Source of the DNA: an uncultured Collinsella sp.
GTDB lineage: Bacteria; Actinomycetota; Coriobacteriia; Coriobacteriales; Coriobacteriaceae
DNA length: 64,000 bases
Direction of reading: 5' to 3'
Assembly (NCBI GenBank): GCA_900544115.1
Contig: UQTW01000004.1
Coordinates: forward strand, 18,302 to 82,301
In this document: positions 1 through 64,000 of the stretch, piece after piece
How positions within the stretch are numbered: position 1 is the first letter of the stretch
Layout: each line of letters opens with the position of its first letter
Notes under the pieces: generated by a model
Seen by the model: the letters and a program-made list of their open reading frames with translations, nothing else
The model's database searches: none
What the model was told of the DNA's origin: nothing
Program-made: the position numbers and the translations under genes

Positions 1-114
1 TTTGCAAGAAGGTGCCCCGTGGCGGTAGTGCCGTTCAAGGGTCAAAGTGTCCAATTTGAGCGCGCGAAAGCGTCAGGCCCCGGAGCGCTTTCGATATGCC
101 GGGCAGTCTGGCCG

Positions 115-1146
115 CTAGCGCAACATATGCGCGACCAGCTCGGCACGAGTTCCGATGCCAAGCTTTGCGTATACGCCGGATAGGCGGTTTTTGACGGTGC
201 CCAGCGATACTCCCATATGGCGTGCGATTTCGGCGTTGGTCCACCCACGACAGGCGAGCATGGCCATGGTGAATTCCGTGGTCGTTAGATCGTCGGCCAC
301 GTCCTCGCCCGAATCGGGGTTGTGGATGCGCCGCCAGCCGTAGCTGAATCGATACGTGATCTCGATGATGCGAGCGAAATCGTCAGGGTATTGCGATTTT
401 AGGCATGCCTCGATGAGTCCCTGCAAAAGGCCATGGTGTTCGCCGATGAGTTCGATAAGGCCGTCGGGGCGCGCAATGTCCCAAGCGGCGCCAAAATGCG
501 CTTTTGCGGCGTCGACGTCTTTGAGACTCATGCAGGCCATGGAAGCCGACAGGTGCAGGAACAGCTCCGAGATGGGATAACTTCCCTGTTTCATGATCAG
601 GGCGTTTTCCGCCATGCCCAGGCTGCGGCCGTATTCGCCGCGCAGATACAACGCGTGCGCCATCACGTAGCTGGCGAACAGGCGCAGGCCTTCGGGCAGA
701 TGCGCCGCAAGTGGATAAAACTCTTCGGCAGAATACGGGGAAGGCAAGTGCAACAGGACGCTCGCGGCGGAGGCGAACAGGATATGCGTGGCGTGGACGG
801 CAGACGATTCCTCGTCAGTTGGCGTATCGAGGATGCCCGCAAGGCAACGACGGGCATCGGTGATACGGTTGAGCGACAGACTGGCATATCCGCAGATAAG
901 GCATGCGGAATAGCGCAGCGCGGGGTCGGTGGCGTCAAGATAGGGGCGTGCTGTCTCGGCGGCGAGTGTGGCCTGTCCGCGAAAGTACAGCGCTTCCGCC
1001 GTGGCGATGGTGCGTGAATCGGGGTCGGAAATGCCTGCAACCGCAGCGTCAATCTGCCCCGGCACAAAGGCGGTGCACATCAACGGCATGGGAATGCGCG
1101 GGTAGCCATCGCAGTCCATCTTCCATCTCCCAACAGCTGGCAACAT
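115..1146 (-). CDS. LuxR-family transcriptional regulator with a C-terminal helix-turn-helix
   Basis: C-terminal ...TEFTMAMLACRGWTNAEIARHMGVSLGTVKNRLSGVYAKLG is a LuxR/GerE-type HTH. The long N-terminal ligand/TPR-like region is typical of Eggerthellaceae LuxR regulators. Confidence 0.7.
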   Translation of the reverse strand: MLPAVGRWKMDCDGYPRIPMPLMCTAFVPGQIDAAVAGISDPDSRTIATAEALYFRGQATLAAETARPYLDATDPALRYSACLICGYASLSLNRITDARRCLAGILDTPTDEESSAVHATHILFASAASVLLHLPSPYSAEEFYPLAAHLPEGLRLFASYVMAHALYLRGEYGRSLGMAENALIMKQGSYPISELFLHLSASMACMSLKDVDAAKAHFGAAWDIARPDGLIELIGEHHGLLQGLIEACLKSQYPDDFARIIEITYRFSYGWRRIHNPDSGEDVADDLTTTEFTMAMLACRGWTNAEIARHMGVSLGTVKNRLSGVYAKLGIGTRAELVAHMLR

Positions 1147-1416
1147 TAGCAGCCATTTTACCCCTGTTGATCGGGACTGGAATTTGTGGTTATCGCCTAC
1201 GATTATGCCGAACGTATAAAGGAAGAGTCTATTGGCGATGCTCCCAAGGTGGCTACCGAAGCCTAGCTGACCTCGACATTAGGAAAAATTGCCACCCCTG
1301 CAAAAAGCTCCGTCGCAGCGATGGGAAACGAACCTCGCTCTGCATATAATGAGGTCATATGACGGTGCGTTTGCATACGTGTAGCGCATTCCCATCGAAC
1401 CGAAAAGGAGCTTTGC

Positions 1417-2397
1417 ATGGATCCCAACAAGCGTCCCGACGACATGGTGCGTATCACCACTCCCGAACTCGCTCAGGCGTTCATCGAAGAGCAGGTTGCT
1501 GCAATCCGTGAGCAGATCGGCAACAAGAAGGTCCTGCTGGCCCTTTCCGGCGGCGTTGACAGTTCTGTCGTCGCGGCGCTGCTGATCAAGGCCATCGGCA
1601 AGCAGCTCATCTGCGTGCACGTGAACCACGGCCTTATGCGCAAGGGCGAGAGCGAGCAGGTCGTCGACGTGTTCAAGAACCAGATGGACGCCAACCTGGT
1701 TTACGTGGACGCTACCGACCGCTTCCTCGATAAGCTCGTCGACGTCGACGAGCCCGAGGCCAAGCGCAAGATCATCGGCGCCGAGTTTATCCGCGTGTTC
1801 GAGGAGGAGGCCCGCAAGGTCGGTGACGAGGTCAGTTTCCTCGCCCAGGGCACCATCTACCCCGACATCCTGGAGTCCCAGGATGGCGTGAAGGCTCACC
1901 ACAACGTTGGCGGCCTGCCCGAGGACCTGCAGTTTGAGCTCTGCGAGCCCGTTAAGCTGCTGTACAAGGACGAGGTGCGCGTCGTGGGCCGCGAGCTCGG
2001 CCTGCCCGAGAACATGGTTGAGCGTCAGCCGTTCCCCGGTCCTGGCCTGGGCGTCCGCTGCCTTGGCGCCATCACCCGCGACCGTCTCGAGGCGCTGCGC
2101 GAGGCCGATGCCATCGTGCGCGAAGAGATCGACAAGGCCGGCCTGACCATCTGGCAGTACTTTGCCGTAGTGCCCGATTTCCGCGCTACCGGTGTGCGCG
2201 AGGGCAAGCGCGCCTACGACTGGCCCTGCATTATTCGCTGCATCAACACCGTCGACGTCATGACCGCCGAGGTGCCCGAGCTCGATTGGGCGCTGCTCAA
2301 GCGCATTACCGCTCGCGTGACCGCCGAGGTCCCCGGTATTTGCCGCGTTTGCTACGACCTCACGCCGAAGCCCGTTGGCACGGTCGAGTGGGAGTAA
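1417..2397 (+). CDS. guaA: GMP synthase, ATP-pyrophosphatase subunit. Only the GuaA C-terminal half is present; there is no glutamine amidotransferase domain.
   Basis: PP-loop LSGGVDSS, ...HHNVGGLP..., [11 protein letters not shown] and the terminal ...KPVGTVEWE align along the whole length with the GuaA C-terminal domain. The ORF begins in the interdomain region. Confidence 0.85.
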
Positions 2398-2432
2398 GCT
2401 AACTCAGCTGGTAGGCGACGAGAACTAGCAGA

Positions 2433-2461
2433 TGTGACAAAGGGACAGTCCCTTTGTCACA
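2433..2461. repeat. 29-bp perfect palindrome TGTGACAAAGGGACAGTCCCTTTGTCACA, copy 1 of 8
   Basis: Exact inverted repeat read directly from the sequence. It lies 36 bp after the guaA-subunit stop. Confidence 0.9.
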
Positions 2462-2478
2462 TCCTCGATATTATGTGA

Positions 2479-2520
2479 GGGATGGTACGCCACGCGGCGT
2501 GCCATCCCGTTCGTTATTTT
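2479..2520. terminator. Bidirectional intrinsic terminator: a GC hairpin plus T-run that forms the second half of an ~85-bp composite element
   Basis: Stem gggatggtacgcc/ggcgtgccatccc followed by gttcgttatttt. The stop of the convergent histidine-kinase gene (2514-2516) lies inside the T-run. Confidence 0.6.
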
Positions 2521-3662
2521 AATGAGCCGAGTGCGCGAGTGGGAAGGGTCACGAGCATGGTCGTTCCGCGCTCCGAGCTCTCTTCGACCTCGATGGAGCC
2601 GCCGTGGAGTGCGGCAATCTCCCAGACCAGTGCAAGCCCCAGCCCCACGCCGCCATATGCCCTGCTGCGCGATTTGTCGACGCGAAAGAAGGGCTGGAAG
2701 ATGCTCGTCTGGTATTGCTCGGGAATGCCCGGCCCCTGGTCGCGCACGCGTAGCAGCACGCGGTCGCCTTCGGCGCAGGCGTTGATTTGCACGGTCGAGT
2801 TGGGCGCGCTGTAACGTATGGCGTTTTCGGCCAAGTTGAACAGCAGCCGATAGATTAGCGTATCGCTGCCGATCGTTTGCGCGTCGCCCTCACTTGTAAG
2901 CGTGATGTCTTTTTGCTCGGCAAGGGGCGCCAGGTCCGTGAGTACTTCTTCGATCATCGGCGCCAGGTCAATCGCATCGTTGCAAGGGACACTGCGCAGC
3001 TCGCTCATCTCGAGCAGGGTCTTTGTCATGTGCGTCATCCGCTCGGTCTGCTCCTGCAGCAGCCCGAGCAGGCTCGCTGTATCGGCGTCGACGTCGGGGT
3101 GCTCGGCGCAAAACAGCTCAACCTGGGCCTGCATGAGCGCAAGTGGCGTGCGCAGCTCGTGCGCCGCATTGCCCGTAAACTGTCTTTGTGCGGAAAATCC
3201 CTCGTCAAGGCGGGCAATCATGTCGTTAAACGACGCGCTGCAGCGCCTGAGTTCAGAGGGCACGTCCTCGCTGATTTTTGTGTCGGCGAGGTTGTCGGGC
3301 CGCACGCTCTCGACTTGCGTCGCAAAGGAGCGCAACGGCTGCAACGCATGCCCGCTCACAAAGTAGGCCAGGACGCCTCCGAGCAGCGTCACCGCCGCAG
3401 TTATATACCAGCTCGTCGCGCCAAACGATTCTTGGGCGTCGTTCACGACGATGGTCAGCGCGTCGTCGAGCTCTTTGTTTGTCGGGTCAAATGAGCTGGG
3501 CGAGGCCGCCTCCACCTTGCTGTGCGCCGACGCTTCTGCACCAATCGAGTCCATGTAGCGCATGCCGGAGTAGCCAACCAGGCAATTCATAAGTACGCAG
3601 GTTGAACATATCAGCAGTGCCGTCATCAACGTGATGCGCCACTGCAGCGACAGCCGCTTCAT
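2514..3662 (-). CDS. Two-component sensor histidine kinase
   Basis: N-terminal transmembrane segments, H-box ...AHELRTPL..., HATPase motifs (DQGPGIP, GGVGLGLA). Confidence 0.85.
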   Translation of the reverse strand: MKRLSLQWRITLMTALLICSTCVLMNCLVGYSGMRYMDSIGAEASAHSKVEAASPSSFDPTNKELDDALTIVVNDAQESFGATSWYITAAVTLLGGVLAYFVSGHALQPLRSFATQVESVRPDNLADTKISEDVPSELRRCSASFNDMIARLDEGFSAQRQFTGNAAHELRTPLALMQAQVELFCAEHPDVDADTASLLGLLQEQTERMTHMTKTLLEMSELRSVPCNDAIDLAPMIEEVLTDLAPLAEQKDITLTSEGDAQTIGSDTLIYRLLFNLAENAIRYSAPNSTVQINACAEGDRVLLRVRDQGPGIPEQYQTSIFQPFFRVDKSRSRAYGGVGLGLALVWEIAALHGGSIEVEESSERGTTMLVTLPTRALGSLK

Positions 3663-4333
3663 TTGCCGTCCTCCATAACGTAGCCTTCGCCGATTCGGTT
3701 GCGGATGGGGTCGTGCCCCAACGCACCGCGCAGCTTTTTGCGCAGCGACGAGATATGCACGCGGGTCGCGTTGCTAAAGCTGTTGACGCTGCTGTCCCAT
3801 ACATGCTCGATAAGCTCTTCCTGGCTCACCGGCCGCCCCTGGTTAAGCATCAGGTATTCCAAGATGCCGGTCTCCTTGCGCGTGAGGGATAGGGTCTCGC
3901 CGCCCACGGAGGCGAGGCGCGCCTTGGTGTCAAAGCTCAACAATCCACAGACTAGAACAACGTCGTTTTGCGTAAAGCGCCTGAGCGTGAGACTGCGTAT
4001 ACGTGCCGCCAGCTCGTCAAGATGGAACGGCTTGGTGAGGTAGTCGTTGGCGCCCGCATCGAGCCCCGCTACCTTGTCGGAGACCTCGCCACGTGCCGAG
4101 AGCACAAGCACCTTGGTCTCACAATCAGTTGTCCTGAGTTGCCTGAGCACGGTCATGCCGTCGACATGGGGGAGATTGAGGTCGAGCACGACAAGATCAA
4201 AGGTCTCGACATCGAGCAGATCGAGGGCCTGCTGCCCGTCGTAGCAGCAGTCGACGCTATAGGCCAAGTTGCGCAGGCTGCGTGCGATCGCATCGCACAG
4301 CGCCCGCTCGTCCTCGATGACCAAGATGCGCAT
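3659..4333 (-). CDS. OmpR-family response regulator
   Basis: MRILVIEDERALCDAI... receiver domain with the phospho-acceptor D, and a C-terminal winged-helix. It overlaps the kinase gene by 4 bp, indicating an operon. Confidence 0.85.
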   Translation of the reverse strand: MRILVIEDERALCDAIARSLRNLAYSVDCCYDGQQALDLLDVETFDLVVLDLNLPHVDGMTVLRQLRTTDCETKVLVLSARGEVSDKVAGLDAGANDYLTKPFHLDELAARIRSLTLRRFTQNDVVLVCGLLSFDTKARLASVGGETLSLTRKETGILEYLMLNQGRPVSQEELIEHVWDSSVNSFSNATRVHISSLRKKLRGALGHDPIRNRIGEGYVMEDGK

Positions 4334-4483
4334 AACGTTCTCCTTGCATAATCATTCACGCTTAACACGGATTTTATAGTCGGTATGGTCCAATGGGTCG
4401 CGAAACGAAAGGAGTGGTCAGATTGTTCAAAGCGATTAAGCCTGTGGCGCAGGTGGCTTTGCTGATCGTTGGGGTAGCCATGG

Positions 4484-5473
4484 TTGGCTTTGGAATTATG
4501 CGCGGCGAGGCAGATGCCGTGCTGGCCAAGGCAATCAGGCTGTGCTTGGAGTGTATCGGAATTGGATAAAAGAAAAAACACTGCATCGCATCTTTTAGCG
4601 CGATTTCGTGGATTGATTCAGGCGGCGGCGACGCTTGCGACCAATATTCACCTGCCTAACTTTGCCAAGGGCGGCATCTACCAGGGAGCGGGCAAAGCCG
4701 TCTGCGTGCCGGGCCTCAACTGCTACTCGTGTCCAGCGGCCTCGGGTGCGTGCCCCATCGGGTCGTTTCAGTCGGTGGTGGGCTCGTCTAAGTTTAGCTT
4801 CTCGTATTACGTCACCGGAACGCTCATTCTGATCGGCGTGCTGCTGGGACGTTTTGTATGCGGCTTTTTGTGCCCGTTTGGATGGCTACAAGAGCTTTTG
4901 CATAAGATTCCCAGCAAAAAGCTCTCCACGAAAAAGCTCAAGCCGCTCACGTACATCAAGTATGCCGTGCTGCTGTTTGCCGTGGTGCTGCTGCCCGTCT
5001 TGGTGGTTAACGATGTGGGTATGGGCGACCCGTTCTTTTGCAAGTACATCTGCCCGCAAGGTGTGCTCGAGGGCGCGATTCCGCTGTCCATCATGAACGT
5101 GGGAATCCGCTCCGCGCTGGGAAAGCTCTTTTCCTGGAAGCTCGCGATCCTCATTGTGGTTGCGGTGCTGAGCGTGCTGTTCTATCGCCCCTTCTGCAAA
5201 TGGATTTGCCCCCTCGGCGCATTTTATGCGCTCATGAACAAGGTGTCTTTGCTGGGGATCCAGGTTGACCAGTGCAAATGCGTCTCGTGCGGCAAGTGCG
5301 CCAAGGTGTGTCAAATGGACGTGGACGTTACGCGTACGCCCGACCATGCCGAGTGCATTCGTTGCGGCAAATGCGTGGGCGCGTGCCCCGTCGATGCTAT
5401 TAGCTTTCGCTATGGGCTGGGTGTGACGGGCGACAAACCCGCGCAGTCCACGCAAGCCTGCGAAAACAAATAG
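4484..5473 (+). CDS. NapH/MauN-like polyferredoxin membrane protein with 4Fe-4S clusters
   Basis: Repeated CxxCxxCxxxCP motifs (CKYICPQG, CKWICPLG, CVSCGKCAKVC, CIRCGKCVGACP) plus transmembrane segments. The track start is a TTG, so the true start is probably further downstream. Confidence 0.6.
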   Translation: MALELCAARQMPCWPRQSGCAWSVSELDKRKNTASHLLARFRGLIQAAATLATNIHLPNFAKGGIYQGAGKAVCVPGLNCYSCPAASGACPIGSFQSVVGSSKFSFSYYVTGTLILIGVLLGRFVCGFLCPFGWLQELLHKIPSKKLSTKKLKPLTYIKYAVLLFAVVLLPVLVVNDVGMGDPFFCKYICPQGVLEGAIPLSIMNVGIRSALGKLFSWKLAILIVVAVLSVLFYRPFCKWICPLGAFYALMNKVSLLGIQVDQCKCVSCGKCAKVCQMDVDVTRTPDHAECIRCGKCVGACPVDAISFRYGLGVTGDKPAQSTQACENK

Positions 5474-5508
5474 GTACCTATATATGTTTCGATATAAACG
5501 GAGGAACC

Positions 5509-6471
5509 ATGAAACTGTCAAAAATTGCAGCTCTGTTGATGCTGCCCGTGCTGGCGCTGACTCTCGCGGCGTGCTCTGCCCCCAAGGGCGACGCGAAGGG
5601 TGCTACGAGCGGCGATGCGCAGATTGCCGAGCTCATAGCGCAAAAGCCGTCGAGTGCCGAGGAGGCGGCCGAGCTGTACCAGCAGCTGCTGCAAAAGGAA
5701 AACGAGATCTTTGCGAGCGATAACGCCCTATGGGAAAAGGTGTTCCTTGCGGCCAACAAAGACACTCCCATGATTGAGGACGGCAAGAACTACGGTGACT
5801 TCTTGCTCGATACCATCGAGGGCGCCAAGGATCAGTTTGCGGCTGACGAGCTTAAGACGCTTAAGGCCGGCGCGCAGCAGGTCAAGGAGATCGAGGACAA
5901 GCTCATGGCGCTGGAGAAGGAGTTCCCCGGATGCGGCAGCACGCCCGGCGAGGGGGAGAGCGTCGATGCCTCGACCGCAGGCATGACTAACGGCGAGAGC
6001 GGGGAGACGAAGTTCCCCAGCTTTAAGGGCAAGGACTTGGACGGCAACGATGTAAACAGCGACGAGCTGTTCTCCAAGAACAAGGTCACCGTCATGAACT
6101 TCTGGTTTACCACCTGCAAGCCGTGCGTGGGAGAGCTGGGCGATCTGGAGAAGCTCAACAAGGAGCTTGCCGAGAAGGGCGGCCAGGTCGTGGGCGTTAA
6201 TTCCTTTACGCTCGATGGCAACAAAGACGAGGTGGCCGATGCCAAGGACGTGCTTTCCAAGAAGGGCGTGACGTATAAGAACATCTGGTTTAAGTCGGAC
6301 AGCGAGGCCGGAAAGTTCACCTCCAACCTGTACTCGTTCCCGACCACCTACGTGATCGACCAGAACGGTAACATTGTGGGAGAGCCGATCATGGGCGGCA
6401 TCAACTCCGCTGAGCAGCGCGAGGCGCTCAACAAACTGATCGATCAGGCACTCGCGAAGAGCGAACAGTAA
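5509..6471 (+). CDS. TlpA/ResA-like thioredoxin-fold lipoprotein (thiol:disulfide oxidoreductase)
   Basis: Lipoprotein signal MKLSKIAALLMLPVLALTLAAC, and a C-terminal redoxin fold with the active site WFTTCKPCVGE. Confidence 0.7.
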   Translation: MKLSKIAALLMLPVLALTLAACSAPKGDAKGATSGDAQIAELIAQKPSSAEEAAELYQQLLQKENEIFASDNALWEKVFLAANKDTPMIEDGKNYGDFLLDTIEGAKDQFAADELKTLKAGAQQVKEIEDKLMALEKEFPGCGSTPGEGESVDASTAGMTNGESGETKFPSFKGKDLDGNDVNSDELFSKNKVTVMNFWFTTCKPCVGELGDLEKLNKELAEKGGQVVGVNSFTLDGNKDEVADAKDVLSKKGVTYKNIWFKSDSEAGKFTSNLYSFPTTYVIDQNGNIVGEPIMGGINSAEQREALNKLIDQALAKSEQ

Positions 6472-6496
6472 GTCCGTGGGACAGACAACTGAAGGG

Positions 6497-6528
6497 GAGT
6501 CGCTGGAAACAGCGACTCTTTTTTCTGC
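6497..6528 (+). terminator. Intrinsic terminator after the TlpA-like gene
   Basis: Hairpin gagtcgctg-gaaa-cagcgactc followed by ttttttct. Confidence 0.6.
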
Positions 6529-6542
6529 TTCGGGGTAGCATC

Positions 6543-6695
6543 ATGGGTATACGTCGAAAGGGCACGCAGCTTTTCGTGCATTGCCCGAGCGGTGCGCGAA
6601 GCAACCAAGCTGTGAGTTTTCTTAAGCGTTCTGGGTATGGCAGTGTCAAGAATATCGGCGGCATAAGCGGCTACACGGGAAAGGTGGTGCGTTAG
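6543..6695 (+). pseudogene. Truncated single-domain rhodanese, 50 aa. It is absent from the ORF track because it is below the 60-aa cutoff.
   Basis: MGIRRKGTQLFVHCPSGARSNQAVSFLKRSGYGSVKNIGGISGYTGKVVR carries the rhodanese active-site loop CxxGxR, but the N-terminal half of the fold is missing. The stop is 3 nt before the CoADR start. Confidence 0.4.
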
Positions 6696-6697
6696 CT

Positions 6698-8389
6698 ATG
6701 AAGGTGGTTATCGTTGGAGGCGTCGCGGGCGGCGCATCGGCGGCGGCACGTTTGCGCAGACTCGACGAGCAGGCCCAAATTGTCATCTTTGAGCGCACGG
6801 GTTTTGTATCGTATGCCAATTGTGGGCTTCCGTACTACATTGGCGGCGTGATAGAAGAAGAGAGCGCATTGACGCTGCAGTCTCCCAAGGGCTTTTGGGA
6901 TCGCTTTCGCATTGCGGTCAAGACGAGTCACGAGGTGTTTGCCATCCATCCCGATTCGCATACGGTCGAGGTTCGCAATATGCTGACGGGCGAGGAATTT
7001 GTCGAGACGTATGACAAGCTCATCCTGTCGCCGGGTGCAAAGCCGATCCGCCCTGCGTTGCCGGGCATCGACTCGGATAAAATCTTTAGCCTACGCACCG
7101 TTGAGGACACGCTGCGTATTCACAGCTATGTTCGAGAGCGGCGACCGAGCAGTGCCGTCGTGATCGGCGGCGGCTTCATTGGCGTCGAGACGGCGGAGAA
7201 TCTGTGCGAGCTGGGGCTCCAGGTGACCCTTCTGCAGCGTCCCGTCCAGCTTATGAACAACCTGGATTACGACATGGCGACCCTTTTGCATACCGAGGTG
7301 CGTGAGCACGGTATCGATCTGCGCCTCAAGGCCGATGTGACAGGTTTTGAGGAAGTTGATGGCCGCGTTGTCACCCATGTTGCGGGCGATGACCCTATCG
7401 GAGCCGATATGGTGCTGCTTGCCATTGGCGTGGCACCTGAGAGCCATCTGGCGCAAGAGGCGGGGCTCGAACTGGGCGTCAAGGGGGCTATTGTGGTCAA
7501 CGACCGCATGGAGACCTCTGCTGCCGACGTGTATGCCGTGGGCGATGCCGTGCAGGTCACGCATCAGGTGACCGGCGAGGACGCGGTCATTTCGCTCGCC
7601 GGCCCCGCCAACAAGCAGGGGCGTGTCGTCGCCGATGTCATAGCCGGCATGGACAGCTGCTACCTCGGATCGTTGGGCTCATCGGTTATCAAGGTATTCG
7701 ACTTGACGGCGGCAAGCACGGGACTATCCGAAAAGGCGACACACGCGGCGGGAATTGACTGCGACAGCGTGGTCCTGTCGCCCGGTTCGCATGCGGGTTA
7801 TTATCCGGGTGCAACGCCCATGACCATGAAGGTTGTCTTCGAGAAGCAGGGATTGCGCCTGCTGGGTGCGCAAATCGTGGGCATCGATGGTGTGGACAAG
7901 CGTATCGACGTTCTGGCGACTGCCATCCAGGCAGGCATGCGCGGCGATAGGCTTAAGGATTTGGACCTAGCATACGCGCCGCCGTATTCATCGGCGAAGG
8001 ATCCCGTCAATATGGCGGGCTTTATGATCGAGAACCTCAATCGCGGCATACTGGCGCAGTGGCATTGGGAGGATGAGCCCAACTTGCCACGCGATGGCAG
8101 CGTGCAGCTGCTCGATGTTCGTACGGAAGGGGAGTATGAGCGCGGGCATATCGATGGTTTCGTAAACATTCCCGTCGATGATCTGCGCAATCGCCTGAGC
8201 GAGCTCGACCGGGCCAAGCCGGTCTACGTGATTTGCCAGAGCGGCATTCGCAGCTACATTGCTTGCCGCATTTTGGCGCAGCATGGCTTTGAGTGCTTTA
8301 ACTTCTCGGGCGGCTATCGCTTCTTTGCAGCCGTGACTGAGGCTCGCCGCGGCAGCGCTAACGTTATGCCGTGCGGGCTCGAAAAGTAG
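6698..8389 (+). CDS. cdr: CoA-disulfide reductase fused to a C-terminal rhodanese domain (CoADR-RHD)
   Basis: MKVVIVGGVAGGASAAARL Rossmann fold, redox-active Cys in SYANCGLPY, and a C-terminal rhodanese loop VYVICQSGIRS. Confidence 0.8.
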   Translation: MKVVIVGGVAGGASAAARLRRLDEQAQIVIFERTGFVSYANCGLPYYIGGVIEEESALTLQSPKGFWDRFRIAVKTSHEVFAIHPDSHTVEVRNMLTGEEFVETYDKLILSPGAKPIRPALPGIDSDKIFSLRTVEDTLRIHSYVRERRPSSAVVIGGGFIGVETAENLCELGLQVTLLQRPVQLMNNLDYDMATLLHTEVREHGIDLRLKADVTGFEEVDGRVVTHVAGDDPIGADMVLLAIGVAPESHLAQEAGLELGVKGAIVVNDRMETSAADVYAVGDAVQVTHQVTGEDAVISLAGPANKQGRVVADVIAGMDSCYLGSLGSSVIKVFDLTAASTGLSEKATHAAGIDCDSVVLSPGSHAGYYPGATPMTMKVVFEKQGLRLLGAQIVGIDGVDKRIDVLATAIQAGMRGDRLKDLDLAYAPPYSSAKDPVNMAGFMIENLNRGILAQWHWEDEPNLPRDGSVQLLDVRTEGEYERGHIDGFVNIPVDDLRNRLSELDRAKPVYVICQSGIRSYIACRILAQHGFECFNFSGGYRFFAAVTEARRGSANVMPCGLEK

Positions 8390-8402
8390 CGCGCATTGGA
8401 AT

Positions 8403-8431
8403 GTGACAAAGTGACAGCCTCTTTGTCGCAT
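8403..8431. repeat. Degenerate copy of the 29-bp palindrome (tgtgacaaagtgacagcctctttgtcgca), copy 2
   Basis: Read directly from the sequence. It lies 14 bp after the cdr stop and carries the same downstream extension as copy 1. Confidence 0.8.
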
Positions 8432-8447
8432 CGGGGATGTTATATGC

Positions 8448-8488
8448 GGGATGGTGCGCCATGCGGCGTGCTGTCCCGTTCGTTTTTT
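8448..8488 (+). terminator. Intrinsic terminator, second half of the composite element
   Basis: gggatggtgcgcc/ggcgtgctgtccc pairs as plus-strand RNA once G:U wobbles are allowed, which amounts to compensatory change relative to copy 1. It is followed by ttttttgg. Confidence 0.6.
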
Positions 8489-8601
8489 GGCGCGGTTCGT
8501 TACATTCCTCACTGGTATCGGCCAAAAATGAGGATAGAGTAGGACAAACGCGCCGAACGTGAACGGCGGGGGAGCGGGCGAGCGCGCCCGCGCGAGAGAG
8601 G

Positions 8602-11600
8602 TTGCCGTCCATGCTGGATCTCAGAGTTATTTGCAAAAGGTACGTTACGCAGTCGTTTACGCAGGTAGCGCTCGACAGCGTAAGCCTGTCTTTTCGCGAT
8701 AACGAGTTCGTAGCCATTCTGGGTCCCTCGGGTTCGGGTAAAACTACGATGCTCAACGTCATCGGTGGACTCGATCATTTCGATTCGGGCGATCTGCTGA
8801 TCGACGGCATCTCGACCAAGGACTTCAACGACCGCGATTGGGATGCCTATCGCAATAATCGCATCGGCTTTGTGTTCCAGAGCTATAACCTCATTCCGCA
8901 TCAGAGCATTTTGGAAAACGTGGAGTTGGCGCTTACGCTCACGGGCGTGGGGCATGCCGAGCGCCGCCAACGTGCGCGCAAGGCGCTCGAGGCAGTCGGT
9001 CTGGGCGAGCACGTTGACAAGCGCCCGAGCCAGCTTTCGGGCGGGCAGATGCAGCGCGTGGCCATTGCCCGCGCCCTGATCAATGACCCCGAGATTGTGC
9101 TGGCTGACGAGCCGACCGGCGCCTTGGATTCAACGACGTCCGTCCAGGTCATGGATTTGCTCAAGGACGTTGCGCGCGACCGTCTGGTCATTATGGTCAC
9201 GCACAATCCCGAGCTGGCGTACAAGTACGCCACGCGCATTGTCAACCTGGCGGACGGCAAGGTCACCGACGATTCAGATCCCTTTGATGCTGCCGAGGCC
9301 GCGCGTCGCGAGGCCAAGCCCACGCGCAAAACCTCGATGAGCTTTGTGACGGCGCTTGGGCTTTCTGCCCGAAATCTCATGACCAAGAAGGGCCGCACGG
9401 CCATGACGGCCTTTGCAGGTTCGATTGGCATTATCGGCATTGCGGCGATCCTGGCGCTCTCCAACGGCGTAAACGACTACATCAAAAAGGTCGAGGAGGA
9501 CACGCTCTCGAGCTACCCGCTGACGATTTCCAAACAAGATTATGACCTGTCGTCCATGATGGGCGGGCATGGGGCTACGGATGATGAGGTGTCCGAGGGC
9601 GAGGACTCGTCCGATGGCGCTACCGGCGGCAAGGCTCAGGGGACCGATAAGATCCCTGTGGTCACGGCCGTAAAGGACATGTTCGCAAGTGTTAAATCTA
9701 ACGATATGACGAGCTTTAAGGCATGGCTTGACGACGGCGGCAACGGTATCGACAAAGAGGTCAACGCTATTCAGTATGGTTACGGCGTGACGCCGGTTGT
9801 CTATCGTTCGAGTAAGGGCGACGAGAAGCCCGTTCGCCTTGTTCCCAACGCTATGACCGAGGCCATGAGCGGAGGCGCGAGCTCGGCGGCAACGGTGAGC
9901 ATGGAATCCATGGGAACGTCGGTCTTTAACGAGATGATTGACGACCAGAGCCTGCTCGACAGCCAGTACGATGTCGTTGCCGGCCATTGGCCTACGTCCG
10001 CCAACGAGGCCGTGATGGTGCTTTCGAGCCGCGGAACGGTGGGCGACTACACGCTCTACAGTATCGGCGCGCTGGATATCGATGAGCTCAACGACCTGGT
10101 TAACAGTGCCATGACGGCCGACGGCAAGGTCAAGACGCCCAAGACCGGCAGCGACTTTACCTACGACGATGCACTGTCCACGACGTTTAAGGTGTTGTCG
10201 CCGGCCGATGCCTATCGCAAAAACGAAGAGACCGGCATGTGGACTGACATGTCTGGCGACGCCGACTTTATGAAAGCCAAGGTTGCCGACGGTATTGACG
10301 TGCGCATTGTGGGCGTGGTGCGACCCAACGAGACGGCAAACGCGAGCGCATTGTCCCCGGGCATTGTCTATACGCATGCGCTGACTCGCCAGCTTATGGA
10401 GCGTGCTGCCGATTCGCAGATTGTGCAGGAGCAGCTTGCCCACCCCGAGACGGATGTCTTTACGGGCAAAACCTTCGACGAGCTGCAGGGCGAAGCCAAG
10501 CAGGGCGTGGATTTGGGCAGTATGTTCAGCGTAGACGAGGCGGCACTGAAGAGCGCGTTCTCGTTCGATGCATCTGCGCTCTCGGGTGTTGCCGGCGGTA
10601 TGGACCTTTCTGGTCTCGATTTGTCCGGGTTGGACATTGACCTTTCGGGTGTTGGGCGAGACATCGATTTCAGCGACATCATGGCCAAGGCGCCGGTCCC
10701 GGATTTCTCGGGCATCTTTGACGGTCTGGAACTCACACCCGAGCAAATGCAGCAGGTGGGAGCGCTAGCCAACCAGCTGTTTGAGGGCTTTATGCGCTCT
10801 GATCAGTTTAAGGCGCTGTCGCCCGAAGATCTTAAGGACGCGTCAAAGCTCGCTGCCGCATTCTCAGCGTACCTTGAGAATGATGTCGCAGCCCAGCAAT
10901 ACCTGGCTCAGCTCAGGGCGCTCGGCGGCGATGCCCTGGCCGAGCGTCTGCAGCAGGTGATGGGCGACTATGTGCAAAAGCAGCTGGCTCCGTATTTGCA
11001 GCAGTCTATGGATCAGGTGATGAAGGCGGTCAGCGAGCAGATTGCGACGACGGTATCAACCCAGCTCAAGGCGGGTGCGGCAGGGCTCATGGACCAAATG
11101 GCGACGCAGATGTCTTCGAGTTTTGCCAACTTGGCGAGCACCATGCGCGTGGATGCGAACGCCTTTGCTCGCGCTATCCACTTTAACATGGACGCTGAGG
11201 ACCTGAGTTCGCTCATGATGAGCTATGCCAAGGCGTCGAAGCTCACCTACGACAACAACCTGACCACACTGGGCTATGCGGACGAGGCCGACCCCATCTC
11301 GGTCAAGATTTTCCCGCGCGACTTTGAGGCCAAGGAGCGCGTGCTTGAACACATCGATGCGTACAACAAGCAGGTCAAAGCCGCCGGCCACGACGAACAG
11401 GCCATCTCGTACACCGACTACATGGGCATCATCATGGGCTCGGTGACCGACATCGTGAACACCATCAGCTTGGTGCTCATCGCATTCGTGAGCATCAGTC
11501 TGGTGGTGAGCTCCATCATGATCGGCATCATCACCTACATCAGCGTGCTGGAGCGCAAAAAGGAGATCGGTATCCTGCGCGCGATCGGCGCGTCGAAGCG

Positions 11601-11865
11601 CAACGTGGCCAACGTGTTCAATGCCGAAACCTTTATCGAGGGTCTCATTGCCGGCGTCTTTGCCGTTACCGTCGTGGTGCTCGTAAGCTTTCCTGTTAAT
11701 GCTTGGGCGCTTGCTGCCAAGCAGGTCCCCAACCTGATGAGCCTGCCCGTGCAGGATGCGTTGATACTCATTGCGATATCGGTGCTGCTGACGGTCGTCG
11801 CCGGCCTACTGCCGGCCCGCAGCGCATCTAAGAAAGACCCCGTAGAAGCCCTACGCTCCGAATAA
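8602..11865 (+). CDS. Fused ABC transporter ATPase and FtsX-type permease with MacB-like architecture
   Basis: N-terminal Walker [10 protein letters not shown], signature LSGGQMQRV, and Walker B. There is one transmembrane segment, a large extracytoplasmic domain, and a C-terminal FtsX-like 3-TM bundle. Confidence 0.8.
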
Positions 11866-11894
11866 TGTGACAAAGGGACAGCCCCTTTGTCACA
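11866..11894. repeat. 29-bp palindrome copy 3 (tgtgacaaagggacagcccctttgtcaca)
   Basis: It directly abuts the TAA stop of the ABC gene (11863-11865). Confidence 0.9.
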
Positions 11895-11908
11895 TTTCTC
11901 TCCTGCGC

Positions 11909-13042
11909 CTAGCTTGTTTTGCCCATCAGCGTGATGCGGATGGCTGGATGGGTATACTCGTCAAACTCGTCCTCGGGTTCCGTATCAAACGAGTAATACG
12001 CTTTGACGGGGCCGTCGCTCGTCCTGATAGAGATTCTCTCGTAGAGCGAGCCGTTCAAAAAAGCCTGCCTAAACTCTTCAGGGAGCTTCTGCGGTGCTAG
12101 GAGCTCGGGACTTGCGGTCTTGACGTCTATGGTTTGGACGACAGAGGAAAGCTCGTCAAGGTCGAGCTCGATACGGGCGAGATTGTCCTCGAGGTTCGCA
12201 TCGGGGTCGACCTCTGCCGCGTAGCTCACTTCCGCGAGCGTTCCCTTGTTGTCAAAATCCAGGTACGTATAGGTCTTTTGGGCATCGGAGTCGCCGTCGT
12301 GCAGATAGCCTCGGACGTGATAGCCGTAATCTTGGTATCGCTCGTAGGGGTCATCGGCGGATACGTACTCGCATGAGGGTTCCAGCGCCTTGCGGGCGAT
12401 GGCGATCTGCTCGGCTGCAGCCGCGGCGTTCTCCTGCATCTCGATGTTTCCCTGCGCCAGCTGCGGGATATAGGCGCCGCACACGATTGCGAGGGGCAGC
12501 GCCACAAGCGCGACGATCCACTTTTTTGCACGGGGGATAGGCACGCCACAGGCCTCTGCCGCGGCCTTTGCGTTGGCGAAGCTCTCGGCAAGCACATCTG
12601 CCGCGGTGGCGACGGCGCCTACGGCAGCGGCGACCTCTGCCGCGCCGCCCAGGTTGCGCGCGGTCTCGTTGTCACTGTTCCTGAGCAGGCGCGCGGCGGC
12701 CTGCGTGCCAACAACGCCTGCGATCTGTGCCGAGCGGTCTTTCTCGCTCTGCTCGACGGCGAGCCGGTACTGCATTTCCTTCCACTGCTTGCCACGCATG
12801 CCAAAGCGCGGGGCGAGAGCGCAGTAGCAGAATATAACGAGCTCGATGGCGGTGAGCACCAAGGCGGTCATCATGCCTGTCTCTTGGAAGCCTTCGTGAT
12901 GGAAGACGATGTCGTCGACCATTTCGAAAGGAATGATCGATAAGGGCAGCACGAATGCCATGGCAAGCGCCGCGCCGGCAACCTTGGGGCAGATGCAGTA
13001 TCGCTGGATGCGCTTGCGTTCTTGTTCGGAGAGTGCTGCCAT
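11909..13042 (-). CDS. Hypothetical membrane-anchored protein
   Basis: Two or three transmembrane segments plus an Ala-rich and acidic extracytoplasmic region. No recognisable domain. It is flanked by palindrome copies 3 and 4. Confidence 0.45.
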   Translation of the reverse strand: MAALSEQERKRIQRYCICPKVAGAALAMAFVLPLSIIPFEMVDDIVFHHEGFQETGMMTALVLTAIELVIFCYCALAPRFGMRGKQWKEMQYRLAVEQSEKDRSAQIAGVVGTQAAARLLRNSDNETARNLGGAAEVAAAVGAVATAADVLAESFANAKAAAEACGVPIPRAKKWIVALVALPLAIVCGAYIPQLAQGNIEMQENAAAAAEQIAIARKALEPSCEYVSADDPYERYQDYGYHVRGYLHDGDSDAQKTYTYLDFDNKGTLAEVSYAAEVDPDANLEDNLARIELDLDELSSVVQTIDVKTASPELLAPQKLPEEFRQAFLNGSLYERISIRTSDGPVKAYYSFDTEPEDEFDEYTHPAIRITLMGKTS

Positions 13043-13250
13043 GGCGGGTCCTTGGTGTCGTGGCGGTCGTTGTGGCGCGATGCCGTCATATGTGACTCAG
13101 TATAGAGAATCCCGCCATCGATGAGCGCATGGTCATACGGCAAAAGTGCCACGGCAGCCCTGGTTTAGAGCGGCTGCTCCTGTGCCCACGCGATGATGCC
13201 GCCCGATACGTATGTGTGCCAAAATAAACAGCCGAATGATGATTTGCAAA

Positions 13251-13279
13251 TGTGACAAAGGGACAGTCCCTTTGTCACA
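13251..13279. repeat. 29-bp palindrome copy 4 (exact)
   Basis: It sits in the 5' region 16 bp upstream of dus and is followed by the conserved gatgtgag motif. Confidence 0.9.
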
Positions 13280-13294
13280 TTGATGTGAGAATGG

Positions 13295-14254
13295 ATGTCG
13301 ATGTATTTATCGCTGGCCCCTATGGAGGGGATTACCGGGCATGTGTTCCGTCGCGTGCACGCGGAGTGTTTTGGCGCACTCGATTGTTATTACACGCCGT
13401 TTTTGCCGCCGCCACGGGTAGGCAACCGCTTTGGCGGCAAAGCGTTTAAAGAGGTCGATCCCGCCAATAACCAGGGGCTTAACGTAGTGCCTCAGCTGAT
13501 GTCCAAGAATGCGGATGAGTTTGTGTGGGCGGCGCAGGTGCTCGCCGACATGGGTTATCACGAGGTCAATCTCAACCTTGGCTGCCCCTCGGGCACGGTT
13601 GTCGCCAAGGGGAAGGGCTCGGGCTTTCTGCGCAATCTGGATGAGCTCGAGGTGTTCTTGAGCGACGTGTGCGAACGCTCGCCGTTGCCGGTGTCGGTCA
13701 AGACCAGGCTGGGATTGGAGAACGACGACGAATACGAGCGCGTGCTCGATCTGTATTGCCGCATGCCGCTGGCAGAGCTGATTGTGCACCCGCGCGTGCA
13801 AAAGGACCGCTATACGGGCTCGCCGCGCAAAGAGTTTTACGGTGAGACGCTGAAGCGGGCGCCGTTTCCGGTGGCCTATAACGGCGACATCTTTGATCTT
13901 GAGGACATGGATGCGCTGGTGGAGGCCTATCCCGGAACGCGTCACGTCATGTTGGGGCGCGGCTTGCTTGCGAACCCCGCGCTGGCTCGCATGGTTAAGG
14001 GCGGTCCTACTGCCACGGCAACTGAACTGCAGCGCTTCCACGACACGCTGTTTGCGGCCTATGCAGAAGAGATCGGCGGTAACGCGGTCTTTCGCATGAA
14101 GGAGTGGTGGTTCTACGCCAAGTGCGCCTTCGCCGATCCCGCGACCGTTCACAAACTCGTACGCAAGACCAAAAAGGTCGATGAATACCGTGCCGCTGTC
14201 GACCGTGTCTTTCGCGAGCAGCAGCTTGCGCCCATCGCCCGCTTTTGTGGCTAA
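13295..14254 (+). CDS. dus: tRNA-dihydrouridine synthase
   Basis: APMEGITGHVFRR..., LNLGCPSG, TIM-barrel Dus-family motifs. Confidence 0.8.
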   Translation: MSMYLSLAPMEGITGHVFRRVHAECFGALDCYYTPFLPPPRVGNRFGGKAFKEVDPANNQGLNVVPQLMSKNADEFVWAAQVLADMGYHEVNLNLGCPSGTVVAKGKGSGFLRNLDELEVFLSDVCERSPLPVSVKTRLGLENDDEYERVLDLYCRMPLAELIVHPRVQKDRYTGSPRKEFYGETLKRAPFPVAYNGDIFDLEDMDALVEAYPGTRHVMLGRGLLANPALARMVKGGPTATATELQRFHDTLFAAYAEEIGGNAVFRMKEWWFYAKCAFADPATVHKLVRKTKKVDEYRAAVDRVFREQQLAPIARFCG

Positions 14255-14385
14255 ATGATCCCTTGGGGACGGAGAAGAACGGATCGCCTGTGCCGGACCC
14301 ATGCAAAAAACTGTACGCCAGCATCCAAGGATGTCGAATAATATCGTTTTTGGATGCTGACGTACATGTTTGGTTCGGCAGGGGA

Positions 14386-14652
14386 CTAGGCAATCATTGC
14401 ATCGAGTGTAATGAGTTCCCTGAGTCGCTCCGTGCGCGTTTGCCCATGGCGCTTTGCCTTTGCGTCAAATGCTTCAAGAACCGATTCGCCCACACGTGCC
14501 GATAAAACAACGCTTGGTTCATCGGAAATCGGCGGCCTTCCCAACTTGACGGTGTGGCCCTTCGGCCACTCATCTTTTTCGTATGCCGCTGCGGCTTTTT
14601 CTAGCTCACCGGGAGCAAACCCCATCATCTTTTCGAGCTGTTTAGCGTCCAT
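14386..14652 (-). CDS. BrnA-like ribbon-helix-helix antitoxin
   Basis: MDAKQLEKMM...VVLSARVGESVLEAFDAKAKRHGQTRTERLRELI resembles the BrnA C-terminus. It starts 8 bp downstream of the toxin gene, and the track ORF is extended 5' beyond this start. Confidence 0.55.
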   Translation of the reverse strand: MDAKQLEKMMGFAPGELEKAAAAYEKDEWPKGHTVKLGRPPISDEPSVVLSARVGESVLEAFDAKAKRHGQTRTERLRELITLDAMIA

Positions 14653-14660
14653 AGCGCCTC

Positions 14661-14927
14661 CTATCGATCGATTCCGATTTCCCTGAGCACCTTGCGCGTA
14701 GGAGGGACAAGGGCGTGGTAAATGATGTAACCATCTCGGTCGGGGCAACATCGAGCAATGAGCTCCATGAGGCGGTTTTTTCCATCAAGTCCAACGAGAA
14801 CGTAATCGATGCCTCCATTTTCAAGATCACGCCTAAACCATGCGAAAGCGGAGTTCCAAGCGCAGGTAATATCCGTCTCTGTCAGCCCATGTTTGAGGGC
14901 ATGGGGGTGGATTGCGATGAGCTCCAT
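14661..14927 (-). CDS. BrnT-like (DUF497) ribonuclease toxin
   Basis: ...HALKHGLTETDI...LVGLDGKNRLMELIARCCPDRDGYIIYHALVPPTRK is BrnT/RelE-like. Toxin-first gene order matches brnTA. Confidence 0.55.
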   Translation of the reverse strand: MELIAIHPHALKHGLTETDITCAWNSAFAWFRRDLENGGIDYVLVGLDGKNRLMELIARCCPDRDGYIIYHALVPPTRKVLREIGIDR

Positions 14928-14984
14928 AGGGACCTCTCTTTATGTATACAGTTTTGTAGACAAAAATACAAGCAGTTAATATGG

Positions 14985-16271
14985 TTAAGCAGCCTGTTTT
15001 GGTTGGACTGTTGGTTGCATAGTTGGCACGAGAGGCTCTACCGCTTCTTCATTTCTTAGTTCGGTATGCGAGCGGCCGTTGAACTCCCAGAGGGGAGTGT
15101 TCTCATAGATTATCGAGATGAGTTTGGAGACCTTGTTTATCTTCGCTTGTTCATAAAAATCGGGCCGTACGACGATCAATAGAAATTCGGCATCTTCGTT
15201 AATTTGTTGCACTGTCGGCATGCCGTTGAGACCAATAGAGCGCAAGAGCTTTGCCATAATGAAATCGAATTCGTCCTCTCTTGCGTGAAGGCTCGCGGCA
15301 CTCAGCTTGGAATCCTTCAAGATATCCAGTTTGAGATTGTTAAGAAACCGTGTGTAGGTGGCATATCCGCAGACAACGTCCTCATAATCGAGTTTTTTGA
15401 TTGGATGCTGTTTATGAGCAGCGAATATGGCCGCCCTCCTGCTCTGAACACGTCGCTCGCGTAACGAACGCATTTCCTCGGTGTACTCGCTATGGCGTTT
15501 ATATTTTCGATAAGAATATCCGTAGTCGTCGTAGTAATAAGGGTTGTTTTCGACTGTGTCATCAAGTTCCGGCGTTATGAGGTACAGCTCTCCGTCTCTG
15601 GATAACATACAGGGGTTGTCGATGCGCCCCGACTCGTCTCTGATTTTCCAAATGGTTTCATTTACTTCGAATATCGAGACTGGTTTGGGAGCGCAAGAAT
15701 TGTAAAGCTCAACAAACTTCTCAAGCGAGATGATTCCGCAAGCATCTGTATAAGCGCGTGCAAAGCGCCAAACTTCCTGGTTCGCTATGAGCTCGCGGAA
15801 TTCCCTGTTGCTTGGAGCATCTTGTGGGCTTTGGTATCTGGCGTGAAGCGCGACGCGTGATGAGGACCATCTGTTGTCGGCCGCGACGTTCATGAGCTCC
15901 AGACGCAGGTACTCGTTTGTAATGCGAGCGAGTGACTCATAGTGAGTTAGGCCAAGCTCTGATCTAGGTGGCACGTCTTTGGGAACGGCGCGAGCGAACT
16001 TAATGCAGCGTGTGAGATAGGATTGTCCTAAGCGGGGACCATAATGCTTGTGTAGATGGCCGCCGACAGGGGAGAGCAATCCTTTGAGGTTGGTAACGGG
16101 GTATCCGGCGGTCTCTTGTTCGAGGCGGCGCCCGATGAGCAATGCCCCCTCAAGCGAAGTTTCATGATCGATACCCTTTTGATTAAGGCTCTTGGCTTCA
16201 ACGATTCCGCTGATATCTGAGCAGGCGCTCGAAACGATGTCGGACGTAAAGGTTGGAATCTTTTTTGCCAT
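14985..16271 (-). CDS. Hypothetical protein, 428 aa, with no recognisable domain
   Basis: Long intact ORF in a locally AT-richer segment with no overlapping alternative frame. Confidence 0.5.
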   Translation of the reverse strand: MAKKIPTFTSDIVSSACSDISGIVEAKSLNQKGIDHETSLEGALLIGRRLEQETAGYPVTNLKGLLSPVGGHLHKHYGPRLGQSYLTRCIKFARAVPKDVPPRSELGLTHYESLARITNEYLRLELMNVAADNRWSSSRVALHARYQSPQDAPSNREFRELIANQEVWRFARAYTDACGIISLEKFVELYNSCAPKPVSIFEVNETIWKIRDESGRIDNPCMLSRDGELYLITPELDDTVENNPYYYDDYGYSYRKYKRHSEYTEEMRSLRERRVQSRRAAIFAAHKQHPIKKLDYEDVVCGYATYTRFLNNLKLDILKDSKLSAASLHAREDEFDFIMAKLLRSIGLNGMPTVQQINEDAEFLLIVVRPDFYEQAKINKVSKLISIIYENTPLWEFNGRSHTELRNEEAVEPLVPTMQPTVQPKQAA

Positions 16272-16556
16272 AACGATGCACTCCTGTGTGACTCACGGAT
16301 AACGGAAACGTTTGGTTGTGAGTGCCGTTCTTTGATGGCGACGGCGAACAGGAGCGCAGCCTGTCTGAGATGGGCGAGTGCGGTAACCACCGATCTTACT
16401 TACCGAGCTCGCTCCAGCGTGTCATTGGGGACCTCCGCAGGAGCTCTCGACTCGTCTCATGCCTTGAGGCGAGTATAGCATAAAAGCAAACGTATGTTCT
16501 ATAAATTTGAGAAGCTGAATTCCTACCTACTCATTTAAGTACGTCCCCAATGAGTG

Positions 16557-16802
16557 CTAGAGGAGGTTTTTCTGTGTCCAGGTGATGATGTCGCTCGACT
16601 CGTAGAGCGGTTTGCCGTCAATGAACAGGCAGGGAACCTGGCGTTTTCCGCCGACGGCGATGAGCGTCTGCTCGGCATCGGGGTCAGTCGAGATATTGCG
16701 TTCGGGAATGGTCACGCCGTTATCGGCCAAAAAGCGCTTGACCTTTATGCAATACGGGCAGCCAGTCATAACGTAGAGCGCGAGTTCATGATCAGTAGCC
16801 AT
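16557..16802 (-). CDS. Glutaredoxin-like protein (NrdH/Grx family)
   Basis: MATDHELALYVMTGCPYCIKVKRFL... has the CPYC active site in a thioredoxin fold. The track ORF is a long 5' artefactual extension. Confidence 0.7.
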   Translation of the reverse strand: MATDHELALYVMTGCPYCIKVKRFLADNGVTIPERNISTDPDAEQTLIAVGGKRQVPCLFIDGKPLYESSDIITWTQKNLL

Positions 16803-16854
16803 GGTGTCTCCAATCGGTTGCGGTTTTGATTGAAATACCCAAAGCCGCCGCAAT

Positions 16855-17682
16855 CTATGCGCGGGCCAGCGACGACTCGATGGCCTGTACCAGAAACGCC
16901 GTAGCTCCGGTGCCGCAGGGCTTGTCGTAGTAGTCAACAAACCGCTGATCGGCAAGATAGCCGTGGGCGAGGCCCAGGTATGCTTCGTCTTGGGGTTCGT
17001 GTCCCCAGTTAAGGCCAATCCATCGACGGTGCATTGCGACAAGCTTGCGCGCCTCGCTTCCATCCGGTTCGCCGTCGCCCATGGCGATCGAGAGCTGGCC
17101 CAGAATAGCGCGTTCAAGTTCCTTCATGTCGTTCCATGTCTCGGGGTCCATGTCCAGCAGTGCCTCGTTTGCTGCATCGACGGCCTCGTCGCCATAGCGC
17201 GCCCGCGCCTCGGCACCGTAGCGCTCCTCGTTTTCCTGCACGGTGCGCCAGCGCTCCAATTGCGGCAGCACGGCGCCCATGAGAGAGACGGCTTCGTCGA
17301 GCGACATACCGGTGTTTTGTGCCAGGCGCGGGGCGCAATCCTCAATCATGGCCTCCATCGTGGTCTCGTAGGTGTACTTGCCGTGGTCGTAGCACCACTT
17401 GCAGTAATGGTCGGTCGTTGCGCCGTGAGCATCGGTGCCGCAGTCGTCGGGCGTGAGTATCATGCCGCAGCTCTGGCAATAGTGCTCGGGCATTTCGAGC
17501 AGGTGGGACAGCGGTTCTCCGGTTATGGCGGCAATGAGCTTCATCATGTCGATGCCCGGCGTGACTTCGCCGCGTTCCCAACGGCTGACGGCTTGGCGTG
17601 TGACGAAGAGCTTGGCGGCGAGTTGCTCTTGGGTGAGATTGTTGTCGCGGCGGATGGCGATGAGCTTTTCTGCAAAGGCCAT
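16855..17682 (-). CDS. XRE-family helix-turn-helix regulator with a zinc-ribbon and a TipAS-like C-terminal domain
   Basis: LTQEQLAAKLFVTRQAVSRWERGE HTH, a CxxC...CxxC segment, and a C-terminal TipAS-like segment (...LVAMHRRWIG...YLADQRFVDYYDK). Confidence 0.65.
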   Translation of the reverse strand: MAFAEKLIAIRRDNNLTQEQLAAKLFVTRQAVSRWERGEVTPGIDMMKLIAAITGEPLSHLLEMPEHYCQSCGMILTPDDCGTDAHGATTDHYCKWCYDHGKYTYETTMEAMIEDCAPRLAQNTGMSLDEAVSLMGAVLPQLERWRTVQENEERYGAEARARYGDEAVDAANEALLDMDPETWNDMKELERAILGQLSIAMGDGEPDGSEARKLVAMHRRWIGLNWGHEPQDEAYLGLAHGYLADQRFVDYYDKPCGTGATAFLVQAIESSLARA

Positions 17683-17813
17683 GACGGCTCCTTTCTGCTG
17701 TTTGTTGCTTTAAGCATACGCGGCGGCCGGCACCCTTCCAAGCAACCGTTGGTTGCACGACGGGGACCGCGGCGAAGAATTGCGCGCAACACCCCACGCC
17801 TCCATGCCGTACA

Positions 17814-18560
17814 ATGACCGGCATGGAACCTATTGCACACATACATACCGACCTGCCGCAGAAGTTCGGCATCCCACGCAACAGCTTTTTGGCGCCCCAT
17901 CTGCAGGGACGCATCGTCTTTGAGCCGGAATTTGCCTCCAACGCTGCAGTTGAGGGTCTGGACTCCTTCTCTCACCTATGGCTGCTCTGGCGCTTCGAAA
18001 ACGGAACGCCCGGCGGCACGGCTAAGGACATAGCCGCCGATGCCAAAACGCAGGACAGGTCCGGCACCAACGCAAAATGGTCGAAAACCGTGCGCCCACC
18101 GCGTCTGGGTGGAGCCGAACGCGTGGGCGTGTTTGCCACGCGCAGTCCGTTTCGCCCTAATCCCATCGGGCTCACCTGCGTCAAGCTTGATCGTGTCGAG
18201 CTCACCGACGATGGTCCCATCATCCATGTGCTGGGGGCCGACCTGCGCGACGGTACGCCCATCTACGACATTAAGCCTTACATTCCGTTTGCGGACTGTC
18301 ACCCGGATGCGACGGGCGGCTGGATTGAGGACGCGCCATGGCAAGAGCTCGATGTCGAGCTCCCGCAAGCGCTGCGGGACATGGTCCCGGACACAAAGCT
18401 CCCCGGCTTGATCGAGGTGCTCCGCCAAGATCCGCGCCGTGCGGGCAGCAAACACGAGCCAAACCGCGTTTACCATTTGGCTTACGCTGGGCTTGACATA
18501 TCGTTTACGGTCGACGGAACCAGGTTGACGATAACCGCCATCAACGACGCGCGAGACTAA
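17814..18560 (+). CDS. trmO: tRNA (adenine37-N6)-methyltransferase TrmO/TsaA (YaeB family)
   Basis: IAHIHTDLPQKFGIPRN..., RSPFRPNPIGLT are YaeB-family motifs. Confidence 0.75.
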   Translation: MTGMEPIAHIHTDLPQKFGIPRNSFLAPHLQGRIVFEPEFASNAAVEGLDSFSHLWLLWRFENGTPGGTAKDIAADAKTQDRSGTNAKWSKTVRPPRLGGAERVGVFATRSPFRPNPIGLTCVKLDRVELTDDGPIIHVLGADLRDGTPIYDIKPYIPFADCHPDATGGWIEDAPWQELDVELPQALRDMVPDTKLPGLIEVLRQDPRRAGSKHEPNRVYHLAYAGLDISFTVDGTRLTITAINDARD

Positions 18561-18672
18561 CCAGCCATTCGTCCGCACCCGTCAAATTAAGCGCCAAACT
18601 CCGCTCCAAAACCGCCCACGCTGGTGGACAATAACGCCTACCGAAACAATCCGCTTTGCACGGGAGCTCAGC

Positions 18673-19884
18673 ATGAAATACGACTTTACCTCGCTTATCG
18701 ACCGCCACGGTATGGACGCCATCGCCGTTGACTCCTGGGGAGAAATTCCCGACATGGCTCCGAACGCACCCGACGAGGGCTTCGACCGCATCCCCATGTG
18801 GGTGGCGGATATGAATTTTGCCACGGTGCCCACGGTTCAGGAACACATCATTCAGCGCGCCCAGCATCCCATGTTTGGCTATTTCAATCCGCGTGACGAG
18901 TACTTCGACCGCATCATCGAATGGCAAAGCCGTCGCAACGGCGTTGAGGGCTTGGCGCCGGAGCATATCGGCTACGAAAACGGCGTGCTGGGCGGTGTCG
19001 TGTCGACGCTGCGCGCATATGTCCAGCCGGGCGATGCGGTACTGGTCCACAGTCCCACCTACATCGGCTTTACCAAGTCTATCGAAGCCGCGGGCTATCG
19101 CATTGTCCACAGCCCGCTTAAGCTCGACGATCGGGGCGTGTGGCGCATGGACTTTGAGGACATGGAGCGAAAGCTCGCCCAAAACCACATCCATGCCGCG
19201 GTGTTCTGCTCGCCGCACAATCCCTGCGGCCGCGTATGGGGGCGCGACGAGATCGAACGTGCCATGGACATCTATCGCCAGCACGATTGCGTGGTGATCT
19301 CGGATGAGATTTGGTCCGATATCATCCTGCCGGGTCACAAGCATATCCCGACGCAGTCGGTGAGCGAGGATGCCCGCATGCGCACGGTTGCCCTCTATGC
19401 GCCCAGCAAGACGTTTAACCTGGCGGGCCTGGTCGGCAGCTACCACATCATCTATAACGAGACGCTGCGCGACCGCGTGTGCGCCGTGTCCAACAAGACG
19501 CACTACAACGAGATGAACGTCCTCTCCATGCATGCGCTTATCGGTGCCTACCAGCCGCAAGGCTACGAGTGGGTTGATGAGCTCAATGAGGTCATCGAGG
19601 GCAACGTCGACTACTTCTGCAATTACGTGGACAAGCATTTTGCGGGCGTGTCCTATTCGCGTCCGCAGGGCACCTACATGGTGTTTCTGGACTGCACCGA
19701 GTGGTGCCGCGAGCATGGCCGCGATATTCAGTGGCTGCTCGACGAGGGCGCTCGTGTGGGCGTGGGGTATCAGGACGGCCGCCCGTTCCACGGGCCCTGC
19801 CACATTCGCGTGAATCTGGCACTGCCCCTTTCGCGGGTAAAGGAGGCGTGTGAGCGCCTGGACCGCTACGTTTTTGGGGTATAG
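18673..19884 (+). CDS. PatB/MalY-type PLP-dependent C-S lyase (class I/II aminotransferase)
   Basis: MKYDFTSLIDRHG...WVADMNF..., with SKTFNLAG carrying the PLP lysine. Confidence 0.8.
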   Translation: MKYDFTSLIDRHGMDAIAVDSWGEIPDMAPNAPDEGFDRIPMWVADMNFATVPTVQEHIIQRAQHPMFGYFNPRDEYFDRIIEWQSRRNGVEGLAPEHIGYENGVLGGVVSTLRAYVQPGDAVLVHSPTYIGFTKSIEAAGYRIVHSPLKLDDRGVWRMDFEDMERKLAQNHIHAAVFCSPHNPCGRVWGRDEIERAMDIYRQHDCVVISDEIWSDIILPGHKHIPTQSVSEDARMRTVALYAPSKTFNLAGLVGSYHIIYNETLRDRVCAVSNKTHYNEMNVLSMHALIGAYQPQGYEWVDELNEVIEGNVDYFCNYVDKHFAGVSYSRPQGTYMVFLDCTEWCREHGRDIQWLLDEGARVGVGYQDGRPFHGPCHIRVNLALPLSRVKEACERLDRYVFGV

Positions 19885-19906
19885 GGGGGCGCTCGATTCG
19901 AGTGCT

Positions 19907-19975
19907 GCCCCATGCGCCCACGCCGTCAAAATGCGTGGGCGCATGGGGCGCAGAGGGTAGCGAGCGCGTTTTTCG
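19907..19975. terminator. Bidirectional terminator region between convergent genes
   Basis: 16-bp stem ccccatgcgcccacgc/gcgtgggcgcatgggg, followed by a second short hairpin and ttttt. Confidence 0.5.
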
Positions 19976-19981
19976 CATTCG

Positions 19982-20461
19982 CTACTTTTCCTGAATCTGC
20001 TTGCCGCAAAGATGCTCAATTGAAATCTCGTAGAGTTGGACGCCCTTGATGTCTTTGGCGATTTCTTCCTCGACTTCTTCGGCAGAAGGGTAGTACTTAA
20101 GCGCGAGCTGGCGGACTTTGTCCTCGATAAACGCAGGCGCTTCATCTACCAGGCGGCAACGGCCAAAGACCACAGTGCTCATGACGTAAGGAGCCCAGTC
20201 GCCGTCCTTGTACCACTCGTTGCCGTAAACGGTAAAGCAGACTTTATCGTCACGCCTGAGCGAATCGACCTTGTGGCCGGCCTTGGCGCCATGGAAATAA
20301 ATCTTGTCGTGCTCGGCGTCAAAGAAGTAGTTGACGGGAATGGCATAGGGGTAGCCATCATCGCCGTTGACGGCAAAGACGCCGCGCTTACAGGTGGCGA
20401 GCAACTCGCGCGCTTCCTCGTCAGTGATGGCGCGTTTCTTTCGACGTAAGGGCCTAAACAT
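19982..20461 (-). CDS. Pyridoxamine 5'-phosphate oxidase-like flavin-binding protein (Nim/PNPOx family)
   Basis: Split-barrel FMN-binding fold consensus ...GYPYAIPVNYFFD...IYFHGA... Confidence 0.65.
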   Translation of the reverse strand: MFRPLRRKKRAITDEEARELLATCKRGVFAVNGDDGYPYAIPVNYFFDAEHDKIYFHGAKAGHKVDSLRRDDKVCFTVYGNEWYKDGDWAPYVMSTVVFGRCRLVDEAPAFIEDKVRQLALKYYPSAEEVEEEIAKDIKGVQLYEISIEHLCGKQIQEK

Positions 20462-20503
20462 CGTTGGCTTCCTTTCTGGCTGTGCATGGTGGTTAAACGC
20501 AAA

Positions 20504-23341
20504 CTATAGCGAAACAGTTCCGTTTTTCTTGATGCGGGCGAGTATGTTTTTGAGCTTGTTAAAGTCGAGCGGTTTGGGCAGATGGGCGTTCATACCGGCA
20601 TCGTGTGCCGCCTTGGCGTCCTCGTTGAAGGCGTTGGCAGTGAGCGCGATGATGGGGATGTCGGCTGCATCGGCCTTTTCGCTCAGACGAATCGCGCGGG
20701 TTGCCTCGTAGCCATCCATGCCCGGCATCATGATGTCCATCAGGATCGCATCGAAGCTGCCGGCGGGACGACTAACGTATAGGTCGACTGCTTTGTTGCC
20801 GTCGGCGGCGCGCGTTACGACGATGCCTTCGCTTTCGAGTAGAGCCTGGGCAATTTCGGCATTGAGCTCGTTGTCTTCTGCCAAAAGGACGTTCATGCCG
20901 GCAAGCGAGCAACTGTATGTCTGCTTGGACGCACGTTCTTTTGCCTGAGGGTTCTTGTCGATATCGAGCGGTATCTGGACGTTGAACGTGCTTCCCGCGC
21001 CAACCTCACTCGAAATCTCAATCGTGCCGCCCATCATATCGATGAGCGATTTGACGATAGACATGCCAATGCCGGTTCCTTGGAACTTGCTACGCGCATC
21101 GTCGCCTTCCTGGGCAAACGGCTCGTAAATGTGCGTCAAAAACTCGGGCGTCATACCAATGCCGGTATCCGAGACGCTAAAGCAAAACACGGCGTGCTCG
21201 TCGTCGACCGGTTTGATGGTCGATGAGAACGTGACGGTGCCTCCGTGCTTGTTGTACTTGATGCTGTTGTCGAGCAGGTTGACAAGGATCTGCCGAATAT
21301 GGGTGGGGCTGCCGATCATATATTGGTCGACAGCGTAGGGCTCGCTGGTATCGAGCATGGTTATGCCACGGTCTGATGCGCGGAGCTTGCACAGTACGAG
21401 CGCATTGTCGCACAGCTCTTTAAGGTTGAATGATTCGTGCTCGAGCGTCACTTTGCGCTCCTCGATCCTGCCCATCTCGAGGATGTCGTTAATCAGTGAC
21501 AGCAGGTGATTGGCGGCAACGCGCGCCTTGGCGCGGCTTTCGCGGGCGACCTGCATGTCGCCTTCTCTCAATTCCTCAATTTCGATAAGACCCAGGATGC
21601 CGTTGAGCGGCGTGCGGATGTCGTGGCTCATGCGCGTGAGGAAAGCGGTTTTGGCGGCGTTGGCGGCATCGGCTTTCTGCCGTTCCTCCTGTGCGCGGTA
21701 AAGCGACCAGACAAGGATGACGATGCCGGTGAGCAAAATGCAGATGACGACTGCCGCAATGACGATGCGGTTGCGGTAGAGAAGTCGGAACGCATCCGAT
21801 TCTTGCGCCGAGTACGATGTGGGGAAATAGCTGTTTGCAGAGAGCGATTCACCTGCATTGACGATGCCCTTATTGATGATTCCCAGCAGCTCGGGCTTGC
21901 CGCGCGAAATTAAACACGATAGTTGCGCCGTGTTGGTGAGTTCCTGTGTTTCGAAATCCTCGATGTCGTAGATGTCGCGGAGAGTTTCCAGGCGCGTGCT
22001 GGGGACAATGATGCAACGTGCCTTCCCCTCATTGAGGGCTTTGAGCACCTCGCCGTCATTCGAATACTCGGTTACCGTTGCGTTCGGAAAGAGACTTTCG
22101 AGCTCAAAACGGTTAACGATTGTGCTCTTTGTACAAGCGATGTTCTTAAGGTCGCTGTTCAGGTTTTTGCCACTGTGAATGGCGGTCAGCGAAACCGTTC
22201 CCATCGAGTTTGACTGGATGACCCCTGTCTGCTCGGCGAGCCAGTAGTCGCGAAACAACGGCAGGGCGACATCGATGGTTCCGTTGGAAAGGGCTTTGAT
22301 CATTTGCTTGTTGTTCGAGAGTGCGATTGTTTTGACCGTAATGTCAAACTTGTCGTGCAACGTCGTTGCAAGCGAGGCGAGCGACCCTTCCATCTCGCCG
22401 TCGTCATTTTGCGTACAGTAGGGAAGTTGGTTTTTAAGATAGCCGAGCGTGATGGTATTGCCGTTTTCTTTGAGCCAGGTGGTCTCGGTGCCGGTGAGCG
22501 ATGACGAGCCACTGTTTTGGGTCGAGTAACTCGTTTTGACTTCCTCGTTATAGCGCGGGTTATCGCGGGCGATGGTCGTCATGGCGGCGTTGATGTCGTT
22601 CATCAGGTCAGGGCGGCTTTTGGGAACGGCAAAATAGTAGTCGCTCGAGCCTACGTAGAACATGGGTGACGCATCGGGCGACGAAATGGTGTCGTTCATG
22701 ATGACGGCGTCGACCTCGCCGTCTGCAAGCGCCTCAAAGAGGGCGCTGCCGGTGTCGATTTCTTTATAGGTGCAGGTAACGTCTTCGTTGGCGAGCCACT
22801 GCTGGCCGACGATAGTTTGCATAACGCCAGAGTTGCAGCCGATGGTGAGGCCTTGGAGCGCCTGGGGGTCACCCTTGGCCAGATCGTCGCGGTCGGGCCT
22901 GGCGTAGATGTAGTAGCGCTCGGTGCCCTCGGGGTTCGAGGAAAAGAGCAGCTTCTGCTCGCGTTCTGCCGAATACGAGATGTTGGGCATGAGGTCGATT
23001 TCGCCTGCTTCGAGCATGTCCATAAGCTCGGAGAAGGTGCCGCTAACGTATTCGTATTGCCAGCCCTTTGTGTAATACGAGAGGGTCTGGAGGTACTCGT
23101 AGCCCCATCCCGAAAGTCGCTCGCCCGGCATGCCTTCCTGGAAGCCTTTGTTGTTGACGAGCCAGCCAACGCGGACTGTCTTGACCTGCTGGTCGGAGTC
23201 GGCGGCAAAGGCGGGGGCGGGCATGACGGCGCTCAGTATGGCGAGCGCGGCAAGCGCGACGGCCAGGGTGCGATATAGAGCCAAGCGAAGGACGGCGGAA
23301 GGTTTCACATGAAATCCTATCGAGTTGAGACAATTTCGCAT
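20504..23341 (-). CDS. Hybrid sensor histidine kinase/response regulator with two periplasmic solute-binding (SBP_bac_3-like) domains
   Basis: Signal/TM, two SBP-like modules, a TM segment, HisKA (SHDIRTPLN), HATPase (DTGIGM, GTGIGMS), and a C-terminal REC (VLLAEDNELN...D). Confidence 0.85.
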   Translation of the reverse strand: MRNCLNSIGFHVKPSAVLRLALYRTLAVALAALAILSAVMPAPAFAADSDQQVKTVRVGWLVNNKGFQEGMPGERLSGWGYEYLQTLSYYTKGWQYEYVSGTFSELMDMLEAGEIDLMPNISYSAEREQKLLFSSNPEGTERYYIYARPDRDDLAKGDPQALQGLTIGCNSGVMQTIVGQQWLANEDVTCTYKEIDTGSALFEALADGEVDAVIMNDTISSPDASPMFYVGSSDYYFAVPKSRPDLMNDINAAMTTIARDNPRYNEEVKTSYSTQNSGSSSLTGTETTWLKENGNTITLGYLKNQLPYCTQNDDGEMEGSLASLATTLHDKFDITVKTIALSNNKQMIKALSNGTIDVALPLFRDYWLAEQTGVIQSNSMGTVSLTAIHSGKNLNSDLKNIACTKSTIVNRFELESLFPNATVTEYSNDGEVLKALNEGKARCIIVPSTRLETLRDIYDIEDFETQELTNTAQLSCLISRGKPELLGIINKGIVNAGESLSANSYFPTSYSAQESDAFRLLYRNRIVIAAVVICILLTGIVILVWSLYRAQEERQKADAANAAKTAFLTRMSHDIRTPLNGILGLIEIEELREGDMQVARESRAKARVAANHLLSLINDILEMGRIEERKVTLEHESFNLKELCDNALVLCKLRASDRGITMLDTSEPYAVDQYMIGSPTHIRQILVNLLDNSIKYNKHGGTVTFSSTIKPVDDEHAVFCFSVSDTGIGMTPEFLTHIYEPFAQEGDDARSKFQGTGIGMSIVKSLIDMMGGTIEISSEVGAGSTFNVQIPLDIDKNPQAKERASKQTYSCSLAGMNVLLAEDNELNAEIAQALLESEGIVVTRAADGNKAVDLYVSRPAGSFDAILMDIMMPGMDGYEATRAIRLSEKADAADIPIIALTANAFNEDAKAAHDAGMNAHLPKPLDFNKLKNILARIKKNGTVSL

Positions 23342-23394
23342 AAGGATACCAGCTCAGCCTGCCCATTCAGCCGCCGCACCGCTAAACGGTCACT

Positions 23395-23454
23395 CCCGGC
23401 AGTTGGGGACAGTCCCTTTCTGCCGGCAGAAAGGGAACGTCCCCAACTGCCGGG
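23395..23454. repeat. 60-bp near-perfect palindrome in a divergent promoter region
   Basis: cccggcagttggggacagtccctttctgccgg | ccggcagaaagggaacgtccccaactgccggg. It shares the core gggacagtcccttt with the 29-bp family. Confidence 0.85.
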
Positions 23455-23506
23455 TGTGGGACAATAACGAGCGAATGTGATTGGGCGTCTGGGAAAAGGG
23501 GTCGCG

Positions 23507-23932
23507 ATGAACAAGTTGAGGACGCTTGCCGACGTGTTGCGCCAGGCTGGCTTTGCACGCATCACGGGCCTGTTTCTCGTCTTCTATCTGCTGTGCTCGA
23601 CAGCCGTCTGGCTGTCCGAGCCCACGACCCTTACGTTTGGCGACGGCCTCTGGTTTAGCTTTGAGACCGTATCGACCATCGGCTTTGGCGATATCCCGGC
23701 CGAGACGCCGGTTGCCCGCGCTATCACTGTCGTTTTGAGCGTCATCAGCATCTTCTACATCGCCATGCTCACGGGCGTGGCGGTGAACTACTGCAATACG
23801 CTCATCAAGATGCGCCAAAAGGACACCATGGCGCGCTTTATGGACGATCTTGAGCATTTGGAAGAGCTCGATCGTGACGAGCTTGCCGACCTATCGCGCC
23901 GTGTGCGTGAATATCGCCGACGCCAACGCTAG
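23507..23932 (+). CDS. Two-TM potassium channel protein
   Basis: Selectivity filter TVSTIGFGD between two transmembrane helices. ATG at 23507 has the RBS aaagggg upstream; the track uses an upstream GTG. Confidence 0.75.
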   Translation: MNKLRTLADVLRQAGFARITGLFLVFYLLCSTAVWLSEPTTLTFGDGLWFSFETVSTIGFGDIPAETPVARAITVVLSVISIFYIAMLTGVAVNYCNTLIKMRQKDTMARFMDDLEHLEELDRDELADLSRRVREYRRRQR

Positions 23933-23968
23933 AACGGGCGCCGCGCGTCACGATGAGGGGGACTAAAT

Positions 23969-24502
23969 ATGAATATCACGGTATACCTGGGCGCCAGCGT
24001 TGGTAACGACCCAGCATTTTTGCCTGCGGTGCAAGAGCTAGGCAACTGGATTGGCTCCAACGGGCACGCGCTGGTATACGGCGGGTCCAAATCGGGCCTG
24101 ATGGGTGCGCTCGCCGATAGCGTACTCGATGCCGGTGGACACGTGACGGGCGTGGAGCCGAGCTTTTTTATCGAGGCCGAGTTTCAGCACGATGGCATCG
24201 ACGACCTCATCGTGACGAGCGACATGGCCGAGCGCAAGGCCAAGATGATTGAGCTCGGTGACGCGTTCATCGCCTTTCCCGGTGGGACGGGTACGCTCGA
24301 GGAGATTGCCGAGGTCATGTCCGCCGTGTCGTTGGGGCATCTCGATGCGACGTGCATCCTGTACAACCTCGGGGGCTACTACAACGATCTCAAGGCGCTG
24401 CTCGGACACATGATTGATAAAGGGCTTTCGAGTCCGAGGCGCCAGCAAGGCATTTACTTTGCCGACGATTTGCGCGAGATTGCCTCGATTATTAACGGAT
24501 AA
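23969..24502 (+). CDS. LOG-family cytokinin riboside 5'-monophosphate phosphoribohydrolase-like protein
   Basis: VYGGSKSGLMG and PGGTGTLEE motifs (TIGR00730 family). Confidence 0.75.
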   Translation: MNITVYLGASVGNDPAFLPAVQELGNWIGSNGHALVYGGSKSGLMGALADSVLDAGGHVTGVEPSFFIEAEFQHDGIDDLIVTSDMAERKAKMIELGDAFIAFPGGTGTLEEIAEVMSAVSLGHLDATCILYNLGGYYNDLKALLGHMIDKGLSSPRRQQGIYFADDLREIASIING

Positions 24503-24627
24503 GTCTTGAGCCTGCCCCACTATGACTCCCAATGGTGTCGTTTGCGGCGCAGACGGTTGGCTCGTTCGGGCAACGCTCGCTCTACAATAAAACGTATCTT
24601 TGTCGATTTTGACCACGGGAGGTCCCG

Positions 24628-25926
24628 ATGGACAACCTTGCAAAACCCAAAAACCGTGCGCTGTTTTTAGTGAGCGTGGCCGTGACCGGTGCGTTTGCGG
24701 GCGCCGCGGTCTGGCTGTTTTTCTTTGCGATGGAGCACGGTATCGACTATCTATGGACCGAGATCCCTCATATGCTGGGCGTCGCTTCGCCCGAGCTCGC
24801 GAGCGGTCCGTTCGGTTTTTTGCCGTACCCGTTTTTCGTCTGCCTGCTGGGCGGCCTGCTGATCGGTCTGTACGAAAAGATGACGGGCACCAAGACTGAT
24901 GACCTCAACCAGGTGATGGCCAAGGTTAAGCAAGACGGTCGCTACCCGTACGACAACCTCGGCAAGCTTTCGCTTGCGGCATTGCTGCCGCTGCTGTTTG
25001 GCGGAAGCATTGGACCGGAGGCCGGCCTGACCGGCGTTATCGCGGGTCTGTGCAGCTGGGTCGGCGACCGCATGCGTCGCTTTGACGCCGAGTTTAGGCA
25101 GCTCACGCTGCTGGGTACCCAAGCTGCCCTAACGGCGCTCTTCACCGCTCCCATCTTTGGCTTTGTGGCGCCGCTCGCCGGTAGCGCCGATGGTCGGGGC
25201 GCTGGCGAGGACTCCGCGTCCGACGAGATCACCATCAAGCTGCCCAAGGCGCAAAAGACCGTGGTCTACGGCATCGCGATTGCCGGCGGCCTGGGCACCT
25301 ATCTGCTGCTCGGCCAGCTTATGGGTGGCGGCATGGGCATGCCGAGGTTCGAGGCTGCCGAGGTGGGCAACCTGGAACTTGTCTGGCTCATTCCGCTGGC
25401 GTTGGTCGGCACCGTATGCGGTTGGCTGTACTTTGTCTCCGAGCATGCAAGTGAGGCGCTGTCCCATGCAATAGGGGAGCGCCCCGTCGTCAAGGCCATG
25501 CTGGCTGGTCTGGCGCTCGCCATCTGCGGCACAGTTCTGCCTTATACCATGTTTGCCGGTGAGACCCAGGCCGACGTACTTATGGAGACCTACCTCACCA
25601 TCCCCGCCGGTGTGCTCATCGCGACCGGTCTTGTCAAGGCCATGCTGACCCCCGCCCTCATCAATATGGGCTGGCGTGGCGGCCACTTCTTCCCGGTTAT
25701 CTTTTCGGGCGTGAGCTTGGGCTACGGCTTCGCTATCCTTACCGGCGCCGATCCGGTCTTTTGCGTCGCCGTCTGCACGGCCTCGACGATGGGCGCCGTT
25801 ATGCGTCAGCCGGTCATGGTTGTGGGCTTGCTGCTCATGTGTTTCCCGCTCAAGGGTATCGTCTGCATGATCATCGCCGCCGTTATCGCCGCTGGCATTC
25901 CGCTGCCCAAGCCGCTGCGCAAGTAG
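24628..25926 (+). CDS. Polytopic membrane protein, possibly a ClC-like channel/transporter
   Basis: About 10 TM segments. GGSIGPEAG and GGHFFPV resemble the ClC GxEGP and GxFxP motifs, but GSGIP is absent. Confidence 0.4.
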   Translation: MDNLAKPKNRALFLVSVAVTGAFAGAAVWLFFFAMEHGIDYLWTEIPHMLGVASPELASGPFGFLPYPFFVCLLGGLLIGLYEKMTGTKTDDLNQVMAKVKQDGRYPYDNLGKLSLAALLPLLFGGSIGPEAGLTGVIAGLCSWVGDRMRRFDAEFRQLTLLGTQAALTALFTAPIFGFVAPLAGSADGRGAGEDSASDEITIKLPKAQKTVVYGIAIAGGLGTYLLLGQLMGGGMGMPRFEAAEVGNLELVWLIPLALVGTVCGWLYFVSEHASEALSHAIGERPVVKAMLAGLALAICGTVLPYTMFAGETQADVLMETYLTIPAGVLIATGLVKAMLTPALINMGWRGGHFFPVIFSGVSLGYGFAILTGADPVFCVAVCTASTMGAVMRQPVMVVGLLLMCFPLKGIVCMIIAAVIAAGIPLPKPLRK

Positions 25927-26108
25927 CACGGCGGCGCACGGTCAATACAAACATCTCAAGCCCGGTGTGAGGGTGTTCAACTTGAGCTTGTGCCCTTTGA
26001 CGGGTCGTTATTTTCAAAATGCTGCTGTAATCCACGACACGGGTTGAGCGCCTTCCCAATAATGGGCCACGCCGATCTGTGGCGCATGTCCGATGATACC
26101 GCGCCTGC

Positions 26109-26807
26109 CTACAGGTCGCGTGCTCGATAGACCTTGGTACTGATGGCGCAACTCAGTGCAAAGAGCACGAGGGCCAGTACGGCAATTCCTGCGCACAGGC
26201 AGCCGAGGACGGCGGGATCGGGATTTGCTCCGGCAATCGACATAAGCCAGTTGCTAATGGGGTTGGAGGAGCTCAGCGTGGCCATGGCAAAGCACCCGAG
26301 CAGGGCAAACAGGCCAACGGATAGGCGCAGCGCCTCCATGTGTCCAAGGCGAAAGAACGGCGGCTGCGCCAAAAACACCATCATGAGGGAGATGAGCATC
26401 GATGCTGCCGAGGCTATTGCGATCTCAAAGACCGTCTGTCCCGTCGAAGGAATGCCCGCGCTGTTGAAGAGCGGGATGGCGACGATACTCAAAAGCGTAG
26501 CTGCACATGCCATGGCGGCGGAGAAGACAATAACGCTCAGGTAGCGGGCACAAATAATGTCTTTGCGCGAGAAGGGCAGCGTTGCCCGATAACGCTCCCA
26601 TCCGTTTTGATTGTCGAAGCCGGCCAGCGAGCTCATGACCATGATGGGTGACATGGCGCTGACCGCGCAGGCGCCGGCGCTCATGCCGGAATCGCCGTCC
26701 GATGCGTTGGCAAGGGTCAGCACGACGAATATGAACAAGCCGACACCCGCAATGCTCGGGACAAGTGAGCGAACGATGGCGAGCTCGGACATAAAGGCGC
26801 GTTTCAT
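26109..26807 (-). CDS. ABC-2 type transporter permease
   Basis: Six transmembrane segments. It overlaps the upstream ATPase gene by 4 bp. Confidence 0.65.
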   Translation of the reverse strand: MKRAFMSELAIVRSLVPSIAGVGLFIFVVLTLANASDGDSGMSAGACAVSAMSPIMVMSSLAGFDNQNGWERYRATLPFSRKDIICARYLSVIVFSAAMACAATLLSIVAIPLFNSAGIPSTGQTVFEIAIASAASMLISLMMVFLAQPPFFRLGHMEALRLSVGLFALLGCFAMATLSSSNPISNWLMSIAGANPDPAVLGCLCAGIAVLALVLFALSCAISTKVYRARDL

Positions 26808-27685
26808 TTCGAAGCCCCTTTCAGCGTGAGGCGCAGATAGTCATCAATGGTTGCCCGGTCGCAGGGAATCTCGGGAAAGGCCTCGAGCGCCTCGCGACGG
26901 TTGGGCACGAGCACGTCCACGCTATAGGCGTGGTGGGCGGCGCGAGCGCCTTCGACGCAAGCCATAAGCTCGGCGGCCTGTGCTTGGGTGCAGTGGGCGA
27001 TGCCGGCGCGGTCGGTAATGTCCTCGCGCGGCAGGTCAAACACAATCGAACCGTTATCGATGCAGATGACGCGGTCGGCGGCGCGATCGAGGTCGGACGT
27101 AATGTGGCTCGAGAGCAGCACACTGTGCTGGCCGTCGGCGACAAAGGCGAGCAGCTCATCGAGCAGCTCCTCGCGCGCCATGGGATCGAGGCCCGCAGTG
27201 GCTTCGTCCAAAACGAGCAGCTTGGCATTGTGGCTGAGCGCGCAGGCGAGCTGCAGCTTCATGCCCATGCCGCGGGAGAGGTCTTTTACCTTGGCTTTGG
27301 GATCAAGGCCAAATCGGTCGATAAATCTGGCGAATGTTTCGCGACTCCATGTGGGGTACGCCGGGCCTACGAGCGTCTCGATCTGGCCCACCTTGAGCGT
27401 GGAGGGGAAAGGACACGTGTCCAGGACAAGACCGACGCGGGAGCGCAGGTGACGCTGTGCCTCGCCGGGCGCGTTGGCGTCGCAGTGCTGTCCAAACAGA
27501 TGCACCTCGCCGGCATCGAGCTTTATAAGCCCGAGCGCGGCGCGAATGGTCGTTGTCTTGCCGGCGCCGTTTGCGCCCACAAAGCCGACAATCTGGCCGG
27601 GCTCCACGGTGAGTGTGACATCGCGTAGCGAAAAGCGGTCGCTTACGCGGCGTGAAACGCCTTTGAGTTCTAGCAAGTTTTGCAT
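26804..27685 (-). CDS. ABC transporter ATP-binding protein
   Basis: MQNLLELKGVSRR..., Walker A GANGAGKTT, signature LSRGMGMKLQ, Walker B LLVLDEAT. The track ORF runs on into the GntR gene in another frame, which is an artefact. Confidence 0.8.
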   Translation of the reverse strand: MQNLLELKGVSRRVSDRFSLRDVTLTVEPGQIVGFVGANGAGKTTTIRAALGLIKLDAGEVHLFGQHCDANAPGEAQRHLRSRVGLVLDTCPFPSTLKVGQIETLVGPAYPTWSRETFARFIDRFGLDPKAKVKDLSRGMGMKLQLACALSHNAKLLVLDEATAGLDPMAREELLDELLAFVADGQHSVLLSSHITSDLDRAADRVICIDNGSIVFDLPREDITDRAGIAHCTQAQAAELMACVEGARAAHHAYSVDVLVPNRREALEAFPEIPCDRATIDDYLRLTLKGASK

Positions 27686-27708
27686 GGTATAGCCTTTCTT
27701 GCAGATGG

Positions 27709-28089
27709 CTACTGCATGGTCTCGGGGGCTACAAGGTCGAGCATCTCGTGCAATTTGTCGCGCGTGACGCCCAGGGTTTCGGCCTGCGTAGCGGCCTGCG
27801 CAAGCAACTCTTCGATATGGCAGAGCTGGTTTTCGCGCAAGAGTTCCTGGTTTCCCTCGGCGACAAAGCAGCCCTTGCCCTGCACGGTGCAGATAAAACC
27901 GAGTTGCTCCAGGTCGGCATAGGCGCGCTTGGTGGTGATGACGCTCACGCCCAGGTCGCTCGCCAGCGCGCGGATACTGGGGAGCTTGGCTCCCGCAGCG
28001 AGTGAGCCCGAAAGGATCTGGGCTTTGACCTGCGAGGTTATCTGCTCGTAGATGGGCTTGTCGCTCGAATTGGATAGGATGATGTCCAC
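27709..28089 (-). CDS. GntR-family (YtrA-like) transcriptional regulator
   Basis: 126 aa. The N-terminal wHTH ...PSIRALASDLGVSVITTKRAYADLE... is typical of short YtrA-type GntR regulators that control adjacent ABC operons. Confidence 0.8.
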   Translation of the reverse strand: MDIILSNSSDKPIYEQITSQVKAQILSGSLAAGAKLPSIRALASDLGVSVITTKRAYADLEQLGFICTVQGKGCFVAEGNQELLRENQLCHIEELLAQAATQAETLGVTRDKLHEMLDLVAPETMQ

Positions 28090-28116
28090 AGCGGCTCCTT
28101 AGCTGTTGGGCTACAC

Positions 28117-28160
28117 GTGTATATAACCGGTAAGCACAGTATATATACACTATGCACAGT
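28117..28160. promoter_or_regulatory. Inverted repeat GTGTATATA-N16-TATATACAC with flanking gcacagt direct repeats, in the GntR promoter region
   Basis: Read directly from the sequence: it includes a TATATA -10-like core 28 bp upstream of the GntR start. It is a candidate promoter/operator. Confidence 0.4.
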
Positions 28161-28200
28161 TGCGCAAGAGGGAAATATGGGCTCGTCTGTCCCTCCGTTC

Positions 28201-28513
28201 GTTTATCTCGATCCGTAACATCTGAAGTCAATTTTGGCGGCTAGATGTTACAGATCGAGACAGCCTCGATCTTCCTGCTGGTTTATCTCAATCTGTAACA
28301 CTTAGGCCTGATTTTGATGGCTAGATGTTACAGATTGAGACATTGGCTGCCCGCCTGCCAGTTTGTCTCGATCTGTAACAGGTAGAGGCTCAAAACCCGT
28401 CTTTCTGTTACAGATTGAGACGGAGATTGAGACGGTGTTGGTCTTCCCAACCGTTTATCTCGATCTGTAACATCTGGAGCCGATTTTGGCGGCTAGATGT
28501 TACAGATTGAGAC
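28201..28513. repeat. Tandem array of four 61-bp hairpin units at 80-bp period. CRISPR-like layout but not a CRISPR.
   Basis: Units at 28201-28261, 28281-28341, 28361-28421 and 28453-28513. Each is GTTTATCTCGATCTGTAACA-(25 nt)-TGTTACAGATTGAGAC with 16-bp inverted arms. Spacers are 19, 19 and 31 bp. Confidence 0.85.
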
Positions 28514-28623
28514 GATCCTTGAGGCAGCTGCCCGGTGCACAGCGAGCTCGGCTAATGAATTTGTCCTGATAGGTGCCCTGCTGCAGCATTTCGCGGCTAC
28601 AATAGTACGGTTACAACGACGTA

Positions 28624-30264
<1,641 letters not shown>

Positions 30265-30420
30265 CGCGTCGGTGCGGTGGCCTTGCGGGGCTGCCGCGCC
30301 GTTTGCTTGCCTGCGGCTGCGTGAGCGGCTATCATACCCACCGTTGCCTCAAGACCGGGGCGGCCGAGCAGTTCGGGTCCGATATCCTGCTCGTTAAACC
30401 TAAAACCAAAGGAGTACATA

Positions 30421-31143
30421 ATGATCAAGAAGGTCATGGAGGACTACAAGGTCCTGTTGCGGAGCATTCCCGCGGCAACGGTTTCGCTGTTTTTCGTGAG
30501 CGTCATCATGATGAACCTGCTGGCCAACAAAGAGCTCATCAGCCTGCCGTATCTGGCACTCGACTGCGGCTTTGTGGTGAGCTGGGTTTCGTTTTTGTGC
30601 CAGGACATGATCTGCAAGCGCTTTGGCGCCAAGGCATCCATCAAAATCTCTATCCTCGCGCTGCTGGTCAACCTGGCCGTGAGCCTGTGCTTTTGGGCAT
30701 GTTCGCTCACGCCCGGCATGTGGGGCGCCTACTACGACACGGGCATGATTGAGGTCAACACCGCCCTTAACGCCACCATCGGCGGCACCTGGTACGTGGT
30801 GCTGGGCTCTTCGCTGGCAATGCTCGTTTCTGCCGTGGTTAACTCCACGCTCAACCAGTCGCTCGGCCGTATGCTCAAGAAGAATAACTTTGCGAGCTTT
30901 GCCTTCCGTTCCTATGTGTCCACGGGTGTTGGCCAGTTTATCGACAACCTGGTCTTTGCCATTGTGGTGAGCCACACGTTCTTTGGTTGGACCTGGGTGC
31001 AGGTCCTTATGTGCTCGCTGACCGGCGCTGTTGCCGAGCTGCTGTGCGAGGTCTTCCTGAGCCCCGTGGGCTACAAGGTCGTGCGCGGCTGGGAGCGCGA
31101 GAATGTGGGCTCCGAGTACCTCGAGCGCCACGCAACCGCCTAA
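30421..31143 (+). CDS. YhhQ/Vut-family queuosine-precursor transporter
   Basis: A 240-aa protein with 6-TM YhhQ-like topology and N-terminus. Confidence 0.55.
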   Translation: MIKKVMEDYKVLLRSIPAATVSLFFVSVIMMNLLANKELISLPYLALDCGFVVSWVSFLCQDMICKRFGAKASIKISILALLVNLAVSLCFWACSLTPGMWGAYYDTGMIEVNTALNATIGGTWYVVLGSSLAMLVSAVVNSTLNQSLGRMLKKNNFASFAFRSYVSTGVGQFIDNLVFAIVVSHTFFGWTWVQVLMCSLTGAVAELLCEVFLSPVGYKVVRGWERENVGSEYLERHATA

Positions 31144-31152
31144 GGAGCAAGT

Positions 31153-31833
31153 ATGCGGGTTTTGATCACGGGCGCTTCGGGCGGTATCGGAGCCGCGTGC
31201 GTGCAGCGCTTTTTGGACGAGGGCCACGAGGTCGTGGGCTTCGATCTGCTGCCGGCGGCGATCGAACACGAGCGCTACCGCCATCTGATCGTTGATGTCC
31301 GCGAGCCGGACTCGTTTCCAAGCGACCTTGAGCCTCAGGTAATCGTGAACGTTGCCGGTACGCAGGATTCGGCCGACGACATCGCCGCCAACCTGTGTGG
31401 CACCATCAACGTGACCGAGCGCTACGCCTTTGTGGGGGAGGGGCTCGCCGCCAAGCCTGCGCCGGCTATCAAATCCGTGGTCAATGTGGGGTCGGCGAGC
31501 GGGCATACGGGATCGGAGTTTCCCGCCTATGCCGCCAGCAAGGGCGGCGTAATCGCCTACACCAAGAACCTTGCAAACCGCTTGGCACCGCAGGCCATCG
31601 CCAACAGTGTGGACCCGGGCGGCGTTATAACGCCGCTCAACCGTTGCGTGATGGAAGACGAACACCTGTGGAGCCAGATTATGGAGCTCACGCCGCTTAA
31701 ACGCTGGGCCACCGCCCAGGAGATCGCCGAGTGGATCTACTTTGTGGGCGTGACCAACCGGTTTATGACCGGGCAGAGCCTGCTGATCGATGGCGGCGAG
31801 GCCGGCCGCACACAATTTATTTGGCCCGAATAG
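31153..31833 (+). CDS. Short-chain dehydrogenase/reductase
   Basis: MRVLITGASGGIGAA is the Rossmann TGxxxGxG motif, and YAASKGG is the catalytic YxxxK. Confidence 0.75.
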   Translation: MRVLITGASGGIGAACVQRFLDEGHEVVGFDLLPAAIEHERYRHLIVDVREPDSFPSDLEPQVIVNVAGTQDSADDIAANLCGTINVTERYAFVGEGLAAKPAPAIKSVVNVGSASGHTGSEFPAYAASKGGVIAYTKNLANRLAPQAIANSVDPGGVITPLNRCVMEDEHLWSQIMELTPLKRWATAQEIAEWIYFVGVTNRFMTGQSLLIDGGEAGRTQFIWPE

Positions 31834-31836
31834 GAA

Positions 31837-31871
31837 ACGCGCCCGATGGAAAGCTGTCGGGCGCGTTTTTG
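31837..31871 (+). terminator. Intrinsic terminator
   Basis: aacgcgcccga-tggaaagctg-tcgggcgcgtt followed by ttttgatg. Confidence 0.6.
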
Positions 31872-31883
31872 ATGTATCGATTT

Positions 31884-32609
31884 TTAGCCGAGGCAAGTCC
31901 AGTTGACGGGGGTCGAGCCGTGCTGTTCGAGTAGCCGATTGGCTGCCGAGAAGGGACGCGACCCCATAAAAGCGGGGAGTTCTGCCGTGGCACGGTTGGC
32001 CGAAAGCGGCGAAGGGTGCGTAGAGGCCAGGCAGAACTTGCCGGTTGCCTTGCCCGCGCCGGTCGCGGCGAGCTTGCCTTCGACCATCTGCTGGGCAAAG
32101 CGGCCCCATGCCAAAAAGACTACCGGTTGGGGCAGCTGGCAGCAGCGTTCGATAATGTAGTCGGTGAGCGTGCTCCAGCCCAGTTTGGCGTGCGAGTTCG
32201 CGGCATGCTCGCGCACGGTGAGCGTCGTGTTGAGGAGCAGGACACCCTGTTGTGCCCAGGGGGTTAGATCTCCCGTGGCGGGAATGGGGCAACCCAGATC
32301 GGCTTTGAGTTCCTTATAGATGTTGCGCAGGCTCGGCGGCAACTTGGTTTGCGTCGCAGGCACCGAGAACGACAGACCCATGGCCTGGTTGGGCCCGTGA
32401 TAGGGGTCTTGGCCCAAGATGACAACCTTCACCTGGTCGGCCGGTGTGTAGGCGAGGGCATTGAGGATGTCGTCTTGTGCCGGGTAGATGGTCTGCTCAG
32501 CACGCAGAAGGGCGATACGCTCGAGCAGCTGGTTCGTGGTGTCACGTACCGGCTGCGGCGCATCGCCCAACCAAGTTGCTATGTTGCGGTCGCGAGTTAC
32601 AGCGTCCAT
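31884..32609 (-). CDS. ung: Uracil-DNA glycosylase, family 1
   Basis: GQDPYHGPNQAMGLSFSV is the water-activating loop, and HPSPLSA is the family-1 motif. Confidence 0.9.
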   Translation of the reverse strand: MDAVTRDRNIATWLGDAPQPVRDTTNQLLERIALLRAEQTIYPAQDDILNALAYTPADQVKVVILGQDPYHGPNQAMGLSFSVPATQTKLPPSLRNIYKELKADLGCPIPATGDLTPWAQQGVLLLNTTLTVREHAANSHAKLGWSTLTDYIIERCCQLPQPVVFLAWGRFAQQMVEGKLAATGAGKATGKFCLASTHPSPLSANRATAELPAFMGSRPFSAANRLLEQHGSTPVNWTCLG

Positions 32610-32696
32610 GGAACTCCTTTAGGGCAGATGCTCTGTTGGCATCTATTGTAAAGGCGTCCAGAGACCTTTATGACGCGGCTGCATGAGGAGTGGGGC

Positions 32697-33599
32697 CTAC
32701 GAGACGTGCTCGGGCGCTCCTGCCATGCGAGCCTGTCCATGTGCGCGAAGGCGTGGAAGTTCGACGGTTGCCACCATGACGCCGGTGAGGATGAGGGCGG
32801 CGCCAAAGAAGGCGATGGGGCTCAGGACCTCGCCGACCAGGAAGAACGAGAAGACAGCGGAGCAGACCGGCTCGAGCGAGAAGGCAAAGCCGGTGGTCTC
32901 GACGGGCACGTGGGGCTGCACGAGCGTCTGGGTGATAAAGCCGTAGGCAGAGCAGATGAGTGCGAGCGCGACGACAACGACGATTTCGCTGGGCGTGCTG
33001 GGAAGCGTGAAGCCGCCAAAGGTGAATGCCGCGACGCCCGAGAACAAACCGCCAAAGCCCAGCTGCCAAACGCCCAGAGCCAGCGGGTCGACTTCTTCGA
33101 CAAAGCGCTTGGCCACGATAATGTGGCTGGCATAGATAAAGGCCGAGAGCAGCATGATGATCGCACCGGGATTCAGGCTGGTAAAGTCGGCGCCCGAGAG
33201 CAGCAGCATGCCGCAGGTGACGATGGCGGTGCCGACGAGCACTTTGCGCTCGGGGGCGCGACGCAGTAGGGCGGCGTTGGCAAACGGCACGATCACGACC
33301 GTCAGGCTCTGCAAAAAGCCGGCGGTGGAGGCGGAGGTGAGGCTGGAGCCCAGGCACATGCAGGTGAGCTCGGTTGCCATGATGGCGCCGATGATGGCGG
33401 CACGGACCATAAGGTCGCGGTTGATGTGGAAAGCGCGCTTGTGGAAGAGCAACAGACAGGCCACAAAGGCGATGATGCAGCGCAGTGCAACGATACTCGT
33501 GGCGTTCATGCTGTCCATGCCGATCTTCATGAGGGGGTACGAAAAGCCCCATGCGACGGGAACGGAAAAAGAGAGCGCGATTGCTTTTTTGCGATCCAT
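32697..33599 (-). CDS. EamA/DMT-family transporter
   Basis: Ten transmembrane segments in two EamA repeats. Confidence 0.7.
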   Translation of the reverse strand: MDRKKAIALSFSVPVAWGFSYPLMKIGMDSMNATSIVALRCIIAFVACLLLFHKRAFHINRDLMVRAAIIGAIMATELTCMCLGSSLTSASTAGFLQSLTVVIVPFANAALLRRAPERKVLVGTAIVTCGMLLLSGADFTSLNPGAIIMLLSAFIYASHIIVAKRFVEEVDPLALGVWQLGFGGLFSGVAAFTFGGFTLPSTPSEIVVVVALALICSAYGFITQTLVQPHVPVETTGFAFSLEPVCSAVFSFFLVGEVLSPIAFFGAALILTGVMVATVELPRLRAHGQARMAGAPEHVS

Positions 33600-33757
33600 G
33601 GGACTCCTTTTGTTACAGAACGGTTTCGCAAAAAGGATTCTGCTCCCAGATATGGATGTAGTAAAGCGAATGTATCTTCAGTATGATTAAGAAAAGCTAA
33701 TGTGAACAGAAAAGGCCCTGGCAAAACGCTTTACGGCTACATCGGTGTGGAGGCACG

Positions 33758-34657
33758 ATGGCATCGCGGTATCAGATTGTATGTATGGTGGTCGATTGCG
33801 GCAGCCTGAAACGTGCGGCCGACGAGCTGGGCTATAAGCAAAGCGCGGTGAGCCAGGCCGTCAAGGCACTCGAGCGCGAGCTGGGCACCACGATTATCGA
33901 GCGCGGCAAGCAGGGCGTCTCACTGACGCGCGACGGCAAACAGTATCTGCCGTATCTACGCCAGATCGTAACGGCCGAGGCCGAGCTTGAGGGTAAGCGC
34001 CAGGAGTTGTTGGGGCTTTCGTCGACCGACATTCGCATTGCGACGTTTACCAACGTGAGCCGTACCGTGCTGCCGCGCGTGATCCGCGACTTTGGGGCTC
34101 TGCATCCGGGCGTGCACTTTACCCTCAAGCAGGGCGATTACACGCGCAACGCCCAGTGGGTGCACGATGGCGTGGTCGATTTTTGCTTTACGGCGCGCGG
34201 ATTTACCACGGGGCTCGAGAAGCGCGTGGTCTATCACGATGAGTTGGTGGCGCTGCTGCCGGCCGCCCATCCGCTGGCGGCAAAGGAAAAGGTGACGCTC
34301 GCCGACCTGGCGCCCGAACCGTTTGTGCTGCTGGATGAGGGCGAGCAGAGCCTGGTGCTCGATGCATTCACGGCGCACGGGCTGTCGCCGCATGTGACGA
34401 GTGAGGTTACCGACGACTACACCATTATGGCGATGGTGGAGGAGGGCCTGGGCGTGAGCATGCTCTACCGTCGTACGGTCGAGGGCATGCAGGCCGATAT
34501 CCGCGTGCGTCCTATCGTGCACGCTCCCTCGCGTGACGTTGTGGCAGCGTGGCGCAGCTGGGATACCATGCCGATCGCCACAAGGCGCTTTATCGACTAC
34601 ATGAGCTCGCATATCGTGAGCCAGCTGCCGATGCGCCACCTTGTTGGATGTGTCTAG
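33758..34657 (+). CDS. LysR-family transcriptional regulator
   Basis: N-terminal HTH ...SLKRAADELGYKQSAVSQAVKALEREL... and a LysR substrate-binding domain. Confidence 0.8.
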   Translation: MASRYQIVCMVVDCGSLKRAADELGYKQSAVSQAVKALERELGTTIIERGKQGVSLTRDGKQYLPYLRQIVTAEAELEGKRQELLGLSSTDIRIATFTNVSRTVLPRVIRDFGALHPGVHFTLKQGDYTRNAQWVHDGVVDFCFTARGFTTGLEKRVVYHDELVALLPAAHPLAAKEKVTLADLAPEPFVLLDEGEQSLVLDAFTAHGLSPHVTSEVTDDYTIMAMVEEGLGVSMLYRRTVEGMQADIRVRPIVHAPSRDVVAAWRSWDTMPIATRRFIDYMSSHIVSQLPMRHLVGCV

Positions 34658-36036
34658 CGCGCCCCGGTCTTGGCTTGCGCCAGACGGTAGGTGCGTGCCG
34701 GGTGGCAGAGCAATACCGCCACGACCATAAAGAACGCTGTGGTGCCCAGGCTGATGGGGTAGACCATCATGATGTTCGCAAAGGTGCGGAAGTGGGGGAA
34801 CACGCAGAATACCCAGTAGAAGCGAATACCGCAGACGCAGATCATGGTGATGAGGGCGGGCATGAGCGAGATGCCAAAGCCGCGTAGGTAACCGGACATG
34901 TTCTCGTAGAACATGCTAAAGGCGTACGCCGGGAAGATCGAACACACGCGGATATAGCCGATCGAGACGATGTTGGGGTCGCTGTTGAACAGCGCCAGGA
35001 TCTCACGCCCCAGACCGACGATGATGACGATGGTGGTGAGTGCAACGATGCCGCCTTCGACCAGGCAGACCTTGAGCGTCTTGGTGCAGCGGTCGATCTG
35101 GCGGGCACCGTGGTTTTGCCCCACAAAGGTGGTGCAGGCCTGGCTAAAGCTGTTGAGCAGGTTGTAGCACACGTACTCCAGGCTCATGGCGGCGCTGGAT
35201 GCTGCCATGACCTCGGTGCCCAGGCTGTTGATGGCGGACTGGATGATGATGTTGGCGACGGCAAAGACAGCGCTTTGGATGCCGGCGGGCAGTCCGATTT
35301 TGACGATGCGCTTGAGGGCGACGGGGTCTAAGCCTAAGTCGCGTGGGGTGACGCGGACGACGGAGTCGGTCTTGAGCAGGCGGATAAAGAGTGTAGCGGC
35401 GCTGACGGTGTAGGCGATGGCGGTGGCGATGGCGACGCCCGCGACGCCCCAGTGGAGTACGGGGACAAAGATGAGGTCCAGGCCAATGTTGAGGACGGTG
35501 GACACGGCAAGCGCCTGCAGCGGCATGCGGGTGATGCCGACGGAGCGGAAGATCGCGGCCTCAAAGTTGTAGAGCAAGATTGAGGGCAGGCTGAGCAAAA
35601 AGACGCGCAGGTAGAGCGAGGCGAGCGGCATGGTTTCGGCGGGAACGTTGAGCGCGGCGAGCATGGGCTCGGCAAAGATCTCGCCCAGAGCGATGACGAC
35701 AAAGCCCACGAGCGCCATTAAAATCGAGGTATGGACGGCGCGTTTGACCATGTTCTGATCGTTGCGGCCGATAGCGTTGGCGATGACCACGTTGGAGCCA
35801 AGCGACATGCCAATAAACAGGTTGAGCATAAGACTGGTAAGCGGAACATTGGAGCCGACCGCCGCCATGGCGAGGGTTCCCTGGTCGCCCGAGAAATTAC
35901 CGATGATGACCGTGGCGATGAGATTCGATAGCTGCTCCAAGATGCTCGTGGCGGCCACGGGGAAGGCGAACAGGGGAATATTTCGCCACAGCGAGCCGGT
36001 GATCATGTCAATGTGCTTAGATGCGGTATCAGCCAT
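34654..36036 (-). CDS. MATE-family efflux transporter
   Basis: 12 transmembrane segments with a MATE N-terminus. It overlaps the LysR stop by 4 bp in convergent orientation. Confidence 0.8.
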   Translation of the reverse strand: MADTASKHIDMITGSLWRNIPLFAFPVAATSILEQLSNLIATVIIGNFSGDQGTLAMAAVGSNVPLTSLMLNLFIGMSLGSNVVIANAIGRNDQNMVKRAVHTSILMALVGFVVIALGEIFAEPMLAALNVPAETMPLASLYLRVFLLSLPSILLYNFEAAIFRSVGITRMPLQALAVSTVLNIGLDLIFVPVLHWGVAGVAIATAIAYTVSAATLFIRLLKTDSVVRVTPRDLGLDPVALKRIVKIGLPAGIQSAVFAVANIIIQSAINSLGTEVMAASSAAMSLEYVCYNLLNSFSQACTTFVGQNHGARQIDRCTKTLKVCLVEGGIVALTTIVIIVGLGREILALFNSDPNIVSIGYIRVCSIFPAYAFSMFYENMSGYLRGFGISLMPALITMICVCGIRFYWVFCVFPHFRTFANIMMVYPISLGTTAFFMVVAVLLCHPARTYRLAQAKTGAR

Positions 36037-36100
36037 ACGCTCTCAATCTCTAATATGCTCTTTCGTGCTTATTTGCGCAGATGATGATACTCCTAATCGA

Positions 36101-36158
36101 CTAGTCATTGGGGACGTTCTTAAACGACTAATCATTTAAGAACGTCCCCAATGACTAG
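36101..36158. repeat. 58-bp perfect palindrome with 24-bp arms, in the MATE/rlmA divergent promoter region
   Basis: CTAGTCATTGGGGACGTTCTTAAA-cgactaatca-TTTAAGAACGTCCCCAATGACTAG, read directly from the sequence. Confidence 0.9.
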
Positions 36159-36214
36159 GTGTGGAAGGCGTGCGACAATGGTGGGCGTTGTGTAGTCCGC
36201 GCTAAGGAGTTGCC

Positions 36215-37030
36215 ATGTTGTTGTGTCCCGTTTGCCATGAGCCGTTGGCGGACAATGAGCGCGGTGCTGCATGCGCGGGCGGACACCGGTTTGACCGTGC
36301 GCGCGAGGGCTATCTGTACTTACTGCGCTCGTCCAAGAGCGGCGACTCCATGGGTGATCCCAAGTCGCAGGCGCGCAGCCGTCGTGACTTTCTGAACCGT
36401 GGATACTACGCGCCGTTGCGCGATGCGATGGTCGAGCTGGTGCGCAAGCAGGTGTCTGGGTGTGCTGCGTCTACGAATGGCCCCATGACGCTGCTCGACA
36501 TTTGCTGCGGGGAAGGCTACTACACCAGCGCCATGGGCGCGGTGCCGGGCGTGGATGCTTACGGTTTCGACCTGGGCAAAGAGATGGTGCGCCTGGCCGC
36601 CAAGCGCGGCGATGCGACCTACTTTGTGGCCAACATGAAGGATATCCCCGTGGCCGATGGCACCTTCGATATGGTGACCGAACTCTTTGCTCCCTTTAAC
36701 GAGCGCGAATTTGCCCGCGTGCTGGCGCCAGAGGGCTCGTTCTATACCGTGGTGCCGGGTGCCCGTCACCTCTTTGGGCTCAAGGAAGTGCTCTACGATA
36801 CGCCATATCTCAACGATGAGAAGCTGCCGAAGACCACCGAGCTCGAGTTAGTCGGAACGCAGCGGGTATCTGCGAATATTACGCTCCAGACCCAGGCCGA
36901 CATCGAGGCGGTGTTCCAGATGACGCCGTACTACTACCGCACGCGCCCTGCCGACAAAGAGCGCCTGGCAAACTTGGACACGCTCCAGACCGATATCGAC
37001 TTCATCATCGCCGAGTACCGCCACAGCTAA
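36215..37030 (+). CDS. rlmA: 23S rRNA (guanine745-N1)-methyltransferase
   Basis: N-terminal zinc knuckle MLLCPVCHEPL...CAGGHRFD, and DICCGEGYYT is the SAM motif. It aligns closely with E. coli RlmA. Confidence 0.85.
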   Translation: MLLCPVCHEPLADNERGAACAGGHRFDRAREGYLYLLRSSKSGDSMGDPKSQARSRRDFLNRGYYAPLRDAMVELVRKQVSGCAASTNGPMTLLDICCGEGYYTSAMGAVPGVDAYGFDLGKEMVRLAAKRGDATYFVANMKDIPVADGTFDMVTELFAPFNEREFARVLAPEGSFYTVVPGARHLFGLKEVLYDTPYLNDEKLPKTTELELVGTQRVSANITLQTQADIEAVFQMTPYYYRTRPADKERLANLDTLQTDIDFIIAEYRHS

Positions 37031-37033
37031 CAA

Positions 37034-37071
37034 CCTGCCAAAAAGGGACAGGTTTATTTTGGCAGGTTTTA
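37034..37071 (+). terminator. Intrinsic terminator after rlmA
   Basis: cctgccaaaaagggacaggtttattttggcagg followed by ttttat. Confidence 0.55.
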
Positions 37072-37084
37072 TCTGGGCAAATGC

Positions 37085-37123
37085 AAAGGGCCGACCGCGG
37101 AGATGCGCGATCGGCCCTTTTTA
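37085..37123. terminator. Bidirectional intrinsic terminator
   Basis: aaaGGGCCGAccgcggagatgcgcgaTCGGCCCttttt, an A-run/T-run flanked GC stem. Confidence 0.65.
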
Positions 37124-37158
37124 GTTGCTTGGCTGCAGAGGTTATGAGAAGCGAGCGC

Positions 37159-37560
37159 TTACAGGCGGTCCTTGTTCTCGGCCTTAACGGCGTGCGCCTG
37201 CTGAACAAAGAACAGGTCGTACACCACGATGACAAAGGCGACGATATTGACGGAGCTGCCGCCGAGCGCGGGAAGCGTGAGCGCGGCCTGGACGAGCGTG
37301 GCGATTGCGGCGACGATGCCGAGCTTAAAAGCGCCATCCACCTGCGAAGGCTTGTTGGCGCCCTTGATGCCCGCAACGCCCGCGGCGAGATCGATGAGGC
37401 CCTTGGCGACCAGCGCGACCGCGGCGAGCATGGCGTTCGACCCGTACGTGGAATCGAGGTTGCCGGTCGCGATGCCGGCGATTCCAATGACGAGACTGGC
37501 GATGCCCAGAACAAAATAAATCAGGGCAAGGATTTTGAGTGTCTTGCGAGCGGCGCTCAT
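37159..37560 (-). CDS. Small hypothetical membrane protein with four TM segments
   Basis: MSAARKTLKILALIYFVLGIASLVIGIAG... is Gly/Ala-rich. The start was chosen at the internal ATG. Confidence 0.5.
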   Translation of the reverse strand: MSAARKTLKILALIYFVLGIASLVIGIAGIATGNLDSTYGSNAMLAAVALVAKGLIDLAAGVAGIKGANKPSQVDGAFKLGIVAAIATLVQAALTLPALGGSSVNIVAFVIVVYDLFFVQQAHAVKAENKDRL

Positions 37561-37995
37561 AGCTGGTCCTTTCGATGCGGGCGCGGAGAATCTGTCGCAC
37601 CCAGGTTGCGGCACATATCGTGAAGCACATTGTAGTTCAACGGGGCGATACATGCGTTTGAAAGCGTCTCTTGCCTGTACGGTTCAACCTTTCAAAAAGG
37701 AAAGCTGGGCGTAAGCCAAATCGATGGCAGCGTATGCGCGGCGCTGCGATGATGGGGCCATGGTAAGAGCTGGACCGAAGGAGGAGCCATGATGTACGGA
37801 GCAGGGCAAGTGCGTGAGCCGCGGTCGCTGGGAAGGCGCATGGGTGATTCTGTGATCGCTGCCGTGTGCACGGGATTGATGGCGGTGCTTTGCATTGCGA
37901 TGCTGTGGGCCATGTCGCATGTGGGACAATAGCGGACGGTTGGGTGCCGACATAAACGGCACTCACGTATTCGTTTTGCTTGTTAAGGAGTACCC

Positions 37996-38700
37996 ATGGG
38001 CGTCGTCGATCCCTTTTCTGTTGCTCGGGCCGCGGGGCTTGAGCTGATCGGGAAGTCCGAGGGCCTCACGCTCACCGACGGCACGATGGAGCTGCGCGCC
38101 GATTTCACCCGCATGCTTCCGCGGCTTAAACAGGGCCGTTTGCAGCAAGAGCTACTGGTGAAGGCTGCGCGCACAAAAGGCATCGAGCGGCCATGGGCGA
38201 TTGATGCCACGGCGGGCTTTGGCGAGGATTCGCTGCTGCTGGCGGCCGCGGGCTTTACCGTCGATCTGTATGAGCAGGATTGCGTGATCGCGGCGCTCCT
38301 CAAGGATGCCCTGGATCGCGTGGCAGATGATCCGGCGCTTGCGGCTGCCGTGGCTCGCATGCGCCTTCATGCGGGCGAGGACAGCATTGCCGGCCTTCGC
38401 CATACAGCTGAGTTGATCGGGCGGGGCGAGCTCGCGGCTCCCGACGTGGTGTATCTGGACCCCATGTTTCCCGAGCGCACCAAAAGTGCGGCGGTCAAAA
38501 AGAAGTTCCAACTCTTGCACCATCTGGAACGGCCATGTACCGACGAGGAGACGCTGGTCGAAGCTGCGCTTGCGGTGCACCCGCGCAAGGTCGTTATCAA
38601 GCGACCGGTGAAGGGGCCGCTGCTTGCCGGCGTTAAGCCGAGCTATCAGCTTGCGGGCAAGGCCGTTCGTTACGATGTTTTGGTGCCGCCGCGCCCGTAG
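37996..38700 (+). CDS. rsmJ: Class I SAM-dependent methyltransferase, RsmJ (YhiQ)-like 16S rRNA m2G1516 methyltransferase
   Basis: DATAGFGEDSLLLAAAGFTV and VVYLDPMFPER are RsmJ-family motifs. Confidence 0.6.
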   Translation: MGVVDPFSVARAAGLELIGKSEGLTLTDGTMELRADFTRMLPRLKQGRLQQELLVKAARTKGIERPWAIDATAGFGEDSLLLAAAGFTVDLYEQDCVIAALLKDALDRVADDPALAAAVARMRLHAGEDSIAGLRHTAELIGRGELAAPDVVYLDPMFPERTKSAAVKKKFQLLHHLERPCTDEETLVEAALAVHPRKVVIKRPVKGPLLAGVKPSYQLAGKAVRYDVLVPPRP

Positions 38701-38748
38701 CTTGTGCACGATGGCTGGCGCTTCGCCAGCGCCGTGCCGATGCGGGGT

Positions 38749-39066
38749 CTATTTCCAAGGGTGCGACGTCAGGTGCCAGCCGCCGCAGTATTCGCATTTG
38801 TAGCAGGACAGGCCGCGCCGTCCGCGGTTTTCGCAGTCGGCCATAACGGCCTCTGCCTCGGCGCGCGTGTCGTAACGGTTTTTGCGTTCGCACGACTTGT
38901 AGCGCCAGGCTTCATCGCGCTCGGCGTCTAGTGCGTCGCGGCGCTCGTCCTCGCGCGCAAACAGGTCGCCCATATCGCCGCCGGTGGCAGCGCCCAAAAA
39001 CTCGCTTTTGGCTTTTGACCAGGCGGCTCGCTTTTTGCTCCCCATCTGCTTCGCGCTCCTCTCCAA
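38749..39066 (-). CDS. Hypothetical zinc-ribbon protein
   Basis: C-terminal CxxC...CxxC (SCERK...CYKCEYCGGWH). Confidence 0.4.
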   Translation of the reverse strand: MERSAKQMGSKKRAAWSKAKSEFLGAATGGDMGDLFAREDERRDALDAERDEAWRYKSCERKNRYDTRAEAEAVMADCENRGRRGLSCYKCEYCGGWHLTSHPWK

Positions 39067-39119
39067 ACGTTGGTATCATTGCTCAATCAAAGTGATACCA
39101 ATAAACGTGAGGTCGCCGC

Positions 39120-39611
39120 GTGATGATCAGAAAAACCCTCGATACCGACATTCCCGCCGTCATGGCTATCTATGACGCGGCCCGCGCCTTTATGCGCGCG
39201 CATGGCAACGCCACGCAGTGGCCCGAGGGCACGCCTTCGGCCGAGCAGCTGGCTGCCGATATTGCCGCTGGTGGCAGTTACGTGTGCGAAGTCGACGGCC
39301 GCGTGGTGGCGACGTTTGCCTTTTTACCGGGTCCGGACGAGTGCTATGACGTGATTGAGGACGGTCAATGGCGCAGCGACACTCCGTATGCCGTGCTGCA
39401 TCGCGTGGCATCCGACGGCACCGTGCACGGTATCGCGGCGGCGATGTTTGCCTTTGCCAAGGAATGCGCCGACCATCTGCGTATTGACACGCACGAGGAC
39501 AACTTGCCCATGCAGGGCGCCATCGCCAAGGCGGGGTTCGAGCGTGTCGGTATCGTCTATGTGTCCGACGGCACGGCGCGTGTCGCGTTTGATTGGCTGC
39601 GCGAGGCGTAG
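39120..39611 (+). CDS. GNAT-family N-acetyltransferase
   Basis: 163 aa with a GNAT fold and an acetyl-CoA motif region HEDNLPMQGAIAKAGFERVG. Confidence 0.7.
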   Translation: MMIRKTLDTDIPAVMAIYDAARAFMRAHGNATQWPEGTPSAEQLAADIAAGGSYVCEVDGRVVATFAFLPGPDECYDVIEDGQWRSDTPYAVLHRVASDGTVHGIAAAMFAFAKECADHLRIDTHEDNLPMQGAIAKAGFERVGIVYVSDGTARVAFDWLREA

Positions 39612-39643
39612 GAGCCAAGGCACGTATCATCACCCAGCTCAAA

Positions 39644-39673
39644 TAAAAAATGGCCCCGAGTGGGGCCATTTTT
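39644..39673. terminator. Bidirectional intrinsic terminator
   Basis: aaaaaatGGCCCCgagtGGGGCCattttt. Confidence 0.8.
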
Positions 39674-39917
39674 GGTAAAACGCGTCGTTGTGGGACTCGC
39701 ATTGTTACCGCCCCAGATGAACCCGGGCAGACAAAAAGGGGAGGTGCCGGCTTTCGCAAGGCGCGAACCTACGAAAATCGCCGCGCGGCAACGCGGGGCG
39801 ATGAGCTCGGTCGGGGGATAGGGCCCGCTTCGCCCGCCGGCCCGTAAATTGTATCATCCAGTGTGGAACGAGAGCGCCCGTTGCCGCGTGCGATGGGCTT
39901 GCAATAAGAGGAGAGCC

Positions 39918-41921
39918 ATGTCGAAGCAAGCGGTCGTTGGAATCTTGGCGCATGTCGATGCCGGCAAGACCACGCTGGCCGAGGCCATGTTGTTCAACGC
40001 GGGTCGCATTCGCAAGCGCGGCCGCGTGGACGATGGCGATTCGCATCTGGACACTAACACGATCGAGCGCGAGCGCGGCATTACGATCTTCTCGTCGCAG
40101 GCCGTGCTCGACCATGGCGATACCCACGTCATGCTCGTTGATGCGCCGGGGCATGTCGATTTTTCTGCCGAGGCGGAGCGCACATTGCGCGCACTCGACT
40201 ACGCGATTTTGGTTGTGGGCGCCAACGACGGCGTACAAGGGCACACCGAAACCCTGTGGCGCCTGCTTGCGCGCTATGACATTCCGACGTTCATCTATAT
40301 CAACAAAATCGATTTGGAGAATCCCGGCCGCGATGTTTTGCTGGCACAACTTGGGCAACGTCTTTCCGAAGGTTGCCTGGATGCCAACGAACTGTTGGCG
40401 GGCGGCGCCGTTCAGGAGGACGCTGCTGCGTTGGACGAGGCGGCGCTCGAGGAGTTTCTTGAGGCGGGCGAACTTTCTGTTGCAACGCTGTCACGCATGG
40501 TTGCCGAGCGCAAGCTCTTTCCCTGCTTTGCCGGCTCGGCGCTCAAGGACCAAGGCGTGGACGAGCTGCTGGACGGCATATGCGCGCTGATGCGTGAACG
40601 GGCATGGCTTCCGGAGTTTGCCGCGCGCGTCTATCGTGTCAGCCGCGGGGATCGTGGCGAGCGCTTGGCTTGGGTTAAAGTGACCGGCGGCACGCTGCGT
40701 GCCAAGCAGATGATTAACGGACGTTCCGGCGCCGAGGCATGGGAGCAAAAGATCGACCAGGTGCGCATCTATAACGGCGAGAAATACGAGCTTGCCCAGG
40801 AAGTTGCCGCTGGCGGCATCTGCACCGTGACGGGTCTTGCGCACGTTCGCCCGGGTGATGCCCTGGGCGCGGAGCCCGCGGGCGATACGCCCGTCATTGC
40901 GCCGGTCCTCACCTATACGGTGCTTCCGGGCGAACACGATGTCCACGCGGTGTTCAAAGCGCTGACTGAGTTGGCGGACGAAGATCCCATGCTCGGCGTA
41001 AGCTGGAATACGCATCTTGAACAAATACATCTGCAGCTCATGGGAGCGGTGCAACTCGAGGTCGTGCAGCGGGTGTTGGCCGATCGTTTTGGCCTTGCGG
41101 TCGAGTTTGAGCCCGGCGGCATCCTCTATAAGGAGACCATTTCGCAGCCGGTCGAGGGCGTGGGTCACTTTGAGCCACTGCGCCACTATGCCGAGGTGCA
41201 TCTGCGCCTGGAGCCGTTGCCGGCGGGCTCGGGCGTACAGTTTGGCACCGTGACCTCGACCGACGAGCTCGATCTTAACTGGCAGCGTCTGGCGCTCACC
41301 AACGCCATGGAGCGCGATCATCTGGGCGTGCTGACCGGCTCGCCCATCACCGATGTGTGCATTACGCTCACAGGTGGCCGCGCGCATGCCAAACACACCG
41401 AGGGCGGCGATTTTCGCCAGGCCACGTATCGCGCGATTCGCCAGGGGCTCATGCGGGCACGTGAGGCCGGCGCGGCGGTGCTGTTGGAGCCGTGGTACCA
41501 CTTTGAGCTCGAGGTGCCGGGGGAGTGCGTGGGCCGGGCGCTCTCGGATGCCACGCGCATGGGTGCCGAGTACGAGCCGCCGACGATGGCGGGCGACCGA
41601 GCGAAGCTTGTGGGTCGCGTGCCGGCATCCGAGGTGCAGGATTACGCGCTGGAGGTGGCTGCCTACACGAGTGGTCGCGGGCATCTGTACCTGGAGTTTG
41701 CCGGCTATGCGCCTTGTCATGATGCCGAGCGCGTCATCGAGGCGGTGGCCTATGAGCCCGAGGCCGATCTGCCCAACACGCCCGACTCGGTCTTTTGCTC
41801 TCACGGCGCCGGTTACACGGTCAAATGGTACGACGTACCCGCCGCGGCACACGTAAAGATCGATCCCGCCGCCTTCCGTCCCTGGCGAGCAGCAGACGCT
41901 GAGTTTTTCGGCCACATGTGA
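39918..41921 (+). CDS. Ribosomal-protection-type translational GTPase (TetM/TetO/TetW/OtrA family)
   Basis: AVVGILAHVDAGKTTLAEAML, DAPGHVDF, NKIDL. The domain IV/V region ...LPAGSGVQFGTVTS... aligns with Tet(W)/Tet(M) and is divergent from canonical EF-G. RBS aagaggagag precedes the ATG at 39918. Confidence 0.65.
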   Translation: MSKQAVVGILAHVDAGKTTLAEAMLFNAGRIRKRGRVDDGDSHLDTNTIERERGITIFSSQAVLDHGDTHVMLVDAPGHVDFSAEAERTLRALDYAILVVGANDGVQGHTETLWRLLARYDIPTFIYINKIDLENPGRDVLLAQLGQRLSEGCLDANELLAGGAVQEDAAALDEAALEEFLEAGELSVATLSRMVAERKLFPCFAGSALKDQGVDELLDGICALMRERAWLPEFAARVYRVSRGDRGERLAWVKVTGGTLRAKQMINGRSGAEAWEQKIDQVRIYNGEKYELAQEVAAGGICTVTGLAHVRPGDALGAEPAGDTPVIAPVLTYTVLPGEHDVHAVFKALTELADEDPMLGVSWNTHLEQIHLQLMGAVQLEVVQRVLADRFGLAVEFEPGGILYKETISQPVEGVGHFEPLRHYAEVHLRLEPLPAGSGVQFGTVTSTDELDLNWQRLALTNAMERDHLGVLTGSPITDVCITLTGGRAHAKHTEGGDFRQATYRAIRQGLMRAREAGAAVLLEPWYHFELEVPGECVGRALSDATRMGAEYEPPTMAGDRAKLVGRVPASEVQDYALEVAAYTSGRGHLYLEFAGYAPCHDAERVIEAVAYEPEADLPNTPDSVFCSHGAGYTVKWYDVPAAAHVKIDPAAFRPWRAADAEFFGHM

Positions 41922-41945
41922 CAAGGGGACAGCCCCTTTGTCACC
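41917..41945. repeat. 29-bp palindrome copy 5 (tgtgacaaggggacagcccctttgtcacc)
   Basis: The TGA stop of the preceding gene (41919-41921) is the TGA inside the palindrome. Confidence 0.85.
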
Positions 41946-42014
41946 CGCTGTTGGTATAACTCGGTGTAAGTTGGTATAACTATAGGCAGGGTTTGCCAAT
42001 CCGAGGAGGCCGAC

Positions 42015-43133
42015 ATGAATCCAAATCCCTTTAAGCCAACGGCAGGCAAGCGGCCTCCGATACTCATCGGTCGCGAGTCGGTCATCGAAGATTTCGAGGA
42101 AGGGCTCGATAACGGCGCCGGAGCGCCGGGTAGGCTCATGCTCATTACGGGAAACCGCGGCTGCGGCAAGACGGTTCTCCTGCGGGAGCTGCAACGTCTA
42201 GCCAATGAGCGTGGATGGGCGGTTGTCTCCGATTCCGCTTCGCTTGGCCTATGCGACCGCTTGGCCGATGCGCTTCGCTCGAATAGGCCGGTTGTGACGT
42301 CAATGGAGTTCGGTCCGTCGTTTGGCCGGATGTCGGTCGAGGCGGCGCGAGCAAAGGGCGAGACGTTGCGAGGGCTGGTCAACGAGCGCCTCAAGAAACT
42401 CGGGCCGGGAAAGGGCTTGCTGTTTGCGATTGATGAGGCCCAATCTGCGTCTATCGAGGAACTGGCGGCGCTGGCCGTTCTCTATCAGCAAGTGCTCGGA
42501 GATCAAGATGCTACAGGCTTGTCCGATAGCGACCAGCGCGGTCTTGCGCTGGTGTTCGCCGGCTTACCCAGTATGGTTGATGACTTGCTCGAAGAGCCGA
42601 GCGTGACGTTTTTGCGGCGTGCTCAGCAGCGTACGCTGGGGGCGATTTCTTTGCCCAAAGTGCGCGATTCGTATATCCAGACGGTCAAAGACGCTGGTCT
42701 TTACGTTGATGCGGAGACGGCGGACCTTGCGGCGCGCAAGAGCATGGGGCATCCCTATATGGTTCAGCTGGTGGGCTATTACATGTGGCGGTCTGCTGTC
42801 CGGCGTGGCTCGCAGGTCATTGAAGAGCGCGATGTTGAGGCTGGGCACGCGGATGCCGTCTCCGAGTTCTACGAAGCGGTTGACGCGCCCCTGTATTACG
42901 GGCTGCGCAGTCCACAGCGCCTATTTATCGAGGCCATGGCAGTTGACGGGGGCAAGCCGACGCGCATGGCGGACATCATTGAGCGCTGCGACCGCACCCA
43001 AAGCTGGGCGAGTAAATATCGCGCAAGCCTGATTCGCGAGCGCGTCATCGAGGCTGCCGGATACGGCCTCGTCCGGTTTACCGTGCCCATGCTGGGCGAG
43101 TACATCCGCGAACGCGTTTTATGGCACGAGTAA
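42015..43133 (+). CDS. AAA+ ATPase (Arch_ATPase/AAA_16-like) with a C-terminal winged-helix, paralog A
   Basis: NPF...IGRE motif, Walker A GNRGCGKT, Walker B LLFAIDEAQ. It shares VTFLRRAQQ, LVGY and a C-terminal region with 46271-47371. Confidence 0.65.
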   Translation: MNPNPFKPTAGKRPPILIGRESVIEDFEEGLDNGAGAPGRLMLITGNRGCGKTVLLRELQRLANERGWAVVSDSASLGLCDRLADALRSNRPVVTSMEFGPSFGRMSVEAARAKGETLRGLVNERLKKLGPGKGLLFAIDEAQSASIEELAALAVLYQQVLGDQDATGLSDSDQRGLALVFAGLPSMVDDLLEEPSVTFLRRAQQRTLGAISLPKVRDSYIQTVKDAGLYVDAETADLAARKSMGHPYMVQLVGYYMWRSAVRRGSQVIEERDVEAGHADAVSEFYEAVDAPLYYGLRSPQRLFIEAMAVDGGKPTRMADIIERCDRTQSWASKYRASLIRERVIEAAGYGLVRFTVPMLGEYIRERVLWHE

Positions 43134-43161
43134 TGTGAAGAGGGACGGTCCCTTTGTCACA
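43134..43161. repeat. Palindrome copy 6, degenerate (tgtgaagagggacggtccctttgtcaca)
   Basis: It abuts the TAA stop at 43131-43133 and is followed by gatagatgtgagg, just upstream of the GNAT start. Confidence 0.8.
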
Positions 43162-43183
43162 TCGATAGATGTGAGGTCAAAAC

Positions 43184-43738
43184 ATGGTGATTCAAACTGA
43201 GCGATTGACGCTTCGTCCGTGGCGCGAGACGGATGCGGCGATCCTGTTTACATATGCGAGCGACCCGGACGTGGGACCGGCTGCGGGCTGGCCGCCCCAT
43301 CGAAGCATTGAGGAGAGCAGGGAGATCATTCGGACAGTTTTTGCGGCACCCCATACCTTTGCCGTTTGCCTGGCTGCGACGGATGAGCCCGTGGGTAGCA
43401 TCGGTCTCATGCCGTCTCGCTGCGAGTCAAACCGTCGAGATGACGGTCTCGAACTCGAAGTGGGCTATTGGATCGCCAAGCCATTCTGGGGCCGAGGCTT
43501 TGCTCCCGAAGCGGTACGAGCCATGCAGCGCTATGCGTTCGAAACGCTTGGCTGCAAGGCGCTTTGGTGCGGATACTACGAGGGCAATAACAAGTCATTA
43601 CGCGTTCAGCAAAAGTGCGGGTTCGCGCCGCATCACGTTGAGCGCGACGTGCCCTGCGAGCTTATGGGCGATGTACGTACCGAGTACTTTACGTATTTGA
43701 CCCGCGAAGACTGGCGCGGGCGGGCAGAAGGGGAGTGA
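43184..43738 (+). CDS. GNAT-family N-acetyltransferase (RimJ/RimL-like)
   Basis: MVIQTERLTLRPWRETDAA... and ...WGRGFAPEAVRAMQRYAFE. Its stop overlaps the start of the next gene. Confidence 0.7.
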   Translation: MVIQTERLTLRPWRETDAAILFTYASDPDVGPAAGWPPHRSIEESREIIRTVFAAPHTFAVCLAATDEPVGSIGLMPSRCESNRRDDGLELEVGYWIAKPFWGRGFAPEAVRAMQRYAFETLGCKALWCGYYEGNNKSLRVQQKCGFAPHHVERDVPCELMGDVRTEYFTYLTREDWRGRAEGE

Positions 43739-46230
43739 TGACGGTGTCGCAACAACCAAGTGCTATCGAGGTGCGTGGCGCGCGCGTCCATAACCTCAAG
43801 GACATCGATATCGATATTCCGCTGGGAAAACTCGTAGGTATTGCCGGCGTGTCGGGTTCGGGCAAGAGTTCGCTGGCGTTGGGAGTTCTTTATGCCGAGG
43901 GCTCGCGCCGCTATCTGGAGGCGCTCAGCACCTATACCCGCCGTCGTCTGACGCAGGCCGAGCACGCCCAGGTGGACGAGGTGCTGCACGTGCCGGCGGC
44001 GCTCGCATTGCATCAGCGTCCGAGCGTGCCGGGCGTGCGTTCCACCTTTGGCACCATGACCGAGCTCAACAATAGCCTGCGCTTGCTTTTTAGTCGCTGT
44101 GCCCATCACGTGTGCCCGCATTGCGGGGCGCGCGTGGAGCCGAGCCTTAACGTGGCTGCGGGCCTGTCGCTCACGTGTCCGACATGCGGCCGCGAGTTCT
44201 ACGCGCCGAGTGCCGAGGATTTGGCTTTCAATAGCGGCGGCGCGTGTCCTACCTGCGGCGGCACCGGTGTCATGCGCGAAGTGGACGAGGCGAGTCTGGT
44301 GCCCGACGAGTCAAAGACTATCAACGAGGGCGCGGTGCTTCCTTGGGGCACGCTCATGTGGGATTTGATGAAGCAGGTGGCAGGCGAGATGGGCGTGCGC
44401 ACCGATGTGCCGTTTAGCCAGCTCACGCCTCAAGAGCGCGATATCGTGTTCCACGGCCCGGCGGTTAAGAAGCACATTCTCTACGTTCCCAAAAACGGCG
44501 AGGGCGCCACGCCGCTCGACTTTACCTATTACAACGCCGTCTATACCGTTGAGAATGCGCTCGCCAAGGTTAAGGACGATAAGGGGCTTAAGCGTGTGGC
44601 TCGCTTTTTGCGCGAGGGACCATGCCGTGACTGCGCCGGCACGCGTCTCTCCGAGGCTGCGCGCCAGCCCCAGGTGCGCGGTATCAATCTGGCTCAGGCC
44701 GCGGCCATGACGCTTGGTGATGCGATCGAGTGGGTGCGCGGGGTGCCCGCATCCTTGCCGGCCGAGATGCGGCCCATGGCGACGGATATCTGCGATTCGT
44801 TTTTGAGCACGGCTCGTCGTCTGGTCGACCTGGGTCTCGATTACCTTTCGCTCGATCGCGCCGGTGCCACGCTCTCCACGGGTGAGCGCCAGCGCGTGCA
44901 ACTCGCCCGCGTGGTGCGCAACCGATCGACAGGCGTGCTCTATGTGCTGGACGAGCCCTCAATTGGCTTGCATCCTGCCAATGTCGACGGCTTGGTGGGC
45001 GTAATGCGCGACCTGGTGGATGACGGCAATACCGTGGTTGTTGTCGACCACGATACACGTGTGCTGGTGGAGGCTGATTATCTGGTCGAGATGGGCCCCG
45101 TTGCCGGAGCAGGCGGCGGCAGTGTAATCGCCGCGGGCACGGTGGACGAGGTCGAGCAATCGCAGGACAGCCGTATCGCGCCGTTTTTGCGCGCCGAGCC
45201 CAAGCGCTTGCGTCCGCAGGTGACTGACGACGAAATGTTCGACCAGGGCCATATCCGCATGGCGACCGATACCATCCATACCGTCAAGCCGCTCGAAGTC
45301 GATATTCCGCGCGGTCGCTTGGTCGCGGTTACGGGTGTTTCGGGTTCGGGCAAGACGACGTTGGTGCTCGAGACGCTCATCCCGGCGCTTAAGGCGCAGG
45401 CAGCTGACGAGCGCTTGCCGGGGCACGTGTGTTGGGTCGATGCCGAGGGCATTGGCCGCGCAAACCTGATTGACGCCACGCCCATCGGTGCCAACGTGCG
45501 CTCGACGGTAGCGACTTATGCCGACATCCATGATGAGCTGCGCCGCGCCTTCGCCCGCACGCCCGAGGCAAAGGCAGCCGGCTACAAGGCGGGTGCCTTT
45601 AGCTACAATACCGGCGCCTTGCGCTGCCCTACGTGTGATGGCACGGGCTCGATATCGCTCGACGTGCAGTTTTTGCCCGATGTCGAAATCGTCTGCCCGG
45701 CATGTCGCGGCTCACGTTATGCAGACGCGGCTTCGCATATCCATCGCGAGGGCAAGGACGGGAGTCTGCTTACGTTGCCGCAGCTCATGGACATGAGTGT
45801 GGACGAGGCCATCGACGCCACGGTGGGGCTCAAGAAAGTTCAGACGCGCTTGCAGACCTTGCACGACCTTGGCTTGGGCTATCTTACGCTCGGTGAGCCC
45901 ACACCGGCGCTTTCGGGCGGCGAGGCGCAGCGCCTTAAGCTCGCGAGCGAGATGGGCCGCGTGCAGGATGATGCCGTATTCGTATTTGACGAGCCCACGA
46001 TCGGCCTGCATCCGCTCGATGTTCAGGTGCTGTTGAACGTGTTTGACGGCCTCGTTGCCAAGGGCGCCACGGTTATCGTGATCGAGCACGACCTCGACCT
46101 TATCTGTAACGCCGATTACGTGATCGACATGGGCCCGGGCGGTGGTGATGCGGGCGGGCAAATCGTCTGCGCCGGCACGCCAGGCGACATCGCAGCCTGC
46201 TCCGCAAGCATCACCGGCCGCTACCTATAG
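43735..46230 (+). CDS. Short UvrA-like ABC ATPase (UvrA2 paralog), 831 aa
   Basis: Two ABC modules (GVSGSGKSS, GVSGSGKTT) with zinc-finger Cys clusters. It is about 110 aa shorter than canonical UvrA, consistent with loss of the UvrB-binding and insertion domains. Confidence 0.75.
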   Translation: MMTVSQQPSAIEVRGARVHNLKDIDIDIPLGKLVGIAGVSGSGKSSLALGVLYAEGSRRYLEALSTYTRRRLTQAEHAQVDEVLHVPAALALHQRPSVPGVRSTFGTMTELNNSLRLLFSRCAHHVCPHCGARVEPSLNVAAGLSLTCPTCGREFYAPSAEDLAFNSGGACPTCGGTGVMREVDEASLVPDESKTINEGAVLPWGTLMWDLMKQVAGEMGVRTDVPFSQLTPQERDIVFHGPAVKKHILYVPKNGEGATPLDFTYYNAVYTVENALAKVKDDKGLKRVARFLREGPCRDCAGTRLSEAARQPQVRGINLAQAAAMTLGDAIEWVRGVPASLPAEMRPMATDICDSFLSTARRLVDLGLDYLSLDRAGATLSTGERQRVQLARVVRNRSTGVLYVLDEPSIGLHPANVDGLVGVMRDLVDDGNTVVVVDHDTRVLVEADYLVEMGPVAGAGGGSVIAAGTVDEVEQSQDSRIAPFLRAEPKRLRPQVTDDEMFDQGHIRMATDTIHTVKPLEVDIPRGRLVAVTGVSGSGKTTLVLETLIPALKAQAADERLPGHVCWVDAEGIGRANLIDATPIGANVRSTVATYADIHDELRRAFARTPEAKAAGYKAGAFSYNTGALRCPTCDGTGSISLDVQFLPDVEIVCPACRGSRYADAASHIHREGKDGSLLTLPQLMDMSVDEAIDATVGLKKVQTRLQTLHDLGLGYLTLGEPTPALSGGEAQRLKLASEMGRVQDDAVFVFDEPTIGLHPLDVQVLLNVFDGLVAKGATVIVIEHDLDLICNADYVIDMGPGGGDAGGQIVCAGTPGDIAACSASITGRYL

Positions 46231-46234
46231 GCGA

Positions 46235-46263
46235 TGTGACAAAGGGACTGCCCCTTTGTCACA
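46235..46263. repeat. 29-bp palindrome copy 7 (tgtgacaaagggactgcccctttgtcaca)
   Basis: It lies 4 bp after the UvrA-like stop. Confidence 0.9.
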
Positions 46264-46270
46264 TTGACTT

Positions 46271-47371
46271 CTATTTCACGCATTGAGCGGCGAGATAGTC
46301 GCGGAAGAATGGCAATTCAAAAGCGACGATTCCGCGCCCACGTTCCCCAATGATGCCGGCGTCTATCATGCGGCGTCGGTAGCGGGAGACCTGCTGCGGC
46401 GAACGCTTAAGGCGCTCGACAAGGTCGGCGGTGGTGGACTCTTCCTCGTCATCGAGCATGGCGATGAGGAATCGCTTGTCTTCTGCAGTGAGTTCCCGAT
46501 AGGTTGCCGCGAGAATTCGGTCGTCCATCTCGTCGCGCGCGATTTTGATTCCCAGGTCAAAGTCGCGTGACGAGATTTCCTTCGAATCGCTTGTGAGATC
46601 CCAGGCACGGTAGCCTACGAGTTGCAATAGGAAGGGAAAACCAGAGATCGAGCGAACGGCTCTATCGATTCCCTCAGCATCTGCCAGGCGATCGTTTTCC
46701 TGAATTGTGCGAATCAAGGCTTCGCGCACGTCATAGTCGGCAATGCGACCCAGATGATATTGTTGGGCGCGGCGAAGAAACGAGACCGTCTTGTGGTTTA
46801 GTAGCGTCGATACGTTGTTGGGAAGTCCCGCCATGAGCAGGGCGACGCGTTTTCCATCGGTCACAAAGTGCTGATACGACGCTGCGAGCTGAATCATCTC
46901 GTCGAGTGTCGGGTCCACCTCGTCAACCGTAACGAGCAGACCGGTGCCAGCCTCGTTGAGCTGGTCGATGATGTCGCTCATGCGATAACGCCAGGTTGAG
47001 GCATCGTGAACGCGATTGACCTCGATGCTGCCGAGCGGTGCAATTCCGAGACCGGTGACTTCGAAGTTGTTAGACGGGTCGATAAGATGGCCGGCAGCAC
47101 GTTTCGCCCCGAACTCGATTTCCTCAAGCATTCCCGGGAGCGCGGTTGTCTTTACGGCAATCCAGCCGTGGGATTCCGCCCTTGTCGCGAGCGACGACAT
47201 GAGAGCGGTTTTACCGGTTCCACGTGCGCCTGAGAAGATCGAGGTCAATTCTGGGCGCCTGCGCTGGCTCAAGAAGGCACGGTCCAAATCCCGAATAATC
47301 TGTTGTCTGCCAGCGAGATGGGCAGGAACCTCGCCAAAGCTAGGGGTAAACGGGTTCTCGAGATATTCCAC
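46271..47371 (-). CDS. AAA+ ATPase (Arch_ATPase/AAA_16-like), paralog B
   Basis: NPF motif, Walker A GARGTGKT, Walker B LLVTVDEVD, VSFLRRAQQ. It is a paralog of 42015-43133. Confidence 0.65.
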   Translation of the reverse strand: MEYLENPFTPSFGEVPAHLAGRQQIIRDLDRAFLSQRRRPELTSIFSGARGTGKTALMSSLATRAESHGWIAVKTTALPGMLEEIEFGAKRAAGHLIDPSNNFEVTGLGIAPLGSIEVNRVHDASTWRYRMSDIIDQLNEAGTGLLVTVDEVDPTLDEMIQLAASYQHFVTDGKRVALLMAGLPNNVSTLLNHKTVSFLRRAQQYHLGRIADYDVREALIRTIQENDRLADAEGIDRAVRSISGFPFLLQLVGYRAWDLTSDSKEISSRDFDLGIKIARDEMDDRILAATYRELTAEDKRFLIAMLDDEEESTTADLVERLKRSPQQVSRYRRRMIDAGIIGERGRGIVAFELPFFRDYLAAQCVK

Positions 47372-47491
47372 AAAGCTCTCCTTTCACAGCGCCGTTTAAC
47401 TTCATTTTACTTTAGTTAATTCTGATTAAAAGTGAGGGCTTTTTATCTAGAGCATCAATTAGGCGTGTGCGCCATCGGCGCGGCGCTTGAA

Positions 47492-47520
47492 TGTGACAAA
47501 GGGACAGTTCCTTTGTCACA
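47492..47520. repeat. 29-bp palindrome copy 8 (tgtgacaaagggacagttcctttgtcaca)
   Basis: The trmL stop codon (reverse complement of 47516-47518) is the TGA inside the palindrome's right arm. Confidence 0.9.
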
Positions 47521-48115
47521 TTCCCGGAAAGCCTGTTTGGCGCAGGGCTTCGTAGAGGACGATGGCGGCGCTGTTGGAGAGGTTGAGGGCGCTGATGCGG
47601 TAGTCGTCCGGGTTGACGAAGTTGCCGCAGATGTCCTTTTGAAGGATAGCCTCGTGGCTGTCCTCGGTATGTCCGAGCGATTCCTCGTGGGCTTCCCAAG
47701 CCTCGGCGTTATCGAGCGAGTCGCAATCGCGCAGCATAGGGATGCGCTCGCAGCGCTCGGGCGCCGCGGCGAGCAGTGGCTCGGGAATGCCCGAGCTCTC
47801 GCTGCCAAAGACCAAGTAGTCGCCGTCGTGGTAGGTACTCTGCGCATAGGTGCGGCGTGCCTTTTTGGTCAGCAGATGTAGGCGCTCGTCGGCAGGGGAG
47901 AGACCGTTGCGTGCAAGGAAATCCTCCCAGCCGGCATAGGTCGTCACGTCCAAGTTTTGCCAGTAGCCCAGGCCGGCGCGACGTACCGTTTTGTCGTCGA
48001 GCGAGAAGCCCAGCGGCTCCACCAGATGCAGGCGGGCGCCGGTGACCACGCAGGTACGGCCGATATTGCCCGTATTGGCCGGAATCTCGGGCGCATACAG
48101 CACAATGTTGAACAT
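47516..48115 (-). CDS. trmL: tRNA (cytidine/uridine34-2'-O)-methyltransferase TrmL (SpoU family) with an internal acidic insertion
   Basis: MFNIVLYAPEIPANTGNIGRTCVVTGARLHLVEPLGF and the C-terminal ...LNLSNSAAIVLYEALRQ align with E. coli TrmL. The start coordinate is accurate to about 1 nt, and the track ORF is extended 5'. Confidence 0.8.
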   Translation of the reverse strand: MFNIVLYAPEIPANTGNIGRTCVVTGARLHLVEPLGFSLDDKTVRRAGLGYWQNLDVTTYAGWEDFLARNGLSPADERLHLLTKKARRTYAQSTYHDGDYLVFGSESSGIPEPLLAAAPERCERIPMLRDCDSLDNAEAWEAHEESLGHTEDSHEAILQKDICGNFVNPDDYRISALNLSNSAAIVLYEALRQTGFPGM

Positions 48116-48132
48116 GAATCTCCTTGGCTCAG

Positions 48133-48169
48133 AACGAAAAACCACCACGAAGAGCACCTTCGTGGTGGT
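48133..48169 (-). terminator. Intrinsic terminator, or attenuator-like hairpin, immediately upstream of the trmL RBS
   Basis: Minus-strand stem accaccacgaag-gtgctc-ttcgtggtggt followed by ttttcgtt. The RBS aaggag and trmL ATG come about 10 nt later. Confidence 0.55.
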
Positions 48170-48210
48170 TTGGCGGTTACATAGGCGGAAAAATGCCCGC
48201 TTGGATAAAC

Positions 48211-49362
48211 CTAGGCGCGGTGCCAGTCGGTCAGGCAGGCATCGAGGGAGGCGATGAGCGCATCCTTGTCCATGTGACGGCCGATGATGCACAGGCTCGT
48301 CATGCGGTCGCCCGTCTCGTCGTCCCAAATCTGCATGATCTCGGGGTTCTCGTCGATGATCTTCTGCTTCTCGCCCTCGGGCGCCGAATCGACAAACAGG
48401 CCGTTCTCCATCAGGCGCATCTGGTGGCCGGCCTGCTCAAACATGTAGCACATGTCCGGATCGCCGGTCTGCCACAGCGGACCCTTGACGCGGATGACCT
48501 CGTCGGGCCACTCCTGCTCAACAAAATTGGTGAACTTCTGCAGGTCAAACGGCTTGCGGCGCGAGTACACAAAGGTCTCGATGTCGTACTCGAGCACCTC
48601 GGGGTCGTCGTGCTCCTCGGGATGCTCCATGGCCTCGATCCAGGCGGCGGAGTTGTAGGCGCGCATAAAGTCGAAGCGGTCGGTGTCGAGCAGCTCCTCC
48701 ATGGGGACCTCGCCGTTTTGGGCCTCGACAATCACGGCGTCCTTCTGCAGGCTGCGCACAATGGCCTTGAGCTCGGCAATCTGCTCAGGCGTGACGGTAT
48801 CGGTCTTGTTGAGGATCAGCGTGGAGCAAAACTCGATCTGCTGGATGAGCAGGCTCTCGATGTCGTCCTCGTCGATATCCTCGGCTAGCAGGTCGCGACC
48901 GCCGTTGAACTCGTCGTACATGCGGGCGCAGTCGACCACGGCCACGATGTTGTCGAGCGCGAGCTTGGGCTCGCCGCCCACCTTGGCCTCGTCGCAGAAG
49001 CTCGAGATGGTGTAGGCGATGGGGATGGGCTCGCAAATACCCGAGGCCTCGATGATGATGTAGTCGAACTTGCCCGAATCGGCGATGCCCTGCAGCTGGT
49101 TGGCCAGATCGTCCGAAAGCGTGCAGCAGATGCAGCCGTTGGTGAGCGGGATGAGGTCGTCGGTCTCGGAAAGGCCGCCGTCGGCGATAAGGCTGGCGTC
49201 GACGTTGATCTCGCCGATATCGTTGACGATCACGGCGGCGCGGATGCCGCCGTCGTTAGCGAGGATGTGGTTGAGCAGCGTGGTCTTGCCGGCACCGAGG
49301 TATCCGGTAAGCATGATGATCTTCACGGGTCTGTTGGGCATGTGCCCTCCTTTGTTAGACAT
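48211..49362 (-). CDS. CobW/G3E-family GTPase, zinc metallochaperone-like (COG0523)
   Basis: Walker A GYLGAGKTT, a GCICCT metal-binding motif, and a C-terminal CobW_C domain. Confidence 0.8.
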   Translation of the reverse strand: MSNKGGHMPNRPVKIIMLTGYLGAGKTTLLNHILANDGGIRAAVIVNDIGEINVDASLIADGGLSETDDLIPLTNGCICCTLSDDLANQLQGIADSGKFDYIIIEASGICEPIPIAYTISSFCDEAKVGGEPKLALDNIVAVVDCARMYDEFNGGRDLLAEDIDEDDIESLLIQQIEFCSTLILNKTDTVTPEQIAELKAIVRSLQKDAVIVEAQNGEVPMEELLDTDRFDFMRAYNSAAWIEAMEHPEEHDDPEVLEYDIETFVYSRRKPFDLQKFTNFVEQEWPDEVIRVKGPLWQTGDPDMCYMFEQAGHQMRLMENGLFVDSAPEGEKQKIIDENPEIMQIWDDETGDRMTSLCIIGRHMDKDALIASLDACLTDWHRA

Positions 49363-49427
49363 GGCTTACAGTTAAATCTTATGCCAAACGCCTGCTCTTA
49401 TACCCACGCGCCGGCAAATAACACAGG

Positions 49428-49769
49428 CTACTCCCAGGCTCCCCACACATCGGGGCAATAACCGACGGTGGCCTTCTTGCCGTTGCGCACGATGGGCTCG
49501 GCCAGAACCTGCTGGTTCTCGAGCAGCTTATCAAAGCGCTGGCTGGGGGTGAGGTGCTGGATGAGTGCGAGCGTCTCCTCGTCCTTGGCTTTGGGGTTGA
49601 GCAGCTTGTCGATGCCGCCGACCGCCTGCATCACGCTCGTGAGCTCGCCCTTGCTCATCTCCCTTTCCTTAAGGTCGATAAACTGCACCTTAATGCGTCG
49701 CTCCTTAAAATAGCGCTGGGCCTTCTTGGTATCGAAGGACTTCTTAGTCCCGAAAATTTGAATATTCAT
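49428..49769 (-). CDS. ArsC/Spx/YffB-family thioredoxin-fold protein
   Basis: MNIQIFGTKKSFDTKKAQRYF has the family fold and the length fits, but it lacks the N-terminal catalytic Cys and is therefore YffB-like. Confidence 0.55.
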   Translation of the reverse strand: MNIQIFGTKKSFDTKKAQRYFKERRIKVQFIDLKEREMSKGELTSVMQAVGGIDKLLNPKAKDEETLALIQHLTPSQRFDKLLENQQVLAEPIVRNGKKATVGYCPDVWGAWE

Positions 49770-49786
49770 ATCTATGTTCCGCCGTT

Positions 49787-50410
49787 CTACCTGATGAAGT
49801 TGGTCCTAGCGCGATCGGCCTGGGGGGCTTCGATGCCGGCGGCCTTTCCCGCCTCGATGCAACGTAGGAGCCAGGCCATGTTTTTGCCGATGTTTCGCAT
49901 GGTGGCAAGGCCTTCGGCGTCCTGGGCGGCCTCGCCCGGCATGGCGCCAAAGACGTTGTTCCAGTAGGTGGATGCCACCACGGGCATCTGGTTGATGGTG
50001 AAGTATTTGTTGAGCACATCGAAGGTGGTCGACGTGCCACCGCGACGGGCAACGGCGACAGCGGCGCCCGGCTTGTGCGCAAAGGCCTTGCTGCCAGCAT
50101 AGAATGCACGGTCGAGGGCAGAGAGGATGCGTCCGCTGGGATGCGCGTAGTAGACGGGCGAACCAAAGACAAAGCCGTCTGCCTGCTCGGCAGCGGCAAT
50201 CAGCTCGTTGACCATATCGTCGTCAAAGGTGCAGCGGCAATCGAGCTTGCCGCACTGGCCGCACCCGATGCAATCGCGAATAGGCTTGGCGCCCAGCTGA
50301 AACACCTGCGTCTCAATGCCCTCTGCGTTGAGCTGCTCGGCAATCTCGGCGAGTGCGCGGTCGGTGTTGCCGTTTGCCTTGGGGCTGCCATTGACCAAAA
50401 GAACCTTCAT
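49787..50410 (-). CDS. NADPH-dependent FMN reductase / iron-sulfur flavoprotein (flavodoxin-like)
   Basis: MKVLLVNGSPKANGNT plus a Cys cluster CIGCGQCGKLDCRC. The track ORF carries a 54-aa 5' extension. Confidence 0.75.
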   Translation of the reverse strand: MKVLLVNGSPKANGNTDRALAEIAEQLNAEGIETQVFQLGAKPIRDCIGCGQCGKLDCRCTFDDDMVNELIAAAEQADGFVFGSPVYYAHPSGRILSALDRAFYAGSKAFAHKPGAAVAVARRGGTSTTFDVLNKYFTINQMPVVASTYWNNVFGAMPGEAAQDAEGLATMRNIGKNMAWLLRCIEAGKAAGIEAPQADRARTNFIR

Positions 50411-50793
50411 CACAAACTCCCTCTGCTGTCGGTGACTTCTGCGGAGGATTATCGCACGAGCGGGCAGATGGCGTGGGGCGCGATTCCAGCGACCGCCCAT
50501 CATGCGCCCCGTCTCGATCGGTAGCTTCATCCGAGTGTTTCTCGGGGCCGGGAAGCCGGCCCCGAGGGCCAACGGCGGGCTCGCTCACCAGGTACGAGAG
50601 GGACACGGTCCAGAGTATGTTGGAGCTCGGGGCCTCATGCAAGCCGATTGTGAGGAGTCTGGGCAGGTCGCCTTCGATGGCGAACTCTGAGGTCTTAGAA
50701 GGCGGGCTGCTGCGGCGGCTATGGTTTATACTAAGGCGGTTGCTATCGAGTAATTCATACTTGGTTTGATTCGATTGTGAATGCGTAACTAGG

Positions 50794-51135
50794 ATGGAAA
50801 GCAAAGGAAACTCTATGGAAACAGAGGATGCTGTTTGCTTGATGACTTCGATTGCCTTGATTGTCCTTTCAATCCAATACCGAAGAGGAAGATGGCTCTG
50901 CTCAATTGCTGGATATGATGTCACAAAAAGGGAGAGCGAGATTGATATACGCCCCTACGCAAAGCTGATTTCTTCTGTGACGTTATGGATGGGGCTGCTG
51001 TTTTTCTTGTGGGCGGTAGAGGGCTGGGTACGCGATTGGAATACCAGCGTTTTTGAAGTTTTGGTTCTACTTCTGTTCAGCTTGGCCTCTTTGTCGTTCG
51101 TGCGGCTCGTTAGGTTTGTGTTTATGAGGCGATAG
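50794..51135 (+). CDS. Small membrane protein (DUF3784-like), 113 aa, in a low-GC patch
   Basis: Three hydrophobic segments, with a ...IAGYDVTKRE... motif resembling DUF3784. The local GC is far below the window average. Confidence 0.4.
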   Translation: MESKGNSMETEDAVCLMTSIALIVLSIQYRRGRWLCSIAGYDVTKRESEIDIRPYAKLISSVTLWMGLLFFLWAVEGWVRDWNTSVFEVLVLLLFSLASLSFVRLVRFVFMRR

Positions 51136-51422
51136 CCAGCGGAAGTGGCTGGACGACAAAATGGACCAATGCAGCCAATTGTCAATAGAATTTGATAGGC
51201 TTGGCTTAACAGATTTACTCGAGGGCATATCCGTGGCGGGGGATAGGTTCTATCTTGTTGAGCACTTATTTGCATCAGGCAAAGTAAACCAAGAGTATCG
51301 AAACGGTGCCCCCGGGCCCGCTAGGGACTGCGGGGGGGGGCGTTCGGCTAACTGCGGGTACGGCCTATTTGCCCAATGTGTTCGCCCGAGATCGGAAATT
51401 AACCATCATGCGCCCCATAACG

Positions 51423-53003
51423 CTAGTCCAGCTTGGTGCCCGGTACCTGTGGCGCCTCTTTAATCAACGCATTAAGTTCGTTCAAAATGGAAACGGGCTG
51501 TCGGTCGACGGCGTCCAGATGAAGCGTCGCCACGCGAAGGGGCGGCTGATATTCAAATGAGCCGAGGAGCACGGGCGATCCCAAGAACCGTTCGATTTCG
51601 TCTGCAACCGCGTCGGTCTCTTCGGGATCAAGCTCGTCAAAGAGCGCCACGAACATCGGTCCGGTCGAGCGGAACAGACGACCCTTGCCGCGCGAGCAAT
51701 CCATGAGGCAGGCGGCGCTTTCTGCCAAAACGCGGTCGCCTGCATCAAAGCCAAAGCGGGCATTGACCTTGGCGATTTCGTCGATTTTAATGGCGATCAA
51801 GCCCGCGTTTCGTGCCACGCGACGCATCTCGCCAATGGCGTTGACCAGGGCGTGGATATCGCCCAGACCGGTCACGGAATCGGTCGTATCTGCCAAGCTT
51901 CGGTTGGTGACAATGCCCACATACATGTTGGGCTCGGTATCGGTGCCGTCCAGGCGGTAACCTGTGCAGTCGCAAAGCGCGTATTTTCCGGCGGTATTCA
52001 TGACGCGATACTGCATGCAGTGGAAGTGCCACGTGCCGTTTACCACCATATCGAGCTCGGCACGTACGTTGTCGCGGTCCTCGGGGTGAACACGGGCAAG
52101 CCATATATCGAGCGAGTTGTAGGGATGCTGGGAGGGTAGGTCAAAATCGCGCACGGCATTAACCGACCATTGCGATTCGCCGGTGTCGAGGTTAATGATG
52201 AACGGATAGCGTGTCTCGGAGCTCATGGAGATCGCTTGGAACACTCGGTCGTTGCAGGGGGGGGGTTGTTCGGTGACCGGGCGTTGCGGCGCATCGCCTT
52301 CTTCCGGTTGTTGCACACGGTACATGAGCTTGTAGCGATACATTTTGCGGTCGGCGTCCTTTGTCATCTGGCGACGCGTATCGCCTGCAAGCGGGTCGAC
52401 GCGCGAGCAGCCAAAGCTAAAGCTGGCGATCATGGGCGCCTTGTCGCCTGATGTTGCCTCGATAAGATTGGCACGCGTCCGCTCCAGGCGCTGCTCGAGT
52501 TCGGCTTCGTCTGTCGTGGGGGATATAAGTACAAATTCGTCTCCACCGATACGGAACAGCAACTCATCGTGCTCCATTGTCTCGGTGAGTGCGCGGCAGA
52601 TGCTCAGGATGTAGCGATTGCCCTCGGTGTGGCCAAACTTATCGTTGCAATGCTTAAGGCGGTCGATATCGATATAGGCACAGGTGAAGGGGGTGCCTTT
52701 GCGCCAGAGCTGATCGACATGGCGGTCGAGTCCGCCACGGTTGCCAAGATTGGTGAGCGAGTCGATATAGGCGCCGCGCTCAAGCAGCTCGCGTTCTTGC
52801 TGCAGGATGGCAAATGTCTTCTGTAGCTGCTCGCCGATGGCGCACAGCTCCGGGGGCAGCGCGGCAACATCGAGCTCGGCGGTTGAGGTCCCGTTCGCAA
52901 GTCGCTGAAGATGAGCGATGATTGATTGCTCGCCCAGGCGATACGACTCGTTCATGATGGATTGCCTCCTTGGATGGAACAATGGTTTGTATCTTACTCC
53001 CAA
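51423..53003 (-). CDS. Signal-transduction protein with GGDEF, PAS-like and degenerate GGDEF domains (diguanylate cyclase)
   Basis: GNRGGLDRH...RIGGDEFVLI is an intact GGDEF with its I-site region. The C-terminal second GGDEF-like domain lacks GGDEF. It contains a C9 run, and its N-terminal domain is paralogous to 53032-55854. Confidence 0.75.
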   Translation of the reverse strand: MGVRYKPLFHPRRQSIMNESYRLGEQSIIAHLQRLANGTSTAELDVAALPPELCAIGEQLQKTFAILQQERELLERGAYIDSLTNLGNRGGLDRHVDQLWRKGTPFTCAYIDIDRLKHCNDKFGHTEGNRYILSICRALTETMEHDELLFRIGGDEFVLISPTTDEAELEQRLERTRANLIEATSGDKAPMIASFSFGCSRVDPLAGDTRRQMTKDADRKMYRYKLMYRVQQPEEGDAPQRPVTEQPPPCNDRVFQAISMSSETRYPFIINLDTGESQWSVNAVRDFDLPSQHPYNSLDIWLARVHPEDRDNVRAELDMVVNGTWHFHCMQYRVMNTAGKYALCDCTGYRLDGTDTEPNMYVGIVTNRSLADTTDSVTGLGDIHALVNAIGEMRRVARNAGLIAIKIDEIAKVNARFGFDAGDRVLAESAACLMDCSRGKGRLFRSTGPMFVALFDELDPEETDAVADEIERFLGSPVLLGSFEYQPPLRVATLHLDAVDRQPVSILNELNALIKEAPQVPGTKLD

Positions 53004-53031
53004 TTCGGTTTAGATTGGGGTATTAGTTAGC

Positions 53032-55854
53032 TCATGGGAACAAGCGCTCCCTCGACGGTGGCGTTTGCGCACGAGCGTATTGGTTGCTGTCGCCACCATC
53101 GAGCAATGCCTCAAAATCCTCCGCCTGCATGGGACGGTAGTAGAGGAAGCCCTGAGCGTAGCGGGCGCCCATTTGGCGTAGCATGTCTGCCTGCTCATTT
53201 GTCTCGATGCCTTCGATCACAACGGGCAGATGGAGCGACTGTGCCATCTCGAGCATTGATGAAATGATTTGCACACTACGGCCTTGATCGCCGTCGACGG
53301 GCACAAACGTGCGGTCGAGCTTGATGACGTCGACGTTGACGTTCTTGAGCATCGCGAGCGTGGACTGGCCGGTGCCAAAATCGTCCATGTAGGTCGAGAA
53401 GCCGCGGTTGTGCAGGTCGGCCGTCAGCTTATCCACAGCTTCGGACTCTCCCGTATAAGCCGTCTCGGTGATCTCGATGCGCATGAGCTCGGGCGGCAGA
53501 TTGTATTGGTCGGCGAGTGCCCCCATATGCTCGGCAACGTCGCAGGCAAGGATATCCACGCGCGACACGTTGAGCGAGATCGGAACCACGCGAAGCCCTC
53601 GATCGATGCGCCCGCGCAGCCACGAGGCAACGCCCTGCCAAACGTATTTGTCGAGCGTCACCACAAAACCGCTTTCCTCGAGAGCGGGGATAAAGGTGAC
53701 GGGTGAAATGAGGGAGCCGTCCTTGTCAATCCAGCGCGTGAGCGCTTCGGCGCCAGTGATCTCGCCGGTTTCCATGTCGACCTGGGGCTGCAGGTAGTAG
53801 GTAATGCGGCCGTTTGAGAGCGCATACTGGAATTCGGTCAGCGTGCGGTGGAACGAGATTTCGCGCTCGTACTCCTCGGGGCGGAAAATGGCAATGCGTT
53901 CCTTAAAGTCGTTTTTTGCGCGCCGATTGGTAAACATGGCCTTGGCCTGCGCATCGATGGTGATTTTCTCGTTGGAGTCGATGGGGTAGACGCCCATGGA
54001 CGGCCAGAATCCCACGCCGTCATCATACTTGGCCACGGCCTGGCGAACGCGGCTATAGATCTGATGGACGGTGTCGTGTTCAAAGGGGATGAGTATGCAA
54101 AAGTCGTCTTGGCCCCAGTACCCTGCGACGCCCATGTTGGCATTCTCGATGTCCTTGAGGACCGTGCCCACATCGGCGAGCATGCGGTCGCCCTCGGCCT
54201 GTCCGTGCCATTCGTTGAACAGTCGCATGTGTCCCATATCGACGGTGGCGATACACCAGGCGCCGTTGCGCCTTGTCTCGAGAAATTCGTTGGCGCGGCG
54301 CATAAACTCGCTGGGTCGATAGAGACCCGTGAGCGAATCGATGCGTTCGGCGATGGCGCTTTTGCGCTCCACCTCGGGTATGGGGAGGCTGTCGTTGGGA
54401 ACAAGCCCGCCGGCCGTGCGAATGCGACGGTCGAGTTCGCCTAAAACGGCGGCCGTTTGATTGGTCAGGTGCTCGTAAAAGGCCGGAACGACAAGACAGA
54501 CGGGGGTAATGGTGTCGTCCGCGATTCGAACGGGAGCGAAAACGGCCTCTTTGAGATGTTGGATCAGTTGCTCGAATGCTTCGTGATCCAAATTGTTGCT
54601 AAGCACGACGAACTGGGCGTTGCGTGAGCGGAAGACGCGACTCCTGCCGCGAGTAATCGACAGCATGCGGCCTGCGTATTCGGCGAGCATGTTGTCGACG
54701 GCCTCGGCCCCGTAGAGCTCGTTGAGCTTTGCCGTGCCGCGAACGCGCACTGCTATAAGCCCCGTCTTGCAATGGTCGCGACGGCAGGCATCGATAGCGT
54801 TGATCAGCGTGCGCTGCATTCCGAGGCCCGTGGCGGCGTCGACGGTCTCGGCAAGCGAGTGGTTGACGAGCTCGCCGACATAGAGCGAGGGGACATTTCC
54901 GTCGCCGTCGATACGAAACCCGCGAGCACGGCCGAGGATGTAGTCGCCGGCGGCATTGCGCACGCGGTACTGCATGACGTGGCGATGTTTGGAGCCGTCA
55001 TAGATTTGGTCGATGTCGTTGGTATAGGCCTCAAGGTCATCGGGATGGACACGCGTTTTCCAGTAATCGTGGCAGTTGTCTATATGCTCCGAAGGAAGAC
55101 CAAGATCGCGCAAGGCGCCTTGTGACCAAAGGGTTCGATGTTTGTCCAAGTTCTCGATAAAGAAATATCGGCCTTCGTTGAGCATCGAAAGGGCGTCGAA
55201 AATGCGATCGCTTATTTCGAAGTCGTCGGTGTGGGCTTGTGCGATATTGCGTCGATCAAGGTGCACGGCATGACGTAGCTTGTAGTCGTACATGCGATGG
55301 TCGGCATCGTTCGTCAAGCGATTGGGGGCTTCGCCCAGGGCGGGGTCGGCGTGTGCCACTCCGTAGCTAAACGAGTGAGGCATCTTGGAAGCGTTGTTTT
55401 CGAGCAGTACCGTTCGGCAGTGTTCCAGACGTTCGGCAAGGTCGTCCTCGGTCGCAATCGTAGATAGGATGGCGAACTCGTCGCCCCCCAGACGAAATGC
55501 CGCCTCGTCCACCTTCATATACAGTTTGAGATAGAGGCTCACCTGCAAGATATAGCGGTTGCCCTCGTCATGTCCAAAGATGTCGTTGCAGTGCTTAAGG
55601 TTATCGATGTCGATAAACGCCATGGTCACGGGCAGTTCCTGCTCCCAGAGTTCCTCTAAGGAACGGGTAAAGCCGCCGCGGTTGCCAAGTCCGGTGAGCT
55701 CGTCGGTAAAGGCGGTCCTGATCAGATCGTCCTGACGCTCCAGAAGGTCACGGATGGTCTTTTCGAGCGTTTCGGTATTATTGCTGGCGTTATCCATACT
55801 GTAAGCGGCTTTCTGAGGTCGGGGCGGATTGCGTCGGGCGAGCTCGTTGTGCAC
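53032..55854 (-). CDS. Multidomain c-di-GMP turnover protein: GGDEF, PAS-like, degenerate GGDEF, GGDEF, EAL
   Basis: RLGGDEFAILS and CILIPFEHD are GGDEF-family cores. The EAL domain has ...GAEALTRW... and the C-terminal ...QGFLYYRPM. The likely start is the internal ATG near 55797 (MDNASNN). Confidence 0.8.
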   Translation of the reverse strand: MHNELARRNPPRPQKAAYSMDNASNNTETLEKTIRDLLERQDDLIRTAFTDELTGLGNRGGFTRSLEELWEQELPVTMAFIDIDNLKHCNDIFGHDEGNRYILQVSLYLKLYMKVDEAAFRLGGDEFAILSTIATEDDLAERLEHCRTVLLENNASKMPHSFSYGVAHADPALGEAPNRLTNDADHRMYDYKLRHAVHLDRRNIAQAHTDDFEISDRIFDALSMLNEGRYFFIENLDKHRTLWSQGALRDLGLPSEHIDNCHDYWKTRVHPDDLEAYTNDIDQIYDGSKHRHVMQYRVRNAAGDYILGRARGFRIDGDGNVPSLYVGELVNHSLAETVDAATGLGMQRTLINAIDACRRDHCKTGLIAVRVRGTAKLNELYGAEAVDNMLAEYAGRMLSITRGRSRVFRSRNAQFVVLSNNLDHEAFEQLIQHLKEAVFAPVRIADDTITPVCLVVPAFYEHLTNQTAAVLGELDRRIRTAGGLVPNDSLPIPEVERKSAIAERIDSLTGLYRPSEFMRRANEFLETRRNGAWCIATVDMGHMRLFNEWHGQAEGDRMLADVGTVLKDIENANMGVAGYWGQDDFCILIPFEHDTVHQIYSRVRQAVAKYDDGVGFWPSMGVYPIDSNEKITIDAQAKAMFTNRRAKNDFKERIAIFRPEEYEREISFHRTLTEFQYALSNGRITYYLQPQVDMETGEITGAEALTRWIDKDGSLISPVTFIPALEESGFVVTLDKYVWQGVASWLRGRIDRGLRVVPISLNVSRVDILACDVAEHMGALADQYNLPPELMRIEITETAYTGESEAVDKLTADLHNRGFSTYMDDFGTGQSTLAMLKNVNVDVIKLDRTFVPVDGDQGRSVQIISSMLEMAQSLHLPVVIEGIETNEQADMLRQMGARYAQGFLYYRPMQAEDFEALLDGGDSNQYARAQTPPSRERLFP

Positions 55855-56116
55855 ATGCGTTGCTGCTCAACGTCTTGCGTGTTTCCAAGCCCCCGCCTTG
55901 CTGCGTCGTTGGGTTTATTTGTCGGTTCGTGCTCTCGGCTGATAACTACTGAGTAGTATAAACAAGTGTATGGAATTATGTAGGGGTGCCCATGTTGCGG
56001 GCGGCCATTATTCGCCAAACGGTAACGCGACGATGTTCGATGAAAATGCGACTGAGACGATATTTGTTGATGGGTATACTTGTTCCGTTTTAAAACGCAG
56101 GAACGGAGATGGTCGC

Positions 56117-56986
56117 ATGGCACAGTCAAATATGACGCGCACGGTGGGGCTGGCGCTCGAGGGAGGCGGCTACCGCGGTATGTATACGGCGGGCGTGCTC
56201 GACGTTTGGATGGAGCACGGTTTGACCTGCGACCATATGGTGGGCGTCTCGGCGGGCGCGGCATTTGGCTACAACCTTAAATCGCGCCAGATCGGCCGCG
56301 CCATTCGCTATAACAAGGCCTATTGCGCCGACAAACGCTATGCGAGCGTGACCAGCTGGCTGCGAACCGGCGATATGTTCAATGCCGATTTTGCCTATCA
56401 CGAGGTGCCCATCGAGCTCGATCCCATCGACCTGGAGGCGTATCGCGCCTGCCCCATGCGGTTTACGTGCGTGTGTACCGATATCGAGACGGGCAAGGCC
56501 GTCTACCACGACCTGCCCTATGGCGACGAGCGGGATATCGAGTGGATCCGGGCATCGTCGGCGATTCCCGTGGCGACGCGTCCCGTTGCTATTGACGGGC
56601 ATAAGTATCTGGATGGTGGCGTGGCCGATTCTATTCCCAGTGCATGGCTGTTTGCGCAGGGGTATGACCGCAATATCGTGGTGCTCACGCAGCCGGCGGG
56701 CTTTGTGAAGCAGCCCAACAGCGTGATGCCCATGCTGCGTCGCGTGTTCCGTCACTATCCGGAGTTTGTCGCAGCGCTTGAGCATCGGCATGAGGTCTAC
56801 AATGCCACGCTCGATGACCTGGCACGTCGCGAGGCTGCCGGCGAGATCTTTGTGGTGCGGCCGAGCGAATCGGTGAAGGTGCCGTCGCTGTGTCGCGAGC
56901 CCGATGAGCTCGAGCGCATCTACCAGATTGGTCGCCGCGATGCGGAGGCGACCTTGCCGGCGTTGGAATCGTATCTGGCGGGGTAG
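56117..56986 (+). CDS. Patatin-like phospholipase
   Basis: GGGYRGMYTAG is the oxyanion GGGxRG motif, GVSAGA is the GxSxG nucleophile, and DGG is the catalytic Asp motif. RBS ggagatgg precedes the ATG at 56117. Confidence 0.8.
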   Translation: MAQSNMTRTVGLALEGGGYRGMYTAGVLDVWMEHGLTCDHMVGVSAGAAFGYNLKSRQIGRAIRYNKAYCADKRYASVTSWLRTGDMFNADFAYHEVPIELDPIDLEAYRACPMRFTCVCTDIETGKAVYHDLPYGDERDIEWIRASSAIPVATRPVAIDGHKYLDGGVADSIPSAWLFAQGYDRNIVVLTQPAGFVKQPNSVMPMLRRVFRHYPEFVAALEHRHEVYNATLDDLARREAAGEIFVVRPSESVKVPSLCREPDELERIYQIGRRDAEATLPALESYLAG

Positions 56987-57008
56987 GGCAAGCTGCCGTG
57001 GACTCGGC

Positions 57009-57116
57009 GGAAAGCGCGTCCCAGAATGAGCGTTCAGACTGGGATGCGGTTTCCCGTTAAGCCTCTATATGGAAAGCGCATCCCAGAATGGACGTCCAAA
57101 CTGGGATGCGCTTTCC
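57009..57116. repeat. Two tandem homologous 46-nt hairpins between convergent genes
   Basis: ggaaagcgcgtcccag-(14)-ctgggatgcggtttcc at 57009-57054 and ggaaagcgcatcccag-(14)-ctgggatgcgctttcc at 57071-57116. There is no T-run, so they are REP-like rather than a classic terminator. Confidence 0.7.
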
Positions 57117-57160
57117 GCTGTCGAAGGTATGAGGCTGCGGAGCAGCTGCTCGGCATAGGC

Positions 57161-57856
57161 CTATGCCTGCTGCCAGGTGTCGACGAGTTCCTTGGCAGCG
57201 GCGTAGGGGTCGTCGGCACTGCAGACGGCGCTCACCACAAAGAAGCCGTCGACGCCGGTGGCCTTGAGCTGCGGCAGGTCGGCCATCTTTACGCCGCCGC
57301 CCACCACGATGGGCACGGGACTTGCCGCGTGGAGTGCGGTCAGGTCCTCAAAGCTCTTGGTGATGATGGAGCCGTCGGCTGCGCGTCCGCAATCGCGCTT
57401 GGTCTCGGTCTCGTGGAGCGGGCCGATGCCCAGGTAGTCGACCAGACTCATGTCGGCGGTCTTGACGTACTCGAGCATCTCCTCGCAGCGGGCCGAAAGG
57501 CCCACGATGGCATCGGGGCCCAGCAGCTTGCGACAGACCTCGACGGGAATATCGCTCTGACCCACGTGCACGCCGTCGACAGCAATACCCTGCTCGCGCG
57601 CGGCAAGTACACAATCCAGACGGTCGTCGATCAACAGGGCGACCTGTCCGGTCTTGCCGGCCTGTGCGATAGCCTTTGCGGCGGCGCCCGTCAGCGCGAT
57701 GATCTCGCGAGCGCTTGCCACCTTAGAGCGCACCTGGATGCAGGTAAAGCCGGCGTCGAGCGCCTGTGCCACCACATCGCCCACGGGGCGTCCGAGGGTG
57801 TTTTCGGGGCCGAGTACCAGATAAGCCGAGATATCAAGGTTGTCGCGGATGCTCAT
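57161..57856 (-). CDS. thiE: Thiamine-phosphate synthase
   Basis: LVLGPEN..., IQVRSK, GVHVGQSD, YLGIGP, VVGGGV are conserved ThiE motifs. Confidence 0.85.
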   Translation of the reverse strand: MSIRDNLDISAYLVLGPENTLGRPVGDVVAQALDAGFTCIQVRSKVASAREIIALTGAAAKAIAQAGKTGQVALLIDDRLDCVLAAREQGIAVDGVHVGQSDIPVEVCRKLLGPDAIVGLSARCEEMLEYVKTADMSLVDYLGIGPLHETETKRDCGRAADGSIITKSFEDLTALHAASPVPIVVGGGVKMADLPQLKATGVDGFFVVSAVCSADDPYAAAKELVDTWQQA

Positions 57857-58194
57857 CGTGCTTCCTCCTGCTTTTTGATCTGCGCTTCCATGCGCTCGAG
57901 TTTGCCGGTCATGGTGTCGGTAAATCCGGGTCGAATATCGGCTTTGAGCACGACTTCGGTACGGATGCCCTTGCTCGCCAACACAAAGGTCGCGTCGCGC
58001 ACGACCTGCATGACCTCATCCCAGTCGCCCTCGATCTCGGTGAACATCGAGGTGGTGCGGTTGGGAAGGCCGCTCTCGCGAATGACGCGTACGACCTCGG
58101 CGACCTCGGCGGATAGCTCGTCGCCGGTGCCGCACGGGGCGATGGCCACGGCGACGAGCGTGTTCATACCGGCATTGGTTGCGGGCTCGGACAT
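57853..58194 (-). CDS. YkoF/MTH1187-family thiamine/HMP-binding protein
   Basis: A 113-aa ACT-like duplicated fold. It sits in a thi operon and overlaps thiE by 4 bp. Confidence 0.55.
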   Translation of the reverse strand: MSEPATNAGMNTLVAVAIAPCGTGDELSAEVAEVVRVIRESGLPNRTTSMFTEIEGDWDEVMQVVRDATFVLASKGIRTEVVLKADIRPGFTDTMTGKLERMEAQIKKQEEAR

Positions 58195-58197
58195 GGC

Positions 58198-59044
58198 TTA
58201 TGCCTCCTCGAGCTCGAGTTGGTTGTTGGCAATGTCCTGGGCGGTCGCGCGGTAGAGCTCGTCGATAAAGGCGACCTTAAAGCTTGCCGGGGCATCGGCG
58301 ACAGCGGCGGCACGCGTGCCGGCAACGTTGTAGACGGCGGCACCGCAGATGGCCGCCGTAAACGGGTCGGTGGCGCAGGCGTACACGGCCAGCACGCCGC
58401 CCTGTGAGCAACCACAGCCGGTGATCTTGGACATGAGTGGGCTGCCGCCGTGGGACTTGGCCACGGTCGTGCCGTCGGTGATCAGGTCGACTTCACCCGA
58501 GACCACTACGGCGCCGCCGGTGTAGCGAGCGAGCGCCACGGCGGCATCGCGGGCAGCGTCGACCGTGTCGGTGGTATCGACACCGCGCACGCGGCTCAGA
58601 TCGGCCGCCTCACCCTCAAGACCCCACAGGCCGGCGAGCGCGATGATCTCGGAGGCGTTGCCGCGCACGATGGCGGGCTTGTACTGCTTGAGTTCGCTTA
58701 CCAACTGGGTGCGCAGGCTACCGATGCCCAGGCCAACCGGATCGAGCACCCAGGGCTTGCCGGCGTCGTGTGCCGCCTTGGCCGCGCGGGGAATCGTCTG
58801 CTCGTAGATGGGGAAGAGCGTACCCATATTGAGATAGATGGCGCCGCCGCCGGCAACGAGTGCCTCGCCCTCGTCGGGCAGATAGACCATGGCGGCCGAT
58901 CCGCCCACGGCGAGCTGTGCGTTGGCGACAAAGTCAATCGTCACCGTGTTGGTGATGGAGCCTGCCATCGGATTGGTGGCGCGAATCTCCCCCACGGCCT
59001 TGATCACATGTTGCTTAAGCTGTTCCGAATCAATCACTGCACAT
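58198..59044 (-). CDS. thiM: Hydroxyethylthiazole kinase
   Basis: ...TNTVTIDFVANAQLAVGGSAAMV... and ...KITGCGCSQGGVLAVY... are ThiM motifs. The start ATG at 59044 is preceded by the RBS aaggagg, and the track ORF extends across the riboswitch terminator. Confidence 0.85.
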
Positions 59045-59056
59045 GCCTCCTTGGCA

Positions 59057-59090
59057 TAGAAAAGGGGCGCTGTGCATAGACAGCGCCCCT
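59057..59090 (-). terminator. Riboswitch expression-platform terminator
   Basis: Minus-strand hairpin ggggcgctgtctatgcacagcgcccc followed by ttttcta, between the aptamer and the thiM RBS. Confidence 0.7.
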
Positions 59091-59103
59091 GTAAAGGCGG
59101 CAT

Positions 59104-59192
59104 GCTCCCTACGCCAGCATTAACTGACAGGTTCAAAGGATTGGGTCCATTGCCCTCTCAGCCTTGTGGTTTGCACCGCCGGCACTCCCGCA
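59104..59192 (-). ncRNA. TPP (THI-box) riboswitch
   Basis: Minus strand reads ...cggcggtgcaaaccacaaggCTGAGAgggcaatggACCCaatcCTTTGAACCTGtcagTTAATgCTGGCGTAGGGAg, which matches the THI element consensus. Confidence 0.85.
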
Positions 59193-59259
59193 TCGAATCT
59201 GTTGTTCCCTATACTAGCGCATCGGTACAATAGATGGGGCAGAGACGAATGGGGGTCCT

Positions 59260-60168
59260 ATGATCAAACTTGTGCTGACCGATATGGACGATACGCTGAT
59301 TCCAGCCGGGCATGACGGCGCCAGCGACTACGCCATTGAGGGTATTCATGCCATGCAGGCGACGGGTCTGCACTTTGGGCCGGTTTCGGGTCGTCAGCCG
59401 TCCGCGATGGGCTGGATGTTCAAAAACCGTTCCGAGTGTTTTTCGACCGGTGCGTTCTGTAACGGCCAGGTGATGTTTGTCGACGGCGAAGTAGTCGCTT
59501 CGCGCGCAATCGACAACGATGCTCTGATGCGTTTGGCCGACTATCTGGAGCAAGAGACCGACGATACATTTCTAAAAGTCTACAGCCTGGGCGATGACTT
59601 TTGGGGCAACGATGCCTATTGCGTGACGAGCAATCCTGAGCGCGTTCGTCGCGCCATGGAGTCGGGCGGCAACGCGTGGCTCAAAGGCGAAGAGGCTCCG
59701 TGCCGTCCCGTCGTCGATGACGCGCCGGTGTTTAAGGCGAATATCTGGAGCACCCGTTCGCGTGAGGAGCTCGCGGAGCTACGCGAGAACGCTGCCGTTG
59801 AGGTGCCGGAACTCTCGCTTGTGTTTCCCAACAACCGAGTGCGCCTGTTTGACATCCTTCCTGCTGATTGGGACAAGGGCTGCGCTGCGTTAGAGCTGGC
59901 GCGCGCTTTGGGCCTGACGCCCGACGAGGTGGCCGTATTCGGCGATTCCGATAACGATCTGCCCATGATCGATGCCGTTCCCAACTCCGTTGCAGTCGCC
60001 AATGCCAACGAGGCCGTCACGGCTGCCGCGCGCTGGCATATCGGCGCTGCGGCAGATGATGCGGTTGCCGGGGCTCTGCATCAGATTGCCGCCTGCGCCG
60101 CGACGGGGGAGATGCCGTCGTTTATGCGCCTGCCGGGTACTGCCGACGCGAATCTCACGAACAGCTAA
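59260..60168 (+). CDS. HAD-superfamily hydrolase (Cof-like, subfamily IIB)
   Basis: MIKLVLTDMDDTL is HAD motif I DxDxT. The C-terminal GDSDNDLPM is motif IV. Confidence 0.75.
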   Translation: MIKLVLTDMDDTLIPAGHDGASDYAIEGIHAMQATGLHFGPVSGRQPSAMGWMFKNRSECFSTGAFCNGQVMFVDGEVVASRAIDNDALMRLADYLEQETDDTFLKVYSLGDDFWGNDAYCVTSNPERVRRAMESGGNAWLKGEEAPCRPVVDDAPVFKANIWSTRSREELAELRENAAVEVPELSLVFPNNRVRLFDILPADWDKGCAALELARALGLTPDEVAVFGDSDNDLPMIDAVPNSVAVANANEAVTAAARWHIGAAADDAVAGALHQIAACAATGEMPSFMRLPGTADANLTNS

Positions 60169-60178
60169 GGAGACAGCC

Positions 60179-61075
60179 ATGAAGCTCCAGCAGCTCAGAT
60201 ATGTCGTCAAAGTTGCCGAATGCGGCAGCATTACCGAGGCCTCGCGCCGGCTCTTTGTGTCGCAGCCTTCGATTACCGCATCGATCCGCGATCTCGAAAA
60301 CGAGATGGGTGTGCACATCTTTGAGCGCACCAACAAGGGTGTCATTGTGTCCGAGGAAGGCGAGACCTTCTTGGGCTATGCGCGCCAGGTACTCGACCAG
60401 GCCGACCTGCTCGAGGGCAAGTACAAGGGCGCATCCGAGCAGGTGCCGCACTTTAGTGTGAGCTGCCAGCATTATTCCTTTGCCGTCAACGCGTTTGTCG
60501 ACGTGATCCGCGAGTTTGATGCCGCGCGTTACGACTTCACCCTGCGCGAGGAGCAGACTCACGAGATTATCGAGGATGTCGCGCATATGAAAAGCGAACT
60601 GGGCATCCTGTACTTATCCGAGCATAACCGCGAGGTCATCGAGCGCATGCTGGTGGCCAACGAGCTCGTGTTCGAAGGACTCTTCTGCGCCACGCCGCAT
60701 GTCTTCGTCTGCGCCGACCATCCGCTGGCGGACCGCTCCAGCGTGACGCTCGAGGACTTGGAAGACTACCCGTTTTTGTCCTACGAGCAGGGCAGCTATA
60801 ACTCGTTTTACTATTCCGAGGAACTGACCTCGACGTTTGAGCGCCACAAGAATATCCGCGTGCGCGACCGTGCGACGTTGTTCAATTTGGCCATGGGCCT
60901 CAACGGCTACACGGTGTGCTCGGGCGTGATTAGCCACGAACTCAACGGCCCCGGCATTATCTCGATTCCGCTCGATGTGGATGAGTACATGGAGATCGGC
61001 ATCATCACGCGCAAGAACACGACGCTTACGCGCTACGGTCAAGCCTATATCGACGCGATCCGTCAGCATATCTAG
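60179..61075 (+). CDS. LysR-family transcriptional regulator
   Basis: MKLQQLRYVVKVAECGSITEASRRLFVSQPSITASIRDLE is a LysR HTH. RBS aaggagacagcc precedes the start. The track ORF is extended 5'. Confidence 0.8.
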   Translation: MKLQQLRYVVKVAECGSITEASRRLFVSQPSITASIRDLENEMGVHIFERTNKGVIVSEEGETFLGYARQVLDQADLLEGKYKGASEQVPHFSVSCQHYSFAVNAFVDVIREFDAARYDFTLREEQTHEIIEDVAHMKSELGILYLSEHNREVIERMLVANELVFEGLFCATPHVFVCADHPLADRSSVTLEDLEDYPFLSYEQGSYNSFYYSEELTSTFERHKNIRVRDRATLFNLAMGLNGYTVCSGVISHELNGPGIISIPLDVDEYMEIGIITRKNTTLTRYGQAYIDAIRQHI

Positions 61076-61230
61076 ACTGCTGCGTCCTGTACAGGTCAAA
61101 TCTCTTCATGGCAGTCCCAACTGATATAGGAAGCATCTATATCAAACTGTTATAAACGTATATTTTACGATGGCTATATGAGCGCTCATACTCTGTCCCA
61201 GTAAAGCAACCAATGCAAAGGGAGATATCT

Positions 61231-62364
61231 ATGAGCACTTCGATTCAACCGAACGCGCCGTTTCGTGCCGATATCGTCGGCAGTTTTCTTCGTCCGCAGG
61301 CCGTAAAGGATGCCCGCGCTGCCTATGCGGCAGGCACGCTTGATGCCGAGGGGCTTAAGGCCGTCGAGGATGAGGCTATTCGCGACCTGGTGGACAAGCA
61401 AAAGGCCGCTGGCCTGCAGGTGATTACCGATGGCGAGTTTCGTCGCAGTTACTGGCACCTCGACTTTATGTGGGGGCTCAACGGCATTGAACGCCGCACC
61501 TCGCGTACGGGCTATATGTTCCACGACGAGGAGACCACGGCTGACACCGCCGTGGTGACCGGCCCCATCAGCGGCGAGAACCACCCCTTCGTCGAGCACT
61601 TTAAGTTTGTCAAGGCACTCGAGGGGGAGGGTCAGGTTGCGCGTCAGACCATTCCGGCGCCGATCCAGACGTTCTCGGAGGTTACGCTCGACCGCTGCGA
61701 TGGCCAGCAGGAGAGCCTGCGCGCTGTCTATAAGACCGATGAGGAACTTGCCGACGCAATTGCAGCCGCTTATCGCACGGTGATCGCCGACCTGTACGCA
61801 GCGGGTTGCCGCAACATCCAGTTTGATGACTGCACCTGGGGCATCTATTGCGATACCGACTTTGTGTCCAAGACTGGCATGAGCCCGGTTGACCTGCAAA
61901 GGGTGAGCGAGCTGGGCGTGGCGCTCAACAACGCCGCCATCGAGGACAAGCCCGACGACCTCGTCATTAACACGCACGTGTGCCGCGGCAACTACCACTC
62001 TACCTATGCTTTCGAGGGCGGCTATGACCCCATCGCGCCGTACCTGTTTGCACATGAGGATGTCGACGCATTCTACCTGGAGTTCGATACGCCGCGCGCC
62101 GGCGGTTTTGAGCCGCTCAGCTACGTTGCCCCGGGCAAGAAGGTCGTGCTGGGCTTGGTGACCACCAAGGCCGCAGAGCTCGAGAACGAGGATGTTATCG
62201 TCGAGCGCATCCGCGAAGCCGCAAAGTACGTGCCGCTCGAGAACCTGTATCTGTCTCCCCAGTGCGGCTTTGCCAGCTGCGAGATTGGCAACAAGCTGAC
62301 CGAGGACGAGCAGTGGGCAAAGATCGCCCTGGTCAAACGCATCGCCGAGCGCATTTGGAAATAG
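61231..62364 (+). CDS. Cobalamin-independent methionine synthase-like protein (MetE C-terminal domain family)
   Basis: ...IVGSFLRP... and HVCRGNY form the zinc-binding His/Cys pattern of the MetE catalytic domain. RBS aagggag precedes the ATG at 61231. Confidence 0.75.
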   Translation: MSTSIQPNAPFRADIVGSFLRPQAVKDARAAYAAGTLDAEGLKAVEDEAIRDLVDKQKAAGLQVITDGEFRRSYWHLDFMWGLNGIERRTSRTGYMFHDEETTADTAVVTGPISGENHPFVEHFKFVKALEGEGQVARQTIPAPIQTFSEVTLDRCDGQQESLRAVYKTDEELADAIAAAYRTVIADLYAAGCRNIQFDDCTWGIYCDTDFVSKTGMSPVDLQRVSELGVALNNAAIEDKPDDLVINTHVCRGNYHSTYAFEGGYDPIAPYLFAHEDVDAFYLEFDTPRAGGFEPLSYVAPGKKVVLGLVTTKAAELENEDVIVERIREAAKYVPLENLYLSPQCGFASCEIGNKLTEDEQWAKIALVKRIAERIWK

Positions 62365-62486
62365 CGCTAGCGTTTGCAGGTGGCGGCGCGTGCGAGACGT
62401 GGCGTATCGCGTACAATGGTTCGGATCGTATCGTTCGGGCAGGTTATCCGATATGCCTGATCGCCCCTCCATTCGAAAGGACTTCC

Positions 62487-63821
62487 ATGTCCCAGTCTTC
62501 GACACCCGCCGTCACCGATGCCATCTACGATGCATCGTCGCTCGGCCGCCCGCGCATGTTTTTGCTCGGCCTGCAGCACATGTTTGCCATGTTTGGTGCC
62601 ACGGTGCTGGTGCCCGTGCTCACCGGTCTCTCGGTTTCGGCAACGCTTTTGTTTGCCGGCTTGGGCACGCTGCTGTTCCATTTCCTGTCGCGCGGTAAGG
62701 TCCCCGCATTCTTGGGCTCATCGTTTGCCTTTATTGCCGGTTATGCTGCCATTGCACCCAACGGCGAGGCCGAGCTATTGCCTTACGCTTGTCTGGGCGT
62801 TGCCTGCGCCGGATTGCTCTATCCGGTGCTCGCGGCGCTCTTCCGTGCGTTTGGCGCCAAGCGCGTCATGCGCTTCTTCCCGCCGGTGGTGACGGGCCCC
62901 ATCGTCATTTCCATCGGCCTGATCTTGGCAAGCTCTGCCATCGCCAACTGCCAGACCAATTGGCTTGTTGCCGTTGTCGCTGTGGCGGTGATCGTCATCT
63001 GCAACATCTGGGGCCGTGGCATGGTCAAGATCGTGCCGATTCTGCTGGGCGTTGTGGTGAGCTATGCCGTTGCGACTGCGCTCGGCGAGGTTGATTTCTC
63101 GGGCGTCGCAGCCGCTCCCTGGGTTGGCTTGCCCGTCGTGTGGGATAACACCGTGTTTGCACTCTTTGGGCCGCAGTTCGATAGCGGTCTTGCCACGACG
63201 GCCATCATCACCATTATGCCGCTGGCATTTGCGACCATGATCGAGCATATCGGTGATATCTCGGCTATCGGCTCCACTTGCGAGCGTAACTACATCGCCG
63301 ATCCCGGTCTGCATCGCACGCTGCTCGGCGATGGTCTCGCCACGATCCTGGCTTCGCTCTTTGGCGCTCCGGCCAACACCACGTATGGCGAGAACACCGG
63401 CGTGCTCGCTCTGACGCGCGTGTTCGACCCGCGCGTGATTCGCATTGCCGCGTGCTGCGCCATCGTGCTTTCCTTCTGCCCCAAGTTCGCTGCCGTGATC
63501 GCCGCCATGCCGCCATGCGTTATCGGCGGCGTGTCGCTCGTACTCTACGGCATGATCAGTGCCGTAGGCGTGCGCAACCTCATTGAGAACCAGGTCGATT
63601 TCCAGAACAACCGCAACGTGCTGGTGGCCGCTCTTGTGCTCGTGCTTTCGCTCGGCATCGCGTACAGCACCGCCGGCGCCATCGTGTTGGAGCTGGGCGG
63701 CGTGACGATTTCGCTTTCGGGTCTTGCCGTGGGTTCGCTGGTGGGTATCGTGCTCAATGCGATTCTGCCGGGTAATGACTTTGAGTTTGATGTCTCGGAA
63801 CTCGAAGGGTCTGCCGAATAG
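62487..63821 (+). CDS. NCS2-family nucleobase permease (uracil/xanthine permease-like)
   Basis: ...LGLQHMFAMFGATVLVP... is the NCS2 signature, with about 12 transmembrane segments. The internal ATG at 62487 has the RBS gaaagga; the track ORF is extended 5'. Confidence 0.8.
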   Translation: MSQSSTPAVTDAIYDASSLGRPRMFLLGLQHMFAMFGATVLVPVLTGLSVSATLLFAGLGTLLFHFLSRGKVPAFLGSSFAFIAGYAAIAPNGEAELLPYACLGVACAGLLYPVLAALFRAFGAKRVMRFFPPVVTGPIVISIGLILASSAIANCQTNWLVAVVAVAVIVICNIWGRGMVKIVPILLGVVVSYAVATALGEVDFSGVAAAPWVGLPVVWDNTVFALFGPQFDSGLATTAIITIMPLAFATMIEHIGDISAIGSTCERNYIADPGLHRTLLGDGLATILASLFGAPANTTYGENTGVLALTRVFDPRVIRIAACCAIVLSFCPKFAAVIAAMPPCVIGGVSLVLYGMISAVGVRNLIENQVDFQNNRNVLVAALVLVLSLGIAYSTAGAIVLELGGVTISLSGLAVGSLVGIVLNAILPGNDFEFDVSELEGSAE

Positions 63822-63841
63822 CAGCTGTGTCCAACTCAGTT

Positions 63842-63883
63842 AAAAAGCCGGCCATGCGTCCGATGCGCATGGCCGGCTTTTTA
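63842..63883. terminator. Bidirectional intrinsic terminator
   Basis: aaaaAGCCGGCCATGCGtccgatGCGCATGGCCGGCTtttt. Confidence 0.8.
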
Positions 63884-64000
63884 GTGCGCAAGAACCCAGT
63901 GGATGCCACGCGCCATGCGCAGGTCGGTTTGGGCAAAGTGGTTGCCGGGGTTGAGTTCCAGTGTTGTGAGGATGCCGCGCTCAACGAGCAACGTTTCCAT
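63884..64000 (-). CDS. 3' end of a minus-strand gene that continues beyond the window; function unknown
   Basis: Open frame ...LLVERGILTTLELNPGNHFAQTDLRMARGIHWVLAH ends in a stop at 63881-63883, immediately followed by the terminator. Confidence 0.3.

Follow-up and report, generated by a model that had tools for sequence, protein, structure and literature searches.

A hairpin-forming extragenic palindrome of Collinsella and Atopobiaceae at the boundaries of conserved and variable DNA

A short extragenic palindrome, here named PAL, constitutes a lineage-wide repeat family in Collinsella and Atopobiaceae, and its copies very often are the exact boundary between conserved and variable DNA. The palindrome itself had been noticed in a preliminary description of the 64-kb window analysed here (the whole stretch of DNA); that it is a junction of gene-content variation between strains goes beyond that description. 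Our preferred reading, to which we assign a probability of roughly 55%, is a new REP-like or NIME-like family of extragenic hairpin repeats serving as recombination junction.

Eight related copies are present in the window, starting at 2433, 8402, 11866, 13251, 41917, 43134, 46235 and 47492 (Table 1). Dinucleotide-preserving shuffles lead to an expectation of 0.00 palindrome matches for the window, and a control with reversed sequence gave 0. The preliminary description spoke of a 29-bp perfect palindrome occurring eight times. The number of copies is correct, as are seven of the positions (8403 should be 8402), but only the copies at 2433 and 13251 match the 29-mer exactly, four carry one to three mismatches and two are degenerate. 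Moreover, 29 bp understates the conserved unit: A/T flanks, found on the left side of 8/8 and on the right side of 7/8 copies, lengthen the palindrome to 31 nt. The family consensus reads rAA-TGTGACAAAGGGAC-N-GTCCCTTTGTCACA-TTy, and in Collinsella and relatives a copy is a 31-35-bp near-perfect palindrome. All window copies are intergenic as described, save for overlaps of 3-5 nt with stop codons. The TAA codons abutting a copy at 11865 and 43133 as well as the TGA codons within an arm at 41921 (+) and 47516 (-) were likewise found as described. A search of Rfam with the PAL sequence returned no match, and a literature search found no paper containing the sequence.

Table 1. Palindrome copies and associated features in the 64-kb window.
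Feature	Position	Strand	Description and context
Palindrome copy 1	2432..2462	.	Perfect 29-mer at 2433-2461, 31 nt with A/T flanks; convergent genes; 35 nt past GMP-synthase C-terminal-part ORF (1417-2397, +), 52 nt from stop of histidine kinase (2514-3662, -)
Canonical intrinsic-terminator-like hairpin	2479..2520	+	13-bp stem, 4-nt loop, T-rich tail; 17 nt downstream of copy 1; second-ranked terminator-like site
Palindrome copy 2	8401..8431	.	Start 8402; degenerate, 4 substitutions; 12 nt past CoA-disulfide-reductase-like (CoADR) ORF (6698-8389, +), 171 nt before ABC/FtsX ORF
Canonical terminator-like hairpin	8446..8489	+	15 pairs, T-run; downstream of copy 2
Palindrome copy 3	11865..11895	.	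1 mismatch; left border of variable cassette; abuts TAA of ABC/FtsX ORF (8602-11865, +), 14 nt from stop of 377-aa ORF (11909-13042, -)
Palindrome-bounded one-gene cassette	11895..13250	-	Gene 11909-13042, 377 aa
Palindrome copy 4	13250..13280	.	Perfect; right border of cassette; divergent context; 15 nt upstream of Dus start codon (13295), 208 nt upstream of 377-aa gene start
Palindrome copy 5	41916..41946	.	3 mismatches; left-arm TGA is stop of EF-G-like ORF (39849-41921, +); 69 nt before AAA ATPase ORF
Palindrome copy 6	43133..43162	.	Left arm degenerate with 1-nt deletion and substitutions, right arm perfect; abuts TAA of AAA_16 ATPase ORF (42015-43133, +), 22 nt before GNAT ORF
Copy 6 plus GNAT acetyltransferase gene (43184-43738)	43134..43738	+	Segment missing from five related genomes
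Palindrome copy 7	46234..46264	.	1-2 mismatches, strand-dependent; convergent genes; 4 nt past UvrA-like ORF (43735-46230, +), 7 nt from stop of second AAA ATPase/wHTH ORF (46271-47371, -)
Palindrome copy 8	47491..47521	.	1 mismatch; 120 nt upstream of ATPase start (47371); right-arm TGA on minus strand is stop of SpoU methylase ORF (47516-48328, -)

PAL occurs in at least 119 stretches of public genomes. Among the matches listed nearly all are from the gut bacterium Collinsella, and Olsenella, Tractidigestivibacter and other Atopobiaceae carry it as well, the latter family with a dialect of TGAGAC...GTCTCA arms (15 sites in 11 loci). The element is thus not species-specific, as had been proposed, whereas the REP-like character suggested at the same time holds in outline: PAL is dispersed, extragenic, hairpin-forming, biased to gene 3’ ends and present in many related genomes. 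The scan loci (856 kb) hold 158 copies and the 1.23 Mb around Dus 181; viral contigs gave a single match. Isolated 12-mers of the arms outside full palindromes were not found in 2.17 Mb. Such conservation of one sequence in two bacterial families is not usual among REPs and suggests that a specific protein acts as its partner. Copying from a master sequence would explain the invariant inner stem and loop and the dialects of the lineages, as would a putative trans-acting protein recognising the hairpin.

The predicted structure of PAL is a hairpin with a stem of 13-15 bp and a C-N-G loop (-21 to -25 kcal/mol per copy, z-scores -3 to -7). No T-run, i.e. no U-tract, follows the hairpin on its 3’ side. 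The outer stem covaries, in contrast to CAAAGGG (inner stem) and R-C-N-G-Y (loop framework), which are fixed. In 80 distinct copies pairing holds for 87% of cells, and double-change cells number 57 compared to 31.7 in shuffles, none of 500 shuffles reaching that value. The covariation is focused on stem positions 1-5 and the closing pair 13/17, with compensated outer-stem pairs such as TATGA/TCATA, TGCGA/TCGCA and TGAGA/TCTCA, and orthologous sites carry compensated variants. On the sense strand there are 15 independent G-U events vs 7 of A-C, a difference that is not significant overall; the outer stem contributes 11 vs 1 and the inner stem, reversed, 4 vs 6. The compensatory changes could also stem from template-switch repair of a DNA palindrome without selection on the RNA.

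Copies lie mostly 0-14 nt past stop codons or overlap them, 100 of 149 3’-end distances falling into the range of -5 to +14 nt relative to the stop codon. The bias to 3’ ends persists with orthologous duplicates removed, 24 tandem sites being nearer to the upstream stop and 11 nearer to the downstream start, but it is weaker then (p = 0.04) and the ORF caller is crude. De-duplicated contexts are convergent in 15 and divergent in 7 cases, and between convergent genes PAL is found 7-10 nt from both stops. The genes adjoining PAL copies share no functional theme. A palindrome precedes Dus by 16-25 nt in 79/79 metagenome loci reaching upstream of this gene, and in genomes with an empty site it is located just 4 nt past the upstream ABC gene. 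This leaves no room for a promoter, hence read-through is required. Taken together with the missing U-tract and the separate canonical terminators following the copies at 2433 and 8402, this placement suggests that PAL is not an efficient intrinsic terminator.

Genome comparison reveals that homology stops at the palindrome edge. At three independent loci the same chromosomal site holds one palindrome in some genomes and a palindrome-cassette-palindrome arrangement in others. The site of the cassette between copies 3 and 4 is empty, with a single palindrome, in L118, L124, L137, L142, L161, L182, L191 and L196. Its product, the length of 377 aa being backed by an independent gene call, has a membrane-protein-like N-terminus and no Pfam match; alleles with 60% identity are present elsewhere. 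At the junction of the ABC gene and Dus at least eight different fillings occur, each bounded by palindromes, and cassette arrays include non-coding inter-palindrome segments of 155, 285 and 368 nt. In L008 a different neighbour follows the palindrome of copy 8. In the five relatives missing copy 6 and the GNAT gene the ATPase gene is directly followed by the UvrA-like gene, reflecting either an insertion here or a deletion there. Of the indels adjoining palindromes, those at the CoADR and GNAT genes have a palindrome at one end only, so that the palindrome is not the sole breakpoint, and truncated copies adjoin full ones. For the spacer of copy 2 a palindrome-less allele exists, and the right homology junction with it lies inside the 3’ half of the terminator at 8446..8489.

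In numbers, 109 of 128 palindromes coincide with a homology boundary in one or more of the pairwise comparisons. Boundary observations within 10 nt of a palindrome make up 31%, such positions being 0.65% of the sequence. Intergenic spacers hold a boundary in 97/106 cases with a palindrome vs 192/582 without (odds ratio 22), these statistics coming mostly from one region that was picked for looking variable and the p-values being inflated since orthologous loci are not independent.

Under the preferred reading PAL would form the tail of the upstream mRNA, where the 3’ hairpin may act as an exonuclease barrier or modulate termination or translation at the stop codon. With some 30 identical bases repeated at the ends of many genes, crossovers between copies may bring about gene gain and loss: excision or deletion of a cassette that has PAL on both sides would leave one copy behind, and a cassette carrying PAL would integrate where a copy already exists. 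For this, homologous or slippage-type recombination would be sufficient, a dedicated enzyme being conceivable.

REP elements are known as join-points of rearrangements and as targets of IS elements. PAL resembles the REP/BIME elements of Escherichia, Salmonella and Pseudomonas as a short extragenic palindrome (20-40 nt) with many copies, located (and for PAL presumably transcribed) at gene ends or between operon genes, often within ~15 nt of the stop, forming a stable hairpin without U-tract and mosaics with other repeat motifs. It differs by being a near-perfect palindrome with a 3-nt loop, by occurring singly (no REPIN/BIME doublets were found), by the missing GTAG/GTGG head and RAYT gene, neither of which was found, and by having the same sequence, apart from the dialect, in two bacterial families, whereas REPs are usually species-specific. 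To our knowledge REP/RAYT systems are not described in Actinomycetota. On REP elements, PMC8040213 cites Tobes & Pareja 2006. For the dRS3/NIME arrays of Neisseria, a role in the exchange of adjacent genes has been proposed, with the arrays as substrate for homologous recombination or a specific recombinase (PMC1797815). There, too, a short inverted repeat brackets variable segments, including non-coding ones of tens to hundreds of bases, and syntenic arrays differ in content between strains with recombination end-points in or adjoining them (PMC1797815). The dRS3 sequence ATTCCC-N8-GGGAAT is unrelated to the full palindrome of 29-35 nt in PAL, which usually brackets whole genes or operons. 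Neither a phage nor an IS110-type recombinase was seen to target PAL, and its host, unlike Neisseria, is not known as naturally transformable. According to the FAM18 paper NIME arrays were not observed outside Neisseria (PMC1797815).

A dedicated site-specific cassette recombination with PAL as core site and the recombinase encoded elsewhere in the genome, akin to integron attC, Xer/pdif modules or the hypothesised dRS3 recombinase, is possible but clearly less probable than the preferred reading. In the pdif/dif modules of Acinetobacter plasmids, gene modules are bounded by a ~28-bp inverted-repeat site and shuffled between replicons without carrying their recombinase (PMC6449649, PMC7399989). 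The pdif site is asymmetric (XerC arm, 6-nt spacer, XerD arm) and alternates in orientation; PAL is symmetric with a 1-nt centre, shows no similarity to Xer arms and is located on the chromosome at ordinary housekeeping gene ends. Recombination at integron attC sites is thought to use the folded hairpin. An attC site, like PAL, is an imperfect-to-perfect palindrome just after or overlapping the ORF stop, one per cassette, but PAL lacks R’’/L’’/L’/R’ boxes and extrahelical bases, has no intI, attI or Pc nearby, is dispersed over the chromosome instead of arrayed at one platform and is conserved in sequence and not in structure alone. Single copies at empty and flanking copies at occupied sites of three independent loci, the arrays with their partly non-coding content, the stop codons within or touching the site as with attC, and ~13-bp arms around a short centre, reminiscent of a tyrosine-recombinase core site, would fit such a system, and the invariant inner stem and loop with dialects suggests a co-evolving protein. 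However, neither cassettes and their surroundings nor the annotated parts of the window yielded a recombinase or integrase gene, the cassettes yielded no transposase gene either, and no inverted cassette was found although the site is symmetric. Indels with only one palindrome end and truncated copies beside full ones look imprecise rather than conservative, and the excess of convergent over divergent contexts is unexpected for borders blind to orientation.

PAL might instead be a bidirectional intrinsic terminator without U-tract, of a type proposed for Actinobacteria, that is copied along with genes, its link to breakpoints reflecting only the ends of operons. The stable G+C-containing hairpin right past stop codons, and near both stops of convergent genes where a symmetric element would act on both strands, fits this idea. 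We regard it as unlikely since the organism uses canonical terminators, two of them directly downstream of copies 1 and 2, no T-run is present, the copy ahead of Dus demands read-through, and terminators need structure and not a fixed 23-nt sequence common to different families. Furthermore boundaries are far commoner in palindrome spacers than in other spacers of equal length. Still less probable are terminal inverted repeats of a non-autonomous MITE or of a composite PAL-gene-PAL unit, mobilised by a transposase in trans with short target duplication. In L005 a PAL-DUF4143/AAA_14 ATPase-PAL unit has GAGCG on both sides, whereas at this spot L035 carries GAGCG once and lacks a palindrome; this case is the only one, and deletion at a 5-nt microhomology would account for it just as well. 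Dialects would fit master-copy amplification and composite modules do recur, but one palindrome is retained at most empty sites, contrary to expectation for a transposon being inserted or excised, single copies have no consistent target duplication around them, and the sole IS200-type transposase found is not flanked by palindromes. An operator of a dimeric transcription factor (CRP/FNR family or other) controlling a regulon, the second option of the preliminary description, is very improbable. PAL resembles CRP/FNR operators (TGTGA-N6-TCACA) only in its palindromic TGTGA...TCACA ends; the copies at 13251 and 43134 just upstream of start codons and the constant palindrome ahead of Dus could be read in its favour. 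The pentamers are, however, 19 nt apart instead of 6, and TGTGA, less conserved than any other part, covaries with the opposite pentamer, as fits a stem and not a protein contact. The majority of copies is found at 3’ ends or in convergent spacers instead of promoter regions, single half-sites are absent from 2.17 Mb, and the adjoining genes have no common theme. We thus rejected the CRP/FNR-type operator, based on spacing, variable pentamers and gene-end location.

The motif gatgtgag, previously described as conserved behind the palindrome, follows just a few copies, and 152 non-redundant flanks show no enrichment of it. The copies at 2433 and 8402 have it within an 88-nt module of palindrome and canonical terminator, common to the copy 1 site and 8401-8488 with 83% identity. 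Copy 1 and its terminator folded together reach -53.4 kcal/mol. Composite modules are found at different sites, combining PAL either with a terminator (88 nt) or with a long hairpin of ~190 nt.

The window holds eight related copies of the palindrome. A search allowing up to three mismatches returned six sites, and a search with the two 12-nt arms around a variable centre (up to five mismatches) returned all eight. None is expected by chance, as shuffles and a reversed-sequence control (~0.9 Mb) both gave 0. By alignment the unit measures 31 nt in the window (A-TGTGAC...GTCACA-T) and reads rAA...TTy family-wide. All window copies are extragenic except for overlaps of 3-5 nt with stop codons. 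The preliminary description had counted eight occurrences of a perfect palindrome; the number of related copies is correct, the perfection is overstated, since only two copies are exact, and the second copy starts at 8402 and not at 8403. Its stop-codon assignments are reproduced in the table, while the gatgtgag motif it had associated with two copies is not enriched in the flanks. A wider search for the core CAAAGGG-N5-CCCTTTG with at most one mismatch added just four variants. In the DNA examined the count obtained with the arms is therefore almost exhaustive.

Coordinates of the palindrome copies and of other features (window positions unless a locus is named; L-numbers denote public-genome or metagenome loci collected around the palindrome or Dus)
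Feature	Position	Strand	Remark
Palindrome copy	2433		exact
Palindrome copy	8402		4 mismatches
Palindrome copy	11866		1 mismatch; TAA abuts the repeat (11865/11866)
Palindrome copy	13251		exact
Palindrome copy	41917		3 mismatches; TGA in left arm ends EF-G-like ORF at 41921
Palindrome copy	43134		left arm degenerate, 1-nt deletion; TAA abuts the repeat (43133/43134)
Palindrome copy	46235		1 or 2 mismatches
Palindrome copy	47492		1 mismatch; TGA in right arm (-) ends SpoU ORF at 47516
P-loop ATPase gene	42015-43133	+	AAA_16/AAA_22 domains
P-loop ATPase gene	46271-47371	-	AAA_16/AAA_22 domains
P-loop ATPase gene	L003 1376-2758		AAA_14+DUF4143
Palindrome-bounded unit	L005 3019-4640		DUF4143/AAA_14 ATPase gene
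Region with a single GAGCG	L035 2420-2445		no palindrome there
Truncated copy	L045 1368-1387
Truncated copy	L081 ~6420-6445
Truncated copy	L165 ~4240-4260
Truncated copy	L053 ~5120-5137
Y1 transposase gene	L093 6126-6563		IS200/IS605-type
Y1 transposase fragment	L071 54-224
Core match	L027 3289-3317		Dethiothermospora halolimnae
~190-nt hairpin element	L039 4778-4963
~190-nt hairpin element	L113 672-853
~190-nt hairpin element	L045 1133-1320
Four tandem units	28172-28513		inverted repeats TTTATCTCGATCTGTAACA ... TGTTACAGATCGAGAC
ABC ATPase gene	26804-28231	-
prfC/RF3	28624-30264	+
Two 46-nt copies	57009-57116		internally palindromic GGAAAGCGCGTCCCAGAATG...CTGGGATGCGGTTTCC
ORF without Pfam match	57026-58255	+
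TPP riboswitch match	59089-59199	-
Hydroxyethylthiazole kinase gene	58198-59136	-
GMP synthase gene	1417-2397	+	326 aa

Scanning 185,579 species-representative genomes with the pattern GACAAAGGG-N5-CCCTTTGTC gave at least 119 stretches, so that the palindrome is present in related genomes outside the window. Among the matches listed almost all belong to Collinsella, and the other carriers are Olsenella, Tractidigestivibacter, Paratractidigestivibacter, unnamed Atopobiaceae and a Coriobacteriaceae MAG. Related DNA contains 158 copies in 856 kb of scan loci (among the matches listed) and 181 copies in 1.23 Mb around Dus. Two matches labelled Acutalibacteraceae and Ruminococcus look mis-binned because of their G+C content of 60-62% and because one of them has flanks known from Collinsella sites. 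The window genes themselves share 90-100% identity with Collinsella contigs from the human gut. The arms come in lineage dialects: TGTGAC...GTCACA is the Collinsella form, and the 15 sites listed from Atopobiaceae and RUG11916 (11 loci) have TGAGAC...GTCTCA. Isolated 12-nt arms apart from full palindromes do not occur in 2.17 Mb; therefore the unit is the whole palindrome, and a single motif resembling DNA uptake sequences was discarded. So was a phage origin, as a viral contig collection gave only one palindrome match. An origin- or terminus-specific site (parS/matS-like) is probably not involved, as GC skew is positive throughout the window and copies are spread over many contigs. The Rfam comparison proposed in the preliminary description was run: at the gathering threshold the window contains no family match, and even with the cutoff relaxed to E <= 5 no match covers any part of a palindrome. 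In the literature searched the 12-mer arm was met only in two unrelated eukaryotic cell-biology studies, and the palindrome is absent from a gut structured-RNA survey mentioning Collinsella. Also among the matches listed is Dethiothermospora halolimnae, an unrelated low-G+C Firmicute (31% G+C), with an identical 23-nt core GACAAAGGGACAGTCCCTTTGTC inside a longer perfect palindrome (cctgg...ccagg). This may be a coincidence, since by our own estimate ~17 chance matches are expected for the scan pattern.

Gene contexts were assigned with a crude ORF caller in the window and in 119 scan loci (among the matches listed). The caller placed 85 copies in tandem, 32 in convergent and 12 in divergent contexts, 12 at locus edges and 25 "intragenically", whereby at least some of the latter, including window copy 47492, are caller errors. 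Distances to the gene 3' end lie between -5 and +14 nt in 100 of 149 cases; maxima are seen at -5, where the TGA is part of the arm, at 0 and at +4. When orthologues are collapsed, 30 tandem, 15 convergent and 7 divergent contexts are left. The upstream stop is then nearer in 24 tandem sites and the downstream start in 11 (p = 0.04), the latter count being inflated because ORF starts are over-extended. The bias towards gene 3' ends, which the preliminary description had asked about, is thus present, though smaller than before collapsing. In the window seven of the eight copies adjoin at least one gene 3' end; the exception, 13251, is located 15 nt ahead of the Dus start codon.

Each copy is predicted to fold as RNA into a stem of 13-15 bp with a loop of 3-5 nt at -21 to -25 kcal/mol, far below shuffles. 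The base-frequency table shows no T-run 3' of the palindrome. Canonical terminators, each a G+C stem of 13-15 bp with a T-run, follow 15-17 nt after copies 2433 and 8402, and these two palindrome-plus-terminator modules are 83% identical across 88 nt. Covariation was evaluated on 80 distinct copies extended by 6 nt of flank, in which standard pairs make up 87% of the pair cells. Double-sided changes number 57 compared to 31.7 in column shuffles; none of 500 shuffles reaches 57, and the value is above all slid controls. The covariation resides in the outer stem, e.g. at stem position 3 (UA 50, AU 11, CG 4, GC 3). Covariation extends to positions 1, 2 and 5 and to the pair closing the loop (AU 37, GC 4, GU 18). 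Compensated variants are also seen at orthologous sites, such as TCCGAC/GTCGGA and TCTGAC/GTCAGA. There is almost no variation in the C-A-A-A-G-G-G stretch and in the C-N-G loop of the 80 copies, partly because the scan pattern demanded the 9+9 core. On the sense strand of tandem contexts, independent G-U events outnumber A-C events by 15 to 7, an excess not significant overall, with 11 versus 1 in the outer stem, which the scan pattern leaves unascertained, and 4 versus 6 in the core. These counts hint at pairing in the transcript.

The palindromes coincide with junctions of gene-content variation. Flank clustering of all copies yields 13 of 101 flank families with more than one partner across the palindrome, and in pairwise alignments homology ends at the palindrome edge. 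One such junction lies between an ABC gene and Dus. In Collinsella sp. BG-O-102 (L118) a single palindrome separates the two, whereas in the window palindrome 11866, a gene for 377 aa and palindrome 13251 stand between them. A metagenome search with Dus gave 80 loci. In every one of the 79 loci reaching upstream of Dus a palindrome lies 16-25 nt before it, and where the ABC gene was detected a palindrome usually follows at +4 (two loci differ). The filling is absent in seven loci besides BG-O-102. Otherwise it consists of non-coding segments between palindromes, which measure 155, 285 or 368 nt, of the gene for 377 aa or an allele 60% identical to it, of a flavodoxin, aldo-keto-reductase and LysR unit, or of segments of 4.4-6.8 kb, one with an agmatine-deiminase-type operon. 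One copy versus copy-cassette-copy was found at two more independent loci, where the BLAST segments overlap precisely on the palindrome, with fillings of 405 nt (L072 vs L036) and of 1,016 nt with a NUDIX gene (L035 vs L005).

For a wider view we defined boundaries as aligned DNA meeting at least 200 nt of unaligned DNA in 47 long loci. Within 10 nt of a palindrome lie 123 of 990 distinct boundary positions and 2,195 of 7,073 pairwise observations, in 0.65% of the sequence; the region was picked after variation there had been seen and orthologous loci are not independent, which limits these statistics. At least one boundary is formed by 109 of 128 palindromes. A boundary is present in 97 of 106 spacers with a palindrome and in 192 of 582 spacers lacking one, at similar median spacer lengths. 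Not every indel is bounded by palindromes. One-ended cases exist, namely a palindrome-plus-GNAT segment of the window, missing in five related genomes, and a CoADR indel whose right junction falls into the terminator behind the palindrome. Cassette inversion between palindromes was not found, including relative to Dus. A role of the centre nucleotide as orientation marker for recombination was dismissed, as it changes freely among orthologous copies.

Truncated copies, consisting of one arm or of an arm and the loop, lie directly beside a full copy at four loci in the table, sometimes in another dialect (e.g. TGCGACAAAGG followed by a TGTGAC copy). Imprecise events at the palindrome appear to have left them behind. 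In L005 the 5-nt direct repeat GAGCG stands on both sides of the palindrome-bounded unit, and L035 has a single GAGCG. This results either from duplication of the target site or from a deletion at microhomology. Two palindromes bracket each of the three P-loop ATPase genes in the table. The two in the window are paralogues, one with a C-terminal winged helix, and the AAA_14/DUF4143 type is palindrome-flanked in both L003 and L005. Judging by this small sample, single-gene cassettes may contain such ATPases more often than other genes would lead one to expect. A mobile unit linked to an AAA+/wHTH ATPase, considered because three window palindrome pairs each enclose one gene of ~370 aa, is not a general rule, since the 377-aa protein is unrelated to both ATPases and these occur solely at orthologous positions (119 loci among the matches listed).

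The palindrome belongs to none of the REP, NIME/dRS3, attC and Xer families. With REP elements it shares the short (20-40 nt) extragenic palindrome in many dispersed copies (8 in 64 kb). REP hairpins carry GT(A/G)G at the 5' foot, however, whereas the foot here is rAA-TGTGAC without GTAG or GTGG, and its positions 2-4 vary freely with compensation. In place of the inverted doublets of REPINs and BIMEs the copies are single, the closest pairs being 155-400 nt apart around unrelated segments. REP/RAYT systems include a REP-flanked gene for a RAYT, a Y1 transposase of the PF01797 type. No RAYT gene was found in 2.17 Mb by tblastn with an IS200 TnpA query. It returned one fragment (L071) and one IS200-like gene (L093), which is 54% identical to the query and has subterminal hairpins of its own. 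Palindromes flank neither of the two. REP-type systems are not known from this phylum, the Actinomycetota. Integron attC sites (R''/L''...L'/R') have a GTTRRRY core and extrahelical bases, whereas the palindrome is near-perfect without GTT core or bulges. Moreover integron arrays sit beside intI and attI, while the palindrome copies are dispersed at housekeeping gene ends. Xer dif/pdif sites are asymmetric (11-6-11) in contrast to the symmetric 14-1-14 arrangement here, and likeness to the consensus of the XerC/XerD arms is presumably lacking. The Neisseria dRS3 unit (ATTCCC-N8-GGGAAT; PMC1797815) is unrelated in sequence. Units bracketing variable segments at syntenic positions, as before Dus, with boundaries enriched at them, are nevertheless a common trait, which by analogy is a functional resemblance rather than membership.

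We favour, with a probability of roughly 0.55, a new REP-like or NIME-like palindromic repeat. It would be transcribed as a 3' hairpin, copies would be homogenised by a copying process or a hairpin-binding factor, and cassettes would be gained and lost by crossover at it. A REP-like repeat gives the best fit because the hairpin is dispersed, extragenic and placed at gene ends, its stem covaries, its inner sequence is fixed and its dialects follow lineages. Of the two options in the preliminary description, a REP/MITE-like family or a CRP/FNR-like operator, only the former, in its REP-like version, is broadly supported. The operator fails on spacing (N19 instead of N6 in TGTGA-N6-TCACA), on conserved bases, as the pentamers covary and vary more than the rest of the palindrome, and on location (collapsed contexts 30 tandem, 15 convergent, 7 divergent). 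The bracketing of variable segments matches what has been proposed for dRS3/NIME arrays (PMC1797815) and resembles Acinetobacter dif modules. REP-like repeats as such are familiar, but this palindrome appears to be undescribed; it is common to two families and unusually cleanly tied to cassette borders.

The main rival, which we regard as doubtful, is dedicated site-specific recombination, with the palindrome as site of chromosomal cassette exchange in gut Coriobacteriia. An enzyme encoded in trans would recognise the hairpin, whose inner stem is fixed and whose loop is C-N-G, and cassettes would be cut out as circles and integrated at any resident copy. Recombinase or transposase domains are missing from every cassette examined, and integrase domains from the cassettes and from annotated genes around the window copies. 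A plain terminator shares the hairpin and is unlikely: the palindrome has no U-tract, separate real terminators stand behind two copies, and different families have the fixed sequence in common. Moreover the palindrome lies right before Dus in all 79 loci and right behind the ABC gene in nearly all, therefore genomes with an empty site, i.e. one palindrome, would require read-through.

Few human-gut genera have as many species or vary as much between strains as Collinsella, and its gene-content turnover is poorly understood. A conserved 30-bp hairpin at many gene ends, coinciding with the exact borders of gained or lost genes, offers a concrete handle on this turnover; it predicts locations of accessory genes, and genetic tools could use it as a natural landing site in these bacteria, which are hard to engineer. 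If recombination were dedicated, ordinary gene ends chromosome-wide would be docking points for accessory genes and a dispersed integron-like or NIME-like mechanism would exist beyond Proteobacteria, extending cassette-type exchange (integrons, dif modules, NIMEs) to Actinomycetota. With no dedicated enzyme, the REP-like repeat favoured here would still be a clean example of a repeat shaping a pangenome. For annotation it matters that several genes have their stop codons inside the repeat, and hairpins so close to stop codons may tune expression.

Other elements were noticed in the same DNA. A second repeat of ~190 nt forms a hairpin with arms of 64-68 nt. It is present at the three loci in the table and in many of L121-L200, several loci having more than one copy, and in almost all cases a palindrome is 9-18 nt or ~95-100 nt away. 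The window contains none. It may be a MITE travelling with or targeting the palindrome. The four tandem units of 80-92 nt in the window are each a long inverted repeat unrelated in sequence to the palindrome family, and occupy the divergent spacer between the ABC ATPase gene and prfC/RF3. The two 46-nt copies are 87% identical and lie at the 5' end of an ORF right behind a patatin-like gene. The GMP synthase gene encodes the PP-loop ATP-pyrophosphatase part and the C-terminal dimerisation part but no glutamine amidotransferase domain, which suggests that guaA is split in the window. A full-length match to the TPP riboswitch model reaches 51.4 bits (Rfam gathering threshold 54.3, E = 3.8e-07) and is probably genuine because it is directly upstream of the hydroxyethylthiazole kinase gene. 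The listed start of this ORF would overlap the riboswitch and is hence likely too far upstream.

Follow-up and report, generated by a model that had tools for sequence, protein, structure and literature searches.

The question raised by this locus is why one 88-nt unit should stand at two gene ends, 6 kb apart, in a Collinsella gut bacterium, and whether it acts there as RNA or as DNA. The two copies were analysed within a 64-kb stretch of an uncultured Collinsella sp. (GenBank assembly GCA_900544115.1, contig UQTW01000004.1), referred to as the window. In a repeat search of the window, positions 2432-2519 (copy A) and 8401-8488 (copy B), both read on the plus strand, aligned without gaps over 88 nt at 83% identity. 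The duplicated element of about 85 bp that an earlier reading, made from the sequence only, had proposed is thereby borne out, whereas the 20-bp linker of that reading proved to be 17 nt in each copy. The shared sequence begins at the first palindrome base (plus the preceding A) and runs through GTTCGTTATTT, between unrelated flanks; hairpin 1 opens it and the U-tract closes it.

Each unit is composed, in order, of a 29-bp palindrome (hairpin 1), a 17-nt linker, a GC hairpin of 13-15 bp (hairpin 2) and a GTTCGTT(A/T)TTT tail. In copy A, the strand-neutral, REP-like palindrome TGTGACAAAGGGACAGTCCCTTTGTCACA (2433-2461) is followed on the plus strand by the linker TCCTCGATATTATGTGA (2462-2478), by hairpin 2, GGGATGGTACGCC ACGC GGCGTGCCATCCC (2479-2508), with a 13-bp stem and an ACGC loop, and by the U-rich tail GTTCGTTATTTT (2509-2520). 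The palindrome of copy B, TGTGACAAAGTGACAGCCTCTTTGTCGCA (8402-8430, likewise strand-neutral), is degenerate, with four substitutions relative to the consensus, a U:G at pair 3 and two loop-proximal mismatches. It is followed, again on the plus strand, by the linker TCGGGGATGTTATATGC (8431-8447), by a hairpin 2 with four G:U pairs (8448-8477, the stem extending to 8446-8479) and by the tail GTTCGTTTTTT (8478-8488). The linkers of the two paralogues are partially conserved, sharing GAT.TTAT.TG; a promoter within the linker was considered on account of a -10-like TATTAT and rejected, as no -35 box lies at a workable spacing on either strand. The hairpin-2 pattern is matched twice in the window, against 0.00 matches expected from shuffles. 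A covariance model of the composite (R1), run over the window with filters off, scores 107 bits at A and 103 bits at B, and the remaining matches, none above 40 bits, consist of the palindrome alone. The copies are paralogous, with identities of 83-93%, the B copy of some lineages being 93% identical to the A copy of the window.

Both copies lie 3′ of plus-strand genes. Copy A begins 36 nt past the stop (2397) of the gene for the C-terminal, ATP-pyrophosphatase subunit of GMP synthase (1417-2397; GMP_synt_C, 2.6e-32) and separates it from a convergent, minus-strand histidine kinase gene (2514-3662), which is followed by an OmpR-type response regulator gene on the same strand (3659-4333). The kinase stop codon that the earlier reading had placed in the T-run is indeed there (TTA, 2514-2516, within the tail), and the last Lys codon of the kinase is drawn from the T-run as well. 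The plus-strand genes that come next encode a Fer4_5 membrane protein (the FeS protein; 4484-5473), an AhpC/TSA-type redoxin (5509-6471) and a CoA-disulfide reductase with a rhodanese domain (6698-8389), which in this genome is the last gene 5′ of copy B. Copy B begins 13 nt past the reductase stop (8389) and about 120 nt 5′ of a gene for a fused ABC ATPase/FtsX permease (8602-11865, plus strand).

A placement just past stop codons is that of an intrinsic terminator, and hairpin 2 has the corresponding structure. Among 18 sites found in a terminator consensus scan of positions 1-14 kb, A and B rank first and second, both on the plus strand. The stems contain 13-15 pairs, nine of them G-C, and fold on the plus strand with energies of -27.6 kcal/mol (A) and -26.8 kcal/mol (B), with z-scores of -5.4 and -4.5, compared with -22.9 and -14.8 kcal/mol on the minus strand. 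The U-tract was defined in the scan as five or more T within 8 nt, beginning 0-2 nt past the stem, and such a tract is present at A and B on the plus strand only. It is broken by a C and a G, since GUUCGUU precedes the run of U4-6, and some relatives have GTTTTTT directly 3′ of the stem at site B.

The interrupted tail, together with downstream GTTCGTT(ACA) repeats, could alternatively be read as a set of operators for an OmpR-type regulator, with copy B acting as a regulated attenuator or promoter for the ABC/FtsX gene. GTTCGTT does occur 3′ of hairpin 2 in both copies, at B a GTTCGTTACA is found again a further 17 nt downstream, and the genes neighbouring the copies include a two-component system and an ABC/FtsX transporter. 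Copy A, however, is located between convergent gene ends, where there is nothing to regulate, and GTTCGTTACA, with 3 matches in the window against 2.0 expected, shows no enrichment; nor does it occur in the promoter region of the two-component system. Binding sites of the OmpR family typically have a repeat spacing of 10-11 or 21-22 nt, unlike the 15-17 nt found here, and the operator reading is regarded as very improbable. In some relatives, the site-B loci (8478-8504 in the window) carry a 15-nt tandem duplication in which GTTCGTTACATTTTT occurs twice, and there is a loose resemblance between the GTTCGTT motif and the palindrome's right arm, CTTTGTCACA.

The distinction between an RNA structure and a DNA-level site depends largely on how the stem varies. 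Between copies A and B, the stem of hairpin 2 differs at pair 9 (A-U/G-U), pair 6 (G-C/G-U) and pair 5 (U-A/U-G), and a U-G at pair 8 is common to both. Every difference was said in the sequence-only reading to preserve plus-strand pairing, and all three do; the pattern was further called compensatory, which does not hold between the window copies, where the three changes are one-sided wobbles and none is double. True double changes are found among orthologues, at pair 5 (U-A/U-G/C-G) and pair 9 (A-U/G-U/G-C), and these series, together with G-C/G-U at pair 6, make up the common substitutions, all of them plus-strand wobble steps. Across 21 orthologous and paralogous hairpin variants from about 190 loci, the plus-strand RNA is the more stable in 21 of 21, with mean energies of -23.8 against -16.4 kcal/mol, and the variants contain 51 G:U cells compared with 2 A:C cells and 3 cells with other mismatches. 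Mutations that break pairing on both strands, which the same reading had named as evidence against an RNA structure, were in fact seen (G:A, G:G and A:G), though as singletons near the loop; the rare variants as a whole have A:C, G:A, G:G or A:G mismatches in the upper stem.

Formal covariation did not reach significance. Helix 2 is 99.5% paired over 29 distinct sequences, with three pair types at two of its pairs, yet as much pairing is attained by 86 of 500 column shuffles, and the covariation score is indistinguishable from that of the shuffles, likely because most changes are transitions and the 29 sequences are close relatives. The pattern used in the first genome scan, described below, restricted stem changes to transitions, and apparent pairing is therefore inflated in that sample. 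Independent events are few: about 4-6 stem transitions are plus-compatible and one (G to A, pair 11) is minus-compatible, an excess that is suggestive, albeit not decisive. In a metagenome sample collected without constraint on the stem, diversity per site at B rose from 0.029 for the hairpin-2 stem to 0.104 for the stem of the palindrome, 0.109 for the loop, 0.157 for the linker and 0.195 for the tail, so that the hairpin-2 stem is the lowest-diversity part of the element.

The distribution of the composite was followed in two scans. The first covered one genome per species, used the hairpin-2 pattern with transitions allowed, and returned 116 stretches; all matches with an upstream palindrome come from Collinsella or Coriobacteriaceae records, and the others are unrelated GC hairpins in Streptomyces and other high-GC genomes. 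All 102 of the 102 elements that could be oriented lie at two orthologous sites, either 3′ of the GMP-synthase subunit gene (site A) or 5′ of the ABC/FtsX gene (site B). The second scan, directed at metagenomes and anchored on palindrome arm, linker and tail with the stem unconstrained, gave 78 human-gut stretches, from sites A and B only. A 900-kb C. aerofaciens replicon contains no full copy but does contain palindrome-only matches, the one inspected lacking hairpin 2. Since the scans return only sites A and B and this replicon has no full copy, the composite is a two-locus paralogous unit and not a multi-copy family, and on the sequences scanned it is confined to the C. aerofaciens group. 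A phage collection gave no match, and a plasmid collection yielded only the palindrome matches of the 900-kb replicon. Ongoing gene conversion between A and B was also considered and rejected, the within-genome distance (14.6) being no smaller than the between-genome distance (14.0).

When loci at site A were extracted by their flanking genes, four architectures were found. The composite is present at most loci. Seven loci have the composite minus 62 nt, with hairpin 2 lost, and in these an extra canonical terminator, GCCCCCGTTTCC..GGAAGCGGGGGC TTTTT, lies directly 3′ of the GMP-synthase gene. A further seven (e.g., L022) have no palindrome and carry an unrelated hairpin, GGGGCCCCGCGC..GCGGGACCCC TTTCGTTTT, while in L170 the composite is preceded by an additional upstream hairpin. 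At site B, the palindrome, linker and left arm of hairpin 2 have been swapped in L060 for AGAGGCCCC..GGGGCCTC TTTTTT, a replacement also given as AGAGGCCCC..GGGGCCTCTTTTTT, and the right arm alone remains. All three substitute hairpins fold strongly. Unrelated terminators thus take the place of hairpin 2, and a plus-strand terminator is the constant feature at A and B.

Two of these site-A architectures have further peculiarities. The 62-nt deletion (L092, L123, L145, L177, L059, L102 and L065) lies between short GCG(N)GGGA repeats, and in the loci that bear it the kinase ORF runs through the linker and the entire palindrome to a C-terminus of ...HNIEDVTKELPLCHIC*. The terminator of L022 (2636-2680) is, like that at 2479-2520 of the window, a 30-nt hairpin with a 4-nt loop, and its tail, CCCCTTTCGTTTTAC, is similar to the composite tail, CCCGTTCGTTATTT.

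The same loci bear on whether the copies might be attL/attR-like repeats left by integration of the intervening 6-kb block (kinase, regulator, FeS protein, redoxin and reductase). The copies are direct repeats, oriented alike, that bracket a block of 5,969 bp, and the right-hand end of this block is polymorphic in gene content. That polymorphism, however, is limited to the reductase cassette, which lies 5′ of copy B in some lineages and 3′ of it in L124, and the block contains no integrase. Seven loci have this block with its order unchanged, copy B only and an unrelated terminator at A, and no genome was seen in which the GMP-synthase gene, a single composite and the ABC gene adjoin with the block precisely missing. 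The island reading was rejected, since there are genomes that retain all of the block with a single copy, and is considered extremely improbable.

The cassette itself (6477-8396), which has its own upstream terminator (6496-6527), varies in presence among Collinsella genomes and is missing from many (L011, L013, L022, L030, L032, L101 and L124 are the loci concerned). Its right junction is the exact 5′ edge of the 29-bp palindrome, and cassette-less loci often have a half palindrome, TGCGACAAAGG, immediately 5′ of the full one. The L124 cassette, 3′ of the composite instead of 5′, is 79% identical.

On the evidence of structure, strand preference and replacement, hairpin 2 and its T-run likely constitute a plus-strand intrinsic (Rho-independent) terminator that follows a REP-like palindrome and is duplicated at two gene ends. 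The proposal of an RNA terminator module in place of a DNA-level site is accordingly supported for hairpin 2, given its scan rank, the co-oriented ORFs, its plus-strand stability, the double changes among orthologues and the replacement by other terminators; it does not extend in the same way to the palindrome half, where strand bias is much weaker. Like known intrinsic terminators, the element has a GC-rich stem-loop of about -27 kcal/mol and a U-rich tract on the transcribed strand just past a stop codon, its structure is kept while its loop varies, and it is swapped for unrelated terminators in relatives. Unlike them, the Collinsella element has an interrupted U-tract, and one terminator sequence occurs at two loci within a larger duplicated unit. 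A polymerase leaving the GMP-synthase subunit gene (A) or the FeS-protein/redoxin/CoA-disulfide-reductase operon (B) would transcribe the palindrome, whose RNA would form a stable hairpin in the 3′-UTR; hairpin 2 would be transcribed next, and the transcript would be released in the U-rich tail, GUUCGUU(A/U)UUU. We infer from these features that termination takes place at both sites. The palindrome hairpin may, in addition, protect the transcript against 3′ exonucleases.

Two stable hairpins and a terminator within 88 conserved nucleotides could also be expected of a gene for a small RNA of about 90 nt that is transcribed from a promoter of its own and ends at the hairpin-2 terminator. No conserved promoter-like sequence is found upstream, though, and the sequences 5′ of A and of B are unrelated; hairpin 1, moreover, is a generic dispersed palindrome. 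Rfam gave 0 matches to the whole window at gathering score, and the two regions, searched at E values up to 1, matched only generic hairpins at 15-18 bits, far under the cut-offs, so that there is no match at gathering score or with a meaningful E-value. A small-RNA gene is consequently judged a most improbable identity for the unit.

The palindrome half of the unit belongs to a different class of sequence. TGTGACAAAGGGACAGTCCCTTTGTCACA is dispersed over about eight loci in the 64-kb window, where one would be expected by chance (17 matches to the pattern with both strands counted, against 1.0 expected), at 2433, 8402, 11866, 13251, 41917, 43128, 46235 and 47492, with weaker relics elsewhere. 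All copies in the window lie at, over or adjoining ORF 3′ ends. Those at 11866, 41917, 43128 and 47492 adjoin or overlap stop codons: the first base of the 11866 palindrome directly follows the TAA of the ABC gene, the TGA stop of the ORF at 39849-41921 lies inside the TGTGAC of the 41917 palindrome, and the palindrome at 47492 runs over the stop of an ORF on the minus strand. A relic of linker and hairpin 2 that seemed to lie 3′ of the palindrome at 13251 (ATGTGAG..GGATG) was dismissed as a chance resemblance, the matching A, at 2478, being found in this strain's copy A only. The strand bias of the palindrome is much weaker than that of hairpin 2 (15 G:U against 7 A:C cells), and two of its changes are fully compensated (TGCGAC..GTCGCA and TGTGGC..GCCACA). 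This pattern fits a symmetric element used either way round or action at the DNA level, and given the weaker bias a DNA-level component is therefore possible for this half of the unit.

In its form, the family is reminiscent of the repetitive extragenic palindromes (REPs) and BIMEs of enterobacteria and pseudomonads, with which it shares a 29-bp imperfect palindrome, many extragenic copies at gene 3′ ends and a mosaic arrangement with other motifs; as an imperfect palindrome of 20-40 bp that is extragenic and present in many copies, it can be described as a REP. It differs in its host, an actinobacterium (Coriobacteriia), and in its termini, the palindrome ending in (A)TGTGAC...GTCACA(T) with no GTAG or CGTC tag, unlike the REP superfamilies that bear one (PMC3733652). 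REPs have been proposed to influence termination and mRNA stability (PMC3733652). Hairpin 2, being present at two loci only, is not a REP, and the unit is neither a BIME nor a REPIN, because it does not consist of two inverted REPs and hairpin 2 is unrelated to the palindrome. A REPIN is formed of two inverted copies of one REP. The Collinsella unit resembles the REPIN/RAYT system (PMC3116915, PMC3337134) in being a short, hairpin-forming, non-coding element with more than one copy, seemingly copied as a defined unit, and differs from REPINs in that its hairpins are mutually unrelated in sequence and that each genome has two unit copies. A search of the literature found no description of a Collinsella REP or of the 88-nt unit.

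How the unit came to occupy two sites is a separate matter, and the terminator reading leaves a twofold, sharp-edged 88-nt unit without a mechanistic account. Site B is the more widespread, so copy A was probably copied as a whole unit, a direction and mechanism that we infer. One account of the duplication would treat the 88 nt as selfish or mobile DNA, similar to a MITE or REPIN and transposed whole, in which the hairpins serve mobilisation and not RNA. The sharp edges at the first palindrome base and at the end of the T-run, the unrelated flanks, the origin of the palindrome half in a dispersed repeat family, the absence of the unit from site A in some lineages and the compensated palindrome changes that keep DNA symmetry would all suit such an element. 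It is, however, restricted to just two sites in every genome sampled. The unit ends, ATGTGACAAAGGG and CCCGTTCGTTATTT, are not mutual inverted repeats, and no target duplication is seen at the flanks (AGCAG/TAATG at A; TCCGA/GGGGC at B), so neither terminal inverted repeats nor target-site duplications are read at the unit ends, and the definition of a MITE does not fit the unit. Hairpin 2, with its strand-asymmetric G:U pattern and most conserved stem, also argues against this reading, as do the phage and plasmid collections, which lack copies beyond palindrome-only matches, and the lack of any indication of ongoing A-B gene conversion. A mobile unit of this kind appears decidedly improbable.

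A further proposal combines the two halves into a portable terminator cassette, in which copying depends on the palindrome, by way of an enzyme that recognises it or of recombination seeded by it, and the intrinsic terminator is carried along. This is considered unlikely; if it were true, Collinsella would install ready-made gene ends at new intergenic sites, and the palindromes would mark the entry and exit junctions of gene cassettes, such as that of the CoA-disulfide reductase. The Correia elements of Neisseria are small, non-autonomous intergenic repeats that carry terminators. The Collinsella unit is comparable to them as a small intergenic repeat that brings a functional gene-end signal, here a predicted one, where it lands, and differs in having no terminal inverted repeats or target duplications and a copy number of two.

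With hairpin 2 read as a terminator, the locus provides a documented candidate intrinsic terminator for the C. aerofaciens group, a gut actinobacterium with scarce transcript-end data, and an example of terminator turnover at one intergenic site, with four architectures and a plus-strand terminator in each. It also offers a lead to a hitherto undescribed family of REP-like palindromes in Coriobacteriia, whose members adjoin stops and mark the insertion/deletion junctions of gene cassettes. The understanding of termination or of REP elements is unchanged by these results, and their use lies in annotation and in the lead on the palindrome family.

Two other groups of repeats were observed in the window. 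At 28200-28513, four long-hairpin units are arranged in tandem, each consisting of GTTTATCTCGATCTGTAACA, a spacer of about 25 nt and TGTTACAGATYGAGAC; the arm pattern has 8 matches against 0.01 expected, and the arm motif also adjoins a GC hairpin in another genome (L110). At 57009-57116, two palindromic copies of 46 nt with 87% identity, GGAAAGCGCGTCCCAGAATG..CTGGGATGCGGTTTCC, stand 62 nt apart.

Follow-up and report, generated by a model that had tools for sequence, protein, structure and literature searches.

Units of the REP type have a conserved 5′ GTAG-type tetranucleotide next to a hairpin, and RAYT-associated REPs have a cognate single-copy RAYT (a Y1 transposase), which is flanked by units. 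Mosaic clusters of intergenic repeats are found as BIMEs in E. coli and as NIMEs/dRS3 arrays in Neisseria. Collinsella is a very common genus of the human gut, with fragmented assemblies and many species-level groups. In the REP/REPIN system of Pseudomonas and Enterobacteria, REP doublets form hairpins (PMC3116915). Elements of the IS110/IS1111 family target REPs, e.g., IS621 in the REPs of E. coli (PMC11208160, PMC1525189); a further REP-targeting element of this family is ISPpu10 of P. putida (bioRxiv 10.64898/2026.03.19.712850). For Collinsella, no description of palindromic repeats was found in the literature searched.

The whole stretch of DNA that was analysed (the window, 64 kb) comes from Collinsella (aerofaciens group). 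Within it, the genes for a hybrid histidine kinase (minus strand) and a small K+ channel (plus strand) diverge around a 60-bp palindrome. We consider this palindrome, with a probability of about 0.78, to be an inverted doublet from an interspersed extragenic superfamily of REP/REPIN/BIME-like repeats and a landing pad for an IS, rather than a conserved operator.

The palindrome reads cccggcagttggggacagtccctttctgcc followed by ggcagaaagggaacgtccccaactgccggg. It has arms of 30 nt, which are complementary at 28 of 30 positions and have zero spacer between them; the two mismatches (AG vs AC) lie at the centres of the arms, i.e., at the two positions after GGGGAC that are variable throughout the family. 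The sequence-only reading had described a near-perfect palindrome of 60 bp here, and this is present, the string given for it having doubled the central CCGG (64 letters). With weaker pairing, the palindrome extends to 23391-23458 (arms of 34 nt with 91% complementarity in a repeat search). Folded as single-stranded DNA, it reaches -35.1 kcal/mol, compared with -13.2 +/- 2.2 kcal/mol for shuffled sequences (z = -10.1). As none of 200 shuffles folds as well, the palindrome is a real feature and not a product of chance.

The palindrome is made up of two 31-nt hairpin units in inverted orientation, CCGGCAG-(TTGGGGAC..TCCCTTT)-CTGCCGG, which overlap by CCGG. The two units, B1 and B2, are listed with the other features of the window in Table 1. 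Unit B2 of the window has an exact counterpart at a different locus (L099). As single-stranded DNA, the individual 31-nt units B1, B2 and A (the last being the repeat described below) fold with -10.2 to -14.3 kcal/mol (z = -4.5 to -7.6). B and A units fold singly; C units need the doublet form to be stable.

Table 1. Positions of the repeat units, neighbouring genes and candidate promoter elements in the window.
Feature	Position	Strand	Remarks
60-bp palindrome, inverted doublet	23395..23454	.	symmetry centre between 23424 and 23425
Unit B1, CCGGCAG-TTGGGGACAGTCCCTTT-CTGCCGG	23396..23426	+	lone hairpin, -10.6 kcal/mol as ssDNA
Unit B2	23423..23453	-	minus-strand reading CCGGCAGTTGGGGACGTTCCCTTTCTGCCGG = CCGGCAG-TTGGGGACGTTCCCTTT-CTGCCGG; CCGG overlap with B1
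Family motif, TTGGGGAC-AG-TCCCTTT	23403..23419	+	
Inverted copy of family motif, TTGGGGAC-GT-TCCCTTT	23430-23446	-	
CTGCCGGCAG, perfect 10-bp palindrome at the B1/B2 junction	23420-23429	.	arises from the CCGG overlap
Junction, CTGCCGGCAG plus A at 23430	23420..23430	.	IS110-family insertion point elsewhere: directly after CTGCCGGCA(C/G)A
Class C 58-bp palindrome, inverted doublet	36101..36158	.	CTAGTCA/TGACTAG stems; divergent intergenic
Class A 31-bp palindrome, ATGTGACAAAGGGACAGTCCCTTTGTCACAT	2432..2462	.	
Further class A copies	11865-11895, 13250-13280, 41916-41946, 43133-43162, 46234-46264, 47491-47521		
Degenerate class A copy	8401-8431		
Unit with TGATCC(C/G) stems	14256..14286	+	
Unit of another stem class	16527-16557	-	
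Unit of another stem class	37035-37065	+	
Hybrid histidine kinase	20504..23308	-	signal peptide, SBP_bac_3, HisKA, HATPase_c, Response_reg; 934 aa
Small K+ channel	23507..23932	+	Ion_trans_2; 141 aa; ATG at 23507, 53 bp from the palindrome
TGGGACAAT, candidate extended -10 element of the channel gene	23457..23465	+	promoter scan made no call
TGGTATCCT, candidate -10-like element of the kinase gene	complement of 23343-23351	-	promoter scan made no call

The plan of these units recurs throughout the window. Each unit of 31 nt comprises a 7-nt stem, 2 nt, the motif (A/G)GGGAC, 9 nt and a 7-nt complementary stem. Within the stems, the inner motif (T/A)(T/A)(A/G)GGGAC-NN-TC(C/T)(C/T)T is conserved, whereas the outer 7-nt stems vary by class while keeping their self-complementarity. 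In distinct 31-mers with (A/G)GGGAC at the fixed offset, pooled from the window and all fetched loci, the outer stems are complementary at six or more of the seven positions in 93 of 522 cases, compared with 2 of 572 in a control for which the 3′ stem was slid by 6 nt. There are at least eight stem classes: CCGGCAG, CTAGTCA, ATGTGAC, TGGTGCA, CCACTCA/GTACTCA, ATCTGAC, CCCCACA, TGATCCG and CTGCCAA. Units are joined head-to-head via a shared 4-nt palindrome (CCGG in the 60-bp palindrome, CTAG in the 58-bp class), which gives doublets that fold as one long hairpin, as well as longer mosaic arrays. The 58-bp palindrome follows the same plan as the 60-bp doublet, with two 31-nt units in a period of 27 nt, and the CTAG overlap of class C units is present in copies at two other loci (L003 and L007).

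The sequence-only reading had proposed three palindrome classes built from related modules, and the modules are shared as it claimed: GGGACAGTCCCTTT in the 60-bp palindrome is identical to the centre of the class A repeat ATGTGACAAAGGGACAGTCCCTTTGTCACAT (the 29-bp repeat of that reading), and TTGGGGAC/GTCCCCAA is common to the 60-bp palindrome and the arms of the 58-bp palindrome. The three classes represent one 31-nt plan, which extends to all the stem classes named above. The core GGGACNGTCCC, with up to one mismatch, occurs nine times in the window, compared with 2.0 occurrences expected; this was reached by none of 100 shuffles.

Units are present at 13 sites in the window, and none of these is inside a credible open reading frame, in DNA that is about 84% coding (according to a gene map based on third-position G+C). 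The single unit within any open reading frame is in one that is low in G+C3 and has no Pfam match. The units occupy convergent, tandem and divergent spacers, several of them starting on a stop codon or no more than a few bases from one. Class A, with eight copies in the window (including one degenerate copy), has units directly after stop codons.

In both the Collinsella repeats and the REP/REPIN system, the units are short imperfect palindromes that are found only outside genes and belong to several classes; inverted doublets fold as one long hairpin, whose pairing is kept by compensatory changes; and singlets, doublets and higher clusters coexist. The Collinsella repeats differ in having an actinobacterial host (Coriobacteriia) and in units that overlap by 4 nt without a spacer. 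They also differ at the start of the unit: B units, which are apparently low in copy number, open with CCGG rather than a GTAG-type tetranucleotide, A units open with ATGT, and GTAG is found in place of CTAG in some class C alleles only. Unlike in REP/REPIN systems, no RAYT was found for these units, in a search of very low power (tblastn with approximate queries, i.e., IS200 TnpA and the E. coli RAYT, against about 1.5 Mb of redundant Collinsella DNA; no match at E <= 0.1). As in BIMEs and NIMEs, the arrays mix units of alternating orientation with other motifs, are positioned after or between genes and vary between strains, but their sequences are unrelated to those of BIMEs and NIMEs, and they are distinguished by joins through shared 4-bp palindromes and a strict period of 27 nt.

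A reading that goes further than the main one would regard the units as RAYT-less REPIN-like replicators of Collinsella, in which the apical (A/G)GGGAC would be recognised, the stems would be free to covary, some other enzyme or process would spread the units, and an RNA-guided IS110/IS1111 element would be coupled to them and land in them. Under this reading, unit turnover at the kinase/channel locus would generate natural promoter alleles of both genes among strains of the human gut. We regard this as doubtful.

The immediate surroundings of the 60-bp palindrome are those of a divergent gene pair, as the sequence-only reading had stated, with distances that depend on the kinase start. The 54 bp given in that reading applies only to the longest open reading frame, which begins at ATG 23341; as public gene calls begin at GTG 23308, the palindrome is 87 bp from the kinase start, and on the other side it is 53 bp from the start of the channel gene, in a spacer of 198 bp. 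The right arm of the palindrome adjoins a conserved TGTGGGACAAT, which could be an extended -10 element, and every allele keeps TGGGACAAT, directly on the right-hand side of its repeat cluster. A promoter scan of 23200-23600 detected no promoter-like site. A channel protein of identical sequence appears in 7298 indexed blocks of the assembly collection.

A role at the level of RNA could be considered here, in which the palindrome would control the transcript of the channel or of the kinase as a 5′-UTR hairpin, an attenuator, a terminator or a small RNA. The palindrome folds well as RNA (-59 kcal/mol, z = -9.1), and the class A units directly after stop codons have hairpins that could stabilise or end transcripts there. 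However, the two genes are divergent, and the palindrome is probably not transcribed, because the sequences that most resemble a -10 element (TGGGACAAT on the channel side and TGGTATCCT on the kinase side) are situated between it and each gene. Furthermore, the palindrome has no T-tract and the terminator scan (23200-23600) made no call there; a search of the whole window against Rfam gave no match at the gathering score, and at permissive thresholds gave just generic miRNA-precursor hairpins, which are far under the cut-offs and meaningless. The variety of alleles at the site (see below) also speaks against a specific RNA structure. Thus, an RNA role is extremely unlikely. The window contains no tRNAs.

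Beyond the window, one representative genome per species was scanned with the query pattern CCGGCAGNNNGGGNNNNNCCCNNNCTGCCGG, which gave at least 120 loci. Among the matches listed, about 105 are from Collinsella (C. aerofaciens and many other species), and those from outside the genus are unrelated G+C-rich hairpins of other phyla; among these matches, and within the collections searched, members of the superfamily came from Collinsella alone. Viral contigs are all but devoid of the units (no match for the A pattern, none for the B pattern and one for the C pattern), i.e., the units are not phage-borne.

Among the matches listed, there are 107 B units of Collinsella in 12 flank-defined groups, and 71 of the 107 are at the kinase/channel locus. 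The exact B pattern matches about one to two times per genome among the matches listed, and the B class appears to be low-copy. The copy at the kinase/channel locus is therefore unusually well retained, and this retention, together with the low copy number of B, leaves room for a local role of that copy. Elsewhere, B units form mosaics with class C and 'GGGGACACTC' modules, often after stop codons or between convergent genes, and chains of the form ...GGGAC.GTCCC-3 nt-CTGCCGGCAG-3 nt-GGGAC.GTCCC... are observed. One segment of about 1.1 kb between inverted class C units was considered as a possible transposase gene; it encodes an ordinary HAD hydrolase with arrays in both spacers, and is the sole examined gene that is flanked by unit arrays.

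Alleles of the kinase/channel site were sampled in a metagenome scan with only the conserved channel-side flank as the query, which gave 57 human-gut contigs that are unbiased towards the palindrome. The site is a single unit in 3 of the 57 contigs, a doublet in 15 (plus 2 partial), a doublet with a 15-bp duplication in 5, the class C 58-bp palindrome only in 12 (plus 2 partial), and a mosaic of B and C in 8; degenerate units in a different upstream context are present in 9, and in 1 the site is interrupted by an IS110-family element. Thus, there are at least seven structurally distinct classes of allele, including a full swap to another class of unit. An empty site was found neither in these 57 contigs nor in about 70 locus contigs from representative genomes. 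Across Collinsella, this site keeps a repeat cluster, whose content is strongly strain-variable. Even eight contigs that encode an identical channel protein are not uniform: some have the doublet, others a lone unit, a longer mosaic or a palindrome of class C where the B doublet would be. The differences between alleles shift the spacing at the site by 27 to more than 80 bp.

The window's allele is the most symmetric of the doublets, with 25 of 27 counted pairs, compared with about 22 in most. Its B2 differs from the majority B2 arm by three substitutions, every one of which restores pairing. Among doublet alleles, two pairs show covariation between the arms (G-C to C-G and T-A to C-G), with a score of 0.086, compared with 0.063 for shuffles (reached by 0 of 500) and at most 0.051 for slid controls; as the doublet sequences are related to each other, this covariation is modest support.

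It is against this variation that a regulatory reading has to be weighed, in which the palindrome would be an operator whose GGGAC-N-GTCCC cores are bound by a dimeric or tetrameric transcription factor in control of both divergent promoters (e.g., a partner of the hybrid kinase). The position of the palindrome in a divergent promoter region, close to both starts, would be suitable for an operator, and such a reading would be in keeping with the presence of a unit-bearing cluster at the site in every Collinsella contig examined, with the covariation of the two arms and with the over-representation of the core GGGACNGTCCC. Yet, the content and spacing of the site are very unlike between strains with an identical channel protein; members of the superfamily are often located in spacers of convergent genes or just behind stop codons, i.e., where there is no promoter; about 13 sites per 64 kb are too many for a specific regulon; and no DNA-binding response regulator is encoded among the genes neighbouring the kinase (the others nearby encode a PNPOx-like protein, an aminotransferase, TrmO and a TipAS-type HTH protein). 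The common DNA-binding factor, which the sequence-only reading had offered as one of two explanations, is not supported in view of the promoter-less copies, the variable content of the site and the lack of a regulator beside the kinase, and an operator is very unlikely. Instead, we infer that the kinase/channel cluster is repeat DNA that has long been resident at the site. The palindrome should not be read as an operator of the kinase and channel genes.

If the palindrome is a doublet of REP/REPIN/BIME-like units, several routes could have remodelled the cluster. The alleles with one unit and with two units are exactly 27 bp apart, and this difference is bounded by direct CTGCCGG repeats, which is a signature of slippage; slippage between these direct repeats could produce the one-unit and two-unit alleles, and the 15-bp duplication as well. 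A template switch inside the palindrome would explain the symmetrised B2 of the window, as would gene conversion with another locus; either process, acting between units, may also have given rise to the replacement of one class by another. Insertion of an IS110/IS1111-type element may be a third route. From the distribution of units over many loci and the replacement of classes at a single site, we infer that units have moved between loci. At the 14256 site, other strains have class C units, i.e., different classes. No length variation was found at class A or class C sites among contigs that encode identical neighbouring proteins, because the strains compared are too close.

These alleles may alter expression as a side effect. 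The right arm is located where the -35 region of a channel promoter would be, and the distance to the -10-like element varies between alleles, which makes an effect on the channel promoter plausible. If promoter strength does differ between alleles, the alleles would give rise to differences in expression between strains.

The other explanation in the sequence-only reading, a family of related MITEs, comes close, in that the repeats are interspersed, intergenic, polymorphic and mosaic. Like MITEs, they are small, non-coding inverted repeats at many intergenic sites and vary between strains. A classical MITE would be a deletion derivative of an IS, with terminal inverted repeats, mobilised by a DDE transposase and generating a target-site duplication. 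The doublets do resemble a minimal MITE in consisting of two inverted arms of about 30 nt with nothing between them, there are copies at many loci and class replacement at a single site, and at 16418-16557 a pair, TCATTGGGGAC...GTCCCCAATGA, encloses about 110 bp. However, the flanks of the 60-bp palindrome, CACTC and GTGTG, prolong the palindrome and are not direct repeats, and no direct repeats are found beside A, B or C copies. Neither a target-site duplication nor a transposition intermediate was seen among the alleles and loci compared, and no empty site was found at the kinase/channel site or at the 14256 site. About 1.5 Mb contained no transposase gene bounded by the ends of these repeats; the only IS associated with the units is of the IS110 type, which has unrelated ends and uses the units as its target. 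Single units, and chains with a period of 27 nt, fit a unit-based repeat better than an element with two ends. Thus, a classical MITE is unlikely, and REP/REPIN/BIME-like is the better label than MITE, because no target-site duplication, empty site or parent IS with matching ends was found in the DNA compared.

The association of the REP/REPIN/BIME-like units with an IS is specific. In several contigs, CTGCCGGCA(C/G)A is followed by GACGATATGAGCAGGACAT..., and the next open reading frame matches DEDD_Tnp_IS110. One complete copy of the element was found (locus L204, positions 2377-3927), which is about 1.55 kb long and encodes the domains PF01548 and PF02371. Its inverted repeats (ATATGAGCAGGACAT) are subterminal, its left end is short and its non-coding right end is 318 nt long, a layout which we take to be IS1111-like. 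The left junction carries ...(C/G)(C/T)GCCGGCA(C/G)A directly before GACGATATGAGCAGGACAT, within units of the Collinsella superfamily, in seven of the eight independent cases, and the right junctions at L150 and L204 read ...CTCATAT directly before TAAAAGGAACGTCCCC. Kinase/channel sites that bear the IS were found in five contigs from representative genomes and in one metagenome contig. Thus, this IS110/IS1111-type element of Collinsella inserts preferentially at the unit junction CTGCCGGCA(C/G)A. The window has no match to the end sequence of the IS, and the target within 23395-23454 is intact.

The right end of the IS contains CCCTTTTCTGCG, in which a core of 10 nt, CCTTTTCTGC, is the complement of a target stretch that spans the insertion point (the chance of such complementarity is, by a rough estimate, about 0.01). 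As a lead only, this core could be a guide segment. The fold of the right end is not significant (z = -1.0), and Rfam gives no match there. Like IS621 and ISPpu10 on REPs, this DEDD-type element enters the palindromic unit at a single fixed position, and does so at many independent loci; its inverted repeats are likewise subterminal, and its right end is long and non-coding; unlike them, it has Collinsella as its host and uses another target sequence. The specific targeting of the units by an IS110-type element is the most useful by-product of this analysis: it provides a natural pair of a repeat and an IS110-family element outside Proteobacteria, which is useful for work on the choice of targets by bridge RNAs.

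The repeat alleles also supply markers for strain typing. Several contigs end exactly at the 60-bp palindrome, and for this reason the repeat superfamily and the IS110-type element that targets it explain some of the breaks in Collinsella assemblies.

The palindromic units serve as the target of an insertion sequence of the IS110/IS1111 type, of which a full copy of about 1.55 kb, with PF01548 and PF02371 domains, is present in L204 (handles beginning with L denote other loci used for comparison, in their own coordinates). The element has the subterminal inverted repeat ATATGAGCAGGACAT and a right end of 318 nt, which is non-coding. In seven of eight independent loci, the sequence (C/G)(C/T)GCCGGCA(C/G)A of the units directly precedes the element; the counterpart of this site in the window is uninterrupted. 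Within the right end lies CCCTTTTCTGCG, whose complementarity to the target spans the insertion point and which could be a bridge-RNA guide.

The only copy located outside a unit is that in L207, which is flanked on either side by an identical sequence of about 40 bp (AAATGCCGGTACGCTTGCAGAATCGTACCTGTTCCGATTACA). This repeated flank could represent a tandem or circle-junction structure, or could be an artefact of long-read assembly. Other copies have themselves been broken, either by an IS3-family element (rve; L058) or by an IS21-family element (rve and IstB; L205 and L208), which points to nested insertion of such elements in Collinsella.

Features in the window and in comparison loci
Feature	Position	Strand
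IS110/IS1111-type element, full copy	L204:2377-3927	
Further IS110/IS1111-type junctions	L025, L032, L035, L038, L056, L058, L071, L095, L150, L205, L206, L208	
Window counterpart of target site	23420-23431	
Copy outside a unit	L207, ~2100-3400	
Copy broken by IS3-family element	L058:3108-3839	
Copies broken by IS21-family element	L205 and L208, ~2900-5070	
Class A 31-bp palindromes (starts)	2432, 8401, 11865, 13250, 41916, 43133, 46234, 47491	
Low-G+C island	14290-16600	
Ribbon-helix-helix protein ORF, inside island	14386-14751	minus
428-aa ORF, inside island	14985-16271	minus
~56-nt inverted repeats	28241-28513	
Further palindromic repeat	57007-57118	

In class A, the units with ATGTGAC stems, the central base is A on the plus strand in seven of the eight window copies, and an orientation bias is possible. 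At 41916 and 11865, the gene upstream has a stop codon that ATGTGAC either provides or adjoins. Just two class A copies were found in about 1 Mb of other Collinsella loci, most of which come from the same part of the genome.

An island with a G+C content of 47–55%, compared with 59% window-wide, is delimited by two units of the family (14256, 16527) and by an inverted TCATTGGGGAC pair (16422/16543); what lies at this site differs in other strains. The 428-aa reading frame in this island had no match in Pfam.

The first ATG of the kinase reading frame, at 23341, is probably not the true start; public gene calls place the start at 23308, on a GTG that follows AGGA. Near the kinase start, the extended −10-like element TGGTATCCT overlaps 23343-23351 on the minus strand.

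Two further repeats were observed. Upstream of the RF3 gene, the divergent spacer contains several copies of an inverted repeat of about 56 nt (TCTCAATCTGTAACA...TGTTACAGATTGAGA), which forms a family separate from the 31-nt units; in one other strain (L102) this spacer measures just 108 bp. The other, a palindromic repeat (GGAAAGCGCATCCCAGAATGGAC|GTCCAAACTGGGATGCGCTTTCC), is duplicated with 48-nt arms, has convergent genes on either side and also contains a GGAC|GTCC centre.

Follow-up and report, generated by a model that had tools for sequence, protein, structure and literature searches.

The 64-kb stretch of Collinsella DNA analyzed here, to which we refer as the window, contains a hairpin array at positions 28201-28513 that was confirmed to consist of four dyad units of 61 bp. 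The array is located between the divergent promoter regions of prfC and of a GntR regulator gene. Pfam confirmed both of these genes, with the starts that the original prediction had given (28089 for GntR and 28624 for prfC), while gene calls in related contigs put the prfC start at the equivalent of window position 28651. The features are listed below, with gene assignments from Pfam; the array elements carry no strand.

26109-26807, minus strand: ABC-2 permease
26804-27712, minus strand: ABC ATPase
27709-28089, minus strand: GntR regulator
28201-28261, no strand: unit 1, with left arm GTTTATCTCGATCCGTAACA, 25-nt center TCTGAAGTCAATTTTGGCGGCTAGA, and right arm TGTTACAGATCGAGAC
28262-28280, no strand: spacer 1, 19 nt, AGCCTCGATCTTCCTGCTG; a unique sequence of fixed length
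28281-28341, no strand: unit 2, center CTTAGGCCTGATTTTGATGGCTAGA
28342-28360, no strand: spacer 2, 19 nt, ATTGGCTGCCCGCCTGCCA
28361-28421, no strand: unit 3, center GGTAGAGGCTCAAAACCCGTCTTTC, with the A/T core reversed in orientation
28422-28452, no strand: spacer 3, 31 nt, in which an additional 12-bp copy interrupts a 19-nt spacer of the normal kind (GG+TGTTGGTCTTCCCAACC)
28453-28513, no strand: unit 4, center TCTGGAGCCGATTTTGGCGGCTAGA; of the array's loops, the nearest to the family master sequence
28514-28542, no strand: right flank, GATCCTTGAGGCAGCTGCCCGGTGCACAG, which travels with the array; boundaries approximate
28624-30264, plus strand: prfC

The units start 80, 80, and 92 bp apart and TRF returned a period of 80, in agreement with the four 61-bp hairpin units at an 80-bp period that had been predicted. 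Each unit is built from a 20-nt left arm (GTTTRTCTCRATCYGTAACA), a 25-nt center, and a 16-nt right arm (TGTTACAGATYGAGAC), with complementary stretches of 18-22 nt at 86-94%. The 15-nt arm core TCTCRATCYGTAACA occurred eight times at no more than one mismatch, every time within the array, and all other matches in the window were at three mismatches; 0.92 arm-core matches were expected by chance, and a count of 12 was reached in 0 of 100 shuffles. Likewise, a profile search with the unit across the 64-kb window found nothing besides the array (unit 1 matched at E = 3e-15). The arm cores flip their orientation at exactly 40-bp steps, so that the gap within a unit and the gap between units both measure 25 nt. 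The array stands out in its GC content as well, at 0.46-0.48 versus 0.58-0.65 in the flanks. Two details of the earlier description changed upon inspection. Loops 1, 2, and 4 are indeed alike, but calling the loop of unit 3 divergent was incomplete: its A/T center has the opposite orientation (CAAAAC versus ATTTTG in the other three). Similarly, the spacer lengths of 19, 19, and 31 bp stood, with the 31-bp spacer now read as 19 bp plus a 12-bp tandem duplication, which TRF located as two copies of AGATTGAGACGG at 28412-28435, the second copy (28424-28435) splitting the spacer. Locus L058 carries the same 12-bp duplication.

The array unit was found in at least 120 genome stretches, essentially all of them from Collinsella, at about 16-50 distinct intergenic sites with arrays of one to eight units. 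Our census comprised 387 units in 151 arrays, of which 19 consisted of a single unit. The geometry was strikingly rigid: the period was 79-81 bp in 234 of 236 cases, the core-to-core length was 55 bp in 384 of the 387 units, almost invariant arms of 16-20 bp enclosed a loop fixed at 25 nt with a center of the pattern NN-TAG ... A/T triplet ... CTA-NN, and the spacers measured 19-20 nt while being mutually unrelated in sequence. A single 900-kb C. aerofaciens record held at least 28 places with the unit, three arrays of which were verified directly; 150 kb of this record were examined and were free of arrays, and two more regions were sampled. None of the 151 arrays lay inside an ORF, and their neighbors were ordinary housekeeping genes, with 21 convergent, 15 tandem, and 14 divergent sites (n = 50, from crude ORF calls on an incomplete sample). 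Arrays were equally frequent at 5′ and 3′ gene ends, and many began 5-15 nt past a stop codon. At every site, copy number differed between strains by whole periods. Several of the fetched contigs terminated at or inside arrays. The search thus found the many dispersed copies that, according to the original prediction, would favor a MITE/REP family over a locus-specific operator. We conclude that the window array is probably one locus of a Collinsella-wide family of dispersed intergenic dyads, a cluster of the REP/REPIN/BIME/NIME type, and no device specific to GntR or prfC.

A comparison of alleles at the prfC/GntR site itself (MAFFT alignment of 12 distinct alleles) showed the array to be dispensable to its neighborhood, as 0, 3, or 4 units were present in strains with a 100% identical GntR protein. 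Unit 3 was common to every array-bearing allele, in at least six lineages. The three-unit alleles carry the same unit 1 save for one arm base, and lack unit 4 owing to a deletion of 92 bp that runs from the right arm of unit 3 to that of unit 4. Spacer 1 was kept in the same-site alleles and bore no relation to the spacers of other sites. The right flank was homologous among array-bearing alleles of several species, while the empty allele lacked both flank and array; because the flank that all array-bearing alleles keep is also gone, the empty allele represents a derived deletion. These data bear directly on the proposal that the neighboring YtrA-like GntR regulator uses the array as a multi-operator platform, which drew on the array's position upstream of the GntR/ABC operon, its dyad symmetry, and a GT..AC core in the arms. 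We regard such a role as extremely unlikely, and this part of the original prediction did not hold: the same units occur at dozens of unrelated loci, the array is missing in strains that encode the identical regulator, and the GT-N-AC signature read in the arms is so short that it means little. Known GntR operators, moreover, do not resemble half-sites 40 bp apart. A separate inverted repeat, GTGTATATA-N16-TATATACAC at 28117-28150, adjoins the GntR start, is better placed, and was retained in all alleles, the empty one included; it would make a better candidate for the GntR operator than the array units. Any influence of the array on the expression of prfC or GntR is expected to be incidental.

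Motif resemblances of the arms to parS, CRP, and LacI-type sites were dismissed by eye, and a literature match to GATCTGTAACA turned out to be an unrelated predicted mycobacterial CRP site. An integron attC origin was also rejected by eye: R''/R'-like heptamers were misplaced, 19-nt cassettes are implausible, and the dyads sit at dozens of loci without an integrase.

How do the arrays change and spread? Hybrid units mark deletions of the arm-to-arm or loop-to-loop type, block duplications were present in L035 and L024, and one spacer was common to two arrays of the same locus. As read from these sequences, arrays gain and lose whole 80-bp periods through arm-to-arm recombination. Apparent replacement of spacers, considered as a cassette exchange, mostly reflects longer ancestral arrays that underwent alternative arm-to-arm deletions, and in part an indel artifact. 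In a sister lineage, the array geometry was kept and the arm sequence was altered in concert. The unrelated spacers of fixed length are explained neither by simple tandem duplication nor by insertion at a fixed distance. The loci examined showed neither a transposition event nor a target-site duplication, nor did they contain an autonomous partner, and the mobility of the family is therefore inferred.

The dispersal of small dyads raises the question of whether they are classical MITEs, i.e., 61-bp units with terminal inverted repeats of 16-20 bp that an IS DDE transposase moves in trans, preferentially inserting beside existing copies. The terminal inverted repeats, the small size, the loops derived from a master sequence, and the solitary units (the 19 arrays of size 1) would all fit. 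Yet we consider this origin distinctly unlikely: flanking 4-mers matched at 1.51 positions in direct and 1.38 in inverted orientation, which gives no signal of a target-site duplication and leaves W-richness as the sole feature; 130 loci, each up to 8 kb long, yielded no longer element that shares the unit ends; and the spacer of the extra unit in the window did not derive from former flank sequence. Moreover, the arms at orthologous sites are far better conserved than the interiors, unlike in decaying MITE copies. Distant solo arms in the 130 loci were chance matches with three mismatches in coding sequence.

The pattern of conservation indicates what may be recognized in these units. The position weight matrix of the unit shows symmetry, and most positions in the arms carry ~2 bits. 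At polymorphic stem positions, the observed numbers of Watson-Crick pairs were close to those under independence (82 versus 80, 79 versus 85, 107 versus 112, 135 versus 137, and 91 versus 100), and no covariation between the arms was detected at any of these positions. Loop orientation relative to the flanking genes was random as well (134 versus 135 and 132 versus 136). This independent variation of the arms, together with the random loop orientation, argues for recognition of the duplex sequence. Per-site diversity among orthologous units was 0.053 in the arms (a value biased downward since units were found by arm matching), 0.026 in the central A/T triplet, 0.156 in the rest of the loop, and 0.229 in the spacers. 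Loops shared on average 14.2 of 25 positions with the master sequence, versus 7.3 for shuffled loops, a likeness that points to common descent of the units; loop identity was 0.505 within arrays versus 0.458 between sites. Spacers showed 0.350 identity within arrays versus 0.362 between sites, with linker information of at most 0.3 bits and 10.5 of 25 positions shared between sites versus 9.8 in controls. Since conservation in the arms is one of sequence, applies to each arm separately, and comes with rigid spacing, the most likely reader of the element is a sequence-specific trans-acting protein that recognizes duplex DNA.

These results also speak to a role at the RNA level, in which the hairpins would act as terminators, mRNA stabilizers, RNase III sites, attenuators, or small RNAs, and to the structured leader or attenuator that had been suggested for the window array. 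The predicted fold of the array is very stable (-165.8 kcal/mol, z = -14.4) and the frequent starts shortly beyond stop codons would suit such a role. Strong folding, however, counts for little because it is trivial for inverted repeats. The sequence and not the pairing is conserved, with no compensatory changes; orientation is random with respect to transcription, both gene ends are equally used, and sites are convergent, tandem, and divergent alike; and an RNA function would not need a fixed spacer length between hairpins. An Rfam scan of the window at the gathering threshold gave no match, a permissive scan of the array region returned generic miRNA-type hairpin noise and sub-threshold CRISPR-DR matches inside the 12-bp duplication, and a promoter and terminator scan revealed nothing exceeding chance. 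We accordingly judge an RNA-level element very unlikely, and the leader proposal was not borne out.

With its regular alternation of repeats and unrelated spacers of fixed length, the array has the layout of a CRISPR, and exact 19- to 21-nt matches of spacers 1 and 2 appeared in three IMG/VR contigs, with none for two reversed controls. The original prediction had argued against this identity, and we concur: the array is almost certainly not an adaptive array with spacers taken from invaders. CRISPR repeats are near-identical direct repeats of ~23-55 bp, whereas here the repeats are 61-bp dyads whose centers differ within one array; CRISPR spacers are ~26-72 bp, invader-derived, and turn over at one end, whereas here they measure 19-20 nt and are inherited across species at orthologous arrays with ordinary point divergence. 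Each genome, furthermore, carries dozens of small arrays. The viral matches lay in unrelated contigs (GC 0.54-0.67) without arms, at counts near chance expectation, and no Cas-related Pfam family was present among the genes within ~4 kb on each side of the array, in line with the predicted lack of cas genes nearby. A BLAST search of a phage collection gave no match, and 11 of 12 matches in a scan of viral contigs for the unit were Collinsella prophages plus host flank. The arms were considered as a prophage attachment site and rejected, as the junction is ~70 bp away from the array, past another hairpin; at two host sites, the junctions fell at this CCACC...GGTGG hairpin.

If a protein reads the units, it could be one of the host's own. 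Nucleoid protein or gyrase-type binding is a proposed function of E. coli BIMEs, and the Collinsella arrays might similarly form lattices for a nucleoid-associated protein, gyrase, or topoisomerase that serve in supercoiling or operon insulation, maintained under selection at the host level and not through a selfish or element-encoded activity. The arms resemble duplex-DNA recognition sites, both gaps are rigidly 25 nt, and arms and central A/T triplet are conserved in situ 5 to 10 times more strongly than spacers. Convergent and divergent operon pairs were also overrepresented around arrays, at 35 of 50 sites, although this count stems from the same crude ORF calls and incomplete sample. Against host architectural sites, the array was lost at the prfC/GntR site without visible consequence, copy number differs at every site, and the family is confined to one genus. 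The concerted arm change in the sister lineage, too, fits a dedicated, co-evolving partner better than a housekeeping protein. On balance, we consider architectural sites unlikely and retain the reading of a dispersed REP-like family, whose arrays may still benefit the host.

For such a family, a trans-acting protein that keeps the arms homogeneous within a lineage would account for the concerted change of arms between lineages. The best candidate for this partner is encoded outside the window, by a gene predicted to specify an AbiEi-like winged helix-turn-helix (wHTH) domain fused to a Vsr/DUF559-type PD-(D/E)XK nuclease. Arrays bracketed this gene in each of the 52 Collinsella loci found (10 + 42), and it was single-copy in the 900-kb C. 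aerofaciens record; an NRAMP gene in Collinsella is likewise flanked by arrays. The Pfam DUF559 match of the nuclease was below threshold (E = 0.008-0.03), and searches with it of NCBIfam and PDB, and of Pfam at E ≤ 0.01, returned nothing. Residues D266, E280, and G283 were invariant, and D282 and K286 nearly so. The reference Vsr-like fold group, with its acidic and lysine catalytic residues, comprises 1cw0, 3hrl, and 3r3p (PMC3424549), and predicted fold and catalytic residues would place the candidate protein in the Vsr/DUF559 clade of PD-(D/E)XK nucleases.

The family to which this nuclease belongs is large (4801 cluster representatives at E ≤ 1e-3), and we looked up loci of relatives individually across taxa. 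Among 12 loci in other Actinobacteria, bracketing by palindromic repeats of their own was clear in six, weak in one, and negative in five, with a negative outcome for each of the three members that had been sampled blind to genomic context. Bracketing was well above within-locus controls in L230, L231, L233, L237, and L238, and in Tsukamurella the bracketing repeat was also present as solo intergenic copies. In the syntenic relatives L232 and L236, the nuclease gene sat in an operon without repeats. A metagenome scan for distant relatives found close Collinsella orthologs only. It is possible, if doubtful, that lineage-specific interspersed palindromic repeats have their cognate partner in this actinobacterial family of single-copy genes for an AbiEi-like wHTH domain fused to a Vsr/DUF559-type PD-(D/E)XK nuclease. 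Under this scenario, the nuclease would relate to the arrays as RAYT transposases do to REPINs, with the 61-bp dyad arrays and their 40-bp arm spacing being non-autonomous products of the nuclease family. The protein would bind paired arms, use nuclease-triggered repair or gene conversion to seed or homogenize units, and evolve in step with the arm sequence. The proposed link is a lead and does not amount to proof.

Few Actinobacteria are as prevalent in the human gut as Collinsella, and automated tools or readers may flag its arrays as CRISPRs, operators, or riboswitch-like leaders, none of which they are. With strains differing by whole 80-bp units at dozens of intergenic loci, Collinsella offers ready-made VNTR markers for strain typing, while the arrays may also cause assembly breaks. 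More broadly, the family displays REP-like population behavior in Actinobacteria, with conserved duplex half-sites, no selection for pairing, and a CRISPR-like regular spacing. If the nuclease link is true, a second, unrelated enzyme class would stand in long-term association with genomic repeats, providing a counterpart of RAYT-REPIN built on a different, duplex-DNA-recognizing enzyme class and giving the hypothetical proteins of a widespread family a function.

We lastly compared the arrays, as a candidate new kind of REP-like element, with known systems. REPINs of Pseudomonas and Enterobacteria consist of two conserved short sequences, inverted and at a fixed distance, that replicate as a unit and are associated with RAYT transposases (PMC3116915, PMC3337134). 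The Collinsella unit similarly is a pair of conserved inverted sequences at a fixed distance, is extragenic and lineage-specific in sequence, and is repeated in tens to hundreds of copies as singlets and ordered clusters; a single-copy gene bracketed by repeat clusters, the presumed cognate enzyme, is found in both. REPs are stem-loops of 20-40 bp with a stem of 5-13 bp, a loop of 2-20, and a GTAG or CGTC tag at one end, and Actinobacteria were not among the phyla listed with such repeats (PMC3733652). In contrast, the Collinsella arms are not small palindromes or self-complementary, the unit has a stem of 16-20 bp and a loop of ~21-25 nt with neither tag, and nothing points to selection for pairing. 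The array-bracketed gene encodes the predicted AbiEi-like wHTH and PD-(D/E)XK nuclease and not an IS200/IS605-like HUH Y1 tyrosine transposase. Spacers differ too: they are unrelated and of fixed length, whereas REPIN clusters are near-identical tandem copies including their flanks.

BIMEs of E. coli are intergenic clusters of alternating REPs with strain-variable copy number, whose duplex DNA host proteins are known or proposed to bind. As in these REP clusters (PMC3733652), a short conserved element alternates in orientation and copy number varies between strains. The repeated element in Collinsella is, however, not a REP stem-loop, and where BIME linkers consist of a few conserved motifs, both gaps in Collinsella vary in sequence and keep a constant length of 25 nt. 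In the NIMEs of Neisseria, ~20-bp repeats surround 50- to 150-bp segments that belong to repeat families, and the repeat, dRS3, is itself a dyad and a target of prophage integration. It corresponds to CGTC-1 (PMC3733652). Both systems place conserved repeats of ~20 bp around variable segments in intergenic mosaics; the sequences differ, and in Collinsella the prophage junction lies off the array, at the other hairpin. The MIRU minisatellites of mycobacteria are direct repeats conserved over the whole unit. Like these VNTRs, the arrays are actinobacterial, dispersed, and intergenic, with a period in the 40-100-bp range and copy number varying by whole units, yet conservation in Collinsella is limited to the inverted arms and a few positions in the loop, and the spacers are unrelated. 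The likeness to CRISPR is one of layout only. Overall, the closest analogs of the Collinsella family are REPIN/RAYT, BIME, and NIME, and it is a member of none of them.

The array in the window comprises four 61-bp units, as the original prediction had it, and the 80-bp period was recovered by TRF, which also detected a tandem duplication that lengthens the third spacer:

28201, start of unit 1, 61 bp
28281, start of unit 2, 61 bp
28361, start of unit 3, 61 bp
28412-28435, 12-bp tandem duplication, AGATTGAGACGG x2
28453, start of unit 4, 61 bp, ending the array at 28513

Each unit consists of a left arm of 20 nt, a centre of 25 nt and a complementary right arm of 16 nt. There are eight copies of the 15-nt arm core TCTCRATCYGTAACA at ≤1 mismatch, with the strand alternating every 40 bp exactly, and at this threshold the 64-kb window has no copy outside the array (0.92 expected by chance); a profile search of the window likewise confines the units to the array. 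Spacer 3 measures 31 nt because the 12-bp duplication enlarges an ordinary 19-nt spacer. The loop of unit 3, previously called divergent, indeed differs from loops 1, 2 and 4, and to this we add that its A/T core is reversed in orientation. The neighbouring genes, namely those for GntR, the ABC ATPase and the ABC-2 permease on the minus strand and RF3/prfC on the plus strand, were confirmed by Pfam. By eye, a degenerate arm-like motif is visible in the array's right flank, at window 28534-28548 and at the corresponding position in alleles of the L002 type, where GCTACAGAGCGAGCT in L002 agrees with the right arm at ~11/15 positions; to judge from this resemblance, the motif may be a decayed former unit.

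The view that this is not a CRISPR was borne out: the units are dyads, the 19-20-nt spacers are vertically inherited, no cas genes lie within ~4 kb, and the family occupies dozens of loci. Window spacers 1 and 2 have exact 19-21-nt matches in three IMG/VR contigs (L146 4099-4117, L147 8929-8947 and L148 5942-5960), which are unrelated (GC 0.54-0.67) and lack arms, while two reversed-sequence controls gave no match; with counts near chance, we judge these viral matches to be probably due to chance.

A pattern scan with one genome per species matched at least 120 stretches. Those listed come essentially all from Collinsella; many assemblies contribute several contigs, and two arrays are often found within 8 kb. 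Among these listed matches, 387 units form 151 arrays of 1-8 units (mostly 2-3). Of 236 periods, 234 measure 79-81 bp; 384 of the 387 units have a core-to-core length of 55 bp (detector window 40-75 bp), and none of the 151 arrays lies inside an ORF. The same matches represent at least 16 distinct sites by clustering of DNA flanks, a lower bound, and at least ~50 by flanking protein pairs, in convergent (21), tandem (15) and divergent (14) contexts. The DNA-based clustering merged different sites because they share a second hairpin family, ACCACCACAAAGG-N8-CCTTTGTGGTGGTT(TT). This second family, absent from the window, often adjoins arrays (L051, L115, L020, L025, L034, L043, L046, L047, L055 and others) and could represent either a conserved terminator or a further REP-like family. 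From sequence reading, we take the array neighbours to be ordinary genes, among them those for an NRAMP transporter, 6-phospho-beta-glucosidase, glutamate synthase, ClpB, DXS and a LacI-type regulator; for DXS and gltB/D the annotation agrees.

At least 28 places with units occur in one 900-kb C. aerofaciens record, where arrays of 3, 4 and 2 units were confirmed directly at two regions; the first 150 kb of the record, where core operons are densely packed, has no arrays. The record is labelled a plasmid yet carries recA and ribosomal protein genes. PLSDB 'plasmids' of this kind, NZ_OY725717.1 (L131-L133, L229, L247) and Tsukamurella NZ_LR1344xx (L238-L242), hold recA, ribosomal protein, hut, fadD32 and other core genes, and are chromosome fragments of fragmented assemblies.

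A position weight matrix built from 162 non-redundant units revealed a near-perfect dyad, R-TCTCRATCTGTAACA-NN-TAG ... WWW ... CTA-NN-TGTTACAGATYGAGA-Y, with ~2 bits at most arm positions; W-rich triplets mark the centre and the positions immediately beyond the arms, and the remaining positions carry little information. Watson-Crick pairs at polymorphic stem positions were observed as often as expected under independence (82 versus 80 at positions 5/51, and 79 versus 85, 107 versus 112, 135 versus 137 and 91 versus 100), so that the arms vary independently: their sequence is kept, their pairing is not. The loop centre is non-palindromic and found in both orientations, without preference relative either to flanking genes (134 versus 135 at 3' ends, 132 versus 136 at 5' ends) or to the adjacent unit (98 same, 87 opposite). 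These data contradict the earlier proposal of a structured RNA leader or attenuator, and also a terminator, since the arms do not covary, orientation is random, and arrays are found as often in 5' as in 3' contexts. No Rfam family reached the gathering threshold for the array and no terminator excess was found; the predicted fold is strong (z = -14.4), but trivially so, because the units are inverted repeats.

Loops of different sites match a master sequence, TCTAGCCGCCAAAATCGGCTCCAGA, at 14.2/25 identities (7.3 for shuffled loops), and the loop of window unit 4 closely resembles it. Between sites, and also inside one array, spacers are essentially unrelated (identity 0.350 within arrays versus 0.362 between sites); both gaps, within and between units, are nonetheless 25 nt. 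Per-site diversity in 36 clusters of orthologous units was 0.053 in arms, 0.026 in the central A/T triplet, 0.156 in the remaining loop and 0.229 in spacers, most arm positions lying at 0.00-0.06, where it bears on the low arm values that the arms served to detect the units.

An exact-protein look-up of the GntR regulator traced it to human-gut Collinsella, and the identical protein accompanies three intergenic alleles, with 0 units (L001, L007, L010), 3 units (L002-L006, L008, L009) and 4 units (the window). The neighbouring genes can thus do without the array. Alignment of 12 distinct alleles from several Collinsella lineages showed that the array, of 2, 3 or 4 units, is orthologous across at least 6 lineages and that a unit with centre GGTAGAGGYTCAAAACCCG is common to all array-bearing lineages aligned. 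The 3-unit allele reflects a 92-bp deletion from the right arm of unit 3 to the right arm of unit 4, and since flank sequence kept by every array-bearing allele is missing together with the array from the empty allele, the latter is a derived deletion. The suggestion that the array is a GntR multi-operator platform does not survive: the units are dispersed, the array is lost where the regulator is identical, and a better placed repeat exists. This is the inverted repeat GTGTATATA (28117-28125) / TATATACAC (28142-28150), separated by N16, which lies upstream of GntR, 28-60 nt from the start codon (28089, minus strand), and is kept in all alleles, the empty one included. From its position, it plausibly serves the YtrA-like regulator as operator or promoter element, and is a likelier operator than the array.

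Elsewhere, many single units and short arrays combine parts of units from longer orthologous arrays (L027 versus L039, L017 versus L012), and these hybrids show deletion through recombination between arms or similar loops. Block duplication occurred in L035 (8 units) and L024, and L039 carries nearly the same spacer, aaaccaaaaccgtccSgMa, in two arrays 2.3 kb apart, evidence of exchange between arrays. Spacers seemed to be replaced between conserved loops in up to 39/249 cases (loops, 0/59); these are largely alternative deletions from longer ancestral arrays, with some indel artefacts. In L230, from a more distant lineage, arrays occupy intergenic positions, some of them orthologous, and have arms of ~16 nt, gaps of 25 nt and a period of 81-82 bp, while the arm reads TTTGTC-NNN-GAT-RYGCACGG and Collinsella-type arms are absent. 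The geometry being kept and the arm sequence changed, the arms evolve in concert within a lineage.

A classical MITE is unlikely, there being no target-site duplication and, in 130 loci of up to 8 kb, no longer element sharing the unit ends. Prophages of a Collinsella family with an integrase-like gene at the end (L135-L145, IMG/VR; hosts L051/L115 and L094/L124) are inserted at two host sites directly after a CCACC...GGTGG hairpin that follows an array. The hairpin marks the junctions, which lie ~70 bp past that array, and the arms were rejected as attachment site.

As a lead to a partner of the arrays, genomic context suggests a ~358-aa ORF family, which has arrays on both sides in 10/10 genome loci and 42/42 complete metagenome loci (1-5 units per side, gaps 13-49 bp) and is single-copy in the 900-kb record. 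The family includes protein P0001 and the genes at:

L024 5004-6098, candidate nuclease gene
L229 4001-5077, candidate nuclease gene

The protein, one of a large family with 4801 representatives, is annotated as hypothetical, with only a sub-threshold DUF559 match; the AlphaFold model is confident (pLDDT 90.9), and invariant acidic residues are compatible with a PD-(D/E)XK site, the Vsr/DUF559 clade being defined as in PMC3424549. Its predicted architecture is a fusion of an AbiEi-like wHTH and a Vsr/DUF559-type nuclease. Its N-terminal region is the part most diverged between Collinsella and the L230 orthologue. The gene belongs to a conserved pair with an upstream hypothetical gene (~240 aa), overlapping it as an operon in L232 and L236, whereas in Collinsella an array lies in between. 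Against the nuclease link, a Collinsella NRAMP gene is likewise array-flanked; at NRAMP-type genes, one array lies ~30 bp from the gene and a second ~1 kb beyond the opposite end (L039 2520-2734 and 5020-5234, L062, L026).

Relatives of the nuclease in other lineages are bracketed by palindromic repeats of their own, of several kinds:

L230, variant-arm repeats
L237, arrays of a 30-bp-period repeat
L231, two copies of a 64-nt palindrome, 92% identity
L233/L234, ~90-nt hairpins
Tsukamurella L238, a 131-nt repeat

Within-locus controls reached the bracketing scores in 0/89, 0/55, 0/48, 0/40 and 0/29 cases. Bracketing is weak in L239 and absent from the syntenic L232 and L236 and from L243, L244 and L246, chosen blind to genomic context. 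Over the 12 loci, 6 are clear, 1 weak and 5 negative, a partial tally that counts against the link. The whole L233 and L234 contigs (1.6 kb) stop 60-85 bp beyond the hairpins, and by this layout look like a collapsed multi-copy IS-like element. In L237 (2120-2195 and 2282-4180), the gene and its arrays lie, by eye, directly downstream of a putative tRNA gene, a position typical of integrated elements.

Searches of the literature by sequence, organism and concept turned up no published description of the dyad family, nor any of a DUF559/AbiEi-repeat association. The Tsukamurella bracketing repeats, found also at 10 and 4 places, with three copies checked being solo among housekeeping genes, resemble REPINs in combining gene-bracketing with solo intergenic repeats. 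REPs are defined by a stem-loop with a GTAG or CGTC tag (PMC3733652), and the Collinsella dyads have neither; they also lack the conserved linkers of BIMEs and the dRS3 sequence of NIMEs, their unit, unlike that of MIRU-type minisatellites, is not conserved over its full length, and no RAYT-type Y1 transposase was identified among the loci examined. The dyad family shares with REPINs, BIMEs, NIMEs and MIRU-type minisatellites an intergenic, dispersed and clustered distribution and a variable copy number, but fails the defining features of each.
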